DNA of 63,738 nucleotides, the filler included, from Reclinomonas americana ATCC 50394 (Eukaryota): assembly GCA_048213135.1 (NCBI GenBank). It is 8 parts of 5 records of this genome, joined end to end, with 100 filler letters (N's around TTAATTAATTAA, not from the genome) between each part and the next. Parts side by side here need not be neighbours in the genome. Positions count along the whole stretch, not along the records: positions 1 to 18,169 come from PS015222.1; positions 18,270 to 26,474 come from PS015222.1; positions 26,575 to 38,381 come from PS015222.1; positions 38,482 to 49,142 come from PS015223.1; positions 49,243 to 56,654 come from PS015224.1; positions 56,755 to 60,703 come from PS015224.1; 2 more parts are not named here. One strand, 5' to 3'. Numbering within the stretch: the first letter of the stretch is position 1; the number at the start of each line of letters is the position of its first letter. The notes under the pieces are model-generated. The model was not told where the DNA came from and made no database searches. It worked only from the letters and a program-made list of their open reading frames with translations. Shown piece after piece: positions 1-63,738 of the stretch. The position numbers were made by a program, and so were the translations under genes.

Positions 1-69
1 CAACATGGCGTGTTCGACATTGCCACTTACACTCGCCCCCCTCCTCTCACTCCCTGCAGCACCGTCATC

Positions 70-2595
70 ATGTCCGTCAACCCGCCTGGACCTGACGCGC
101 AGTCTGGCAACGAGCCTGCGTTGCGTACTATACACATTGGTGGTCATGTTTCGTATTGCTGTATCCGGTGGGCTGACGTGTTTTGTTGGTCACAGGGCTC
201 TGGTGCGCAGCTTTGTGGTGCAGAATGGCGCCGAGCAGAGCCGCGATTTCGCGGTGTTTGCCGGTGGCCTGACCCGCCGCAACCCGTGGGTGTTTTGCTT
301 CCTGTGCATCATCACCCTCGGCTTCTACGCGTGCATGCGCAAGAAGCAAATTGGAGGATTCCTCGTCACCTCACGCCGTGTCATTCACATGTGAGCATTG
401 CTCGCCATCAATGCATGTATGCGTTATTTTGCCCATTGCTCATTTGTGCCATGGCAGGATTCTGACACTTGACGCCTCCAACAACATTGTCGAGTACGAG
501 CAGACGTCGTTCTTTGTGCGCAACTTTGCTCATGAGACCCACTCTTACACTCAGGTGCGGCACCCTTTGCTCCCTCTCTCTCTCTCCCTCTCCCTCTCCC
601 TCTCGCTCCGTGTCGCTCACTGGTTGTTCACGCAGCCCATTTACACTTGCGGCGACTGGCTCTGCTGCATTCCATGCTGCAACTGCATCTGCTTCTGCCG
701 CACCAAGCCTGTGCCGATGACCGAGGTCGACCTGTACTTCTTCGAGTACCCGAATCTCGAGGCCAAGGTCCGCGGTGGCAACGCCAGCCAGATTTGCATC
801 TCGTGCTGCCTGTGCTGCTGCAAGCCGTGCATTGAGTGCGCCTACAACGTGAGTTTTATTGTTTGTCTTCCCAGTTTTATTCTTCCTCCTCTGCCGGTCT
901 CTCACCTCCCCTCCTCCCCCTTTAACAGTGCTGCAGCAGCGGCGGTGCTCGCGTGCGCAAGAACCGCGCCTGGATGCGCATGGAGGTGGAGCTGCAGACG
1001 GGCATGCGCGACATGACCAACATGCTCGCCGCCATCCTGTACTACCACCCGGCCAAGTACACTCAGCGTGGCGTCAAGTGGGACCCGCAGCGCCCCGAGA
1101 CCCAGAACCACCCGCGCATTCGTGCCGTGGCGCTGGAGAAGACCGAGGACTACACGGTGTTTGACCGCGACCGCGTGGTGCCGCTCGACCCGGCCACCCC
1201 GACCAACCCGATCTCCACCTGGGGCCTCGTCGACGGCGAGCTGGTGTACGACGGCTTTGCCGGGCGCGTCCGCTTCTGCACTTGCACTGTGTGCATCCTG
1301 TCGATCATCACCCTCGGCATCTGGCTGCTCATCACCAAGATCAACTACGACAACTGCGCCAGCATTCGCCGCGAGTACTTCCTCATCACTGATCGCCGCC
1401 TCATCCGCTACACCCTGCACACCACTGGTGCCAAGTCGGTGCCGCGCCTGGTGCCGTCCAACGAGCACGGCGTGGAGGAGTTCTACCTGGAGCTCTCGTC
1501 CTGGGTCATGACCTCGTTCCACACCTACCGCTACTCGGAGGAGTCGAGCTGCATGGCGTGCTGCGGCCACTGCTGCTGCTGCCTGAAGAAGTCGTACTTC
1601 GTCAGCCTGTTCACCGCCTTTGGCAAGATCGTCATTGAGGGTGAGGGCGTGAACCAGACGGTGTCCACGTCCAGCGACAAGGACACTGCGCTGGAGGGCT
1701 TCCTGAAGGGCCTGATGCTGCAGCACACCGAGACGCCGCTGCTCGAGGTGCTTAACCCCGGCGCTCTGGCCATTACCCGCACCGACACGCACCCCTACCT
1801 GGCCGCTGAGGACCTCAAGCGCCCGGGTGACGACGATGACGTGCTGCTGCTCGATGCCAACCCGCAGAACCAGCATGGAGTGGTACGTGGTTGTTTTTTT
1901 GAGGGCGGGGATGCAAAAGGAAGAGTGAGCTAACTTGTTGTTGTTGTTGTGTGCACAGCCGCAAGAGGTGCTGCTGGCTCAGGTGTCTGGCCGCCCGTAC
2001 GGCAACTGCTGCGTGCGCTGCCTGTGCTGCGTGCCGTGCCGCCTGGTCACATGCTGCTGCTGCCCGCGCGAGAAGACGAAGGACCTGTACATCACCACTC
2101 AGCGCCTCATCACCAGCGCCACTGTGCGCACCCCGTGCTGCGGCCTGGTCATGGACAGCAACACCGAGTACTACGCTCTCCGCGTCGTCAAGCGCATCAC
2201 CTTCAACCAGTCGTACTGGTGCAACTGCGTCGGCGCCTGCTCATGCTGCCCCGTCTCGTACCTCGCTGTCGACACGGATCTCGACTTTGAGCACAGCCAC
2301 GAGGGCCACGAGACCTACACCATTGAGAGCATCACCGGTGTTGGCAACCGCGACAAGACCGGCGCCGACCGCAGCGCTGATCTGTCGCTCGAGGACAAGT
2401 TGCGTTTCTCAATCTTTATCCCATCCCTTCTCATCCACAGATACTGACTCTATTTCCGCAAATTCCAGGGGCCGCATTCTGGTCGCCGCGCTCGCCGTCA
2501 TGAACGTCCACGAGGATTGGATCATGCGCAAGCGCATCCTGGAGCACGGTCTGACCGCCCAGGTCGACACGGAGGTCGTGCCGGCTTACGTCTAA
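70..2595 (+). CDS. Multi-exon Cys-rich membrane protein with three repeated hydrophobic-segment + PH-like modules; function unknown
   Basis: Spliced ORF MSVNPPGPDAQ...VVPAYV* with GT-AG introns (e.g. 120-195, 2399-2468). Recurring motifs FLVTSRRVI, YFLITDRRLI and LYITTQRLI each follow a Cys-rich hydrophobic segment. Confidence 0.75.
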
Positions 2596-3036
2596 GCGTG
2601 ACGTCACGATGCTCATGTGCGGCGGTGTGGCATCTTTTCCCCTCGCCTGCCACCGACACGTGCAGTCTCTTTGTGCATCAGTTTTCTCTCCTTTCATTCT
2701 TTACTTCCGGTTGCCCGCGATCTTCCTCAGTTGCATCGTGTTTTATGTGAGCGTGCGTGCGTGCGGATTTATTTTATGAAGACGACGTGCTTTTTGCGTG
2801 CGAGTGAGTGTGAATGTTTGTGGTTTTGTGTGCGTGTGTCGGCAGTCCACTGAACTGATTTTTTCGGCTGCCTCGCGTCACAATCCTTTCTGTTTTCCTT
2901 TCTTGTCTTTTTTGAGAAGGAGAGAACTGTCTGTGTGTGTTTGCACTTATCGTCGTCTGGCCCCCCCCCGTCGCCCCCTCCACTTACTTTGGTATACATG
3001 AAAAGCGTTCCCTTCGACACCATTCGTGCACATTGT

Positions 3037-4076
3037 TCATGAGGGATTCGTCACACGGGGGGTCACACCGAGGTCGTCGACCGCCAAGCCAGAGACCGGT
3101 GGTGCAAATCCGCGCGACGACAGGGGTGGCATGAGAGAGTGCGAACCGACAGTGGCACTGGCAGCACCGCCCGTGCTCGAGGTGGCCATCATGTCGCGCG
3201 CCACGCGGAAGCACAGCATCTCAAACGTAATGTGCGTGCTGGAGCCCAGCTCGGCGCCAATGCGATCCACGGCGTCGAGGATCGGCTCCCACTGCGCGAG
3301 GCGACCGCGCTCCTCGGCCAACTCGCGTAACCGCACCGACAGCGACGCACATGAGGCCGCCATCGATGTGCTCAACAGACGGTCGGCCGACACCCACAAG
3401 TCTGCGAGCGGGAGGTGAGACGCGAGAACGGGAGACGCGAGAAAGCAAGAGCACGACACGGACTGACTCACCCATATCGACAAACCACAAGTAAAACGCG
3501 GCGTACATGTGATCAAAGAGAAACGTGGTCTCCCACACATCGACGCCGCCCGGCTGCATGTGCAGGAACGGTAGGAGATGATCGCGCACATCACTGGGGA
3601 AGTCCGGGGTCAACACGCGCAGCAACTCCACAAACTCAGGCAGTATCAACTGCGACTGCGATTGCGATTGTGATGACGAAGATGATGCACCGGTTTCGTC
3701 CTCAGTCGCCGCTGCTGCTGTCCCAGTCGACTCAGTGGCCGACGCTCCACCATTGTTGCGCGATCGCAACACGGAGAAACGCGCAAACACCTCAAAGAAA
3801 TGCCGACAAAAGGCGCGACGATTGTCGCGCCGCAACACAATGTAGCCGTACTCGCGGTGTATGATGTTGCTGCCAGTGACCACTGTAGCGAAACTGCAAG
3901 CACAGCAGTGAGACAGCCGGGAAAGGAGTGAGTTGTCTCGCACGTGTGCGCAACTAATCGGCAATCTCTCCCAGTGGATTCTCCTCGCGCGTCTCCAGCA
4001 CCGAGGCGACGACATCCTCCAGTAATGCCACCACCCCGTGCTGCTCAAGGTACTCGCGACCGCTCCCTGCTTCCAT
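3037..4076 (-). CDS. CSTPP1: CSTPP1/C11orf49-like (centriolar satellite tubulin polyglutamylase complex regulator)
   Basis: EYLEQHGVVALLEDVV...IADYFATVVTGSNIIHREYGYIV...NRRAF...EFVELLRVLTPDFP resembles recalled C11orf49 motifs. The 3' end is approximate. Confidence 0.7.
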
Positions 4077-4134
4077 GTCAGCGTCACGTCGTCGTCCCGC
4101 ACACTGTAGTCCTGTGCCGGCTAACACCAAATTT

Positions 4135-6060
4135 ATGGCTGACTTGTTGAGCCAAGACGCGGCGGCGGCGGCGGCGGCCATCACCGCTGCCATGGCTGCC
4201 GCGTCGGCCAGCGATTCTGCAAGTGGCGGTGGCGATGCTTCAAGTGCCGCTGCGCAAGACGAGGAAATCCCGCAGGCGGACGACGATTATGATGATGCAG
4301 TTGCGTGTGTGTGTGCGTGTGCTTTAATAAGGGGAGCGAAGCGCAGGGGAGGTGGCGAGAGAGAAAGCGTGTGTGTTTTGTTTGTTGGGGGACATTTCAC
4401 ACTGGCCGTTTTGTTTCTCTTTGCACGAGCCGTGTGGTTTTCGTGCGTGCGTGTATTCCCATCCGTCCCATGCCTACACTGCCTCTCCTCTCCGCGCACG
4501 CCATTGCGTCGCAACTTTGTGTGTCTTGTCTGCGGGAAATGTCACTCCTTATTGTGCCAGCGCCGCTTGCTCACTTTTTGTGTGCGTGCAGGCTGCGAGT
4601 GGCAGTGGTGGCGGCAATGGTGGAGACCGCGTGAGGACACTGTTTGTGTCGGGCCTGCCTCCGGATGCCACGGATCGCGAGATCCACTTGTTGTGCCGCA
4701 CATTGAACGGCTACGAGGGCGGCTCCGTGAGACCCACAAAGAAGGGAGTTGCGTTCTCTTTCCCCTCGTCCTCCTCCTGCTTCTCCTTTGCATTTGCTCA
4801 TGTGGTGGTGTGTAGACGTGTGCGTTTTTGCGGTTCCTGTCGCACGAGCAAGCGTTGGGCGCCATTGAGCATCTGCAGGTTTGCATGTTGTTGTTGTCAG
4901 AGAGTCGCTGTGCATAATGTGTTCGCTGACGGTGTGTGCGTTTTTGATGGCAGGGTGTGGTGTTTGACCCGAATTCATCGCTGCGGTTGCGCGTCGAGGT
5001 GGCCAAGAACGACATGAGAACAACGGTGATGAATCCGAAGCGCGGTCGCGACTTTGAATCGTCGTCGTCCTCCACGGCGTATGGTGTGTTTTGCGTGCTG
5101 TTTTGCTGCTTCTCACCGTCTGCTGCGTCGACTTACCGCTCTGTTGTGTCGATGCAGCCACGTCGTCGAGCAGTGGCTACCACAGTGCGTACTCGAGCGA
5201 TCGGTACGACGAGCCAGAGTACAAGCGACGCAAGCCCATGGGAGCCAGTGTGTACCAGGATCGCAGTTGCGTAACACGTACACTCTCTGCTCTCTCTTCC
5301 CCTTTTCTGTTTCCTCTTCCTCTCTATCCATCTATCCCGCACAGCAATTCTCCAGGCAGCGCCATCACAATACACCATTGTGTCGAAGCGTGTTCATGCA
5401 CTGTGCTAGAGCAAACCAAAAAAAGTGTCCACGCTATCTCGCCAATGAGCCTCTGAGCCATGACCTGTCGAGACGACTGGTTACACTACATTCTTTCCTT
5501 CATCCTCGAACTCCTTTTTTTCTTTTCCTGGTCATCTCTGAACACTTTTGCCATTGCCTCTTCCCTTGTCGTCTCACCCTCTTCGTTGCTGTTGTTGGTT
5601 TGCCCTTGCTAGGTCGCATGTCGGCCTACGGCTCTGGATCCAGCGGGATGGCACCTCCACCCGCCATGCCGTCCATGTCGCACTACGCGGTGCCACAGGC
5701 CGCTGCCCCGCAGATGATGCGCGGCGGTCCAGTGAGCTCCGACTGGTACTCGCCAGCCGAGTCCGACTATTCGGCGGCCGCTGCCATGCACGCCGGTCAC
5801 AGCCAGTACGTGACGGTGAGTGTGTGTTGTGTGTCTAGTGGTTCTGCATTGGTTGATCGCTCCCCTCACATTGCCTGCCCGCCAAGCAGCACCCGGTGCA
5901 GCACGACATTTACGGACAGCAGGCCGCCGCGGCAGCCGCCGTCGCAGCGTCCATGCAACAGCAGCAAGTGCACCACTACCAGCACCAGTCAGTGGGTGCC
6001 CCGAATTCAGTGTCCGCCGCCGCGGCAGCAGCTGCGGCTGCCGCTGGCGGCGCCAAGCGT
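4135..6060 (+). CDS. RRM RNA-binding protein, RBPMS/couch potato/MEC-8-like; 3' end lost in gap
   Basis: Spliced VRTLFVSGLPPDATDREIHLLCRTLNGYEG...GVVFDPNSSLRLRVEVAKN followed by an Ala/Gln low-complexity tail. Confidence 0.8.
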
Positions 6061-6816
6061 NNNNNNNNNNNNNNNNNNNNNNNNNNNNNNNNNNNNNNNN
6101 NNNNNNNNNNNNNNNNNNNNNNNNNNNNNNNNNNNNNNNNNNNNNNNNNNNNNNNNNNNNNNNNNNNNNNNNNNNNNNNNNNNNNNNNNNNNNNNNNNNN
6201 NNNNNNNNNNNNNNNNNNNNNNNNNNNNNNNNNNNNNNNNNNNNNNNNNNNNNNNNNNNNNNNNNNNNNNNNNNNNNNNNNNNNNNNNNNNNNNNNNNNN
6301 NNNNNNNNNNNNNNNNNNNNNNNNNNNNNNNNNNNNNNNNNNNNNNNNNNNNNNNNNNNNNNNNNNNNNNNNNNNNNNNNNNNNNNNNNNNNNNNNNNNN
6401 NNNNNNNNNNNNNNNNNNNNNNNNNNNNNNNNNNNNNNNNNNNNNNNNNNNNNNNNNNNNNNNNNNNNNNNNNNNNNNNNNNNNNNNNNNNNNNNNNNNN
6501 NNNNNNNNNNNNNNNNNNNNNNNNNNNNNNNNNNNNNNNNNNNNNNNNNNNNNNNNNNNNNNNNNNNNNNNNNNNNNNNNNNNNNNNNNNNNNNNNNNNN
6601 NNNNNNNNNNNNNNNNNNNNNNNNNNNNNNNNNNNNNNNNNNNNNNNNNNNNNNNNNNNNNNNNNNNNNNNNNNNNNNNNNNNNNNNNNNNNNNNNNNNN
6701 NNNNNNNNNNNNNNNNNNNNNNNNNNNNNNNNNNNNNNNNNNNNNNNNNNNNNNNNNNNNNNNNNNNNNNNNNNNNNNNNNNNNNNNNNNNNNNNNNNNN
6801 NNNNNNNNNNNNNNNN

Positions 6817-7556
6817 TCCTTCCTCCTCACCTTTCTCGATCTTCTCGAGACAGCTCTGCACGAGCTCCACCTTCTTTCCGAAATCCCTATGCTGCAGTCG
6901 TATCCGCATGTAACCTGTTGTTGTGACGGTGATGGTGGCGCTCATGAGTTTTCTCGTTGCGTAGGGTTGCGCGACGCGGGAGGGAAGGAACCAACGTTCT
7001 CCCCCCAACGCAACAGGAGCAGAGGCCTCGCAAGAAATCGAGGCCTTGGAAGGCGAACTCGCGGTCGGCGTTGGCGTTTGTCGTAATAAAGCGCATGACC
7101 TCACCACTCAGATCGCCCAGTCCCAGCAGATAGTCCGTATCATTGATCACAATGGCAAACGACTGCCACCACCACCACGACACCGATGAGTGACGACACG
7201 ACAACGAACACGTGATGGTGGTGCACGCAAGAACAGGAAACCTCCTGGCACTCGGCCTTGGTGATGAGTCGGCCAGTGGTGATCCAATGGAAGAAGGAGC
7301 GCGCTTCGACGTACTCCTGCACGCCCATGGAGAACGAACCCGAGTGCCTGCGAGGGGAATGAGATGCCGCGATGCAGCACACCATAAAAAAAAAAGATGG
7401 CCAAACAAGACGAAGCTTCCAGTAGCTGTCGCCCTGCAACCCCTCGGCCACACTCGTCGCAATGCCATACATGGTCTCGAGACTGCTCAGCACACGCCGA
7501 CACACTCCGCTCTCCAGTGGTTTGCGTGTCGGCAGACTGTGCACGGCCCTGTCAAC
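6817..7556 (-). CDS. TSNAX: Translin-associated factor X (TRAX), internal fragment between gaps
   Basis: FSMGVQEYVEARSF, DYLLGLGDLSGEVMR and KKVELVQSCLEKIE motifs. Confidence 0.85.
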
Positions 7557-7954
7557 CTACGCGCACCCCAGAAGGGAGGAAGACGGGAGAGAGAANNNNN
7601 NNNNNNNNNNNNNNNNNNNNNNNNNNNNNNNNNNNNNNNNNNNNNNNNNNNNNNNNNNNNNNNNNNNNNNNNNNNNNNNNNNNNNNNNNNNNNNNNNNNN
7701 NNNNNNNNNNNNNNNNNNNNNNNNNNNNNNNNNNNNNNNNNNNNNNNNNNNNNNNNNNNNNNNNNNNNNNNNNNNNNNNNNNNNNNNNNNNNNNNNNNNN
7801 NNNNNNNNNNNNNNNNNNNNNNNNNNNNNNNNNNNNNNNNNNNNNNNNNNNNNNNNNNNNNNNNNNNNNNNNNNNNNNNNNNNNNNNNNNNNNNNNNNNN
7901 NNNNNNNNNNNNNNNNNNNNNNNNNNNNNNNNNNNNNNNNNNNNNNNNNNNNNN

Positions 7955-9162
7955 GGTGGCCGTGGCGTTCCTAATTGGCCTGACCAGCACCAATGTTGAG
8001 TGCCATGCTGCAGACGTGCTCACTCTACCTCTCTGAATTCTCATCGCCGTCTCTGTGCGTCCAGTGGTACTCGAGTTCCGCGCACAATCTGTTGAACTTC
8101 CTGCTGTGGGCCCTCCTCAACACGTCGTGGTTGATCTCCGGTATTCCGATCATTCGAGGCTACTTCAAGTGGGGCCGCACGCGATATTCCACTGTCGACC
8201 ACAGACGGCGTGCGATTGAGCGTGCGTTGTTCCCGTCTGGACGCCTGGAAGAGGTGCTCGCCAATCAAGAATCGAGGTGCGACCCTGCTTCGATGTCGTT
8301 GTCGTGTACACACACCTCATCTTCGTGCTGTGTTCCTTCGCAGAGCACTCTTTCGCCAGTTCCTGGTGCGTCACGACACGTAGTCGCAGTGCGCTGAGTT
8401 GCTGGTTTGTCTCACTTGTTGTTCCCTGACACAGGTCTCCGAATTCAGCGTGGAAAATGTTGCGTTTTTTCCCCTGGTGTTGCTTGTTTGTCACGTCCGG
8501 GCAGACCGACCGTCCATCTCCGCAGTTGTGGTTCCTGGAGCGCTTCGAGGTGTACCACAAGCTGTGCAGGCGATACTCGCAGTCGCATGGCGATGATGTG
8601 GCAGCGCGGATCAAGACGCTGGGTCGGCAGATGTACACTGATTTTGTGAGCGTCAATGCGCTGCACGGCCTCAATTTGGCCATTATGCTGGCGGCACCGG
8701 TGCGGCAGGCCGTGCAAGATCACGGTGACGAAGCCTTCTTGCCTCTGCAGTATCGGGGCTCTGCACAGGCGCCGCGCAGCAGCTTTATCGAAATGTCCTC
8801 GGTGCCGCTGACGGCCGCCGGGCTCGATGCGGACGAGGCCGAGGGCGGCATCGAGACAATCTTTGACGACATTTCGCGATATGCCGTGATGGTCATGCAG
8901 GTGCGTCGGCGGTCGTGACTCTTCGACAAGTTTTTTTGCCCTCGCGTTTTGTACTCACTTGTCTCTTATGTGGCCGTCACACATGCAGCAAGACTCGTTC
9001 TGGTTTGTCTCCCTACCCGTGCTCTCTTTCCCAATATTCTCATTTGCTGACGGCCTGTGTACGCGTGTGTGCAGCCGCTTCCTGGAGTCAGACGACTGGC
9101 GGAAATTCACAAGGGGTAGTTCCGCGCAACTCATCGCCGCCAAGGCTAGTGCATACATATAG
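7955..9162 (+). CDS. Membrane-anchored RGS-domain protein (7TM-RGS-like); 5' part in gap
   Basis: Hydrophobic segments (VAVAFLIGL, NLLNFLLWALLNTSWLISGIPII) precede spliced RALFRQFLVSEFSVENLWFLE...MYTDFV...LNL...IFDD...QDSFCRFLESDDW, an RGS box. Confidence 0.75.
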
Positions 9163-9204
9163 GTAAAGAGGAGAATTATGACAGTGTGTGTTTATATAGA
9201 GATT

Positions 9205-12200
9205 CTACTTCATGCGAACATAGCAGCGGACGTCGGTGACAAACTGCACCAACGCTTTCCTAAAGTGATGCTTCATCTCGCTGGTGATGGCGGCCTGCGG
9301 TAGCCTCGAATGTGTTGGCGACGGTGCAGTGGCCACAATCAGCAGGCGACTGAATGCCTGCTCCACGGGTTCTCGGTAGCTGTCGTGCAGCACGTAGCCC
9401 ATCAACTCAGCGGCCAGAGCGCGGAACGAACCCTGGGTGGAGCAGCAGAATGAGAAGAAGAGGAGGAACGCAAGAAGCACAACTGCACATGCGTCGTCGT
9501 GGCAAACCTCGTCGGCAAGCACGAGAGCCAGCATGGCGTCGGCGGCCTGGTCCAACAGATCCGAGTTCACGTCCTCAAACACCAACATGTTGAGCAGCTG
9601 ATGCTGGAAACGCGAGAGTGCCGGTGGCTCCGATTGGAGAAGCAGTGGCACGCCACCATCTGTGAACGAAGGGGGTGTGAGAGACCGAAGCAAAGTGCAT
9701 CGTGCTGTTGCATCCACTCACCGGCTTGGTAGCGCAAGTGGTAGAATACGAGTGCCGCAAGCGCCTCCAGCGCCAGCTGGCACACTTTGCCATTGTGTCT
9801 GTGCGATGTGCTTGTCGGTAAGGTTCCTTTTGCGCACAAGGTGGACAACAGCAGCAGCAGTGCACAACGCAACAATTGGCGAAGACCAAACTCGATGCCA
9901 GACATCACATGCCCGAACATGTCAGCCGGCAACTCGGCAACACGCTCGGGGAACACCGTGGTCAGATAGCGCAAAAAGTGGAAGAACTCCGACGCCAGGT
10001 TGGGGTACTGTTTACGCGTGTGCGCGTGTGTGTGCGAGTCAGCAACAGCAACAAGCGTGGGAAACCGCACGAGCAGCGACAAACCTCGAACAGCTCCGGT
10101 CGCAGCAGTGGCATCAGTGTCGCCAGGCCGAAAAAGACGACATGTGCCACGGTCAGCTCACCCTCGGCCACGGCCTCTGGCGCAGCAGCTAGAATAGAAA
10201 AGCAAGTAATGTCAGCTACGACCGCTGCGTGCGTCTGCTTTTGTTACGCAACGGCCATCCAGCGAGAAATCGAGAAAGTCCTTGTTGAACAAGTGCGTGA
10301 GCATCTTTAGCAGAATGATGAGGTCCGTGATTTGCTCATCGTCTTCTGACTCCACTTGCTCGTGCGACAACCGTGCTGGTGCGGACCGACCTTGAGTAAT
10401 GTGCGCCACAATGAGGCGCGAGAAAGAAAAAGGAAAAGGCCGCAAGAATGAGGCACACTCACTCACCAGTGTTCTGGCGAGAGTACCACTTGAGAACATC
10501 CGTACAAAGTGCATACACCAGCTGCGTGTGCGTGTTGGGCACGAGCACAAACTGCACATAGCGCACGAGATTTAGCCTATCCGAGTCCATGCCGTCGTCA
10601 TTCACCGATGCTGTCGCAGTGACGCACCTGGATGTCGACCATGTCGCACACCAGCTGCATGACCAGCGTCGTCACTGGCGAGTACATGTGGAACACTTCC
10701 AGCAAATGTCGCAGAATGATGAAGAATTCAGTCAGGAACAGGAAGAGTAGCTCGGCCACACTCGAATCCGAGGCCAGTACAGTGCCGCGAAGCATTTCCA
10801 ACAGTGCCTGAATCGTGGACTGCGCGATAAAAGTAAGCTGACATGCAGCGATCGAGTTCTCCCCCCTGCTGTGATTCGCAATCGCACCTGCGTCGCAGGC
10901 GAACTTATAGACTGCGCAAAGTCGTCAGCCGACACCACAGCGACAATCCGTTCCTGCAGGCACAAGGAATAAGTCGAGACGGATGCGCATGCCGTCCGCT
11001 TTACAGACGTAACTCGCAGTGGGGTGAGTATTCTGAGAAACGCCTGCTCACTCTCCTCCCGCCGATCAGGCGACGAGCACACGTGACAGGCGGCCACGAC
11101 AAGCGATCTGCACAACAGCAACAACAACAACAATGCACAACTCAGAGAATGAAACGACGCGTGGCTCGGCAGTCAGTGGTGGCCGAACCTTCGAATGTTC
11201 AGTGGATGACTGGCGAATGTGCCCTCGAAGCCGACATTGGCCAGCGCCACCATCCACCACGAGTCTGCGGTGCGTGTGAGTGAGGCGAGTGTGACAGACT
11301 GCAACTGTGCACGGCCACGCACCCAAGTTGATCATGGTGTTGCCGATGGCTTTCCGCTTGCTCAGCGAGATGAGCAAGTCGCACAACTTTGCGAGTGCGA
11401 GGGACAGTAAGAGCACAGCACGGCCACAAGGAAGCGCGTGACACGGCCGAACCTTGCCACACAGCACGGGCTCGGTGGGCAAACATCGGAAAATCTCATA
11501 GGCCAAATGAAGAACGACTTGCACGACGTGCACGGCACCATCGCACTCGGGACCGTACAGCTCGCCAAGTGTGGGACTGGGGAGGATGTAAGAGAGAGAG
11601 TGTGCGCCAGCGAGCGACGGGGGAGACCGACCAATAGTGCTCGTATTGTGAAATGTCTGGCATGAGGTACGTGGCCGCCCATCGCTCCAGAAACACACAG
11701 AGAACCTCCAACACACGCGGACTGGCCATTACGTGCTGCGTGCCGTGTCAGGGTGAGAACATGCCCGAGAAGTGCATGGTGGCGATGCAAGTCAACAGAA
11801 AAAACCTGCGAGTAGTGCGTCAACAGGTCGGCCACAAGCGATGCAAACTGCACAATGCCATTGGAGATGGCGACCAGCGGATTTCCGTCTGCCGGAGTCT
11901 GTCAACAGTCGCCCCGATGAGTTGGAGCGACGACATGATGGTTGGGAAAGACGGCGAAACACAACTTCGCGAGACATGTCCAGAATCGACCGCGGCACCA
12001 TCGGCGTCTCACCATCGGGCGAGTCCGCCAACACCGCAGTCAGCAGTCGCAAAAGCCAGTAGATGTCCTCCAGCATCTCAATACTGTGTACCGGTCCGTT
12101 CTCTGTTGCCGATGATGAGTCTTGTACTGTCCCAAACAGGACTGCCCCCGAAGGACCAACACACCGAGTTCCACGAGCATTGCTTCGGGTGGGGTTTCCG

Positions 12201-14417
12201 AGTGCGCAACAACAGAAAATGCATGCAAGCGTGCCGACAACAGCTTCCACACGTGTTCCAGGCTGACGTATGGCGAAATACGAGCAAAGGTGGCCACTTG
12301 GTCCAGCTGCGCGACGATACGACGGGGGATGATCAGCAGTGGACACCTCGTACTCTCTTTCCGTAGCACACCCCGCTTGTACCTGTGCGTCGAGAAGCGC
12401 CTGCTCGTCGAAAATCTCCGCGCCCGGATCATCCTCGTCCAGATTCAACTGCAATCGACCCTTGCGCAAACGTGCATCCACGTACGTCTGGAAAATAAAG
12501 GTCGCACATTGCGGCACTGCGGCGTCCACGGGCACATGCGACGTGGCCAACAACTCCACATCGACAGCTGCCGGGGGTGACGAAACAGAGTGAGTGCGCG
12601 TTCGCCCACAATCTCCACACACCCAGCGGCGCCCTCACCGATGAATGCCCAACAGTCCAGCAGCACATCAAAACTCTCCAGCAACCACGTCTGTTCGACG
12701 TCGTCGGCGGGCGGGTGGAGGGTGAAACAGATGAGATCCATCATGAACGACAGCAGTGGCTGGAAGCACGGCAGCTGCGTCAGCTTCTTCAGCGTCAGGT
12801 TTTGCACGCAGCGCAGCAGAATCTGCGACACGTCGAGGAGCTCGGTCGAGCGCAAGTCCTCGTCCAGATCAGCAGGCGCACTGACAGCAATGCAACTCGA
12901 TGAGGCGCAGTGGTTTCGACGGGAAAAAGAAAAAAGTGAGCGCGCAACTGCTGGTACCACTCCATGACGCCCGTCAGCAGCGACGACATGAACTGGAGCT
13001 CGTTGTTGAGGTCCGCAAAGATGCTGCCGCGCAGTGACGCCATCTGCATCATGATCTCACACAGGGTGTGCGAGGTCGTTGGCTCCGCACGGGCGAGCTC
13101 GTGTGCCTGCATCCTTCGTGAGCGAACGGCAAAACAGCAGCAGCAAGCCGAGCAGGCAGCGGACCTTGAGAAACAGAAGCAAGACCGAGTCGTTCGCCAC
13201 CAAGTCGTGCCACGCAGCGCCGGGTTCCACAAACGACGTAGACATCTTGACCTGACCGGAGCCGACCGACGGCGACATGAGTGCACGCAGTGAACTCGAT
13301 TCTGCGTGCGCACAAACGCGTGAATGTGGAGTCGCACAGCTCGGTTTCGCACACAACAACGCTGGAGTCACCTTTGCTCTCCATGAAATCCCACGACAGA
13401 ATGTTGCCGAGCAGCGTTACAGTGTGCGCAAACAAGTGCGCGTCATCCTCTCGCACAGTCCCGTCGACTGCCGAGGTCACCACCTGATGCAACAGTTGCA
13501 ATGCGACGCTAAACGAGCCATGCAAAAAGCTCTCCTGAAACGAGGCGCGTACTGTCGCGTGAAAGTCCCACGACACGCCCATCCGCGACCCCGACACTGA
13601 GCAGAATTCCGTGACCAGTTCCGAGATCAGAATGGTGCCGGCCAGTTTCTGATGGACTCGCACCGACGAGATCAGCGTCGACGCATGCCCCACGTCTGAG
13701 AGAGAGAGAGAGAGACAGGAAAGCTCACCATCTCACTCGTCTCCATCTCCAGCAACGCGCTAATCTGCGAATGCAACACATAGTGCTCCTCGTCGGTCGT
13801 GTCGAGCCAGTCGCGCTTGATCATCAACGCCAACGCACGTGCCGTCATTCGACTGACTGTGCGTTCTCCCACGCTATATACATGCACACACTGATGGTGA
13901 ACGACGATGCGCAATGAGAAGAGACGACAACAACAGCGACGACGCACCGTGGCGCCACATGCACGAGATACGTCATGAGGAACCCGCGCAACTCGGCGCG
14001 AAACTCTCGTGTCAGCAGCGGCCACACACGCATGTACACCTCCGGCATGGCAGAGAGCGCCTGCATGAGCGCATCGGACTCCCTCGAGTGTGCTGCGTGG
14101 GGGCGCACGATCACAATCATCCCCAGCATCATCCTCTCTCAGTCAACGATGATCGCTATCTCACCGACAATGTAATAGAACGCCACCAGGCTGTCGTTAT
14201 CCTTGCGCCACTCCTGCAACGCACTCTGCGCCGAGTGCACCATCGCTGGGTTCTGCACATCCACACATACACGAGCGCGCGCGAAATCAGAGACAAGTCG
14301 CACACAGACATGTGGATCGAAAAAACGGCAACGCACTCGCAGCGATCGACTGGCCGCCTCGAACTCGTGCCGAAACGCATCGAGCTTCTCGTCGAACGGC
14401 GGCCCGCGTTCCTCCAT
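9205..14417 (-). CDS. XPO4: Exportin-4-like karyopherin (many introns)
   Basis: ALALMIKRDWLD, ILISELVTEF, MGVSWDFH, NILSWDF, EDIYWLL..LAD..DGETPMVP, LFNKDFLDFS, QYPNLASEFF. Confidence 0.8.
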
Positions 14418-14497
14418 GTTATGTTGCGTGAGCAGAGTGAGTTCACAATCCACTCCACTCGACCAATCACAAGCATCGGAACTAAACTAACCTCATC

Positions 14498-15538
14498 ATG
14501 TCGGGACGCAGGGGTGGCATCAAAGTGACGTTGAGCGAGCGGTTCAAGACCGTCAAGGTTCGTGTGTGTGTGTGTGTGTGCACGCGGAAGAGAAGGAGAG
14601 GTGGTTTCGCGAAAGGAAAAACAGTGCGGTTTGCCATGGCCATGTTGCCTCGTTTTGGCCTGCGCGCGTGTGTCAGTGTGTCATTGTGCACACTGTATGT
14701 GTGACGGTGCACCTGTGCGCCCGTTGCACCGCCCATCAACAGCAGCAACGTCACGAGAGGGAGGGAGCAAGTGTGTCCATTTCATGTTGTCTTACTTGCA
14801 AGTTTCCAGTCGCAAGCCGGCGCCAAGATGGCGGGCAAGACCGTGCAGCGACGTGTCTCTGCGCAGCAAGTGGGACACGCGAACCGCACGCAGGCGGTGC
14901 AGCAGCGACGTCGCGGTGTGCAGCAGGAGACGCAGGTGGTGCGGCCACAGGTCAATGCCAACCGGCGAGTGGCACGTGGTGGTGGCCAGCTCTCCCCGCG
15001 CGGAGGTGTGTGTCTTAAGCAAGAGTGTGTGTGCATGTGTGTGCGTGGTGCTCACTGCGTGGTGGTAGGCCGTGGCGGTCGTCGCGGTGGTGCAGTGGCC
15101 GTAGCAGGTGGTCGCGGTGGTGGTCGCGGTGGTGGTCGCGGTGGAGCTCGCGGTGGTGCTGCTGGTGGACGTGGTGGTCGCGGTGGCCGTGGAGGTCGTG
15201 GTGGCCGCGGTGGCCGTGGTGGCCGCGGCGGTGCCGCCGGTGGACGCGGTGGCGGAGTGAGTCCCTCGTTTTTCTGCAATCGGTTCGGTTCCTCGCCGTT
15301 TGCTAATGGGTGCTGCAGGCCAACATTGACGATCTCGACAAGGAGCTGGACGACTACATGGGCCGTGATCACTCAGTGTCGAAGCTCGACGATGAGCTGG
15401 ATGCGTACTGGACGAGGTGCGGTGGTGGACTGCTTCTCTCTCTCATACTGCGGTCCAGCTGACGGTTGTTGTTGTTGTGGTGGTTGTTGCAGTGCACCGA
15501 AGGGTGCCGATGGAGCGGATGCTGTGGCGGCCGAGTAA
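14498..15538 (+). CDS. CHTOP: CHTOP/Friend of PRMT1-like RGG protein
   Basis: N-terminal VTLSERF, long RGG tract, duplicated C-terminal motif DLDKELDDYM / KLDDELDAYW. Confidence 0.8.
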
Positions 15539-15674
15539 CGCTCAAACGTGTCGGTGATGTGCGCGGGAGAGAGGGAGAGCGAGAGGGAACGGAGTGCTGG
15601 CAGAGGAATGGCGTAATGCAACAAAAAATCAAACAGTGCTTTTTTTACTGCTCTCCCACGGTGGGTGGCGCTGT

Positions 15675-17365
15675 TCAGAGCTTGGCCCGCAGCGTTTGCC
15701 CGCTGTGATCTGCTTCGGCTACGGCGCGCTTGCGAATGGCCTCGTGCAGCATGTGTCCCTGCTGGAACTGTCGCAAGCTCTGCTGGTCATCGTCGCTCAG
15801 CAGCAGACCCTATCGAGGGCACGATCAATACCGTGAGAACAGGTGACTCTCGTTTCTCTCTCTCTCTCTTTTTGCGGGACTCTTGCCTTTTGGATTGGCA
15901 TCTTCCAGCCGGCGCGATCCACTGCGGCCACCGTAAAGTACCCTGGGTGGCGACGTGCAAGTCAGCATGTTTTCTCCCTCTCTATCTTCTCCGATCGCAA
16001 CACACCAGTGTGGGACTTGCGCACGACATTGTCGGCGGCCACGACACACACATCGACGCGAACGGTCATGTGGTGAGCACTGACGTAGATGATGCGTGCA
16101 GTGGCGCGGACCATGTCGATGATGTTGACGGGGAGCTGCGAGGGGAGTGAGAACACACACGCAGTGCAGCATCAGCCATCACTTCATGAAGAACCTTGAA
16201 CACCACACGATTCATGTGCGTGGTGAAGCACTCGTCTTGCCCGAGGAAAGCCTTGCACGTGTACGACGACAATTTCTGCACCGAAACGGCGTGAGGCAAG
16301 CAAGCTATGTGGGGTGCGGCGAGATGGTCTCTGCTGCCCACCTCCATCATGTCGAGCATCTCGCCGCCAAAGAGAAAGTTGTTGGGATTCTTATCCTTGG
16401 GCGCAAACAGCTTCTGGAACACGATCTCCGTGTCGGCCATTGGTACCTTTACGGTCTTTGACTGGTTCAGCTCGTCTTCCACATCGGCCACTATGTAGAA
16501 CAAGAGAGAAGTGAGACAACAGTTGTGCATTTGTGCTCGATCTCGCCACCGAACCAGTCAGGCGACCCTCGACGGCCGGGAACTCTGCGACGCAGTCAGT
16601 GAGTCGCCTGTTGACGAGCAACGCATCCACCACGACACACCCACCATTCCGCTCCACGGCGCTCGCCCGATCGCTCTCCGAATCCCGACCGCCGGAGTTG
16701 ACACTGACCTTGGCCGCGGCCTCCGCCTTGGCCGCCTCCTCCTGCTCCAGCAGGCGCGGGATCTGATCCGTTGGTCTCAGCTGCGCATCGAGCGCCACCA
16801 GCGTCACATCGCCAACGAGCACCAGCTGCCACTGACTCGACTGCAGATCGCGACGAAACACACGACTGCGCACGACCATCGATGTTCTCCCTATATATCC
16901 AAACGCAGACTGAGCGATGCTCGACAACAAGCAGTAGCAAGTGGGCACGTAGTATACCCACGCGCAGCAGCTCGCCCTCCACGCGCACCAGATCGCCATG
17001 CAGCACCGGTCGCTTCACACTCACCGCGTCAAACAACAGCGTCGTGATGCGCGTCTGGCAGTGCGCAAACGCCACTCGCCCCGCCGTCACATCCTATCGC
17101 ACCACTCACTCAGAAACGCACTCAACGCACACAGACACACAGTAGACGCACCACCATCTTCAGAATCTGTCTGTGCACACCGATCAGCAACAGCAAAGAG
17201 ACACAGAGACAGAGACAGTGTGGCCTGTGCGCACCCAATGCCCATCACATGCTGGCGAAGCACATCGTTGCCGACGATATCGCACAGGAACGAGCGAGTA
17301 TCGGCACGCGACTTGATCACGGAGCGTCCGAGCGGTTGCAACGTCGGCTTCCCGTCGGCGTACAT
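15675..17365 (-). CDS. Double HotDog acyl-CoA thioesterase with C-terminal PTS1 (-AKL)
   Basis: GQILKMVDVTAG...RPVLHGDLV...VGRTSMVV, second HotDog KDKNPNNFLFGGEMLDMME; last exon ends LRAKL*. Confidence 0.8.
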
Positions 17366-17448
17366 AACAGAGAAAGACAAGTCGTACTCCGATCGATCGG
17401 TGTTTTTCTGTCGTTCACCTTTTTTGTTGTGTGCGACTGTGTGTGACA

Positions 17449-18804
17449 ATGGCGAGTGCGGCTGGAGGCGAGGGGAAGCGGCAGTTTACGATGGCCGAGG
17501 TGGCGCAGCACAACAAGCCCGATGGTGCGACTGTTGCGCGCGAAAACGCTTGTGACTCTCTCTCTCACTCGTGTGTGTGTGTGTGCAGACTGCTGGATGG
17601 TGATGTATGGGCGTGTGCTGGACGTCTCCAAGTTTGTCGATGAGCATCCTGGTGGCGAGGCGTTTATCATGGTTCTTTTTTGTGGCGATCTTTGCGTGTC
17701 TGTGTGTGAGTTGGTGCTCATTCAATGTGCAGGAGGGCGCGGGCATTGATGCCACCACGCTGTTTGATCCCATGTTCGTTGCCTCTCTTGCTCGTGTGTG
17801 TCTGTCTATGTGAGTTGGTGACCGTGGATTTGCAGCCACTCCACGTTTGCCAAGGAGTTGATCAGCAAGTATGAGATTGGCGAGCTGAAGAAGGGTATGT
17901 ATGAGGAGGCTCCTGGTTTTCTTCAGTTGTTGTCGTGCTGCTGATGGGTGTTTCGCTGTTGCTGCTGCACGTAGAGGCGCCCAGTTCATTGTCAGTGTCG
18001 TCGCTGCTGGTGGGCCCATCGTCGGCCAGTGGTTCGTTCTCCTTCCCAAGCAGCCTCGATCGTTTGTGGGAGCTCACAAATTGTCGTCTGTGAGCAGCGG
18101 CCAGAGGAGAGGCGGCTCCGGGTGCGCTGCCGTCGGCGCTGACCAATGCCAAGCGCGAGGGATTCCACGNNNNNNNNNNNNNNNNNNNNNNNNNNNNNNN
18201 NNNNNNNNNNNNNTTAATTAATTAANNNNNNNNNNNNNNNNNNNNNNNNNNNNNNNNNNNNNNNNNNNNAGAGGCGGCACATGTGGTGCTCATTGGCGCC
18301 GGCACTGGAATCACTCCGCTGTACTCGGTGCGCAGTTTCTCGCCTCTCTCCCTTTTCTTGGCCGTGGCTCTCACCTTGTGCCTTCTATTCAGGTGGCCAC
18401 TGGGTTGCTGAAGGCCGGCACCGATCACAAGATTCATCTGTTGTACTCAAACCGTCACGAAGGTGGCGTCGTTGTCCCAACTATCTGCCCCTCTGCCAGC
18501 GCTCTCACGCAGTCGTGCAGAGGACATTTTGCTGCGTGCGGAGCTCGATGCCTACCGCGCAGAGTACGGCGATCGTTTTTCTGTCTCGCTCGTGCTCACC
18601 AGTCCGCCGGAGTCGTGGGAGCCGGCCGTGTTGCGCGGTCGTCTGAATTCTGACAAGGTGCGTCAGCTGCTTCCCGAGGATGTGCTGGCGGGCGGAGCGC
18701 CGACGCGCTACCTGCTGTGCGGTCCCGACGGATTTTGCGCCGACATGCGGCGAGCACTGACCGACGTCTTTGGCGTGCCGGCCGAGAGCATGTTTACCTT
18801 TTGA
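17449..18804 (+). CDS. Cytochrome b5 domain plus NADH-cytochrome b5 reductase NAD-binding domain (probable fusion; middle in gap)
   Basis: EVAQHNKPDDCW...HPGG...HS..A heme motifs; after the gap LIGAGTGITPL, IHLLYSNR, EDILLRAELD, LLCGPDGF, MFTF*. Confidence 0.75.
18170..18269. other. Artificial 100-nt gap with six-frame stop linker TTAATTAATTAA (also 26475-26574, 38382-38481, 49143-49242, 56655-56754, 60704-60803, 62601-62700)
   Basis: Identical 12-mer centred in N runs seven times. Confidence 0.97.
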
Positions 18805-18840
18805 TTGTCGGGGCGACACGCTCATGCTGTGCACCTATAT

Positions 18841-18846
18841 AATAAA
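18841..18846 (+). promoter_or_regulatory. Candidate polyadenylation signal AATAAA
   Basis: Lies 36 nt after the b5 reductase stop, in the short convergent intergenic space. Confidence 0.4.
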
Positions 18847-18865
18847 GGTGTACTGAGATTCTCAA

Positions 18866-20756
18866 TCAGGTGCTGTCGCAGCAACTGCAGCAATGGCAGC
18901 TGTCGCAGTGGCAGCAGTCGCAATGACAGCCGCCCTTGTCGCACTTTGGGCAGCAGCTGCACGCATCCGTGCAGCAATTCCATGTGCCCTCCTCGCAGCA
19001 CGTGCGGCAGCAGTCCTTGCACACACCCTCCTCCTGTTCGGTGGCGTGGCGCGATAAGTGGCACGCGCGGGAATCATAATAGGGTCGATCGCAGCAGCAA
19101 CAGACCTTGTCGTCACCTCCATTTTTCGACGGAGGCAGTCCCTGTTGCGTGGCCGCCGCTGCGGCCGCCGCTGCCGCTGCTGCTGCTCCTCCCACGACAC
19201 CAGCAGCCGCTGGCATTGGCGGTGATGCAGAGGGGGCAGGCGGGAGATTTGGCACACTGTGAACAAGCATGAGTCAGGCGCACACCCCCAACAGTGACGA
19301 ATCGAGGTACAACAGCGCACCGTCGTACTTCTGGCGGCTGCGCGCTTTGCTCACCACGCTGGTGAGGATCATCGGACCTCGCGTACAACAGAACAGATGG
19401 GGCGCCGTCAGTGGCCAGCATTGCAGCACCAGCGTCAGCAGTCTGCCGTCGCGATTGGCAGGCGGTCATCTTGGCGGCGGAGGTCGGCAAGAACGAACGG
19501 AGAGGCATTGCGCTCGCATGCGTGTCTCGCAGTGCTCGAATGGCACGCACACATCTGGCCTGCAGCTCGCTCCCGAGCAACTGCGTCAGCACGTCTCTGT
19601 CATTCGACTTGCCGGCCGTCGTCGTGGTCATGGATGTGACGTGCTGCATGAGGGTGTTGTGTGCCGACTCGTAGAGCGACCAACTGCGCAGGATTGGGGG
19701 TGTGTCAGCGGGTGGGTAACACACAGTTCGAATGGCACCACGACGAAACACGGTGGGGTACAGCGACGAGACCGGCACCGTGTACAGCAGCGGATTGAAC
19801 TTGTCGGCCTTCAGGTCGCGCTCGTAGTCCTTGACGGCGTCGATGAGGTACAGAATGCGGCCAAATTGCTGCCCGGCCCTGCGACGAGTGCACCGCCATC
19901 AGCTATTGCACAAGCTGCTCTTTCGCGCGCGCGCGCACGCACGCAACAGTCGCAGAGTCGCCGCATTCTCAGGCCGCCCCGCCGCCCACGCCGTCAGCTC
20001 AAACGCATCGGCCACCGCCTGTTCACTGGAGAGCGCCAGGTCGGCAAACGACACAGAACCGTCGCAAAGCACAGCGCGCTGCTCCACCGCCACCTGCTCG
20101 TGCACCGGCGAGCGCAGCACGCGACTGACGATCGCGGCCGGCAGCTCCGGCAAACCCGCCAAAATGGCCGACGCTCGATGCCGCGATCGCTCCGCCACCC
20201 ACTGCAGCCACGACTGCACGCCACCAGCCGTCAGAAGAACGACACTCGAAGGCGAAAACAGCACATGGAACCTTGGGCATCAGCTGTGCCATGGTGTCGC
20301 CATCGGCCAGCGAGTCCTCCGCAGCCGATGCCAGCAGCAGCGACTGAAATGCAGCCGCCAGCAACGGTCCGGGCGATCGCGGATCAGCAATGGCGTACGA
20401 CAGCTTCGGCGGCCACGTTGCGCTTCCGACGTGTCCGCGCAACGGACACACATGCATGACAGTCGGCGGCGATGGTGAAGGCGATGTTGCGGAGGGGGCG
20501 GATGACATTTGTGCGCTGATGAGTACGCTGAGCACGGTGGTGTCGAAGCTGAGCGTCAAACGAGAGGCGTGGCCGAGCTGAGTGACGAGACGATGAGTGC
20601 GCATGTGCAACGAGGCAATCATGACAGACATCGATGATGATGATGATGACAGACCTGCTGCCCCATGGCCACGCATGTACCACACACGTGCTGCCAATAG
20701 GCAGTGCGTAAAGAGCAGCTGCCGAGAAGCTGCCCGCTGCCGACCAACCCGAACAT
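18866..20756 (-). CDS. DUF5685-like protein (bacterial-type family) with Cys-rich C-terminal tail
   Basis: Spliced MFGLV...YWQHVCGTCVAMGQQLGHASRLTLSFD..VLSVLISAQ and GQQFGRILYLIDAVKDYERDLKADKFNPL; tail CCRTCC...CHCDCCHCDSCHCCSCCDST*. Family recalled from motifs. Confidence 0.7.
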
Positions 20757-21273
20757 GCGTGCAATGACCGTCACAGGACACGCTGCCTGCATGCCATTTT
20801 CCACTGCGCTTCTCTCGCTCTCGGCCTGCCTGCGATCATTTTGCATCACTACCACGGTGGCGATCTCGCGCAAGTGGAAACGGAGAGCACGTCGCACATG
20901 AAACGTCGCAGGACATTCTCAACTTTTGTGTGTTGCCACCGTGTGGGTTGTGCGCGTGTCTGTGTGTGTATAGTACACACGTGCTGCCTTGTGTGCGTGT
21001 GGTTGACAAGACGCGCACGCGCGCGAGAGTGTGTGTGTGTTTGACAAAGTGGTGAGTGGTCGTTGGTGACATGGCCGACGCTCGTTTGAGAGAAACAGAG
21101 TGATCGAGATGGAGCCTGGTTCCCCTCTTTTCACTATGGCCACACATGCACACTCCTTATACACACACGCATCTCTCTCGCTCTCTCTCTCTGTGTATGT
21201 GTTTTGCGAAGATTACTCTGTCGTGTCCCTTCTTCTCACTCTTGTATCACACGCAGGTGCGCGGAGATTGTGA

Positions 21274-24200
21274 ATGAGTGATGCCACAGTCATGCCGCCT
21301 GTGTACACCACCGCAGGCGTGGCAAGCGGCTCCTCTTCTTCTTCCTCTTCTTCTTCCTCAGCTTCATCACTGAGTGTTAGCTCCTTCCTGGCCAGTCACC
21401 CCGAGACCGAGCTGCTGCGCGATCACTTTGTGCTGTGTCTGTTGCGTTCAGTGTCTCCCTCTCTCTGTGCGAGTGCGTGTGTGTGTGTAGCAGTTCATTG
21501 CTGACTGCGAGTAGAGCGGTGTCGGACATCATCTCCAATGCGGATCCGACACACGAGTTTTATCAGCAGGCGTGTGCCGAGTTTGGTGTCACGCTGGTCA
21601 CCATGCGTGAGGCCCTTGTGCGGTCAGTCGTTGTCTTTGTCTGTGTGTGTGTGAATCCCGACTGTCGTTGTGCTCGTGCTGAGCGGGAGGCGAGAATGCA
21701 GGGGAGTACCCAAGTGTCGGGAACTGCGCAAGGAACTCGGTCGTGTGTTTCGCACGCACACGTTGCCGAAGGAGGTCATTGATCGGAGAGGTAGGGTAGT
21801 GGTGGTGTGCGTGTGACGCTGCAGGCGAGTGGGCTGCTAATGTCCGTGCGCGCAGGCAATCGTGTCAAGACCAAAACCATCATGGACATTGCATTTCTAA
21901 CAAAGATCTACGATGCGATTCCCACCACGCCACCCACCTGCGAAGGTCTGTCTCTCGTCGCACGTGCGCGCAACCGTCCCATGCAATCTGTGTGTGGCTC
22001 ATGGCGATGGGCGCTCTGCAGATTTGCCGCTGGTATTTCGCTGCATCGGCGAGTTCTTTGCACAGCACGATGAGTATGTGTCGACCAACTTTGTGCCGTC
22101 GGTGCGGGAGCGCTTCATGGAGGAAGTCATACTGTTCTCGTGGCGGTGCACTGTGGACATGTTGGAGTACTTGCAGATGATTGAGCGCGGCAGTGGCTTG
22201 ACAATGCCAGGTAACAGTGCTTCACCCCCTACCTCCGTCGTTTGCTTTCATCGCTCAACGGGATTCGCACGCACAGAGGAATGCGCCGAGACGCTGCGTG
22301 CACTCTACTCGTTCTTCGATTCATTGGCATTCTTTTGCGACAGTGCTCCTCTGCGGAACTTGCTGGCCGCAGTCAAGAGGGTCTGTTGATGGCGAAACTT
22401 GTTTTCGCAGTGGGCGTTGCACGCTGACTCGTGTCCCCCACAGTCCCGCCTGATCAATCTGCTCACCGAGGCCATGCAAGATATTGTACAACGACAGCAA
22501 GCGGAGGAGTCATCGTCTCTGGCCTCCGGCTCCATGTCACGGTCGTCGTCCAAGTCGGCCCTGGATGACTACGCAGCCAACGCATCGCCAGCCATCACAG
22601 CGCCCGTGGATCCGGCGGGTGTGCGGAGATTATCGTCGCAACAACCATCATCACAGTCGCCTGGCGGCTCTGGTGTGTGGCAGCGTCCATCGGTGATCTC
22701 GGTCGTCTCGGAGTCGTTTGACAGCGGCACCCGCGGACGCGCGCGCAGCATTGTGACACCCAACACCAATGTGTGCGTAGCTCACACTACGTCTGCGCCT
22801 TCTCTTCTTCTTCATTGTCGTGTGGACTGACAGCGAGTGATGATGCAGCTCCATGCGCATGGTGGCCGACTTTGAGGCACCCGCCACGCCCGTGTCAGTC
22901 GACAGATTGAGAGTGGCGGAGAGTGCGGCCGAGTTCTCGTCGCCACAGTCTCCGCTGACTCAACCATTCCAGTCGCCTCCTGTGGCGGCGTCGGCCAGCT
23001 CACCTCGCTATCCGACTCAGTCGGCGGCAGCAGCAGCGGCGGCGGCGACAGCCGCTGCCACTGCGGCCGCAAGTGCACCTCACGACGCCGTACCGTCAGC
23101 TGCCATCACCACCACACCACCGACTCCCAAGCACTCGTTCGCCAGTCCCGTTCGCGGCACCGAGTCGCCTTACGAACACCTGCTCAACTCCAGTGGTGTC
23201 GAAGCACACCGCAGATACCAAGCCGAGCGACCCACAACAAGGTGCTGTCGGTTAATTGTGTTTCCTTTCTTTGCTGCGTTGCTCACATACGATACCTTTC
23301 AATGTGTGTGCAGGCAAGGCGTCCTCGAGTTCGCTGGCGATTTGCCGCAGTCTGTGATATGGAAGCTCACCGACGAGGGCGACGCTGTTATGACCCCTCG
23401 CAACATGTATGCTGGTGGAGCCGGCGGCAGCGGTGCAGGTGGTGGCGGAATTGGTGGAGCTGGTGCTGGTCCGTCGGCCGCCAGTTCAGTCAGTGGTGGC
23501 GGTGACGGGAAGCGCCGGCGTCCAAGCAGTGCGCTGCCGTACAGCCCGGCCTCGAGTCGGCCGTCGACCGCCACTTCGACACTCTTTTCGAGCTCGAATG
23601 GCCCCGTTGCCGGCGCTCCCGACCCAACGCACGTGCACTCGCCAGTGCAGATACCACCGTACTCGCCGGGTAGTGCACACCTGTCGGCCACATCACCTGG
23701 CATGGCTGCGCGTCGCCGCAGCTCGATGAATCGTCCTCTGCGCGGAGGCACCGCCAAGCACGACTCGTCCACCACCAACTCGTCGCAGCCGCACATGTCG
23801 AGTGTGTCGCGCGATTTCGACGCCGTCTCGTCGTCGTCGTCTGACGGAGAAGTGGAACGCGTGGACACGTCGCCGCTTCCGGGTGGCGCGGACCCGACCG
23901 GTGCGGGTTTGTCGGCCAGACCGCCGCTGGAGACGCTGTCGCGAGGTGACGCCGTGCCGCGATACTCGGAGCTGCCTTCTTCTGCCGTAGCCGCAGTCGC
24001 AGCCGCAGCCGCAGCAACGACAGTGACGACTCCTGCTGTGTCGTTGCTGTCCTCGCCGCAGGCGCCCCTGGTACCGCCATCACTGGAGAGTCTGTCGCGT
24101 GGCGAAGCTGTGCCGCGGTACACTGCGCCGCCAACGGAGGCCAAAGGGGATTTTATTGTGCCTTCCGCGGCTGGTGAGGAGCCGAGTGACGCACTTGGCG

Positions 24201-26474
24201 TGTCGATGCCGCTGGAGAGCACCACGCAGACGACGGGAAACAAGACTCTGTCGCCACCAACTGGAGCTAGCTCGTTCTCCAGTCGCCGTCCATCCAACCA
24301 GAGCAACACTCGCTTGCCGCAGGTGCGCTGTGCGCATACTCAGTCGATTATTGCGTGTTTCTCATTTGATTTCTGTGTTCAGGCACCTCGCCCACCGCGA
24401 AGCAGTCTCAATGCGGACGCGGGTGACGGAAGACCACCGCTCACCATCAACACCTCACCGGCTGTGCTGGATGCCATTGCAAACGGTGGCGGTGCGAGCA
24501 CCCCGTCACCTGGGCCGCCACCCAGCGGCTTGCCGCCGACTGGCGGCCGTCGCAGCACTACGTCGCCGCTGCAGGCAGCCTCGGGATTCACCGCTGGTCC
24601 AAGTGGCGCAACGTCGCCCAAAGCCTCGTCACCCACTCCACCCACGTCACCGAATCAGTCACCGCGCGCGCCACGACCGGCGCACGTCCTCGGCAACTCG
24701 CTTTCCATGCCTCCTCTGTCGGCACCAGCAGCACCCGTGCCACCACCACCTGCTTCCGCTTCGGCGGCCTCCGCGGATGTGGTCATGGAGACGACGATTC
24801 GCACACCAACCGGCGTGGTGCCAAAGGTCCCTTCGCCACCGCCCTACGAGTCACGTGACCCGTACAAGAATCCTCGTCGCGCCCCGTCGTCGCCATCGCC
24901 CCCAAAACCGTCCATCGCCACGTCGGCTTCCGAGCCGACATTGCTGCCTCGTCCGGCGCGTAATATCGACGCCGACGAGGATGACCTGTTGCAGGAGGTA
25001 GTGGAGGTAGACGAAGACGACGACGGTGAGGACGAGTACGGCGACCTGTACGACCAGGGCGAGCAGCGAGACATTCCGCTGTCCAACCCAGGATCACGCG
25101 CTGCACCGCCACCGCACCGTGCTGCACCCGCCGCGCCCACCTCGGTACGTTAGCGTCCTTGTCTGCCGATAACCCTTCTGGACGCTGACGTGTATCTGTT
25201 CGTTTTGTCATGCATAGCCTGGCCAGCGCAGTGCCCATGCACGCAGTCGCAGTTACGAGCCGGTGTCATCAGCAGTCGCCGCCAAGGGTACTCGCGGAAG
25301 TGAGACGGAGGAGGCGGCCGCTCGTCGCGTGCCACGAACGTCGGCGAATTCGCCATCGGGCGAGCAGACGTCGGGCACGGCGGCGTCCGTGGCTTCTAAC
25401 GCAGGTCACTCTGCCGCGGATCCCGCGTCACAAGCGCCGTCGGCGCCACAGCCACCGCTTCCGCCTTCGAATTCGTCATCAGCGGCAAACCATCGCCACG
25501 GTGCGTAATTGCAAGCGGTAATCCGAAGTGACTCTCTTGACTGACATGTGCGGGGGCGATGCAGAGCACGGGCGGCATGCTACCGTGGATGTCCCGCCAT
25601 CTTTTGTTGCTGGCGTCGACAGTGGCAAGTCGCGAATCAAGCCGGAAGCGCTGCCGCGCGTGTTGGCTGTACAGNNNNNNNNNNNNNNNNNNNNNNNNNN
25701 NNNNNNNNNNNNNNNNNNNNNNNNNNNNNNNNNNNNNNNNNNNNNNNNNNNNNNNNNNNNNNNNNNNNNNNNNNNNNNNNNNNNNNNNNNNNNNNNNNNN
25801 NNNNNNNNNNNNNNNNNNNNNNNNNNNNNNNNNNNNNNNNNNNNNNNNNNNNNNNNNNNNNNNNNNNNNNNNNNNNNNNNNNNNNNNNNNNNNNNNNNNN
25901 NNNNNNNNNNNNNNNNNNNNNNNNNNNNNNNNNNNNNNNNNNNNNNNNNNNNNNNNNNCTTCCTGGACTGGGCACGCTCGTGTGCGACTCGCGTGTCGTC
26001 CACCGGCGGCGTTCACATGTCCTCGCCGCCGACGTCAACGGCTTCCAACGCGAATCATCCACCACCGTCGGCATCGTCCCCCGACCAGGACGAGCGCTCG
26101 AGTCTGAGTCCGCGCACGCCAGGACCCGAGCCACCACCTGGTCCGCGACCGGGTGGACGGCCTGCACCCCAGCGCCCCAACTTTGAGCCGCGGCATCCAC
26201 TGCCCAAGCGTGAGACACGACAGCAACCGCGCCACCCAAATCGCTTTGCATCTCAGGGTCCGCCCGCGTTTGGTGCGTTGTGCCGCCACCCATCCCTTCT
26301 CTTTCGCGATGACTATCCGACTCATCATCGTTTTCTCTCTGCAGTGTCGCCGCCGACGCAGGTGCCACGTTTCGCTTCCCATGCCAATGTTGGTGGCAGT
26401 GGCGCTGGTGGGTCGTCGTCGACCACTGCGACATCATCGACGACAACTGGCCACGGCAGCCGGCGCAACCTGAA
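21274..26474 (+). CDS. Large uncharacterised protein with helical N-terminal domain and very long Ser/Pro-rich disordered region; 3' end in gap
   Basis: Chain of in-frame exons with GT-AG introns and long ORF 22853-25153. No family recognised. Confidence 0.6.
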
Positions 26475-26918
26475 NNNNNNNNNNNNNNNNNNNNNNNNNN
26501 NNNNNNNNNNNNNNNNNNTTAATTAATTAANNNNNNNNNNNNNNNNNNNNNNNNNNNNNNNNNNNNNNNNNNNNTGTGTGGGCCTGTACGAAAACGATAT
26601 GTGTATTGTAATAGTAATCTCTCTCTTCTCTTTCTCTCTCTCTCTCGATCTCTGTGTTTGATTTTTGTTGTTGTTGTACTACCGATTTTTTGTACTGTTG
26701 TTGAACCTGTTTATTCCCTGTTGTGGTTCTCTGTTCTCCCTATGTTGTGTGTAGTGTGGGTAGCCGCGCGTGCAGACTCATGCGCGTGCATCCTCGTTGA
26801 ATTCCTAACAAGTGTAGATACAGTTATTATGGGGTTGTGGAAATAGCACATTGTGAGGCCAACGGATTCATTGCTACGCGACATTGTAAAGGCGACGCTG
26901 GAGCCTCACCCCCCCTCG

Positions 26919-28462
26919 TCACATTCCTTGTGCATTGGAGGCTTTCCGGAGCTCGTCGATCAGCATGCGCAGCTTGTCGCGCAAGACGCCAATGGCACGC
27001 ACTACAATATCGGCGGCCGGATGGGCGCCGGTGCTCTCCACACTGAACAGGAAATTGTGCCCGCCCTGATCGCCTGCCTGCTGCCGCACACTGACCAAGT
27101 CGCGCACATTCAGCTTTTCGCTGGCATACGTCGTGCATTCACCGCAGAACATGCACTCGTCAGGCGCGCCCACCACGACCTGCGGAGAGCACGAACACAA
27201 GCGGGTGGGTCGCGAGAGGTAGAGAGAGAGACGCGGTGGCTGCAGGATTCACCTGCTGCGATGCCTCGTCGAACTCGAACACATTCGCGGGACATGTGGC
27301 GGCCAGCTCTCGCCTCTTCTCCGGATCTATTTGACGACAGCGTTCCACATTCAACTCGACTTCTGGCAAAAACTTGTACACGGCCACACACACTGGTGAC
27401 CACTTGGCGTGCTGTTGTCCATCGACAGGCAAGATGGGGTGAGCCGACGAGGCGACTGCGAATAGCAAAAGCAAAAAACGGAAGTCGAACCTGCTTGCCG
27501 GTGCCCTTGACAGCAATGGCGCGCAGCTTCAGCTTTTGACCCGATCGCAGCTTCATGATGAGAATACCCGGTGCTTCGCCCGCATACAACGACGACTCCT
27601 CCATGCTCATCATGCTCGCCGACGCCGGCGTTGCTGGCGGGTGCATCTGACACAACGCGCGAGGTGGCGTGAGCACACACACACACACACACACAGACTG
27701 CTTCGCGAGTGGTGCACGAAGAATCACTCAACTCTACTCAGCGCCTTTTGCACACCGGCATCGGTGATGCGCGCAGGCAGTACGCTCTCGTGATCCGACA
27801 CCAGATGGAACGCGGTGACGTCTTGCCTCTCCCCAGTGCACTTGACAGACAACTCAAACATGACTGCACACTGCGAGCAGAACGAGTCGCACGAGCACTC
27901 TTCACGCATGTTGAAGCGATCCACATCCACGCTGACGAGGGGAATGAGCGCCAGTCGATGCGCGATGAACTCCTGCATGCACGAGTGAGCAGAGAAGGCA
28001 CAGAGACATCGCCTCACTCTTGTATGTGTTGTGTGTGTTTCTTGTCTCTCAATGCACTCAACATCATGCAATGCCGACGAGTTCTTCTCCACTTCCACAA
28101 ACTCAATGGCCATTGTGGGCACATTGGCAATCATGCTTCTTCTCAGTGAGTTGGCCACCTGTGTGCATGCAAGAGCGTGAGAGTGTGAGGGAGAGTGACA
28201 AGTGACAAGTGACACGCGCGCGAACCGATGTATCCACACTGCGCATGTAGAACTGACACAAGTCGTCTGACTTTTTGACAATCTGCATGCAACACGCGGA
28301 CACACATACAGAGCGTGTGAGTGAGTGTGAGAGAGTGAGCAAGGGTTCAGTGCACACTGGACATGTCCACTCGTGCACCTCAATGCGTCCCTCTGACATT
28401 CGCATGCTGCTGTCTTGCATGTGGCCCATGTCGCCATCAAACGAATACCCACCGTACGCCAT
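26919..28462 (-). CDS. RPB3: RNA polymerase II subunit RPB3
   Basis: [84 protein letters not shown]. Confidence 0.92.
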
Positions 28463-28652
28463 CTCTCCCTCTCTCTCACACACAACACAAACAGAAAACA
28501 AAGCAAATTTCCAATTGCACCAACTTTTTCATTGTGTTTTTGTACACCTCCTCAGCAACCTCCAACAAACAAACAAAACAAAGCACCTCGGTCCGGCAGG
28601 CAGAAACAAAAAAAAAGACCGCCTTCTCTCTTTTTCTCTCTCTCTCTCTCCC

Positions 28653-30394
28653 TTATTCCGTGGACATCTTGTTGTCGAAGCTGCTTAGGGCGAGACCAAA
28701 GGCTTGCAGCGGCGAGAACGGGTGCGTAAAGTCGAGCGAGAAGGTGCTGGCGGAGACCTTGCCGAATTGCAGCAACACCGTGGACGCTGGTGCGATGATC
28801 AGCTCACTCGTGAGTGCAGAAACAAACGGAAGGGCGAGGAGCATGTATGGGTGAGTGCACGCACGGTTGTCTTCCTCCGCCAACTGGAAGTTCTTGACCG
28901 AGGCCATTTGCACGCGGCCGCCAAAGTTGAGCACGAAGGCCTTGAGCTCTACGCACACCCATCCCCGTGAGGCGAAGGAGGTGAAGAAGTGTAGCAGAGA
29001 GAGACGCACGTTCGTTCCATACTGGCTGCTTGTTCTTCAACACCAGCAGACGCTCCAGCGCTCTGCCTCCGCGCTTGTACACCTCCGACATGGAGTCATC
29101 GTCGCCCTGCGGTCGCACTGCCATGGTGTGTCCAGTGGCGGGATCCGCATCCGGCACCACCACCACCATCTTGCGCGGACCACCCTTGCCGAGCAAATTC
29201 GGTTCGTAGATGCACACGGCCAGCTCGCGTCGCGCCGTCTCCCCAGCCTTCAGTGCCTCCGTCGGATTCGCTCCATCGTCGTACACGCGGAACACGGAGC
29301 CAGTGTTGTCGGCACGCAGCTTGCCAACAAAGTCATCGCCCTTGCGTGACGGCGTCTCCGACAACGAAATGACGTAGTTGGGAGTGCGCTTGCCACTGCG
29401 GCGCTTGGCTGCCAGCAGGAACTCGTTGTTCTCCTCAATGTACAGGAAATACTTGGGCGCGAGACGCGAGAGACCACCATTGTCGCGGCGAATGTAGCAC
29501 AGCAGACGCTTGCCGCGCGGCAGCGGCTGGCCGACAAGCCGCGTCAGCACAACACACAAGCGTCAACCGCAGAAGAGCCACTGTACCTTTAGCATAAACT
29601 CCTTCTTGTCCACCGNNNNNNNNNNNNNNNNNNNNAACAGCTGCCGCAGGCGATATGTCTCCGCGGTGTTCGGCTCGGCCGAGTCGGCATTGGCGGCCAC
29701 GATACGCGAGTGCAACCCTGCACCTCCCGAGCCCGAAGCCGCGCCACTTGCTGTCCGCGGACGACCTCCAGCCGCAGCCACTGCCGCTGTTTGCCGCGCA
29801 CCCAGTGTCGACGAAGCTCCCACTCCACTGCCACTGCCGCCCATCTCTGCGGGCGATGAGCTGTTGCGTCCAAACACCGCGTCCCCCGAGGCATCTGACG
29901 TTGGTGTCGTGGCCGTCACACTGTGTCCGCGCGAGTGTGAGAATGCGTGTGAGAGATGTGCGAGCGCCTGTGTTGCTCACCCGCTGCCCACTGAGGAACC
30001 ACCAGCAGACATGGGTCTCCGCGGGAACTCGCCGAGACTTGATCGAACACCCGCTGACCTTGCAACACCTTTCACACACGCGCGCACACAAAGAGGTGAG
30101 CATTCTCCCTCTCTCTGTGGAACACACAATGCGCATTGTGGGGGCACACCTCCACGGCCTCTCATGGCTTGTTGCTTGAGTTTCTCGCGGCGAGTGGCCA
30201 GCATATCAGACGACCCAGAGGCCTGTGTGTGTGAGAGAGAGTGAGTGAGTGAGTGAGTGAGTGAGGAAGACTGTGTACAAGTGTTCTTTCTCATTCGCAC
30301 ATACCGATGAGGAGCTGCCTGGGCGATCGTCGAAAAACATCGCTTGTGAGTTGGCTTGCGAACGAAACTGTCCGTTACTCTTTCGAGAGGACAT
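28653..30394 (-). CDS. Tubby-like protein
   Basis: LLCYIRRD, FLLAAKRR, NYVIS, GPRKM, LKNKQPVWNE, LNFGGRVQMASVKNFQL, LQFGKV, FTHPFSPLQAFGLALSSFDNK. Start codon uncertain (30394 or 30340). Confidence 0.9.
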
Positions 30395-30597
30395 CGCTTG
30401 ACGACAGTTTGTTTTGTGCGCGCGATGCGAGAAGCCTCTTCGCACTCTTCTGTGCTACCTTCATGCACGCTGTGCTGACTGCTCGTTTTTTTCGCGCAAC
30501 AAGGAACGTCGTGCGCGCGAAAAGTCACTCGACGTCGACGTCACTCCATCGGAGTCAAAACTTTCTCCTTGTGTGTTCTTTGAGTGTGTGTGTGTGA

Positions 30598-32009
30598 ATG
30601 GCCTCTCGCCCCGCTATCGTGGTCATTGGTGCTGGACTTGCCGGCCTCACAGTTACGCCCAGTCACTTGTCTCTCTTTCTTGCTTACTTGTCCTCATACT
30701 ATGACAACAATAAGGCCGCTCGTTCTCTTGTTGGTCGTCTGCACCCGGCCTCTGCCCCGCCCATCATTGTGCTCGACAAGGGCGTGTCTGTGGGCGGGCG
30801 ACTGGCCACACGCAGAGTGGGCGAAGGCGATGCAATGATCCGGTCTGCTCGAGAAGAGTTTCACAGACAGCAGCAGCATGCACTCACTCTCTTTCTCTCT
30901 CTCTCTCATATCGCGTATAGTGTCGACCATGGAGCGCAGTTCTTCACTGCACGCAGTGGTGCATTCACTGCGTTTGTGCTGGGCGAGCTGATGCCAGCGG
31001 GCGTGGCTGCAGAGTGGTGCCGCGGATTCTCTCCCGAGGTCAGTCGCTCACTCTCCCTGCCTCTCACACTGACAAGCACAGACACTCACATACACGCACA
31101 GAAGGACGGCTATCCGCGGTACTCGTGTCCGGCGGGCATGAACTCGCTGGCCAAGTACCAGGCGGCGCAAGTGAAAGAGCCCGCGGTGTCGATTCGTACC
31201 TCGTTTCGTGTGACTAGCGTGCGACCGGATGCACAGGAGCTGCTGGTGATTGGCGACGATGACAAGTCGGGCGAGCGGGATATTGTGTATCGTGCGGCGG
31301 CGGTGGTGCTCACCAGTCCAGTGCGTCGCATCGCTACCTGCTGGAAGTTGTCTTGTCCCTCCTCACCCACCTCAATGTCCAGGTTCCGCAATCGCTGGCC
31401 ATGCTGCGTCTCGTCGATCAGTCGTACGCGGTGCAGTCGTTGCCGGCGGCCGACTTGTCACGTGTGTCGTACTTCCCCACGCTGGCGCTGCTGGTGGTTC
31501 TCAAGCCGGGCGCACGCTCGCTGCTCGGTGCGCCGGGCGGCCGTCAGCTGGCCGAGTCGGAGAATGCACTGGTGTCGTGGATCGCCGAGAATAATGCCAA
31601 GCCGGGAATGGCCAGCTCCGAGGATGCGCCGGTTGCGCTCACTGTGCACGCCCGGCCGGCGTGGTCGCAGGCTCACTACGGCGACTCGGATGATGTGGTG
31701 CGCGAAGCGCTCCTGCAGGCCGTGCTGCCGTTCTTGCCCGAGGCGTCGACCGAGCAGGTGGCCGAGGCGCAGGTGAAGCGGTGGCGCTACGCCATTCCGG
31801 ACACTGTGTGGCCGGAGGCGTGTCTGCTGGTGCGTGACACGGACACGTCGGCACCATTGGTGCTTGCCGGCGATGCGTTTGCCGGACCGCGTGTGGAGGG
31901 CGCGTGGCTGTCGGGCCGTGCCGCTGCCAAGGCTCTCCTGGACACTGGACTGTTTGAGCGGCGCCGTGAGGACGACGGCGACGATGATGATGGCGGCGAC
32001 GACAGATAG
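30598..32009 (+). CDS. Renalase-like FAD/NAD(P)-dependent oxidoreductase
   Basis: IVVIGAGLAGLTAAR, LDKGVSVGGRLATRR, DHGAQFFTAR, GMNSLAK, KRWRYAIP, AGDAFAGPRVEGAWLSG. Confidence 0.88.
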
Positions 32010-32047
32010 ATGAAGCCACTGCATTTGTGTGCTCTTAAAATATTTTA

Positions 32048-35000
32048 TCACAGTTTCAAAGGATGATCGTGCGTCTCCGTAAATGTCTCGCTCTCCGGCT
32101 CGTCGTCGGCCTGCATCGACAATGTTCGGTGCGGTATCCGCTTCGGGCGCTGCGCGCTCCTGCGTGGTCTCGGCTCGCCCACAGTATCGGTCTCGATCGA
32201 CGCCGCCGAAGTTGGCACCGTCGTCGACGACGCTGCTCCGTCGAGAGTGGCAACAGACGCCGCCACCAACTCGCTGGCACTTCTCGCCATCTCGGCGTTT
32301 GCCGCCGCGGCTGACGCTCTGCCGGACGCGCGTGGTGGCGACCGAGCTTCTCCGCCGTCTGGCACCGGAACCGACGCCGAGTGCCGCTGGCGCATGCGTC
32401 GATTTGCCTCGTCGTCGCCAAACCGGTCGACCGTCGGCGGCACGTCATCAGCAAGATCGCCGTCCTCCGACTCCTCCTGCTGCTGCTGCTGCAGTTGCTG
32501 CTGCTCGTCGTCATCGACTGCCTCCAGATCCTCACTGCCGCCCTCCATGTCGTCGGCCTCCGACGAGAGCACCGACGAGGTGGCTGAGCCGGTGACCGAC
32601 CCCGCCGACGTTGCTGACGAGGCCGACACAGAGGACGACGATCGCCGACGGTTCTGTGGTGGCGACACGCCCTCCACGCCCCACTTCCACAAATCACCCA
32701 CACGAGACGAGCTTGCCTCGCGGTGCAGCGCCTGTGCGCGAAAAAGGAAGAAGAGTCAGCCACACACATCTCTCTCACTTCCTGCAAGCACGCGCGGAAA
32801 CGCAACTGCCTGCTCGCCCTGCGAACTCGTTCGCGACGCTCCACTGCTGTCCGTGTCGGGCAGCGGATTGTCGCCGCCGGTGCCAGACTCGCGGAACGAG
32901 CCAAACAGATCCACCTCCGAACCCTCAAAGAGCCTGGTATGGTCACCCAAGTCAGCGACTAACAATGAGATCGAGAGGAGAAAGCAACGCACCCCAGACC
33001 ACCGCGATCACTCGACGCGGTGCGCAGGAGATCCTGGACGCGTGAACTGTGCGCCTTCTCTGCATGTGACGACAGTGACTCGTCCATGCCGGCCTCCAGC
33101 TTCTCCGGCGTCAGCTCGCTAATGTAAGTGATGGCAACTGTGTGTGTCACGGAGAGGTGAGCGAGCGCGCACACGCAGGCAATGGGAGAGACGCTGCACA
33201 GAGCACGCACACTCAAAGCAGGTCAAGTAGTAGTCGGCCTGCGCCGTCTTGCGGCCGTCGTAAAAGTCACGCAGGAACTTCAGATGTGCAAACGGGCTCC
33301 ACATGTCGGCATGCACGCAGACAAAGACCAGCGCCGGCATAAAGTCATCGGCCGACACCACCACGCCGCGCCACCCGTACAGCAGCTCAAAAATACTCTG
33401 CGAGGCCCACATGATGCAGCGCAGTTTGTCCGTCGGCGCCTCCATAATGTCGAATTGCGACAGGAACCGAATGGGCTCGCCCAGCAGCAGACTCGGGTCG
33501 TCGGGGAAGCCACCGAGCAACTGCACGATAAGCGATGGGCGTCAGCGGGACGGAAACAGTGAACGGACACAATTCAAGATTGCCCGCACACACACACCTT
33601 TTCTGTGACACCGAGTGCGCTTGGCGGCAGCGAGCGGAGCCAGTCCATTCGCTCCGAGTACGCCGTGTCGCTCTCCAACATTTCCTCAAGCGACGACCGC
33701 AAGTAGTACTTGGCACAGGACGCGAGCACCACACGCTCAATCAACAACTGGCACAGCAATCTGTGGCGCCCCCAGGCGCGTGAGCACTCCGGGCACGATA
33801 CTCAAAACACCGGAAAGCGCATGCACTCACTCACCGCACAGAGACAATAAAGTCCTTGGTGGTGAGCACATTGTTGGCGGCGCGAGTCAGGCCGCCGCCC
33901 AGCGATCGGCGGAATGCGCCCTGCCGTGTCCACTGCTTGCCCGAGCCACGGCGCATTGCCTTGGAGAGACCGCTGGCCGACATGGACACGCCACGTTGCA
34001 AACGAGCCGACGCCGACGCCACCGATCCCACAGACGACGACGACGACGACATCAACGAGGAGGACGACGACATGAGACGCGAGCCAGATGAAAACAAATC
34101 TCCCGACGCGAGAAGTGTGGTCTCCGTAAAGTGCCCGCCCTCCTCTCCCTCGGCCTGCGACGTGGGCGACAGCACATGCTCCGGGGTATCCGGGTGATCA
34201 AAGGCTCCCGCCGGATCCGCCGACGACACGTGACCAACGACCGACGACGACGACATGCTAATGCTGTCGCTGTCGACACTCTCCACCCCGTCGTCACTCA
34301 GTGTTTTGCGATACCACTGTGGCGAGAAGCGGGAAGTGTAAGGAGCGCGCCAAGCACGGAAAGAAAGAAACTGCTGACCGCAGACGTACCCGACGATCCG
34401 TGGCCATTGGTGAATAAACGCCAAGTTCGAGCACACGATCATCTTCCGGCGGCTGACACGCCGTCATGGCCGGCGGTTCGCCTTGCCTGGAGAGCAGGAC
34501 AAGCTGCGTATTGCCGCTCATCGGCAGCACCTCTTCTGGCAGCCCGTGCATGTCAATCAGCCACTCCACAAAGCCCTGCGTGGAGTACACAAAAATGACG
34601 GTGAGGCCAGCCCATTCCCGACGTCAGCACACAGCTGCAAGGCGACGCACCTCCACGCCGTCCATAATGGCGGGCGGCTCGAATCGCGACGCATTCTGGC
34701 AAATCGTGTGAATCATTGTCGACAGTGATTCGCCTGCGAGTCACCACCCCTCCACATGTCAGCAACAGTTTGGCGACAAAGCACTCGCTGCCGCAACGCG
34801 CCGCACCATGATTGACACGCGGATCACCAAACAGCTGCCGGGCCTCTGCCGTGATTTCATCGTTCCAAGTAATGGTGATCGGCACTCCCTGCTTGTAGTC
34901 ATTCGGTATGCGCATGTGTCTCAGCAGCGTGATCAAGTACTGCTTGAAGTCGTTGCCGGAGAGTGGTGATCTGTCGACGAACTCGCGAAAGGCTCGCTCC

Positions 35001-37192
35001 GCAACCTTGACCGACTCACTCAACCGCTGCACAAACACGCACACAGGGAGTGAGCGATCTCATATCAAACACCTCTCCAAAAAAATCGACGATCCGTACC
35101 TTGGCGTTCGTAAACATGACCGATGTGGACGGATCACTGTGTAGCAGTGACCGCGGAGACACGAAGAAATCGTCGCCAAAGACGGGTAGAAAATCGGGGC
35201 AGTAGACGGCGCGCTGCGTCATGGCAAACTGCTTGCCAACACGCAGCACCCAGCGCTCCTCCAGCTCTATATCCAGGTCCAGCACCACTCGCCTCTTGTA
35301 CGCAATGGTTCGATACCTGGAGCACACACACACAAACACGTGGTCGGTGAGCACGTTGCATCGCGGATTTTTTCCCACTGCGTGCACTCACCATCGCATC
35401 GCTCGAAACATGCAACGCCGCCGCAGCTTCTTCATCTCTGACAGAATCTCGTTCTGCAGCTTGGCGCGACGCCGATCGGCGGGCCACTCAAACATCTGCT
35501 GCTTCCGAGTATTCAACCAGTCCTTCAGTGTGAAATAGTACTTTTCCAGCTTGCGACGCATCTGCCAGTCGGGGGGAAGTGAGTGCTCCTCTTCCCATGT
35601 CACCTCCCACAGCCGTGCGACTGGACTCACCTCGGCCAGCGTCTCGTCAGTGGCCACATAATCGGGCAACACTTCCGACTGTGACACCTGGATTGGCGCA
35701 CACACACACACAACACCATCAGCAACACAAAAAGTGTCAAGCGACTGGCTCTCCGTCACCACAAGCATGTGGAAACCCACATGGCGCAGATCGCGGTGCG
35801 CTCTCTGGTGGCAGTGTTGCACAAGAAGTTGGCCCCAGAACGATAAGGGTGCGTGTGACATCAACATCGTGGGACTGATCAGCCTCACACGTCGGCCACA
35901 CACACTTTCTCTTTCTCACGCAGACTCTCTTTCGCTGGCCCTCTCTCACTCTCTCTCCCTTTCCCCCACGATATCGGTCGACCCGCAAACGCGAGCACCC
36001 CGATCAACGATTCCCCAATCGCTCCTCTCACGGGAAAAACACATTCAGCGTCGAAACCGACCTGCATGTGCCCACGAATTTCTCACTGCCGCCCCTCCTC
36101 AAAAACAATCACCCACCTGTGACATGTCAGGATCAGGGGGTACGCCTCCAGTTCCCGTCCACAACCATTCCTCGCTGATGTGATTCTTCTGTACCGACTG
36201 TCAGCACACCGGACAAATGCGGACGACGACGACGACGACGACGAAAAAACAAACCAAAGGATCGACGCGACGTCGGCGCGTGGACTCCTCACTGTCGTCG
36301 CCCTCATCCGTTCCGTCCTCACCCTGCAGGCACGCATGAGCTTTGCCCGACAAAACACGGAGTGCTGACATCGAAACAAAACCTTCTTCTTCTTTCGTCG
36401 CCTCCGACTCTTGCTGGAGGCCGTGGAGGCCGAGCCGCGTGCCGACGGCGAATGACCGCCCACCAGCGCCGTCGATGGGATGAGTCGCATGACACCGTCG
36501 GGACCCGTCACAGCCACTGGCGACGACGATAGCGTGGCCGTCGAGCCGAGGCTGCCATGATGATGCGTCGGAACAGCATTGGCCGCGGCCGCGGCCGCCG
36601 ACAGCGGCGATTCGATATTCGGCGTTGAGCTTGAAATGGCAGCCACCAGGCCCGACGCACTCCCATCGAGTGCCGTCGTCGACCCACTGCCTTCGCCCGT
36701 GGCTCCCAGCGCACCGAGCAGCAGCTGCCCGACGCCAGTCGGCATGGACATGGAGACACGCGGTGGCGGCGGAGGTGGTGCTCCGTGCGTATTGGTCGAC
36801 GACAGCGACGATGCCGCCGTGGACGACATGGACGAGGTTGGCGACAGCGCCGGCGGAGAGGGCGGAGGATGAGACGCGGCCACAAACGACGCCGTGGGCG
36901 ACTGGAACGCGGCCACTGCAGCCGCAGCCGTAGGCGACAGCGCACCACTGGACGACGAGTACGTGGCCGATGCCGCCGCCGCTGCTGCAGCCGCTGCGGC
37001 CTTGCCCTTGCGCTCGGCCACCAGATCCAGCGACATGCGCAGTGCGGTGCGCCAGTCGTCTCCGCTCGCGTCTCCACTGTCGTCGTCGCCACCTCCTCCT
37101 CCTCCTCCGCCCACATCCGTGGCAGCAGTCGTGGAAACACCGTCGTCGCCTGTCAGCGCTAGCTGCAGTGGCGCGGCGTCTTGCACGCTCAT
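32048..37192 (-). CDS. Large VPS9-domain Rab5-family GEF
   Basis: PTDKLRCI...VSADDFMPALVFVCVHA...LKFLRDF...DYYLTCFE near 33130-33520; low-complexity termini. Assumed to be one gene. Confidence 0.75.
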
Positions 37193-37828
37193 GGTGCGTG
37201 ATGCGCGATGAACCTCTGTGTGTGTGTGTGTGTGTGTGGAGGAAGAGGGGAGAGAGATTGAGTGAACACGGCTGACGACACTCTCGGAGTTGGAGTGACG
37301 CTATATTGTTCGCGCACTTATCAAAGCGCGCGGTGGGGGAGACAGAGGAGCTGTTCGGGAATAAGAAAGAGAGATACCCGCACATGTGCACGTGCCCAGC
37401 AATGAAGCGATTGAGACAGAGAGAGAGAGCAAGCGCGTGAGGGAGAGATGGCCCATCCTTGTGTTCCGCACAAACAAACAGAAACGACACGCAGCGCCGT
37501 AAAGCCCCCCAATGCACACATAGGTACATCAAAGAAAGAGAGCCAGGCACGCATGCACACGCAGCTCACCTCGCACACACAAGTGCTTTTCCATCGGCCC
37601 ATTCCAGTCGACGGCCGTCCTCAATTTGCATAGCAGTCTGGTTTTCAATTTTCGTAAATTAATCCCGCGTCTCCGCGACGCTCTCACCCGTCGTTTTATT
37701 TACGCGCGAGAGAGAAGGAGAGTGAGTGAGCGAGCGACAGAGTCACCACTCAAGAGAGTCCCCTCTTCGTGCCACCAAAATTTCATCGTCGTTCAGCACA
37801 CGTGAAGAGACAAGAGGCACGCGTTGAT

Positions 37829-38381
37829 ATGAGCGGAACGAATGGCACAGGTGGAAGTGGCGCCGCTGCTGCCATGGGCACAGTGATGCAGATGATGCAG
37901 CAGGTGGTGATGATGATGGAGGTGGCGCCACCACCTGCGCCGGCGGCACCAAAGCCCAAGCCACCACCACCCGTCGGCTGCCAACAGGTGCGCGCTCTCC
38001 CTCTTATGCACAGTCGCATACACACAGACAGAGTCACTTAATGAGTGAGTGAGTGATCAGATCGATGTGGTGTCGGGAATCCTCTTTGCCGTGACGTTTG
38101 CGCACGCCATGCTCCTCATCGGCTACGACTTGTACTCGCTGTGGTGTGGACCGCGATCGGCGTGGAGAAAGAGGCGACAGGCTGCTGCGTCGACTCCGGG
38201 TGCGCCGGAGAGCACTGGTGGACCTCCGTTGCGATTCTGGACTCGTGCGTCGATCATTCGCGTGGGCGCGGCCGTGGAGAGCGCCTGTTGCGTGTGGGGC
38301 TCTCCTTGCTTGCTTGTTCGCTTCCCGCATGCGCCTCATTCTCTTTGCGGTCACAGTTGTCACCATCTGTGTCTTCCTGAA
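37829..38381 (+). CDS. 5' fragment of a probable membrane protein
   Basis: MSGTNGTG...GCQQ, intron, IDVVSGILFAVTFAHAMLLIGYDLY; runs into a gap. Confidence 0.45.
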
Positions 38382-38522
38382 NNNNNNNNNNNNNNNNNNN
38401 NNNNNNNNNNNNNNNNNNNNNNNNNTTAATTAATTAANNNNNNNNNNNNNNNNNNNNNNNNNNNNNNNNNNNNNNNNNNNNCCACCACCACCGCCGCCGC
38501 CGCCACCACCACGGCCAACACC

Positions 38523-40647
38523 TCACTTGGGGCCGCCAAAGTTGAAGCTGGCCGGACCGGTCTGGGTCATGCCAAAGCCGTAGTGCGTGCCCTCGGTCGC
38601 CGGTGCCACCTGGTCGTCGTCATTGACCTGCTCGAAGTACGTGTCGAGGATGGTGGTAGCCTGGGAGAGAAAAGGTGAGGCGACAGGGAATAATAAAAAT
38701 GTGAGGACATTGAATGGCCACACACACAAACCTTGTCGTAAATCTGTGAGTTACGATGCGTCTGCAGGTTGAAGATCTTCTGCAGACCCTTGGCCTCCTC
38801 AATGTGAATGGCGAACTGATTGGTGGAGTTGTTCTGCTGTGCCAGGATCTCGCCGGCGTTCAGAATGTTCTCCAGACCCTCCAGGGCGACCATCACCAGG
38901 CGAACGTCGGGTGCCTCGAGGAACTCGCACAGCGGACCAATGCAGCCCAACTGCACCAGATATCTGCGAAGAGGAGAGGGTGAGGAAAAAGGGGAGAGGG
39001 ACGAGACAACGAGGTGCTGCAGAGAGGCACGCAACTCAATCTGTTCAGGTGTGCCGCCCGTGGTGGCATTGCTAATGGCCCAGCACGCCTCCTTGCGAAT
39101 GGCAAAGTCGGCCGAGTACTGCAGCAGCTGAATCAGTGGCTGCATAATGTTGGCCTCAATGACGGCCTGAATCTGGTGCTCGTTGCCGGCGGTGATGTTG
39201 GACAGGGTCCAGCAGGCCTCCTTGCGAATGTTGCGCTTGGGGTGCGCCAGCAGCGACAGCAATGACGGCAGTGCCGAGCAGTTGATCACATGCTGCGTCT
39301 CCGAGTCGTCGCCCGTCACCACGTTGCCAATGGTGCGCAGCGCCGGCGTCTGCACCGACGGGTGGTTGTGCATCAGCAGCTGAACCAGGCGACGCACAAC
39401 GCCCGACTCGATAATGGCCGGCACACGCTCGCCCGGACCGTCCGACAGGTACGAAATGGCCCAGCAGGCGTCAATCAGGATGTCCTCGTCGGGTGTGTAC
39501 AGCAGCACCGACAGCGCCGGCAGGGCGTTGCGCACCCACTCCCACTCGGGTTGCGGGCGGCCGCGGCACAGGTTGGACAGGGCTGGAATTGGGGGGGAAG
39601 GGGTGAGAAGAAGGGCAAAGGTGAGGGAGGGGGAGGGGGAGGGGGAGGGAAGGAAAGAGAGGGGAGAGGGGAGGGGAGTGAGGGAGGTGTGGTAGGGGGA
39701 GAGAAGACGAAGAGACGGGAGAGAGAGAGAGAGAGGAGACAAGGGAAGAGGGAAGCGAGAAAAGGCAAGAAAGGAAATATGCAAATGAAACAGGCAAGAG
39801 AAAAAGGAAGAGGGGCGACAGAGACAAACAAAAAACGGAACACAACAGAAAGAGAGCACACAGAACAACGAAGACATCTTGCAACACATGCAACGACAAG
39901 AACGGACTGCTACAACACTCACCCCACGTGGCGTTGCGGATGAGGGTCGGCTCGTTTGTGGTGGTGAGGATGTCGCAAATCGGGTCCAGCGCACCCATGT
40001 GAAGTACCATGTTGCGGTTGTCCACCGAATCACCGGCCACGTTACCTGTGTAATGGGAAGTGAGCGACGACGATATTGATGATGAGGAAAACAGCACGAG
40101 GCGACTCACCAATGGCCCACACGCACTGCTCCTTCACATCGTTGGAGGGTGATCGGAGCAGGCGGATGAGGTGCGGCACGGCACCAGCAGCCACCACTTC
40201 CCGAGTGTGGATCGACTTGCCCGAGGCGATGTTGGTCAGGCTCCACGCACTGCACGAGGAAGCGGAGGAAATGAGGCAAGGGAGCAGGGGCGGAGAAGAG
40301 CAGCCAAGACAGAGAGACGCAACGCTTCAAACTGCAGCTTGAGGTTGCCATCGGCCTGCAGGAACTCGACAAACTTTGGCAGCACACCACACGCAATGAC
40401 CTCGTCAATCGGTGGCTCCTTCTCCAGCGACAGCAGGCGGCGGAACTCGGTCGTGGCGGCCACAGCGGCCTCCAGATCCGTGCCAAAGACGGCGTCACGC
40501 AGCTCACCAAGAGCGGCCATCTGAAGGGAGGAGAAAGAGATGAGTGAAGGGGAAGGCGGAGTGTGAGAGAGAGAGAGGGTTAGGCGATGACTTAAGTGCC
40601 GCCTAATGCAGTTCAGGTGACGACTAAGGCGACAACTTAGCCGTGCG

Positions 40648-40684
<37 letters not shown>

Positions 40685-41451
40685 TGTCGTACTAGTTACG
40701 ACGACAACGACGNNNNNNNNNNNNNNNNNNNNNNNNNNNNNNNNNNNNNNNNNNNNNNNNNNNNNNNNNNNNNNNNNNNNNNNNNNNNNNNNNNNNNNNN
40801 NNNNNNNNNNNNNNNNNNNNNNNNNNNNNNNNNNNNNNNNNNNNNNNNNNNNNNNNNNNNNNNNNNNNNNNNNNNNNNNNNNNNNNNNNNNNNNNNNNNN
40901 NNNNNNNNNNNNNNNNNNNNNNNNNNNNNNNNNNNNNNNNNNNNNNNNNNNNNNNNNNNNNNNNNNNNNNNNNNNNNNNNNNNNNNGACGAAACAAGCAG
41001 AGCAAAGCAAAGTAGTGAGTGAGTGAGAGATCACCCTTTGCACGTGACATGTTGTGGTCCAAACGACGCGTGCCCACTTGTGGCAATTCATCCAGGGAGA
41101 TGATTGTGGCACGCGTGTGTACGAAGAGGCAAGTTTCAACTGGCCACTCACTTGTGCACACACGCACACAAAGAGGAAGAGAGGAGAGACGGAGATGTGC
41201 CTAATTATAGTTGACATACTTTGATGTGGGCAAACCCCTCGCAAAAACAACACGCGCACACAGAGAGACAGAGTGCACGGAGGAAGTGACAGACAAGAGT
41301 GGTGGAGGGGAACAGAGAGAGTGGACGAGGAATGGCCGAGATGTTGACGTGGCACACACACACAGAGAAAGTGACAAAGACGCGTGCCCCTCTGGCATTC
41401 TACGCGACACACACAACAAACCTTCTTGCGATCCTTCAATGCGCTCGACAT
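38523..41451 (-). CDS. KPNA: Importin alpha (internal gap)
   Basis: [83 protein letters not shown]. Confidence 0.95.
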
Positions 41452-42073
41452 GGCGTGTTCTTGTTTCGTGATCTGTTGTGTTGAGAGAGAGATAAGGTGA
41501 AATGAGTCATCCGTTGGGAATTGGGGTAGCGTGCGAGAGATCAAGGGGTGTGTGTGATGGAGAGAGAGAGAGAGGACGCGGAAGGGAAGCGCGCGCGCTG
41601 AAGAGGGAATGGTGCGGTGGCGAGAGGAGGCAAACGAAAGAGAGAAAGATCGATGTCGACCGAGAGGGCAGAAAATGAACACGCACGCACACAAAGAGAA
41701 AGAGAGAAAGAGAGAGAGAGAGAGAGAGAGTGTGTGTGTGTGTGTGTGTGAGTGTGTGTGTACATGAGAGAGAGAGGGAGAGCAGTCGACAAGATGAGTA
41801 AGAGCAAGAGGCACGCGCACACTCAACAAGACTCTCACGATTGCTTCAACAGTGACAGAGAGAGATCGCCCAAACAAACAGAGAGACAAGGAAGAGCACA
41901 CAGACACACACAGAACGGGAGAGAGGAAGTGAAGGGCAGGGGGGGCAAACCTTGTCGCAGATAGAGAGGAAAAAGTTTTTGTTCGACAAGACCGTTAGTT
42001 GCGGGAAGGCCGTCAGTCGAGCCAAACAGACCGTGGAAACACACCCGCTGTTTTTTTTGCACACACACGCGCA

Positions 42074-42681
42074 ATGGCGAAGTTGCGTGCGCCTGCTCAT
42101 ATCGCACACGAAGGAAAAGAAAGAGAGAACAGCTGCATGCGTGTTCAAGTGTGGGGGTGTTTGTTTGTGTGTGTGTGTGATCGCGTCATCTCTCTCACCG
42201 CACTCTCTTGTTGTTGTCACGTCGCTCTGTGTGTGCGTGCGTGTGTGCAAGCGTGAGAGACAAAGAGAGAACACGCGCACAATTTGATGTGTGACATGAT
42301 ATGTTTGTGTTTGTTTGGCCCAACTGTCAACTTCTTGTATCACTGACTGCTCTTGCTGTCGCCTTTTCGTGTGTGTTTGGTTGTGTTTTCGTGTGTGTTT
42401 GCAGATACGGCGACGCAGAGTACTGGCAAGATCGGTACAGGAGGGACCCGGAACCCTTTGGTGAGTGCGAGTGTGTGTGTGCGCGGGAGACTGCAAGAAT
42501 AGAACACACTTGGAGTGAGAGAAGAAAGGGGAGGAGAAGAGAGAATAGGGGGCAAGGGAGAGGAAAGAGAGAGAAGAGGAGACAAGGGAGAGGTGGGCTA
42601 CTTGCAATTCCGTACTGTTGTAATCTGCGCGGACTTTTTGCTCTCTTCTCCATCGTTTGTGCTGTCTCCCTTGCTCTTCTC

Positions 42682-42731
<50 letters not shown>

Positions 42732-44011
42732 CGCTCTCGCTCTCGCTCTCTTTGCTGCACTCTTTGCCCCTCTTCATTCTCTCCGTTGTTCCTCCCATTC
42801 TTTCACTCCGCCTTCCATCCATTTCTTGTCCCCTTCTCTCTTTCGCTCACAAGTTCTTCTCCGCCTTTCCTTCCATTCTTCTTGTCTCTGTCTCTCCGCC
42901 TTGCTCTCTCTCTCTTTCCTGCTCTCTTTGCCCCTCTTCATTCTCTCCGTTGTTCCTCCCATTCTTGCACTCCGCCTTCCATCCATTTCTTGTCTCCTCC
43001 CCCCTCTTCACTCCCTCCCTTGCTCCTTCATCGGCACTCGTTTCTCTCACAAGTTCTTCGGCACTCGTTTCTCTCACAAGTTCTTGTTGCCCTTCCATCC
43101 TATCTTCCTTCGTCCTCTTTCCTATCCCCCTCACGTTCTCTTCGCCTTTCTCTCTTCTCTCTTTTTTCTGCTCTCTGTCCCCTCCGCATCTCTCCCTTGT
43201 TGCTCTCCCTCACCATCTCGTCTTTCAATCGATTCATCTGGCCTCCTCTGCCTCTCTCCCTCTGCTCTTCTCCCTTCATCCTCATGGTTTTCTCTCACTC
43301 CCTCCACTCTTCTCACTCTCCCTCTCCGCAGATTGGTACCAAAAGTGGAGCGCGCTGCGCGAGTACCTCCAACCGTACCTCAAGCCGGCGCACAAGGTAT
43401 TGTTTCTCCTCTCCCCTTCCCTTTCCCTTTCCCTTTCCCCTCACACTCATCCCATTTGTTGTCGCCAGATGTTGATGGTGGGCTGCGGCAACTCGCGCAT
43501 GACCGAGGACATGTACGACGACGGCTACAAGCGCATTCACAATGTGGACATTTCATCAGTGTGCATCCGGGCCATGCAAGAAAAGTACTCGAAGCGACCG
43601 GAGCTGACATGGGAGGTGCTCGACTGTACCGACATGTCGTCGATTGTGCACGAGGCCTACGATGTGGTGGTCGACAAGGGCACACTCGACGCTGTGCTGG
43701 TGCGTCTCTCCTCCCTCCCTGCCTTCCCTCCCTTTTTCGCCCTCACCTTCTGTGTCCTCTAGTGCGGCGAGAGCTCCAACTCCAAGTCAGAGCGCATGCT
43801 GGCGGAGATCACACGCGTGCTCAAGCCAGGCGGCGTGTTCATCATGATCACGTACGGGCAGCCGGATTCGCGCTTGCCGTACGTCGACAAGCCCGAGTAC
43901 GGGTGGACGGTGGAGAACTTCTCCGTGGCGAAGCCGTCGATTGGCACCGTGTTGCCGGAAGAGAAGGACTTCCCCAACATGCACTACATCTACGTGTGCT
44001 CGAAGAAGTGA
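42074..44011 (+). CDS. EEF1AKMT4: EEF1AKMT4/METTL13-N-like SAM-dependent methyltransferase
   Basis: MAKYGDAEYWQDRY...FDWY, LMVGCGNSRMTEDMYDDGY, NVDISS, DKGTLDAVL, RVLKPGGVFIMITYGQP. The first coding exon is 8 nt. Confidence 0.85.
42760..43084 (+). repeat. Intronic direct repeats: ~71 nt x2 (42760-42830, 42924-42994) and 27 nt tandem x2 (43031-43084)
   Basis: Direct comparison shows one mismatch in the long pair. Confidence 0.85.
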
Positions 44012-44153
44012 GAAAAGAGTGTGTGCGTGTGATTTTAAGGCTCTCCCGTTGCTCATCCAGAGTGAACACGAGCACACTGTTGTTGTGATGCAGTGGTGGT
44101 TTCACTTTCTCGCGCAAAACTAAAAGGGGGCGTATTGCTGACTCTGTCTCTCT

Positions 44154-46846
44154 CTATGGGCGGCGTACGCGGTGCAGCACGGGCGAGCCAGCCGGTGCCG
44201 GTCGGTAGTGCTCCCAGTCGAGCAGCAGCGGGTTCTTCAGCTTGCATGCCTGCGCAAAGTCGGCGGGGATCACGCGAGTGAGGGCCTTTTGGAAGGCAGC
44301 AAAGGTGCAGAGGGCCGAGTTGCCGCACGCCGGCAGTGGCAGGTCGCTGCCGCGGTACGTCACGTGCACGTAGAATTGCGAGTCTGTGGATGCACAGATT
44401 GAGAAGAAGGGCGGAGAAAGAGAGCATGGAAGCAAGGAGTGGAGGCAACACAAAGGGCGGAGTGGAAGATGAGAAAAGAAGGGCAAGATGCAGAATACTG
44501 CGAGGCAAAGTTTAGAGAGAACACCAATGAAAGAGCACGCAGTTCACAGCGGAGGCAAACAAGGTGGAGCACAAAGTGCAGAGTGCAAGCTTAAGAGAAA
44601 GCAACAAAAGCAGCATACATACAGGCAACAGGAGAGAGCACGAACGGCAGAGTGAAAGACGAGAAAGAAGAGCGCATGAGGAATAGAGGAGAGACACGCT
44701 GTACGCATCGGAGGCAATTGAGACAGAGCACGAAGAGAGGAGCGCAGGAAAGAAGCGTAAGCACAGGAGAAAGAGCGCGAATGGCGGAGTGGAAGAAGCA
44801 GACAGAATGCATTGAGGCAACGAGGAAAAGCAGAAAGCAGGAAGAGAAAAGTGGAAAATTAGAAAGAGCAACAGGCAGAATGCAGCGAAACAAGGAACAG
44901 AGAACACGAACAGCAAAAAGAGAAATGACTGAAACAACAAGAACTGGCACAACGAGCAGGGCAGAGCCGCTGAGATGCGACAAGCGGCATCCTCTCTCCC
45001 TCCCTTCCTCTTCCCTCTTCCTCACCAGCTGGGTCCTGCAACAGCTCCATGGTCACATCCGACGCGTACGGCGGCCAGATACCGTCGTACGCACCGAGAG
45101 CCACGAGCAGCGGGCCGACCGAAGTGTCGTGTCCCTGCAGGCGTAGTCGGTGAGTCACCGCAGTGTGACCACACGACCAACTGCTACTACTCTCCCCGTT
45201 CACTGCTCACCGAATACAGGCGGAACTTGAACTGCTTCGGATCGCCGCGCATGACGGCCTGCATGTTCTGCAGGAGCTCGGTGTAGAACGGCGACAGTGA
45301 GAAGGAGGTGGAGTTGAACTCGAGCATAGTGAACTCGTTGAAGGCCTTCTCCAGCGCGTTGTACATGTTCTGCGTCACGCCCGGTGGGTACGGCAGGTTG
45401 TGGCAGGTGCGGCACTTGAGGTTGTCGAACGCGATGATGCCCTGGCGAGGCGTTGACTGGGTCAGTAGCTACACACAGTGAGGGTAGTGGAGGAGAGTGG
45501 AGCGGGTGCCTACCTCGAACGGATCGTCTGCAGGTGGGGAACGCAGGGTGAGAAACTGCAAAGGGAGGCTAAGAATCGAGAAGAGGCACTCACCAGTCTG
45601 GAAGATCTTCATGATCTCGAAGGTGTACGGTGCAATCAACTCAAGCAGGCGGGTGCGCGCTGGCGAGCTGTGCAGGAACATTTCTGCGGGTGGTGGTGTC
45701 AGTAGAGGACTGAAGGAAGGCACGTTCTTCCCCACAAAGTCGAGAGGGGCACGGAACTACCTCACACTGAGCAGCAAGGTCATGCAAAACCGCAAGAATA
45801 ATTGAGGCACAACTCACCAGCAGGAACAGAGAGAAGCACGAGTATACATCAGAATGTTTGCAACATGTCACTCACGAGCCACAAGAGACCATACAAAAGC
45901 ACGCCCCCACACTGCTTCTCCGGCACACATGTCGCTCTTCGTCCTTCCCTCCCTCTTCCTCCCACCCACCAACATAGGCCTCGTAGACACGCGGGCACAC
46001 ATTCTGGTTAATGTGCATCGGCTGCAGGATCGCGAGTGAGCACCTATTCTCACACCACCCTCTCTCTCGCGCGCCACGCAACATCCACATCATCGTCGAC
46101 CAAGTGAATCGGAATGAGCGGAATGGCTCCACCGGCGGGGGTCGTCGGCGGATACATGCCCTGCAGGAAGCCCTGCGCGCTGGCCTGCGTACGCGGAATC
46201 GACGTGCTCCGCACATACACCTCACTCATCGACAGTGTCGGCGACAGGAATCCCGTCTGCACATACTGTCGCGCCATGCGCTGCCCGAGCGTCACGTGCT
46301 GCGAGTAGCCGAGACTGGTGAGCTGGCCCGTGCTGCAGTTCCCGTGCAAATGATCAATGCCCTCCAAGTACGCCAGACGGAAGAGACGATCGGGGTGCAG
46401 AGTGACTCCAGCTGCGCCCTGATCGTCCTCGGCCAGCACGCGCGATTCATCACAGAACCACTGCATATGATGGGGGTCAATATGATCACAAAGATGAATG
46501 ATGAATGATATGAATGATGTGAGTGCGCGCAACATCAACGGGATGGGCCTTGATGGGCATGGTGGGAGTGCGATCACCGTGTCGCACAACCACTGACATG
46601 CACGAGAGAGAGTGAGAGAGAGTGAGCATTATTGTGCGCCGTTCTCCGCACACAGTCTCTTGCTTTCTCTCTTTCTGTTTGGCACTCACCTTGCACCTGG
46701 CGCAGCTGCAGATTGGCAGTGTTCACTGGGGAGGCGCGCGTCTCCATGGCCTCCGAGTCATTGATTTGGACACGCGTGGCCGAGGTGGAGAGTGCCACCA
46801 GCAGCACGCACATTGCCACGAGGCACAGCAGGCGACGAGAGACCAT
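44154..46846 (-). CDS. Secreted/lysosomal histidine acid phosphatase
   Basis: Signal peptide MVSRRLLCLVAMCVLL, RHGDRTP, GQLTSLG, VRSTSIPRTQASA, LYSGHDTSV. Confidence 0.88.
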
Positions 46847-46929
46847 CTTGCTTTCTCTCTCTCTCACTCTCTTCTCTTCAAGCACAAGAGTCACAGGGCG
46901 ATTCGTACATTCTTCCGTCCTGTCATCTT

Positions 46930-48152
46930 TCATCGACGTCCACTGCTGCCACCTGCAATAGCGCGACCGGCGACTGATGGACGCGGACGACCCACACGCT
47001 GACGGAACTCCTCCTCGAACAGATCGGCCTCCTCTGCATGAGAGCGCGCTTCAGCCAGTGCACACCTTTTTTCCCATTTTGCAAGATACAAACCTTCGCG
47101 GACGTTCTCCATGCGATCAATCTGCTCCTGCTGGCCGGTGAGAGCGTCGCGTTTCACTTCACGCGTGACGCTCTTGTCGCCAATCGTGCGCTTGATGCGC
47201 ACCTGCTCGGTGCCCGTGCGGCCGTCGCGATACACTGTCTGCGTCTCGCTGGTGACGCCGCCGGGGCCACCGTGACTGACGGTGCGCGTGGAGCTGGAGA
47301 AGATGACGCGCGAGGTGGGTGTCGACGCCGCGTGCGGTGACACCATCTCGTCGTCAAAGGCTGCGCCTGACCTCCGTGAGCACATGTTGAGGCGCGACCA
47401 TAAAAGACGGTGCTCATCTGACAAACTCACCTCGGAAAGCATTGCCCATCATCGAGTCCATCATCGCATGCATGCTACCAAAGAGGCTACCACCGCCGCC
47501 ACCGCCGAGCAGTCCACCACCAAAGAAGCCGCCCGGCACCATCGGTCCCTGTCGGAACGGACCACCTGCACGTGCGACGATTCAATATCAAGCAAGATGA
47601 CCCCCTTCCACCGACCCCCACAAGAGAGCCGCACCTGCATCTGCTCCATGGTGATGATGCTGATGATGCCGGTGCTGATGACGATGCGAGTGGTGCTGCT
47701 GATCATACCCATCTGATCCAGAAGAAGAACAGAGTGTCAGTCGCACCAGACCGCGATCTTCCTCCTCACAAGCACAAACCCCGCTGGCTGCCATGTCTCT
47801 GCTGTTGCCGACCTTGATCATCCCGCGCTGCTGCTGCTGCTCCTGCATCGTCATCATCGTCGGGTTCCTCGACCACTGGTCGCGCGTGATGATGATGATG
47901 ATGCCGATGCTGCTGCTGCTGTGCGTGATGATGATGGTGGCGACGATCATCCTCCTCCTCCTCCTCCACCTCCTCTACCACAGGTCCACTGCGCGAGGAG
48001 GCATGTGCGCGATGTGCTGTGACGAGACAAGTCAGCAAAACAACAAATAAAGAGAGCTGTCAAATCAAGACAGCACCTCCTCCTCCTCCACTGAAGAACG
48101 GGTCATTGGCAAAGGGCGAGTTGAAGAATGGGTCGCGGAAGAAGCTGTCCAT
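46930..48152 (-). CDS. Myeloid leukemia factor (MLF)-like protein
   Basis: MDSFFRDPFF start, His/Gln runs, SSSTR..GPGGVTSETQTVYRDGRTGTEQVRIKRTIGDK...EEEADLFEEEF. Confidence 0.75.
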
Positions 48153-49056
48153 GATAACCTTGCAGCTGCTGCTGTGTAAGGTCGAGTGTGAGAGGAGTGA
48201 TGACGCAATCGATGTGCGTCAGTGTGACGTCACAGGCGCACAAGAGACAAGAGAATCTCTCGTGTATCGTGTGTGGCATGTGCGTGTGTGTAAGGTCATG
48301 AGTGTGTGTGAGAGTGTGTGTGTGTGAGACAGAGAGGTGCATCTTTTTCCGTTTTTTTCGTCAGTGTGCGACAACAAGTGAGTGTCGTGTTGAGTGTGCG
48401 TGTGTATAGAAGTGCAGGTGTGTCACGACAGAGTACAGATGAGCAGAGACGAAGAGGGAGAGGAGAAGAAGGAGAGGAGAAGGAGAGGAGAAGTGTGTTT
48501 GTGTTGTCAGCAAGAATAACAGTGTGCGTGTTTGTTGCGTGGAGCAGTGGCAGTGAAGAGACGAGCATGCTCTGTCTGTATGCGTGCATGCGCGATCATT
48601 CCCCAGACGCGCACCTTGCTCTTGCGCAGAAAGAGGTGTGGAAGTGATGTCCTGCACCAAACGTCGCATTCAGTCTTCATTACATGCTCACTGTCGCGCA
48701 AGTGTACAGCCTGTGCAACCGTCCACTACCAGCAGACGAGACGCACACTGCTCTCTGTTTCGCTCACGCACTCTCACACATTCTCCACTCCTTCCCACAC
48801 TAACTTCGCGCGTTCACACAGTGACTCTCACTCGTCGCCTGTTCCCTCCGGAGTTGCGCATGCACCGATCCTCCCCTTCTCTCACGCACACTCACTCACA
48901 CGCACACTCACACTCAAAAAAGATGGTCCGATCAGCACGGAAACGTCTCAAGCGCTGCATGTCTGTGCTTTGCGGAGCTGTGTGATCGCCTTCCTCGCGT
49001 CGTCGATCAGCTGGACGCCGAGTTGCGTTTGTATGCGCCTGTGAGAGAAGCTCTCC

Positions 49057-49059
<3 letters not shown>

Positions 49060-49142
<83 letters not shown>
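49060..49142. repeat. (CA)n microsatellite at contig end
   Basis: Perfect CA run abutting the gap. Confidence 0.98.
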
Positions 49143-49242
49143 NNNNNNNNNNNNNNNNNNNNNNNNNNNNNNNNNNNNNNNNNNNNTTAATTAATTAANN
49201 NNNNNNNNNNNNNNNNNNNNNNNNNNNNNNNNNNNNNNNNNN

Positions 49243-49927
49243 CCCTCTCTCTCATCCTCTCACACACACACGCGCGCACCCAATTCGTGTGCCCTTTGCA
49301 CGTGGCCATCGGCGTCTCCATGTTCAGATCCCACAGACGCACAGTCGTATCCCCGGAGCTCGACGCCAGCACCTGCGAGTCCGGCGAAAACGCCACACAC
49401 AGCACCGACTCGGTGTGCCCCGGGAGCGTGGCTGTACACCTGGTGACAGCACGCACTCGAAAGACCGCCTGCGGCTGAAACAGAACCTGCACGACGCTTT
49501 CGCCACTGGCGTCGGCACTGTGGGGCACAACTGCGCATGAGAAGGAGAGAGACTACGCCAAGATGCAAATGCAAGACAGTCGACGGAACCTGCTCGACTT
49601 TTGCAGGGCCTCCAACAGCTGCTTCTCCACCTCAACCTCTGCATCCTTGCCCACAAAGAACGAGTACGGAGTGTCCTCCTCGCTCGACAGCAGCGAATTG
49701 ACCAATTGTCGCAGCTGTGTCACATCCGTGTCGGCACGCAGCTGCAGTGGCGGGCCAGCCACATCGCCTGCGACAGCGCGTGGTCAGAGGCGCGTGGAGC
49801 CCCAAAAGTGGATGCGCAGAGAGAAGAGAGACGAACCTGTGTCACGACTGACCAGCTGCACAAGCAGCTGACGATCGGATGCCTCACTCGACACCACCTC
49901 CGGGACTGCACCAGATGAAGAGGCCAT
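49243..49927 (-). CDS. NLE1: Notchless/Rsa4 ribosome biogenesis WD40 protein, 5' fragment
   Basis: NLE domain QLRQLVNSLL..TPYSFFV, FQPQAVFRVRAVTRC, GHTESVLCVAFSPDSQVLASSSGDTTVRLWD. Confidence 0.92.
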
Positions 49928-50489
49928 GTCGTTCACTGGCGTGGTGTGTGCGTGTCAGTGGGCGCTCGTGCACATTCACATCAACAGACATGGCCAACAC
50001 CACAACACCAATGACAGCGATGACAGCGACGACAACAACGATGATGATGATGATGATGATGAAGGCGACAGAGACAGAGAGAGACATGATCGAGAGTGAT
50101 AGAGTGGAGGGTGTGGGGAGAGGGGAAAGAGGACGACGTGACAACACATGCACTCGCTGCTAAACGCACATACAAGTATGTGCACGTAGAGAGGCAGCAA
50201 ACCATGCACAGTCAACACACACCTTCTTCTCCGTCCACAAGAGATGAATCAAGCTCGACGTCGGTTGATTGTGAGGACTTGCGGGACAAGCTCATCTCCC
50301 AATCACAATAACAATGTCTGTGCGAGTGCGTCGCGAAGAGGCTGGCGCCGTCGATCGCTACGTGCGCGATGTCAACCAGCAGAGGGCAGTGGCACGCCGC
50401 GCGGCAGGCAAGCCGGTGCGATGAAGATTGCTATTTCGGCGCGCACACGCTCATCCTCTCACCTCACACTCACACAGGATCCACCCACC

Positions 50490-51223
50490 ATGTCAGAGCT
50501 GATCCCGCAAGAGGTGTCCGACGAGTACTTTGGCTTGCGCGAGAATTGTTGAGTTCTTGTCTCAGTCTCCAACTCTTACTCTCCTCTCCACTCTCCTCTC
50601 AACTCACCTCCCTCACCAACCCCCACACAGTGCCGGTGGATNNNNNNNNNNNNNNNNNNNNNNNNNNNNNNNNNNNNNNNNNNNNNNNNNNNNNNNNNNN
50701 NNNNNNNNNNNNNNNNNNNNNNNNNNNNNNNNNNNNNNNNNNNNNNNNNNNNNNNNNNNNNNNNNNNNNNNNNNNNNNNNNNNNNNNNNNNNNNNNNNNN
50801 NNNNNNNNNNNNNNNNNNNNNNNNNNNNNNNNNNNNNNNNNNNNNNNNNNNNNNNNNNNNNNNNNNNNNNNNNNNNNNNNNCGACGATCAGGCGGTGAAC
50901 TGCTGCGTCTCTTCACCACACCACACTCGATTGGTGGCGGTGGCGGTGGTGGCAGTCGACGATCATCCGCTGCCGCCGCCGCCGCCCCTGCCCCATCACG
51001 ACCATCAGCATCAGCAACAGCAGGAGCAGGAGCAGGAGGCAGTCGAGCAAGTGGCAGTGGGACAAGTGCGAGTAATCCGAGCGAGGCAGAACTGGAGGAA
51101 CAACTGGCGGATCCGTCGCTGTCGGCAGCCACACGGTGGGGACTGGAGAAGCAGCTAAAGGTGCTGCGTGCGGCGAATGCTCGTGCGCTCAGAAAGGCGC
51201 GCGAAGAAGGAGGCCGTGAGTGA
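50490..51223 (+). CDS. Uncharacterised protein interrupted by a gap
   Basis: MSELIPQEVSDEYFGLREN exon and terminal exon ...EAELEEQLADPSLSAATRWGLEKQLKVLR...GRE*; linkage assumed. Confidence 0.4.
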
Positions 51224-53217
51224 AATGGAAAGAAAGCAACAAAAAAGAAGGGATTGGGGGGGAGAGGCGGCGCGGAGCGAGAGTGATCTGAATTGAGTTG
51301 AGGTCGTGTGCGCCGTTGCCGGCACACACGGCCCTCCCGGGCATTGAACTGATAGCTGTACGGATGAGTGACGCCAGTGCACGCGAACGTGCCCTGCCGC
51401 CCCCGTCGCCGACCACCATTTCAAGTTCCGCAGGAGTCGTGTCGAATCGTGAGGGAAGGAGGCCCCCACGACTCGGCCCATACCGGAGGAACGTCAACAC
51501 CTTGTTGGTTGCTGGTAGCAGTCTCGTGGTTCCCCACTTTCGTAGTGAACACGACTCCACAGACCAAGCTCACGACCCCCTCTCAGGGGAAGCGCACAAC
51601 AAAGTGCACGCGGCAACTCAGACTTTCCCACGCGCAGTCAAAGATCATCAATCGAACGTAGGCGCGTACACCCGGGCTTGCAATCCGCCCGCGCCGCCGC
51701 CACCCACACAATCCCCATGCCTCCGGCGACTNNNNNNNNNNNNNNNNNNNNNNNNNNNNNNNNNNNNNNNNNNNNNNNNNNNNNNNNNNNNNNNNNNNNN
51801 NNNNNNNNNNNNNNNNNNNNNNNNNNNNNNNNNNNNNNNNNNNNNNNNNNNNNNNNNNNNNNNNNNNNNNNNNNNNNNNNNNNNNNNNNNNNNNNNNNNN
51901 NNNNNNNNNNNNNNNNNNNNNNNNNNNNNNNNNNNNNNNNNNNNNNNNNNNNNNNNNNNNNNNNNNNNNNNNNNNNNNNNNNNNNNNNNNNNNNNNNNNN
52001 NNNNNNNNNNNNNNNNNNNNNNNNNNNNNNNNNNNNNNNNNNNNNNNNNNNNNNNNNNNNNNNNNNNNNNNNNNNNNNNNNNNNNNNNNNNNNNNNNNNN
52101 NNNNNNNNNNNNNNNNNNNNNNNNNNNNNNNNNNNNNNNNNNNNNNNNNNNNNNNNNNNNNNNNNNNNNNNNNNNNNNNNNNNNNNNNNNNNNNNNNNNN
52201 NNNNNNNNNNNNNNNNNNNNNNNNNNNNNNNNNNNNNNNNNNNNNNNNNNNNNNNNNNNNNNNNNNNNNNNNNNNNNNNNNNNNNNNNNNNNNNNNNNNN
52301 NNNNNNNNNNNNNNNNNNNNNNNNNNNNNNNNNNNNNNNNNNNNNNNNNNNNNNNNNNNNNNNNNNNNNNNNNNNNNNNNNNNNNNNNNNNNNNNNNNNN
52401 NNNNNNNNNNNNNNNNNNNNNNNNNNNNNNNNNNNNNNNNNNNNNNNNNNNNNNNNNNNNNNNNNNNNNNNNNNNNNNNNNNNNNNNNNNNNNNNNNACG
52501 ACGCCGCACACGCCTTGTACGCACAGCGCGGCCATGTGGAATTTGCATTGTGGGTGTGTGTGCACCCACAATTGTCGCGCGGCAGGCTCCAACTGGCCGC
52601 ACAAGAGGGCGTGGCGAGGCACATGCAACGGCGGTGTGTGGGGTTGCGTGACATTGTGCCGAGTGTGCGAGGGTGCGTGTGTGGGAGAGGGGTCCAGAAC
52701 CCCTTTCGGAGACCACGTTCGCTTCTTACTCTTCTCCGGGCAAAGTCCTTGGGTGACGACATGTATTCAGAAAGTGAGACTCCTGTACGGGAGTTCATTG
52801 GACTGGTGCGTTGTGCGGGCGCCACTGGTTGTGCGGATGGTGTGCACACGTGCGTTGCTTGCGGTTCCTCGGCTCGATGTTCTGCGCTGGCTGTTTGTGG
52901 CGGCTGCCTTGCAAGAGAAGCAAGTTTCCCGACTTGTGGATGCGGGTGGTGTCTGCGCAGATGGTTGCGTGGCGTGTCGAGTCGCATGGGGGACCGTAGG
53001 TGTGTGTGTGCATGCGTACCGTGTGGCTGGTGGTGTCTGTGCGCTGGGCCCTTTCACCGCATGCGTACGGGGTGTCACAACCTCGCCCAACACGAGTTAT
53101 GGGGTTCACACACGCGGTTTCGCCGCCGCGCGTGTCAACACAACAGGGCTTGCCGCGACACCTCTCCCTCCCTCTCTCGCCACAAAACACTTCACCACCA
53201 ACCCCCACTTTTTTTCT

Positions 53218-54169
53218 TCACTCATTCATCAACCACCACCCTCTTCTTCTTCTTCTTCTCTGCTGCTGGTCGACGAGCGACGGCGTCGCCGATGGACAGC
53301 CAGAGTTGCCGTTCGCCACAAAGAGGGCGTCGACGGCGGCTTGCATCTTTTGCTGTGCGGCATCGTCGCCCGCCGGCAGCTGCAACCACTCGACACCCAC
53401 TCGCACACTCCACGTGCACGCCAGCTGCACGTGCGCCAGCGCCTGCGCCCACTGCCGTGCCCGACACGTATCCCAGTGCACCATCAGCTCCTCGTACACG
53501 GCATCCACGAGCTCGGCCACCACCAGCGCCACCTCCTCCTTCAGCTCCCGATCAAACGCACTCGCCGCCTCCTGCACCTGCGTGCCATTGATCGACCCGT
53601 GCGAGTACGCCTCGACCGCACGCGCCACAAACGCCAGCGTCGCCGCATCAAAGTGCTGCACGGCGCCAAACGGGTGCCCCAACACCGCCGCCACCCCACG
53701 CCGATAGTAGTACGAATCCGCCGCAAACTCATCCTCGTGATCAGCCGTGACATTCAGGTAGCCATTGGCGGGATGATGGCCGACCAGGTCGGCCACCAGA
53801 TGCGACCCATAGCCGAGGGCAAACGCACGCTCGGCGTCCGTGCTCGCCACCGACAAGGCCGTCTCCGCAAACGCAAACGAGTGCAGCTCCTGCGTGATTC
53901 GCTTCAGTGCGTCCGGCGACGACGCGCCCAGCACAAACGACGCCACATTCTGCGCCGGCAGCACCGCCTGCGCCGCAACGAACTGGCCAAACTGTGTGCG
54001 TCACAAGAGAGAGTGAGAGTGAGAAAGTGTGTGAGTGCCGTGTGCGGGAATCGCCCATTCTCACCGCTTGATGCGTCAATGGTCCCCACGCGAGCACCGC
54101 CACTCCGCCGCCACTCGCAACAATGGCCAACGCCAACAAAAACGCGGTTGCAACCACACGCGACAACAT
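53218..54169 (-). CDS. Secreted zinc-dependent phospholipase C/S1-P1-fold protein (Zn_dep_PLPC-like)
   Basis: Signal peptide followed by WGPLTH, GASSPDA, LHS, FALGYGSHLVADLVGH and HEDE metal-ligand pattern. Confidence 0.75.
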
Positions 54170-54300
54170 TCGTCAAAAAAGGCGAAGAACACCACAAACC
54201 GGACAAACATTGATTATCATCAGCTCTCTTTTATCTCACTCTCGTTTGTTTTTCGCCCATCGCGTCTGAGCGCACGCACGCACGTATCCATCCATCCGTC

Positions 54301-57300
54301 ATGGGCAACACGGCCACGAGTCAGGCCGTCATTGAGCGCTTCCACCGGCGCCAGCAGGAGCAGCACGCGGCCGCAGCGGCGGCTGCGACTGCCGCCGCCG
54401 TCTCCTCCCCGCCCGCCTCCTCTCACATGGACGTGCAGCTGCAACACATGCGCGAGGACTCGCCACCATCATCCTCGGCCACGCACTCGTCAGTGTTAGA
54501 ACGAGGCCACTCGGATGGACGCATGACAGGCTCCAAGGTACGCAAGAGAGAGAGATGTGTGCTGAGAGAGAGCCGCTGAACATGCATTTCATGCGCGCAG
54601 GGCTCGCTGGCGTCTGCGGTCGGCGGCAGTGGTGCCGGCAGTGGGTTAGGTAGCCTGCGAGGTGTGGATAGGCGTGGATCGCCGACTGGGATGCCGAGCA
54701 GCGCAGGCGGAGCGGGCAACGGATCGAATGCGTCGTCCGCGTTTGGTGGTGGCGGTGGCAGTGGCGCACGGCGGCAGTCGTCCATGGACGTGATTCCCAT
54801 GATCCTCGGTGCCGCACGCCGTGTCAATGCGCATCATCGACAGGTGCGTGACGTCTTTGTGTGTGCGCTGCCGCCGCAAATACACTCATATCATTGCGTG
54901 TTGTAGGTGTCCGCTGGCGTCAACACGTCGGCAATCACGGTGGCCACCAGCAGTGCCGCGTCGTCGATGAACAAGCCGGTGTTGAATGCGGAGCCGGTGT
55001 CGTTTGACGAGGCGGTGCGCATGCTGCACGAGGACGATGATGCGATGTTTGAAGATGATATGGATCCCGTGGAGACGGCGTCGGCGGCGCGTGGCGGACA
55101 GTACCTGCGGCCGTCGGCGGCGGCGGCGGCGCGTGCGAGTCGCGCGTGGCGTCGGGCGAGCGTCACGTTTGAGTTGTGTAATCGGTGCGGGAATGGGCGT
55201 GTGTGGGGTGTGTTGGTCTGACGAGTGGTGTCGCACAGCCTGGAGGATCTGTCGACTGTGGTGAGCGAGGAGATGGAGACGGACGACGGAACACGGTGAG
55301 TGGTGGTGGTGGTGGTGGCGGTGCTTTTCAGTCTGCAGCTCATGTGTGTGCGTCGCGTGCAGAACACCGGGTTCACCGCGCGAGAATCGCGGCATGCTGC
55401 GTCTCGAGGACTTGCGGGTGAAGCTGCCGCCGATTGTGCACGAGCCGGTGCAACCGCGGCCGGTGGTGGTGGCTCCTGTGGACCCAGTTGCGTCGTGCGA
55501 ACCGGGTAGCACCCAGGAGCGAGCGAGCTCACTTTCTTGCGCAGGTGGTCACTGAGGAGATGAAGCAGAACAAGCTGGCGCTGCTGAAGAAGAAGCGCGA
55601 CGCGCTCAAGTTTCGTCTCACTTCCCCCCTCGCCTAGTCCATCTCACTCACTCACACTCGCGCGCGCCACAGGGTCAAGGAGAACAAGGCGGACCCTTCG
55701 GAATCGGCACCCACTGCGACCAGCGCCGCCGCATCGTTCCGTCTCTTTCCCCTCCTCTGTCGCTCGTTACGATCGATTGCTTCTCACTGTTTTTTGGTGT
55801 CGCGCGCAGATCCGCTCCGGGTGAGCTGTCGTTGGCACTGCCAGGCGCAGACGCCAGGTTCGCCGCGTGTATCCTCATAATCTCTCTTCATTTCTCCACT
55901 CTCACACGCTGCGTGTTCGTGCAGAGCCAGTCTGGCCGAGGCGTTTGGCGGTCCTTCCAAGCGCATCAGTTCGCCCATTGCCATGGCCCAGAACATTGTG
56001 CAGCGGCGACAATATGCCGACTCTGACGGCGCGCAGCTTGCCCAGCCATTCTTCCTCTCGGTGCGTGTGTGGTGTTTTCCGCTGTCATGTTTTTTTATTG
56101 CGCGGTAGCTCACCTTTTCTTTCATGTGCACAGCCGCCAAAGCCCGAGGAGGAGGTTGAATACGACAGCGAAGACTACGACCCCGAGGATCAGGTTGGTG
56201 TTGTGTCGGAATTATGTGTGGTTGCGATGATGCTAACGCGCGCCGCGCGCAGACGGGTCGTGAGGAGGACGGTTCCTCCGAGTACGAGATTGTGTACGAG
56301 GAGTACGAGGAGGAAGTGGAAGTCAGCGATGACGGCAGTCTGCGAGCGTCGCCAGCGCGCGATCGTGCATCCCCGCGCTCTCGTGTGCAGCAACAAGTGC
56401 AAGACGAACGTCGTGTGGAGGTGGTGCAAAAGAGTGCACCAGTCTCCGCCGCTGCGCCTGCAGCTGCTGCCGCCATCGCGGTGGAACACACAGACTCTGT
56501 CGAAAACTTCTCGCCCGTGTCATCGGCCGCCGTTCCAAGCTCGCCGGCGTTGTTCATTGACGTGAACGATTCGCCTCCGCGGTCACCTCCACGGCCGCCA
56601 GTGGACAGGCCGCAGGAGGAGTTGCCGCCGTTGCCAGCGTTGACGAGCACGCCGNNNNNNNNNNNNNNNNNNNNNNNNNNNNNNNNNNNNNNNNNNNNTT
56701 AATTAATTAANNNNNNNNNNNNNNNNNNNNNNNNNNNNNNNNNNNNNNNNNNNNCTGGCACCGAGCAGTACTTGGAGCCGCGGCGGCTGCACGGCCGTCA
56801 ACCGAGTTCCGATGTCACGTTTGAGGACCTGCCGGCGCCTCGCATTCCGACCTCGGATAACCGGCCGACGTCGTTGTCGGGCGAAACCTCACACACTGTG
56901 TCGCCGACGATTGAGGTGTGTTTTTCAATCGCTATGATTGTGTTGTTGACTTTGTATGTGTGTCTGTGCCCTCAAAACCTTCCTCGGTGCAGACTCGACG
57001 CCGTGCGGCCTCGGTCGAGATCTCCGACCTGGTACCGGAGGCCTTGCCGACATACATGCCGGACCGCACACCACCGCGCGTGCCGCCCGTGTTCTCGTCA
57101 CCGTCGCCCACCATTAGCATCTTTATCAGCAATCAAGCCAATTCTGTCACTCAAATCTCACCACCGTCGCCACGCGCCGATTCGTCGTCGTCGGAGAGTG
57201 GCGACTCGGCGGGCTCGGAGCGTCTCGCTGCCATTCCCATTGTGGACGTTGCGTGCACTCCACAACCCCCTTCACGCACTGGCTGTTTTTTTCGCCGATG

Positions 57301-58151
57301 CTGATTCTTGCTTTCCTCCACAGACGGTGCACAAGGAGCACGTCTCGTGGGCGACAGTCGCTCTCTCCGACGTCCGCCTCCCGCCCACACTCGTGCAGCA
57401 GCGGAAACCCTGCTTTGACGAACCGGCCGTCATTACGCCGGCGCGGGAGAGTGCCGCCTATGTTGGTGTCGGCCGCGTGTCGCCAAGACGATCGACTCGT
57501 GCCACTCCACTGATGCGCGACCGCTCCAAGAGCCCGCTCGGTCGCGGCGTCAGCCCACCGTCATCGAGCCGCGGTCGCGGATCGCGCAGTCCACGACCGG
57601 CACAGCGCGACATTAGCCCCCCGCTCGCATCGCCGTTCACCTCCACGGCACCCGTGGCCATGCACCCAACTCCAACGTCGGCCATTCGACCAGTGCGGCT
57701 GTCGTTTGGCGACGTGGCCGGTCGTCACCCACGCCACCGACACGTGGACGCTGGACGACCTCCAGAGCGACGCGGTGTCTTGCATGTGACCGCTCGCAGT
57801 GCGGCCGCCACACCAACGCCAACACCATCATCTTTATCTTCGTCTTCGTCGCATCTCGCTCCGATTGCCCACGCTCCACCACAGCCGCCGCGTCGTGACA
57901 GAGGGCAGTCGCTGTCGGCGCGCGCCACCCCAGTGGCCCCGTCGCAGGGCACAGTGCAGCAGCAGCGTCCGGCGGCCGCGTCGCCCGAGAGAGCAGCTGT
58001 GGACGCCGCCAAGCGCCGACACGCAGCGTCGTCAACAGCACCAGCAGCAGCAGCAGTCGCTCCGGCAGCAGCGAGTCGGGGCAGTGCGAAGAGCAATCGG
58101 CCGTCGCCATTTGTTGCCAATTATCGGCCACCAGAGACCGTCAGCCAATGA
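54301..58151 (+). CDS. Large low-complexity Ser/Pro/Arg-rich protein with possible N-myristoylation start (MGNTATS); spans a gap
   Basis: In-frame exon chain with GT-AG introns. No family recognised. Confidence 0.55.
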
Positions 58152-58285
58152 CGTGTCGCTCTTTGTGTTTCTTGTTTCTCAAATTAAAAAAAGCCAACTG
58201 TAAAGACTCCTTCTACGTGTGTGTGTTGTAGTTGTAGTAATATACTTGTCAAATGAGCATAAAAGAGACGGATTCAAGAAAATCG

Positions 58286-60703
58286 TCAACGCAGACCGCC
58301 GTCGGCAAAATGGCATGCGTGATATAAGGTGTGCATCATGTTCACGCTCCCTCTCGGCAGCGCTGGAGTCTCATTTTGACTTTTCGTGCGTTGGAGAATC
58401 TGAGGACAAACGAGTGAGCAAGAGAGGGGCAGAGGGTGGGGCACGGGCACGGCAGGAGACGCACGAGCATCGTCGTCGTTGTGGAGAGAGCGGATGTCGT
58501 GGAGTTCGACTTGCGAGCGACGGAGTGCTACATCGGTGGGGATGGTCGATGACAGCGGCTTGACCTTGATCAAACGCGCCAGGAAACCTGTGACAATTGC
58601 CCGTGAGTACACACACACGACAACTACACACACACTTTCGCACACAGACAACCACGCACCAACTGGAATGCTGAGAGCGGCAATGAAAATTGCGACAATC
58701 CATTGCGTAAACGTGAGCGGTACGGTGGAGGTGGCGTGCTCCGAGCCGAACTGCACAATGAGGAACTGGGCGACCAGAGTGAAGCCCATCACAGCCATAA
58801 ACATGGCGCTCTTGGTGATGTTCTCGAACACGTTCATCTCTGCAGCAGCGACAGCCCGTGTCAGACACGAGCAAACACACACCAAGACGAAAAGTAGACT
58901 CGAGCACGCACCGTCGTTGACCTTGCGTGCGTTGATCTCATTGACCAACTGCAACAACACAAACGTGTTGAAGATGATGGTGTTGAGGATCTTGGCATCG
59001 AGATTGATCTCGCCATTGACGAGTCCGGGGCTGAGACCGAAAATACGGGCACCGCCGTACTCCAGCACAAAGAGCACAATCAGCTGGAACACCGAGTGCA
59101 CGGCAATGTTGCGGTACATGATGGAGGTGATGAGGGCGTCGAAACGGCCGTACGGCTTGCGCTTCAGCAACGATGGGTTCGGGGGTTCCGTGGCCAGAGC
59201 CAGCGCAGCGAACGTGTCCATGATGAGGTTGACCCACAGCAGCCTGCATCGCCAATCGACTGTGAGGACGAGTACCCGAGTTAAGTGGCGAGCAATTAAA
59301 AACGCAACTGAATGGCGGTCAGCGGCAGCGACTCGCGTTGGGCCAGAGCAGAAATCAGCGTCACCACCAGCGCCACCACGTTGACGGTGAGCTGGAACTG
59401 CAGGAACTTGCGAATGTTCTCGTACACCGAGCGGCCCCACAGGACGGCGTTCACAATGGACTTGAAGTTGTCATCCAGAATAACAATGTCAGACGCCTCC
59501 TTCGCCACCTCGGTGCCAGACAGACCCATTGAGAGACCCACATCGGCGGCCTTCAGGGCCGGCGCGTCGTTTGTCCCGTCACCCGTCACCGCAACGACCT
59601 ACAGGTGATCAATCAAATACAAATGAGCACAGACAGGAGAGTACAGACAAAGCAACGCGCACGGTTCAACGCACCTCGCCGAGGTCGTGGAGGCGGTTCA
59701 CGAGCTTCAACTTGTCGACCGGAGTGGAGCGCGCCAACACGGTCAGGCGAGCCAGGGCACGATCGAGTGCCTCGCCCTCGAGGTCGCGGAATTGCTGACC
59801 CTCCATGGCCTCATCATTCGGTCCAAGAATGCCGCACTCGGTGGCGATGGCGCGCGCAGTCTCAATGTCTGTCACGAGCACAGACATCAGCACCATCATA
59901 CCCACCCGGCGAGGAAAATCTACCACATGCGCACGCAACTGTCACCAGTAACCATGCGCACAGTAATGCCGGCCTCCTTGCAGCGGCGAATAGCATCGGT
60001 GACCTCCTTGCGCAGCGGATCCTGAATGCCCACAATCGCAATGAGCGTCATGTCGTCCTCCGGGGCCTGCTCCAAGTCCGAGTACTCGGGGAGCAGTGTC
60101 GGAATGTCGCGGTACGCAATGGACATGGTGCGGAACGCTGTTCGATCACACGCAATGAATGAGCATTTCGACCNNNNNNNNNNNNNNNNNNNNNNNNNNN
60201 NNNNNNNNNNNNNNNNNNNNNNNNNNNNNNNNNNNNNNNNNNNNNNNNNNNNNNNNNNNNNNNNNNNNNNNNNNNNNNNNNNNNNNNNNNNNNNNNNNNN
60301 NNNNNNNNNNNNNNNNNNNNNNNNNNNNNNNNNNNNNGCAACGCACTCTCACGACCCACCACCAAGTCACAAACGCAACAAGCATGAGCCATGGCCGAGA
60401 TCACGGTCTCCTCGAGGTAGTGGCGAGTGCGATCGTCGAGGTTGGCAACTTGACCATTCGGCATCAGGAACTTGGAGCAGCGGGCGAGGATGATCTCCGA
60501 GGCACCCTTCGAGTAGAGGCGGTATCCACCAGTTTCCAACTGCACCAGTGTGCTCATGCGCTTGCGGTCGGACGAGAACGAGTACACTTGCGGCACAGCG
60601 TTGCGGAGGTTGTATGCGCGACGGCAGGCGGCGTAGTCGTAATCCAGCTCTTGCGACAGCAGCAGCAGGGCACACTCGGTCTTGTTGCCTTGGTACTCCT
60701 GCG
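58286..60703 (-). CDS. Plasma-membrane-type Ca2+ P-type ATPase (P2B), 3' part
   Basis: [83 protein letters not shown]. Confidence 0.93.
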
Positions 60704-60803
60704 NNNNNNNNNNNNNNNNNNNNNNNNNNNNNNNNNNNNNNNNNNNNTTAATTAATTAANNNNNNNNNNNNNNNNNNNNNNNNNNNNNNNNNNNNNNNNN
60801 NNN

Positions 60804-61314
60804 GGACCGCGGAGAATAAGGACTGGGAGAACAGCGAAGATCCAGGGATACAGACACGCACGCACGCACCCGACATCAGACGGCCGACTTGCTGACTGGC
60901 ATTGGCCAGTCGCGGGACCACGCGCACCGACAGCGGCTGCATGATGCGACTGTGTGTCAGTCTCGATCCGGCCACCGATGACGGCGACGATCCACCAGCA
61001 GCAGCGGATCTTGACGACATGGAAGAAGGTGTCCCCGGTGAGGTGGGTGACGTAGGCGACGAAGGCAACTGCACGCTTGCGGGCGACGCAGGGCTCGGAG
61101 CCACGCCCGGCATCATGTACCCGGCGGCAGCAGAGTATACGGGCGTGGTAATCGGCGGAGCATATCCCGGATAGTGCGACTGTGGGGGATACGGATACCC
61201 CGCTGGAGCACCGTAGCCGGCAGGTGAGCCGGGCTGCGGCGCGGGTGCGAACTGTGCGTGCCCGAATCCATACGGCATTGTGGGATACGCCGCCGCAGCT
61301 GCGGAGGAATACAT
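60804..61314 (-). CDS. Pro/Tyr/Ala-rich N-terminal fragment of an unknown protein
   Basis: MYSSAAAAAYPTMPYG... open frame, then an intron-like tract into the gap. Confidence 0.5.
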
Positions 61315-61709
61315 GATGGTCAATCACTCACTGATGAACACAAACACACACACGCACACTCACCTCCGTAGCCTGGCATTCCCGCACTGTACATGGCCTG
61401 TGAGGCTTGCATGTGCTGCTGCATCTGCGCTGCTTGACGCGCGACGTCTTCCGCCGGGTTCTAATGATCAGAGACACTGTGAGTGCATGGGCGACGCGCA
61501 GTGCAAGCACAAAGAGCACGCGCACTCTTCCACCAGGCCACATGTTTGACAGAGTGAGCGCGCGTGAGAAACTTGTTGGGGATACGATGACCGCGGACAC
61601 GCAGCGGGACGCAATGGCGTGCGTGATCATTCATCGTGTTCTCTCACTTCCCTCTTCAAGCACGATTGCGGTTTCGTTGCAAACAGTTCTCACATGTATG
61701 TTTATAGCA

Positions 61710-62600
61710 CTAGACTCTTCTCCTATTGGCACCCAGGGCGCCGTACGCGCCGCCACCGTTTCTTGGCCCTTGATTTTCCTCGAGCCGCCCGTATCGCAGC
61801 CACGTCTCCTCGGTCATGCCGACACCCGGGCGTACGCGATCGAGACGCGGATCGCGATTGAGATAGCAGCAGTGCGCGAGCGTGGAGAGGATCGCTACCA
61901 GAGCGTTGAGGTAGAACCAGGTGACCCACACGTAGCCGGGCACGTAGAACGAATAGTTGACGTCGTAGGCCACCCATGTGCCGATGAACACCATGGCGAC
62001 AACGTCGCACGCGATGCACATGGCCACCAGGATCATGTTGACGACCAGGCGACCCCACGTCCGCCAGCACGCCATGCTCAGCAGCACCAGCAGCGGTACG
62101 CTGACCGCCTCGATGGAGAGTGCCAGCCACACGGTGCCGTTGAACGGATTGCCGTAGCCGTAGTACCAGATGTAGCAGGTGGCCGCCGACAGCGTCAGCA
62201 CCACCAACCAGTACAGGATCACGGCCCACCACCAGCGAATGTTGCAGCAGCCGGCTCGCGCACAGCATGCACATTTGCGTGGCCTGACGGCGTGTGCCGG
62301 CACACGAACCGGTCTTCGTCGCGCTGCGGCGGCGGCGGCGCCGGCTGGCTGAGGCATAATCATCGGTGCTGCTGCTGCCGCTCCCGCTGGTGGCGGCAAC
62401 AGCTGGACTCGGTCGGCCTGCAGACTGCCGCGACGTCCACCGGCCTCGTCGTATTCCGACCCTCGGACAAACATCAAGTTCTGCTGCAGCACTTGCTGCT
62501 GTTGGCGTTGTTGCTGCTCGAGAACTCGCCGGCGCACAGCCTCCTCCATCAGGCTCTGGTACCAGTCCATCGCCGGCGAAGCTTCCGCTCGTCCTCCTCC
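61710..62600 (-). CDS. Multi-pass membrane protein (about 4 TM), possibly 5'-truncated
   Basis: ORF 61710-62570 with four hydrophobic stretches (WWWAVILYWLVV, VWLALSIEAV, LVVNMILVAMC, VWVTWFYLNALVAIL). Confidence 0.65.
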   Translation of the reverse strand, partial: GGGRAEASPAMDWYQSLMEEAVRRRVLEQQQRQQQQVLQQNLMFVRGSEYDEAGGRRGSLQADRVQLLPPPAGAAAAAPMIMPQPAGAAAAAARRRPVRVPAHAVRPRKCACCARAGCCNIRWWWAVILYWLVVLTLSAATCYIWYYGYGNPFNGTVWLALSIEAVSVPLLVLLSMACWRTWGRLVVNMILVAMCIACDVVAMVFIGTWVAYDVNYSFYVPGYVWVTWFYLNALVAILSTLAHCCYLNRDPRLDRVRPGVGMTEETWLRYGRLEENQGPRNGGGAYGALGANRRRV

Positions 62601-62700
62601 NNNNNNNNNNNNNNNNNNNNNNNNNNNNNNNNNNNNNNNNNNNNTTAATTAATTAANNNNNNNNNNNNNNNNNNNNNNNNNNNNNNNNNNNNNNNNNNNN

Positions 62701-63738
62701 ATTCCCGAACTCGTACGTGTTCACCATCACCGTCGGCGCCACGCTGCTCGCCCAGATGAACGCCAAAGGCAAGCTCGATGTGGTGGTCGGTGACGATACT
62801 GAAGTGGACTACGTGACGCTGACAACGAGCACGGTGCGTGTTGCGCTTGGTTTGATGTGCAATCAAGAATGCTGACCGTGCTGCGCGCGCAGATTCTGAC
62901 GATGAAACTTTCCGGGTCGGTGACCGTCGGTGAGCCTGTGACACTCCAACACTTCATCGTCTTTGCACTTACTGATCTGGGAATCACGCGCTGCGCAGCC
63001 AACCCGGTGTATACGGCATTCTCTCCACGTGTTGTCGGCCGATTGAACTCGCAACCGGTGACAGTGACTGGTACGGGCTTGCGAGACTTGTCTGCCGACT
63101 CATCAGCATTCATCATTGCCAGCTCGTGCACCTCGCCCAATGCCACGAGCCCCACTCGCGTGACGAATGCAACTGTGTCTTCTGCCGCGCCTTCCGGCAG
63201 CACCATTGCGCTGACCGTGAATGTGTCCACGGCGGCCGCCGGGCAGTACCAGCTTTGCGTGCGATCGTGCGTCGGTCGGAACTATTTTTTGTCTTGTTCG
63301 ACGTGAAACTCATTGGTTTTTTCTCTCCCATAAGGTCGAGTGGCGGTACATATTCGGCTGCGGACGGATCCACTGGCGTGTTTTCAATCGGTAAAATCTC
63401 ATCGCCATCGACTACGTTGTTTCCTCGCGATGTCCTTGACTCTTTGTGTTCATCGTTGCAGCACAAGCGAGCTCCATCTCACCAAAGGCCGTGTACCGAG
63501 GAGCAACGTCACAGGAAGTGCGACTGACGGGCGTGGGAATGGGCGATATTTCTGGCGACAGCAGTGCCGTGGTGGTGACCACATCGTGCACGGCGACGCC
63601 CACGGCGGTGACGGGCACATCGGTGACGAGTACATTCTCGTCGGCAACCTTGATTCGTCTGTTCATCAGCAGCACTGCGTCGGTGAGTTGCTAGTTTGCC
63701 TGCAGTCCTTGATGTGCTCGTTGCTGACTTGGGTTGTG
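62701..63738 (+). CDS. Fragment of an extracellular Ser/Thr-rich protein with tandem IPT/TIG-like beta repeats
   Basis: AFSPRVV...VTVTGTGL.DLSADSSA.II.SSCT and SISPKAV...VRLTGVGM.DISGDSSA.VV.TSCT. Confidence 0.6.

Follow-up and report, generated by a model that had tools for sequence, protein, structure and literature searches.

A second common 5′ splice-site layout with a displaced core in a 64-kb window of Reclinomonas americana

Introduction

The introns of Reclinomonas americana ATCC 50394 (GCA_048213135.1) raise the question whether two donor layouts can be in routine use side by side, and in which register the second one is read. The window, i.e. the whole stretch of 63,738 nucleotides analyzed here, consists of 8 parts of 5 records joined with filler; its DNA is GC-rich. 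A preliminary description had listed 32 positions at which the usual donor core appears displaced by an extra T, with the conserved G at +6 instead of +5, and had proposed a routine, genome-wide donor class that would imply an altered U1/U6 snRNA, a variant snRNA, or relaxed register control. Human 5′ splice sites that are read by U1 snRNA in a +1 shifted register were reportedly described by Roca and Krainer in 2009, and sites read with a bulge at +2/+3 by Roca et al. in 2012. As a mechanism, the +1 shifted U1 register is well established for human cells, and all validated human non-canonical registers together account for 1.5% of 201,541 sites in the available portion of the source (PMC4856993). 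Prior reports of such an abundant shifted donor class were not found in the literature searched.

Occurrence of the displaced motif and its use as a donor

The motif GTT-NN-G-(T/C) is present at 32/32 of the previously listed coordinates, as had been claimed, in the form of GTTGCGT (19), GTTGAGT (4), GTTGCGC (3), GTTTCGT (2), and single copies of GTTACGT, GTTACGC, GTTGTGT, and GTTCCGT. The preceding base is A in 16, T in 11, C in 5, and G in none of these cases. On both strands of the window, GTTGCGT occurs 30 times compared to 7.9 copies expected from composition, and 17-20 of the 30 copies are located at predicted intron starts. The heptamers ATTGCGT, CTTGCGT, and TTTGCGT are found 10, 6, and 7 times, respectively.

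Introns were predicted with a self-trained gene finder on the 64 kb of concatenated contigs, resulting in 31 gene models with 131 introns (median 71 nt), some of which are surely wrong. The shifted pattern was defined as T at +3, non-G at +5, and G at +6. An excess of GTTNNG donors over the expectation for independent positions, which the preliminary description had named as a test of the class, is evident, with 28 of the 131 predicted introns (21%) observed versus 6.2 expected. These introns are spread over 15 of the 29 intron-bearing gene models, and 28/28 begin with GT and end with AG. Position -1 is G in two of the 28, which may instead be canonical donors of a weak kind; according to gene finder and donor profile, g/GTTTTGT (36324..36382, -; the slash marks the junction) is probably of a weak canonical type, and g/GTTCCGT (49518..49589, -) is of uncertain class.

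Among the remaining introns placed by the gene finder, GTTGCGT follows A at 2399..2468 (+), 4300..4591 (+), 4748..4815 (+), 5266..5612 (+), 32732..32806 (-), and 55487..55544 (+). It follows T at 8459..8525 (+), 9799..9873 (-), and 19879..19947 (-), and C at 120..195 (+), 10177..10252 (-), and 57248..57323 (+). The acceptors are less certain for the long introns at 4300 (292 nt) and 5266 (347 nt), and the intron at 4748 belongs to an RRM gene in which the exon upstream of it corresponds to RRM_1 positions 1-28. Variants of the heptamer are a/GTTGCGC at 3894..3954 (-) and 12881..12948 (-), a/GTTGTGT at 11899..11965 (-) and 55173..55238 (+), a/GTTTCGT at 55610..55672 (+), c/GTTCCGT at 55736..55809 (+), and the weak match t/GTTCTGT at 19331..19394 (-). 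The introns at 11899..11965 and 19331..19394 are absent from the earlier list, as is the GTTGCGT donor at 55487 (+).

The gene models place the donor at the exact listed base in 23 of the 32 listed sites. In a control run, in which only canonical donors were known and all non-canonical GTs were given an equal score, 24 shifted sites were found among 66 floor-scored donors versus 306/7567 in the background (p=4e-17). Only this run predicts the listed introns a/GTTACGT at 10954..11013 (-) and a/GTTGAGT at 27647..27732 (-), the latter in a variable region of RPB3 with compatible PDB alignments. In a donor-agnostic first pass, GTTGCG took rank 2 (9/173). The claim that the listed sites are donors is thus supported for 25/32 over both runs, but 7/32 are predicted by neither and are not in the models. 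Among these, t/GTTGCGT at 6915..7014 (-), t/GTTGAGT at 7995..8064 (+), and t/GTTGAGT at 50548..50630 (+) each adjoin an N gap. All three are candidate introns. The first two have compatible open frames, the second also a strong acceptor, and the third enters the gap. Two further candidates, t/GTTTCGT at 19684..19749 (-; 66 nt, compatible open frames) and a/GTTACGC...AAG at 30652..30714 (+; 63 nt, earlier list), are in-frame introns without a stop, so that reading frames do not discriminate between splicing and retention. The candidate t/GTTGCGT at 21441..21514 (+) has compatible open frames, and the GTTGCGT at 42082..42088 (+), known from the earlier list only, lies without coding context and is a doubtful donor.

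Junctions supported by homologous proteins

Homologues support 7 shifted junctions in genes for PMCA, importin-alpha, RPB3, and a histidine acid phosphatase, and among the possible GT-AG combinations, the homologues agree best with the listed GT and its AG in all 7. The conserved motifs by which the preliminary description had fixed junctions in the first three genes hold in these comparisons. In PMCA, removal of a/GTTGCGT at 59869..59939 (-) restores TGDN within TGD(N)IETA and, out of 576 donor/acceptor pairs in which any dinucleotides were allowed, scores best without a tie; judged by the homologues, this junction is thus defined to the nucleotide with no prior assumption of GT-AG. The other PMCA intron, a/GTTGCGT at 59244..59308 (-) with the junction AIQ/LLWVN, reaches the top score and is the sole GT-AG pair among the tied offsets. 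The importin-alpha intron c/GTTGCGT at 40250..40323 (-; QFEA/AWSLTN) has the top score of 617 pairs, which it shares only with one TT..GT pair, and a/GTTGCGT at 38964..39035 (-) in the same family is the sole GT-AG pair that fits 13 homologues. In RPB3, the exons flanking t/GTTGAGT at 27973..28062 (-; ALHD/EFIAHRL) abut at human residues 61 and 62, which also holds against the plant and yeast chains. In the histidine acid phosphatase, the best GT-AG pair scores 936 versus a top score of 937 among 612 for t/GTTGCGT at 46022..46082 (-), and 945 versus 968 among 617 for t/GTTGCGC at 46461..46533 (-).

Two further assignments stand in part. Removing 30652..30714 (+) would yield the dinucleotide-binding motif GAGLAGLT-AARS; the proposed renalase junction GLT/AAR is no more than plausible, the matches in the structure database (PDB) having non-significant E-values. 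For the proposed RGS junction SVEN/LWF at 8459, the intron itself is predicted, but the downstream exon matched neither an RGS domain nor any other Pfam family.

The class could be an artefact of chance motifs or mis-modelled genes, with the true junctions elsewhere. The self-training of the gene models and the sites predicted in neither run, including 42082, would be in line with this, yet the homologue-supported junctions, one of them fixed to the nucleotide, the outcome of the control run, and the share of GTTGCGT copies at predicted intron starts make it very improbable. Judged from homology and gene models, by which the junctions were assigned, the listed sites are genuine donors and form a second, common class within the 64-kb window, and the claim of such a class holds to this extent.

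Register of the shifted donors

The two classes differ on the exon side of the junction. G at -1 is found in 76 of 86 canonical donors but in only 2 of 28 shifted ones (Fisher p=2e-15). The shifted -1 column (A14 C5 G2 T7) resembles the canonical -2 column (A38 C15 G11 T22), and AG/GTGCGT and A/GTTGCGT can therefore be regarded as one 8-mer with a single-base difference; this match could partly reflect coding constraints, and intron phases differ between the classes (12/3/13 shifted versus 42/28/16 canonical). Aligning the shifted exon positions -3 to -1 with a one-base offset gives a log2-likelihood of -158.6, compared to -234.1 for a bulge alignment and -172.5 for the background. The exon-side statistics thus favor a shifted over a bulged register by 75 bits; they fit the known shifted U1 register and argue against a simple bulge, and the likening to the register of Roca and Krainer in the preliminary description is apt. 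Its suggestion of relaxed register control is not needed because the core of the shifted class is more rather than less tightly defined than that of the canonical class, with G at +4 in 23/28, C at +5 in 23/28, and T at +7 in 25/28. A tighter core would be expected if the class must offset one mismatch.

In a bulged register, U1 would pair canonically at -1, +1, and +2, one U of +2/+3 would be bulged, and pairing would resume from G+4 to U+7. A +2/+3 bulge is a described human register with 68 predicted sites (PMC4856993, Table 3), and on the intron side the GUU start and displaced consensus of such sites (Tan et al. 2016, PMC4856993) look identical to the donors described here. Furthermore, the adjacent U pair would make the bulge degenerate, and the cut site would require no special explanation. 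However, this model keeps canonical pairing of the -1 G opposite C9, which is lost here. It also predicts that other inserted bases are tolerated, but GTAGCGT, GTCGCGT, and GTGGCGT serve as donors in 0/1, 0/11, and 1/19 cases compared to 17-20/30 for GTTGCGT. RNAduplex with standard U1, from which the host U1 may differ, puts 11 of the 28 shifted donors into the shifted, 2 into the canonical, and 0 into the bulged register. On these sequence statistics, the bulged register is already disfavored and would be a surprising outcome.

We assign a probability of roughly 0.55 to the shifted register, according to which the introns belong to the ordinary U2-type GT-AG kind but start with a second, common layout of the donor, H/GUUGCGU (H, not G), cut just before the G. 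We infer that exon end and intron start are most likely read by the U1 snRNA 5′ end, which would bind A-G-U-U-G-C-G-U in the register used for canonical A-G/G-U-G-C-G-U. The first intron G would occupy the place of the usual last exon G opposite U1 C9, U+2 would be the single mismatch, and U+3, G+4, G+6, and U+7 would replace U+2, G+3, G+5, and U+6, the extra base (+3), always a T, pairing with U1 A7. Presumably through the tri-snRNP, the cut would then be directed to the sole GU on offer, which in that register lies one base upstream of the canonical position. U6, as we infer, would have to accommodate an additional nucleotide separating the GU from the G-U with which it usually pairs.

Candidate reading RNAs

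A search for snRNA genes within the 64-kb window found none. With the standard U1 5′ end, nearest-neighbor energies average -1.62 kcal/mol for shifted donors, -6.77 kcal/mol for canonical donors, and -2.78 kcal/mol for 1000 random non-donor GT sites. Since the shifted class is weaker than random GT sites, pairing with standard U1 alone fails to explain its recognition. For the altered U1/U6 or variant snRNA suggested in the preliminary description, which may exist, this is the sole hint, and an indirect one. The weak pairing would suit a dedicated variant snRNA, i.e. a second U1 or U1-like species complementary to GUUGCGU in normal register, with the main U1 serving GUGCGU/GUGAGU. The sharp heptamer, which is not a fuzzy relaxation, and the variation of U1 5′ ends among some protists (10.1101/2022.06.08.495308) also point in this direction. 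However, a second species would give no reason for the shifted -1 column to follow the canonical -2 column, and the consensus 8-mers differ by one base, as one reader in one register predicts; a dedicated variant is therefore considered unlikely, though it deserves attention.

Alternatively, recognition could take place mainly after U1, with GCGU read by the U6 ACAGA box or by proteins, one nucleotide looped out, and the loss of the -1 G resulting from U5/Prp8 or coding preferences. The weak predicted U1 pairing and the phase bias, by which coding context co-varies with class, are compatible with this, as is the flexibility of U6 registers, for which a -1 register has been proposed in STAT3 (PMC11162779). 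In contrast, the exon signal is displaced by exactly one base although exon positions lie outside what U6 reads, and the canonical class in the same genes keeps a strong U1-like AG/GU signature, leaving recognition after U1 with little credence.

A more specific form of the shifted-register reading is tentative: the major spliceosome might routinely use two registers, with AG(G/U)UGCGU bound by a single U1 whose 5′ end may be non-standard (e.g. matching GUGCGU). With U as third base, the cut would fall one base upstream, and one nucleotide would loop out where U6 pairs with G+6/U+7. If true, U6 would be working constitutively in a "+1" register, so far undescribed, and one fifth of the introns here would depend on a flexibility in register choice that plays a marginal part in animals.

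Comparison with known donor systems

Human +1 shifted sites share the GU followed by the consensus one base over, the G at +6 instead of +5, and a last exon base acting as -2, and the human test oligonucleotide ACA/GUCAAGUAUA follows the same logic (PMC4856993). These sites are rare, considering the 1.5% for all validated non-canonical registers (PMC4856993), compared to 28/131 predicted introns here. The core here is GUUGCGU on a GUGCGU consensus, whereas its human counterpart is built on GUAAGU. Here, the single mismatch U+2 separates the classes, and the human register has genetic proof, whereas the present one is proposed from sequence. About one fifth of the predicted introns show a layout that is rare in humans, which could make this organism a natural system for studying how the splicing machinery sets the cut position.

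The canonical class is GUGCGU-like, as in Mastigamoeba, Thecamonas, and Mamiellales (10.1101/2022.06.08.495308). Mastigamoeba has GUGCGC donors and the U1 variant ACGUAC, Physarum has standard and modified U1 variants, and Thecamonas and Mamiellales combine donors preferring C at +4 with a standard U1 (Roy & Bowser, 10.1101/2022.06.08.495308). Position +6 is mostly T here (58/86) in contrast to the C of Mastigamoeba, and the available portion of that report does not mention a second shifted class in the +4 C lineages.

With respect to U6, the accessible text of PMC11162779 places cleavage always 5 nt upstream of the U6 G:C pair, and 4 nt in the STAT3 case; the six-nucleotide spacing that the shifted class needs is, in this text, without report so far, which counts against the shifted-register reading. 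The STAT3 tandem donor is similar in that the distance from the cut to the U6-read G-U departs from the usual five nucleotides, but it is one nucleotide shorter (4), whereas that of the shifted class would be one longer (6). Moreover, STAT3 represents one regulated site and the shifted donors a constitutive class (PMC11162779).

Remaining features of the shifted introns

Shifted and canonical introns co-occur within single genes. The branch motifs CTCAC, CTGAC, and CTCAT are common to both classes, and the median distance from branch to 3′ splice site (19.5 nt shifted versus 21 nt canonical) shows no significant difference. Intron length (70.5 versus 71.5 nt), GC content, and acceptor are equal as well. 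By their ends, restored frame or homology, and branch site, the shifted introns qualify as ordinary U2-type GT-AG introns, as far as sequence features can tell.

U12-type introns carry the donor and branch consensus RTATCCTT and TCCTTAAC. Like the shifted introns, they form a second class marked by a sharp donor motif of their own and occur alongside major introns within the same genes. Both consensus elements are absent from the shifted introns, whose donor is GTTGCGT and whose branch motif, spacing, and length are those of the canonical class, and a U12-type identity was rejected. An introner-like or repeated family was rejected as well: pairwise identity over positions +9 to +40 has a mean of 26.1% and a maximum of 50% among shifted introns, compared to 26.6% among canonical introns.

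A second class of donor sites in predicted introns

In addition to canonical donors with G at +5, the preliminary description had proposed a shifted class of the form GTT-NN-G, in which the G is found at +6, and had listed 32 introns of this kind. All 32 coordinates consist of GTT, two bases, G, and T or C, with the heptamers GTTGCGT (19), GTTGAGT (4), GTTGCGC (3), GTTTCGT (2) and four singletons. The base preceding the intron G is A at 16, T at 11, C at 5 and G at none of these sites. On the two strands of the window, GTTGCGT occurs 30 times compared with 7.9 times expected from composition. Replacing the first base gives heptamers that are three- to fivefold less common (ATTGCGT 10, CTTGCGT 6, TTTGCGT 7), and replacing the inserted base likewise gives less common ones (GTAGCGT 1, GTCGCGT 11, GTGGCGT 19).

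Introns were predicted with a purpose-built dynamic-programming gene finder, which scores coding potential by three-periodic Markov models, allows GT..AG introns between 30 and 700 nt, and includes terms for acceptor, branch, and length. Without any donor model, prediction was noisy (173 introns in models scoring at least 40), and the commonest donor hexamers were GTGCGT (13) followed by GTTGCG (9). The final self-trained run with a first-order donor model converged on 31 gene models with 131 introns (median 71 nt) and had GTTGCGT as its top donor heptamer (17). Its donors coincide to the base with 23 of the 32 listed sites and include an unlisted GTTGCGT at 55487. Because self-training could favour learnt donors, a control run was made in which the donor PWM was derived from G+5 donors only and all other GT were given an equal floor score. 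Of the 141 introns predicted in this run, 66 have floor-scored donors. The shifted pattern is present in 24 of the 66 (14 GTTGCGT) compared with 306 of the 7,567 floor-scored GT in the background (30 GTTGCGT; p=4e-17). The listed sites 11013 and 27732 were also predicted by the control run. Seven listed sites are found in neither run: three adjoin N gaps, two belong to stop-free in-frame introns, 21441 has open frames compatible with an intron, and 42082 is without coding context. A filter for open frames and a branch regular expression could not tell GT and decoy dinucleotides apart, as 1114 of 8094 GT passed and decoys behaved similarly; GTTGCGT topped the heptamers in this filter (14 of 30 copies).

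Among the 131 introns of the self-trained run, 86 have G at +5, and 28 have T at +3 and G at +6 with no G at +5. In a further five, G at +6 is combined with a base other than T at +3, and 12 show none of these patterns. With independent positions, the combination of T+3 and G+6 would be expected 6.2 times. The observation of a shifted class is confirmed. Donors with T at +3 have G at +5 in 20 and at +6 in 28 cases, and the remaining donors in 66 and 5 cases, respectively. Shifted donors are present in 15 of the 29 intron-bearing gene models, where they are interspersed with canonical introns.

The shifted class has a sharper core than the canonical class: G at +4 is found in 23/28 shifted donors versus G at +3 in 55/86 canonical ones, C at +5 in 23/28 versus C at +4 in 40/86, and T at +7 in 25/28 versus T at +6 in 58/86. 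The inserted base is specifically T. The finder used 17 of the 30 copies of GTTGCGT as donors, with three more among the listed sites, compared with 0/1 GTAGCGT, 0/11 GTCGCGT and 1/19 GTGGCGT; for GTGCGT, 17 of 125 copies are donors.

Exon side and pairing register

The main new result is a change on the exon side of the junction. G is present at -1 in 76/86 canonical but only 2/28 shifted donors (Fisher p=2e-15), and the two exceptions (g/GTTTTGT and g/GTTCCGT, the slash marking the junction) look like weak canonical sites. The -1 column of the shifted class (A14 C5 G2 T7) matches the -2 column of the canonical class (A38 C15 G11 T22). When the shifted exon positions -3 to -1 were scored under the canonical columns, -158.6 bits were obtained after sliding by one base, compared with -234.1 bits unslid, as in a bulge, and -172.5 bits for the background. 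The exon-side columns and the slid alignment thus identify AG/GTGCGT and A/GTTGCGT as one 8-mer whose third base is G or T, and the predicted junctions suggest that the cut falls before whichever GT this shared 8-mer offers.

Two pairing registers with U1 have to be considered for such donors. In the bulge +2/+3 register, one U is looped out and -1 is kept paired, which is contradicted by the near absence of G at this position. In the human +1 shifted register, outlined together with a test oligo in PMC4856993, C9 of U1 is opposite G+1, C8 is mismatched with U+2, and the other pairs are slid by one, and the shifted donors predicted here would follow the same pattern. The comparison with shifted U1 pairing made in the preliminary description is therefore strengthened by the exon-side statistics. 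Intron phases also differ between the classes (12/3/13 for shifted and 42/28/16 for canonical introns, p=0.006). A non-G instead of a G at -1 would produce this difference in coding sequence, and it is therefore not counted as independent evidence.

The remaining splicing signals are common to both classes. The branch motifs CTCAC, CTGAC, and CTCAT occur in both, and no difference was found in branch-to-acceptor distance, length, GC content, pyrimidine content, or acceptor. An assignment of the shifted class to U12-type introns is ruled out by this canonical branch motif and spacing. An origin from introners is likewise ruled out, as shifted introns are mutually no more similar than canonical ones (26% identity).

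Pairing with U1 and U6

The majority consensus AG/GTGCGT is itself unusual in that C, the commonest base at +4, would mismatch a standard U1. Roy & Bowser (preprint 10.1101/2022.06.08.495308) discuss the same oddity in Mastigamoeba, Thecamonas, and Mamiellales; some lineages with C at +4 have a co-evolved U1, and others do not. In RNAduplex calculations with the standard U1 5' end AUACUUACCUG, canonical donors reached a mean dG of -6.77 kcal/mol and 80/86 folded in the canonical register. Shifted donors reached -1.62 kcal/mol, with 11/28 folding in the shifted and none in the bulged register, compared with -2.78 kcal/mol for 1000 random non-donor GT sites, which is a caveat to the shifted-register reading. 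U1 positions 4-6 were then varied hypothetically (64 variants); a 5' end exactly complementary to GUGCGU came first (-9.3 for canonical, -6.9 for shifted, and -5.4 for random sites), followed by the ACGUAC type, with the standard end in twelfth place. A U1 of the ACGUAC type is reported for Mastigamoeba in the same preprint. The modelled scan gives only a hint that the U1 of this organism may be non-standard.

U6 normally pairs with G+5/U+6, and PMC11162779 describes cleavage 5 nt upstream of this pair, or 4 nt in the case of STAT3. In contrast to both distances, the shifted class would require U6 pairing 6 nt from the cut, or would do without such pairing.

Comparison of junctions with homologous proteins

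For the P-type Ca-ATPase (PMCA) and importin-alpha genes, all donor/acceptor pairs up to 21 nt from the predicted sites were compared, with any dinucleotides and 13 homologues each. In all ten introns tested, four of them shifted, the predicted pair came first among the GT-AG pairs; overall it ranked 1-4 of 239-617 pairs and lay 0-23 points below the best score. The PMCA junction at 59939 was the unique best of 576 pairs and restores TGDN; 59308 and 40323 shared their score only with pairs other than GT-AG, and 39035 was the sole GT-AG pair. In RPB3, the exon upstream of 28062 aligns to residues 30-61 of the human protein and the next exon begins at residue 62, an abutment repeated in plant and yeast chains. 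In the histidine phosphatase gene, 46533 (945 versus a top score of 968) and 46082 (936 versus 937) each give the best GT-AG pair. Seven predicted shifted junctions have outside support, and one of them is fixed to the nucleotide.

An exon-wise Pfam scan of 20 flanking exons provided coarse support for RRM, RPB3, and His_Phos_2 only and none for 14 exons. The RGS label previously given to the gene at 8459 found no support in Pfam searches, and the junction proposed at 30652 is plausible at most, since comparison with the PDB was not significant. This candidate intron (30652-30714, plus strand) at the start of the flavin amine oxidase gene is in-frame, 63 nt long, and ends with an AAG acceptor; its excision would yield the dinucleotide-binding motif GAGLAGLT-AARS. 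Acceptors of canonical introns are CAG in 77/86 and TAG in 8/86 cases. A metagenome scan with a PMCA exon returned 80 loci, the best of which (80% identity) is intronless at the corresponding place, and thus offered no relative for comparison.

Significance of the shifted class

Shifted-register donors are regarded as rare curiosities in human splicing. Taken together, validated human non-canonical registers account for 1.5% of 201,541 sites, and the +2/+3 bulge is predicted at 68 human sites (PMC4856993). A search of full-text literature returned reports of human non-canonical registers and no organism with such donors as a major class; a genome paper for this organism might already describe the motif. 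If true, a shifted class comprising about one fifth of the introns, with a sharp consensus and an altered exon end, would provide a natural setting in which to study the uncoupling of U1 binding and cut site and would also gauge how much slack U6 has. Under the canonical PWM, the consensus of the shifted class scores -7.5 bits. Position-independent donor models built from the majority class rate shifted sites below random, so that many genes of this organism would be mis-built by gene predictors.

Gene content of the window

The window (63,738 bases, 59% GC, 3,479 N) contains seven identical linkers of the form N44-TTAATTAATTAA-N44, a six-frame stop spacer, at 18170-18269, 26475-26574, 38382-38481, 49143-49242, 56655-56754, 60704-60803, and 62601-62700. 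They mark joined separate contigs, and genes flanking a linker therefore need not adjoin in the genome. The Ca-ATPase models (58374-60700, minus strand) are interrupted by an N gap at 60174-60337, and homologues match the C-terminal half only, beginning near residue 450 of a homologue of 1005 residues. As the linker at 60704-60803 lies just upstream, the N-terminal half would be located on another contig or be unassembled. Pfam identified typical eukaryotic genes (P-type Ca-ATPase C-terminus, importin-alpha, Tubby, RPB3, flavin amine oxidase), and the best homologues are only 48-63% identical. An open frame of 766 codons (22853-25150, plus strand), spanned by a high-scoring gene model (21840-25505), has even GC across the three codon positions, and a search for homologous proteins among 8000 scored candidates gave no match.

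Rfam searches of the window at the gathering threshold and at E<=1 returned nuclear RNase P only, plus weak miRNA-like chance matches. The full-length nuclear RNase P RNA gene (51272-51688, minus strand; RF00009, 58.7 bits, E=2.8e-14) ends 44 nt short of an N gap. A GA-rich/CT-rich imperfect inverted repeat at 42555-42708, with arms of 30 nt that are 73% complementary, matches several plant miRNA families weakly on both strands and is probably low-complexity sequence.

Follow-up and report, generated by a model that had tools for sequence, protein, structure and literature searches.

What decides where the conserved part of a 5′ splice site lies in the introns of Reclinomonas americana, and what has the last base of the exon to do with it? 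The question comes from a first-pass annotation of the whole stretch of DNA analysed here (63,738 nucleotides; hereafter, the window). It listed 32 shifted donors, with their G at +6 instead of +5, all preceded by A, C or T, and proposed a compensation rule in which the first G of the intron takes the place of a missing exonic G, recognition uses one register and cleavage occurs one base upstream. The window is eukaryotic scaffold sequence with a G+C content of 58–59%.

All introns discussed below are predictions of a purpose-built dynamic-programming gene finder, applied to this window of about 64 kb only. It scored codon usage, GT..AG boundaries, the branch motif, acceptor position −3 and length, and the exon side of donors was left out of the scoring throughout. 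A run in which the donor information was GT alone gave 133 introns, 118 of them 42–150 nt long, and a run with a two-component donor model covering intron positions +3 to +8 only gave 128, with 115 in the same length range. The main counts refer to these 115 introns; 89 donors are common to the sets of 115 and 118. Independent support, in the form of protein colinearity, exists for four of the predicted junctions only. In the high-confidence subset, introns are short (46–91 nt), with a CT[ACG]A[CT] branch motif mostly 13–26 nt upstream of the [C]AG.

The donors fall into two motif classes. We call a donor unshifted when it has G at +5 (consensus GTGCGT), strict shifted when it reads GTTG[CTA]G (consensus GTTGCGT) and loose shifted when it reads GTT[ACT][ACT]G. 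The main set holds 72 unshifted, 22 strict shifted (about 19%, or one in five), 15 degenerate and 6 loose shifted donors. The same two forms, GT-GCGT and GT-TGCGT, also emerged as components when the 118 GT-only donors were grouped by unsupervised EM, and a two-component fit had the lowest BIC (1835.8; one component, 1878.3; three, 1870.2). The strict shifted motif is found at 19 of these 118 donors vs 1.9% of all GT sites (157/8143; p=1.7e-12). T occupies +3 in 28 of the 33 donors that have G at +6 and lack G at +5, in introns that are 33% T. The shifted motif is very uniform, with T at +7 in 86% of cases vs 61% for T at +6 of unshifted donors. Literature searches returned no earlier description of GTTGCGT two-register donors.

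Apart from their donors, shifted and unshifted introns are alike in median length (68 and 68.5 nt), GC (0.56 and 0.55), presence of the branch motif (91% and 85%) and CAG acceptors. Minor (U12-type) introns have a rigid /RTATCCTT donor and a TCCTTAAC branch site; they were ruled out by the GTTGCGT donors and by a branch motif and acceptor like those of the unshifted introns. Introner-like repeated introns were also ruled out, as all-against-all blastn of the 115 introns yielded only 12 matches of 15–16 nt and no similarity past the splice signals.

Counting introns of any length, 25 strict shifted donors were called, with A15 T6 C4 G0 at −1; the 13 introns outside 42–150 nt contribute three of them, preceded by A, C and T. 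Twenty-one are listed here (a slash marks the predicted cut), and the remaining four are given further on with the protein evidence.

2399..2468 (+), shifted intron caa/GTTGCGTT, 70 nt, also chosen without the donor model
4300..4591 (+), shifted intron gca/GTTGCGTG, 292 nt, longer than the main set's 42–150 nt
4748..4815 (+), shifted intron gga/GTTGCGTT, 68 nt
5266..5344 (+), shifted intron gca/GTTGCGTA, 79 nt
8459..8504 (+), shifted intron aat/GTTGCGTT, 46 nt
55173..55238 (+), shifted intron tga/GTTGTGTA, 66 nt
55487..55544 (+), shifted intron cca/GTTGCGTC, 58 nt
56200..56252 (+), shifted intron ggt/GTTGTGTC, 53 nt, a weaker call, as cag/GTTGGTGT at 56194 was taken in the GT-only run
57248..57323 (+), shifted intron gac/GTTGCGTG, 76 nt
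46022..46082 (−), shifted intron gat/GTTGCGTG, 61 nt
44384..44953 (−), doubtful long intron ctc/GTTGTGCC, 570 nt, with no branch motif in it and too long to be counted
41147..41417 (−), doubtful long intron ttt/GTTGTGTG, 271 nt, likewise too long to be counted
32732..32806 (−), shifted intron gca/GTTGCGTT
27647..27732 (−), shifted intron aga/GTTGAGTG
19879..19947 (−), shifted intron act/GTTGCGTG
13252..13357 (−), shifted intron gtt/GTTGTGTG, 106 nt, a weaker call that is absent from the GT-only set
12881..12948 (−), shifted intron gca/GTTGCGCG
11899..11965 (−), shifted intron gaa/GTTGTGTT
10189..10252 (−), shifted intron gcc/GTTGCGTA
9433..9483 (−), shifted intron gca/GTTGTGCT
3894..3954 (−), shifted intron tta/GTTGCGCA

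The donor class is associated with the last exon base. At −1, strict shifted donors have A14 T5 C3 G0, unshifted donors G56 T9 C4 A3, degenerate donors G13 C2 and loose shifted donors G2 A2 T1 C1. A contingency test of the −1 base against G at +5 or +6, suggested by the first-pass annotation, was run on the predicted introns of the window and gave G in 0/22 strict shifted vs 56/72 unshifted donors (Fisher p=1.4e-11). The association is present in all three intron phases (p=7e-7, 0.037 and 0.0017) and in the GT-only set, where no donor model was used (0/19 vs 44/58, p=1.6e-9). Expressed by last exon base, the strict shifted share of the 115 donors is 0/71 after G, 14/19 after A, 5/15 after T and 3/10 after C. 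The claim that donors after exonic G are unshifted or degenerate holds as far as the strict class is concerned, as does the remark that non-G exons use unshifted donors as well. Set beside the 32 shifted donors listed earlier, our counts are 25 strict and 6 loose called donors plus an uncalled candidate at 120; the strict donors and the candidate all follow non-G bases, and two of the six loose donors have G. One of these two had already been flagged as a possible exception, G/GTTTTGT near 36382 (−).

120..195 (+), candidate (uncalled) shifted intron tgc/GTTGCGTA, 76 nt, in frame with an ATG at 70; the gene finder took cat/GTTTCGTA at 148 instead, and both donors are non-G
49518..49589 (−), loose-class exception cag/GTTCCGTC, G at −1 and G at +6; this may be an ordinary exon-heavy donor, because its CAG/GT exon side alone gives five canonical pairs
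36324..36382 (−), loose-class exception aag/GTTTTGTT, the one flagged earlier

The main signal at −1 is a preference for A, which is stronger than the absence of G. A precedes 14 of the 22 shifted donors vs 19% of exonic GTTG (p=5e-6), an approximately threefold enrichment, and in phase 0 it precedes 6 of 11, while only 9% of exonic GT follow A. Measured against background, the absence of G is marginal: exonic GTTG is preceded by G in 12% of cases and the 22 shifted donors in none (p=0.06), and among sites of the strict motif G precedes 0/25 called donors and 26/132 uncalled sites (p=0.015). The raw sequence holds two G-preceded GTTGCGT, at 52643 (+) and 52964 (+), outside predicted genes; neither has a branch motif and YAG 42–150 nt downstream, and G/GTTGCGT is found at no called donor. 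It is therefore better to say that shifted donors do not need an exonic G and favour A; G is absent, but only marginally rarer than in the background. Classical exon/intron compensation was not detectable among unshifted donors (p=0.58).

The exon side as a whole points to a displacement. Upstream of shifted cuts we observed C at −2 (0.40) and A at −1 (0.60), followed by the G of the intron, which recreates CAG; this agrees with the exon profile of unshifted donors displaced by one position. The likelihood of the shifted exon side was −125.9 bits under the moved profile, −180.2 under the unmoved one and −136.6 under coding background. A is about as frequent at the shifted −1 as at −2 of the degenerate donors, which depend on their exon side (11/15, p=0.72). 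At −2 of unshifted donors, the register-equivalent position, G is found in 16/72 and A in 25/72; the shifted −1 has G less often (0/22, p=0.019) and A more often (14/22, p=0.025), so the equivalence is inexact.

Despite this displacement, the cut remains before GT. All four shifted junctions tested, out of the 25 called donors, are colinear with solved homologues of importin-alpha and calcium ATPase, and at each of them the gap is a single residue, the one encoded by the split codon. This confirms what had been read from the GDN motif of the calcium pump. The same gene provides an example of an unshifted donor.

59869..59939 (−), calcium-ATPase shifted intron, predicted, aca/GTTGCGTG, in the split N codon of TGDN; flanking exons end at 9gsd_A 688 and restart at 690 (6a69_A 710 and 712)
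59244..59308 (−), calcium-ATPase shifted intron tca/GTTGCGTT; 8qmp_A 853, then 855
40250..40323 (−), importin-alpha shifted intron agc/GTTGCGTC; 4bqk_A 65, then 67
38964..39035 (−), importin-alpha shifted intron tga/GTTGCGTG; 4bqk_A 335, then 337
59599..59674 (−), calcium-ATPase unshifted donor gag/GTGCGTTG

Taken together, these patterns support a single recognition register with cleavage one base upstream in the shifted class, a reading that every test run favoured and that retains the core of the proposed rule, but not its wording of a missing G. The reader would be U1, which probably pairs one base downstream of the cut in about 19% of donors. One footprint, roughly (C)AG-N-UGCGU, would allow two placements of the cut. 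Ordinary donors would present AG/GUGCGU, cut after AG, and about one donor in five would present A/GUUGCGU, to which the exon gives (C)A only. In the latter, U1 would sit one nucleotide downstream of its usual place: the first G of the intron would fill the slot of the last exonic G, facing C9, U+2 would be mismatched against C8, and U+3 and GCGU would pair as +2 to +6 normally do. The cut itself still falls before the sole GU, presumably set later by U6, U5 and Prp8, with U6 accommodating the extra base. After an exonic A, the shifted form would gain A:U10 and G:C9 and dominate; shifted donors would be absent after exonic G because there an unshifted donor has the advantage of one more G:C pair.

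Pair counts are consistent with this. They were made against AUACUUACCUG, the 5′ end of human U1 as given in PMC4856993, on the assumption that the host has a standard 5′ end. Shifted donors (n=22) average 4.09 pairs when aligned canonically and 6.91 when aligned with the shift; for unshifted donors the canonical mean is 7.22. Nearest-neighbour duplex energies with standard U1 were weak for both classes (−1.3 kcal/mol for gcA/GUUGCGU and −7.8 for cAG/GUGCGU) and did not recover the shifted helix.

U1 might instead stay in its normal register (G+1:C8, U+2:A7), with one U of +2/+3 bulged and GCGU paired, which would make the −1 pattern incidental. Table 3 of PMC4856993 assigns such a register to 68 human 5′ splice sites. 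UU at +2/+3 comes with the class definition, the prevalence of T at +3 agrees, and with 6.55 pairs the bulge is barely separated from the shift. However, the −1 base would then face C9 and should favour G, as it does in unshifted donors, whereas A prevails and G is absent; the unmoved exon profile is 54 bits worse than the moved one, and G/GTTGCGT, which would be a strong bulge site, occurs in no called donor. We consider this quite unlikely. The host could also have two kinds of U1, or one whose 5′ end is non-standard, and the shifted class would then have its own reader; for example, A opposite U+2 would pair AGUUGCGU without a mismatch. The uniformity of the motif and the weak energies with the standard ACUUACCUG 5′ end speak for it, as does the co-evolution of U1 5′ ends with unusual donors in Entamoeba and Mastigamoeba, although the same source (preprint 10.1101/2022.06.08.495308) gives a standard U1 for two +4 C lineages, Thecamonas and Micromonas. 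No snRNA gene was found within the window. Moreover, exonic C-A followed by G still implies that C9-U10-G11 of U1 lie one base downstream of the cut, so even a variant U1 would be shifted. As a separate explanation it is unlikely.

The shift might also have little to do with U1. G at +6 and T at +7 could serve U6 (ACAGAGA) moved by one base, or a protein, and A at −1 could serve U5 loop 1 or Prp8, with U1 pairing secondary in short, intron-defined introns. The introns are indeed very short and their branch signals strong, and for human STAT3 a one-base displacement of U6 pairing, towards the other side, has been proposed (PMC11162779). Yet this would explain neither the recreation of CAG with the intron's own G nor the absence of the class after exonic G, and it seems very unlikely. 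Misplaced donors, or an association created by codon phase and composition, would be an extremely improbable cause. The introns are predicted, the two runs share 89 donors, and G is already scarce before exonic GTTG, but the exon side was unscored, 17 of the 22 strict shifted donors were also picked by the GT-only run, the association appears within every phase, the excess of A is far above background, and four of four junctions agree with solved structures.

Tentatively, the displaced U1 register preferred here may extend to the whole genome as a two-register donor code, used by about a fifth of introns and by most of those after an exon-final A, with U1 one nucleotide off the cut; a U1 variant of its own may serve it, or U6 pairing displaced by one base opposite to the STAT3 proposal. 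In that case, a register deemed a rare human curiosity would be a main route of intron recognition here, with a clean sequence rule. If the reading is true, this would be a natural case of cleavage site and U1 position being uncoupled as a matter of routine, offering many natural substrates for asking what sets the cut when U1 is off-register and whether U6 tolerates an extra nucleotide between GU and the block it pairs with. The class also shows selection on the last exon base, as in the A-ending codons at phase-0 junctions (6/11 against 9%). For annotation, a single donor weight matrix would blur two sharp motifs and give wrong scores to about a fifth of this organism's donors.

Exon and intron positions of 5′ splice sites are known to depend on each other, e.g. 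G at −1 and G at +5. As in those cases, a strong intron side makes up for a weak exon side in the donors described here, but the whole intron-side block is moved by one base and not strengthened in place. The unshifted class corresponds to the AG/GTGCGT-type consensus of Mamiellophyceae, and +4C donors occur in Thecamonas (PMC3879977, PMC2483917, preprint 10.1101/2022.06.08.495308); a standard U1 is reported in two such lineages. The passages compared do not describe a GTTGCGT class for them, and the branch distance, mostly 13–26 nt here, is 43–52 nt in Micromonas. The bulge +2/+3 register (Roca et al. 2012; Tan et al. 2016, in Table 3 of PMC4856993) is similar in that our donors, too, seem to carry one additional U behind GU, but it keeps the preference for −1 G and −2 A, and here G is found in 0/22.

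The nearest relative is the shifted (+1) U1 register of atypical human 5′ splice sites (Roca and Krainer 2009, as cited in PMC4856993 and PMC11162779), which has experimental precedent in human cells. There, too, U1 lies one nucleotide downstream, G+1 occupies the slot of the −1 G, U+2 is mismatched and the cut precedes GU, and the model oligonucleotide ACA/GUCAAGUAUA (PMC4856993, Table 2) has A at −1, as most of our donors do. Three marks of that register, namely poor canonical and good shifted complementarity to U1, a displaced exon side and a cut before GU, were found in the shifted class, the last at the four junctions tested. The pairing block differs, being UGCGU here and AAGU in human, and since +3 is U there is a single mismatch position here, unlike in the human register. 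All validated non-canonical registers together make up 1.5% of human 5′ splice sites according to PMC4856993, while in this window the predicted shifted form accounts for 22/115 donors and for 14/19 of those after exonic A.

The last exon base (position -1) differs sharply between donor classes in the window. We distinguish strict shifted donors (GTTG[CTA]G), unshifted donors (G at +5), degenerate donors (no G at +5 or +6) and a loose shifted class.

Last exon base by donor class (run B of the gene finder, introns of 42-150 nt)
Strict shifted donors, n=22: A 14, T 5, C 3, G 0
Unshifted donors, n=72: G 56, T 9, C 4, A 3
Degenerate donors, n=15: G 13, C 2
Loose shifted donors (GTT[ACT][ACT]G), n=6: G 2, A 2, T 1, C 1

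A contingency test of the -1 base against donor class, as proposed in the first-pass annotation, revealed a clear association among the window's predicted introns. G precedes none of the 22 strict shifted donors vs 56 of the 72 unshifted ones (Fisher p=1.4e-11, run B), and the difference is present in every phase: 0/11 vs 30/36 in phase 0 (p=7e-7), 0/3 vs 16/22 in phase 1 (p=0.037) and 0/8 vs 10/14 in phase 2 (p=0.0017). Run A yielded 0/19 vs 44/58 (p=1.6e-9), and of the 13 introns left out by length, three more begin with a strict shifted donor, after an exon-final A, C and T. Counted by exon-final base, the strict shifted share is 0/71 for G, 14/19 for A, 5/15 for T and 3/10 for C (run B).

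The earlier claim that shifted donors hardly ever follow an exonic G thus stands for the strict class, but two loose-class donors are preceded by G. These only cases are cag/GTTCCGTC (49589, -) and aag/GTTTTGTT (36382, -; the slash marks the cut), the second of which had already been singled out as a possible exception. The AG/GT exon side of both could be enough for a canonical site by itself. In the raw sequence, G-preceded GTTGCGT occurs twice (52643 and 52964, +), both times outside predicted genes, and in neither case is there a branch motif with a YAG at 42-150 nt downstream.

Introns were predicted with a purpose-written dynamic-programming gene finder. Its score combines codon log-odds (trained on the window), GT..AG, intron composition and length, acceptor position -3 and the branch motif, while the three exon bases 5' of the donor are unscored in every run. 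In run A, donor information is limited to GT (133 introns at a gene score of at least 25, 118 of them 42-150 nt long); in run B, a two-component mixture is added that covers only intron positions +3 to +8 (128 introns, 115 of 42-150 nt). The two runs have 89 donors in common. Some predicted introns are surely wrong, above all long ones and those with degenerate donors. The sample is one scaffold with about 25 shifted donors, all in predicted introns. A metagenome search with an importin-alpha exon returned 54 loci, the best 65-70% identical, from distant, intron-poor organisms only; L001, L002 and L004 belong to one organism and L003 to its relative, and since long unspliced genes are predicted there, these loci provide no replication set.

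Without its 3,479 N, the window, a eukaryotic scaffold of 63,738 bases in all, has a G+C content of 58-59%. Its genes are densely packed, and short introns break them in many places; those of a high-confidence subset are 46-91 nt long and carry a branch motif CT[ACG]A[CT], mostly 13-26 nt upstream of [C]AG.

Other features of the window
18170-18269, 26475-26574, 38382-38481, 49143-49242, 56655-56754, 60704-60803 and 62601-62700: seven identical 100-base linkers, N44-TTAATTAATTAA-N44, with stop codons in each of the six frames
51272-51688 (-): nuclear RNase P RNA (Rfam RF00009 at 58.7 bits, over the whole model)
5-2595 (+): predicted protein of ~700 residues, rich in CC and CxxC clusters (gene finder)

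Because of the linkers, we regard the window as a chain of joined contigs, a layout without effect on the per-intron analysis. Genes are cut at the linkers; for example, cytochrome b5 / reductase-like pieces flank 18170-18269. Nuclear RNase P was the sole family found by the Rfam search of the window (gathering and E-value modes), which detected no snRNA genes. On both strands of 42533-42725, several families of plant microRNA precursors gave sub-threshold Rfam matches; this stretch, where a methyltransferase-like gene region begins, is probably a long hairpin or inverted repeat. The gene at 5-2595 (+) has a very high third-position G+C (0.88 in its longest exon) and an ambiguous 5' end (donor 120 vs donor 148).

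In general, the donors fall into two classes. EM without a prior on the 118 run-A donors gave the components GT-G-C-G-T (59%) and GT-T-G-C-G-T (41%), and BIC favours two components (1835.8; 1878.3 for one, 1870.2 for three). Over the two strands, 1.9% of GT sites (157/8,143) have the strict shifted motif vs 19 of the 118 run-A donors (p=1.7e-12). Apart from the donor, shifted and unshifted introns are of the same kind: median length is 68 and 68.5 nt, G+C 0.56 and 0.55, a branch motif is present in 91% and 85%, and the acceptor is CAG in 20/22 and 61/72, respectively. No difference was seen in the first exon base 3' of the intron. All-against-all blastn of 115 introns gave only 12 matches of 15-16 nt; therefore, the shifted class is not a repeated intron family.

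The contrast between the classes is large mainly because unshifted donors strongly favour G at -1; at GTG[CA]G sites, G precedes 36/49 called donors vs 140/603 uncalled sites. Against a neutral expectation, the lack of G at shifted donors is only marginal: G stands before 12% of exonic GTTG, which gives p=0.06 for 0/22, and the strict motif is preceded by G in 0/25 called vs 26/132 uncalled sites (p=0.015). The firm positive signal is a preference for A, found at 14/22 shifted donors vs 19% in the background (p=5e-6) and at 15/25 called vs 19/132 uncalled sites of the strict motif (p=4.6e-6). In phase 0, A ends the exon at 6/11 shifted donors and precedes exonic GT in only 9%, an excess that suggests the last exon base is under selection. 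Ordinary exon/intron compensation within unshifted donors was not significant.

On the exon side of shifted donors, C at -2 (0.40) and A at -1 (0.60) restore CAG together with the first intron base. The log-likelihood of their three exon bases is -125.9 bits under the unshifted profile moved by one, vs -180.2 bits under the unmoved profile and -136.6 bits under coding composition. This is the pattern that would be predicted if U1 paired one nucleotide downstream of the cut, with A facing U10 and G+1 facing C9. The first-pass annotation had proposed a compensation rule in which the intron +1 G replaces a missing exonic G; the moved profile fits this rule, but the firm signal is the A, not the absence of G.

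Shifted -1 and unshifted -2 are not exactly equivalent: A occurs more often at the former (14/22 vs 25/72, p=0.025), and G less often (0/22 vs 16/72, p=0.019). With the C8 pair lost, a site would be expected to lean on A:U10. The intron block is tighter in shifted donors (T at +7 in 86% vs T at +6 in 61% of unshifted ones), which is in line with such a loss. The 15 degenerate donors, such as aag/GTTCTTCA (16194, -) and cag/GTTTTTTC (11805, -), have G at -1 in 13 cases and A at -2 in 11, and appear to depend on the exon side alone; the -1 A of shifted donors agrees with their -2 A (p=0.72).

To locate the cut, exons flanking four of the 25 called shifted donors were searched singly against sequences of solved structures.

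Junctions at shifted donors
40323: importin-alpha, 4bqk_A up to 65, then from 67
39035: importin-alpha, 4bqk_A up to 335, then from 337
59939: calcium ATPase, inside TGDN, 9gsd_A up to 688, then from 690 (6a69_A 710 and 712)
59308: calcium ATPase, 8qmp_A up to 853, then from 855

At 4/4 junctions, precisely one residue remains for the split codon, which places the predicted cut directly before GT at the four junctions examined. A cut before GT in the GDN of the calcium ATPase (PMCA) had been noted previously, and the junction at 59939 agrees with it.

Pair counts (Watson-Crick plus G-U vs AUACUUACCUG, assuming the standard U1 5' end, ACUUACCUG) average 7.22 for unshifted donors in the canonical register. 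For shifted donors the canonical average is 4.09, rising to 6.91 in the shifted register and 6.55 with one U bulged at +2/+3. Since either alternative brings complementarity back to normal, the choice between them cannot be made on pair counts alone. Nearest-neighbour duplex energies with the standard U1 were uninformative, as the helix is broken by C at +4 in shifted and unshifted donors alike. T at +3 is close to obligatory where G stands at +6 but not at +5 (28/33 donors), and both the shifted and the bulged register need it. The exon side, in turn, contradicts a bulged U: -1 would then face C9 and G would be favoured, opposite to the observed pattern, and we consider this explanation quite unlikely. 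In two predicted donors, gcg/GTGGCGGA (15249, +) and aag/GTGGCGTC (18463, +), GCG comes one base late and G stands at both +3 and -1; in contrast to the GTTGCGT class, these two may be genuine bulge-type sites.

A variant U1 is unlikely and would sit off-register even so. A recognition step that centres on U6, U5 or a protein seems less likely again, and an artefact is the least likely of all, being highly improbable.

We think it probable that a single U1 footprint, (C)AG-N-UGCGU, is recognized and that N places the cut. With G as N, the cut would fall after AG; with U, the one GU available is a base further upstream, where the cut would be made, fixed after the departure of U1. An exon-final G would make the unshifted form better by one G:C pair, and with an exon-final A the shifted form would gain two pairs. 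In the account given in PMC11162779, the distance from the cut down to the +5G:U6 pair is always five nucleotides, and four in one proposed human exception. If G+6 pairs with U6 here, this distance would be six.

The shifted register has been demonstrated in human cells (Roca and Krainer 2009, cited in PMC4856993 and PMC11162779). According to PMC4856993, non-canonical registers, the shifted one included, together make up 1.5% of human 5' splice sites, in contrast to ~19% of donors in the window's shifted class alone. Consensus donors of the GTGCGT type are described in Micromonas and Ostreococcus (PMC3879977, PMC2483917), and Thecamonas and Micromonas are reported to favour C at +4 while having a standard U1 (preprint 10.1101/2022.06.08.495308). 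As far as these accounts go, they mention no GTTGCGT class, unlike the window, and literature searches on the motif, on shifted registers and on the GTGCGT consensus found no major class of this kind. The register itself is known; what the window would add is its use on this scale (22/115 donors) and a clean last-exon-base rule.
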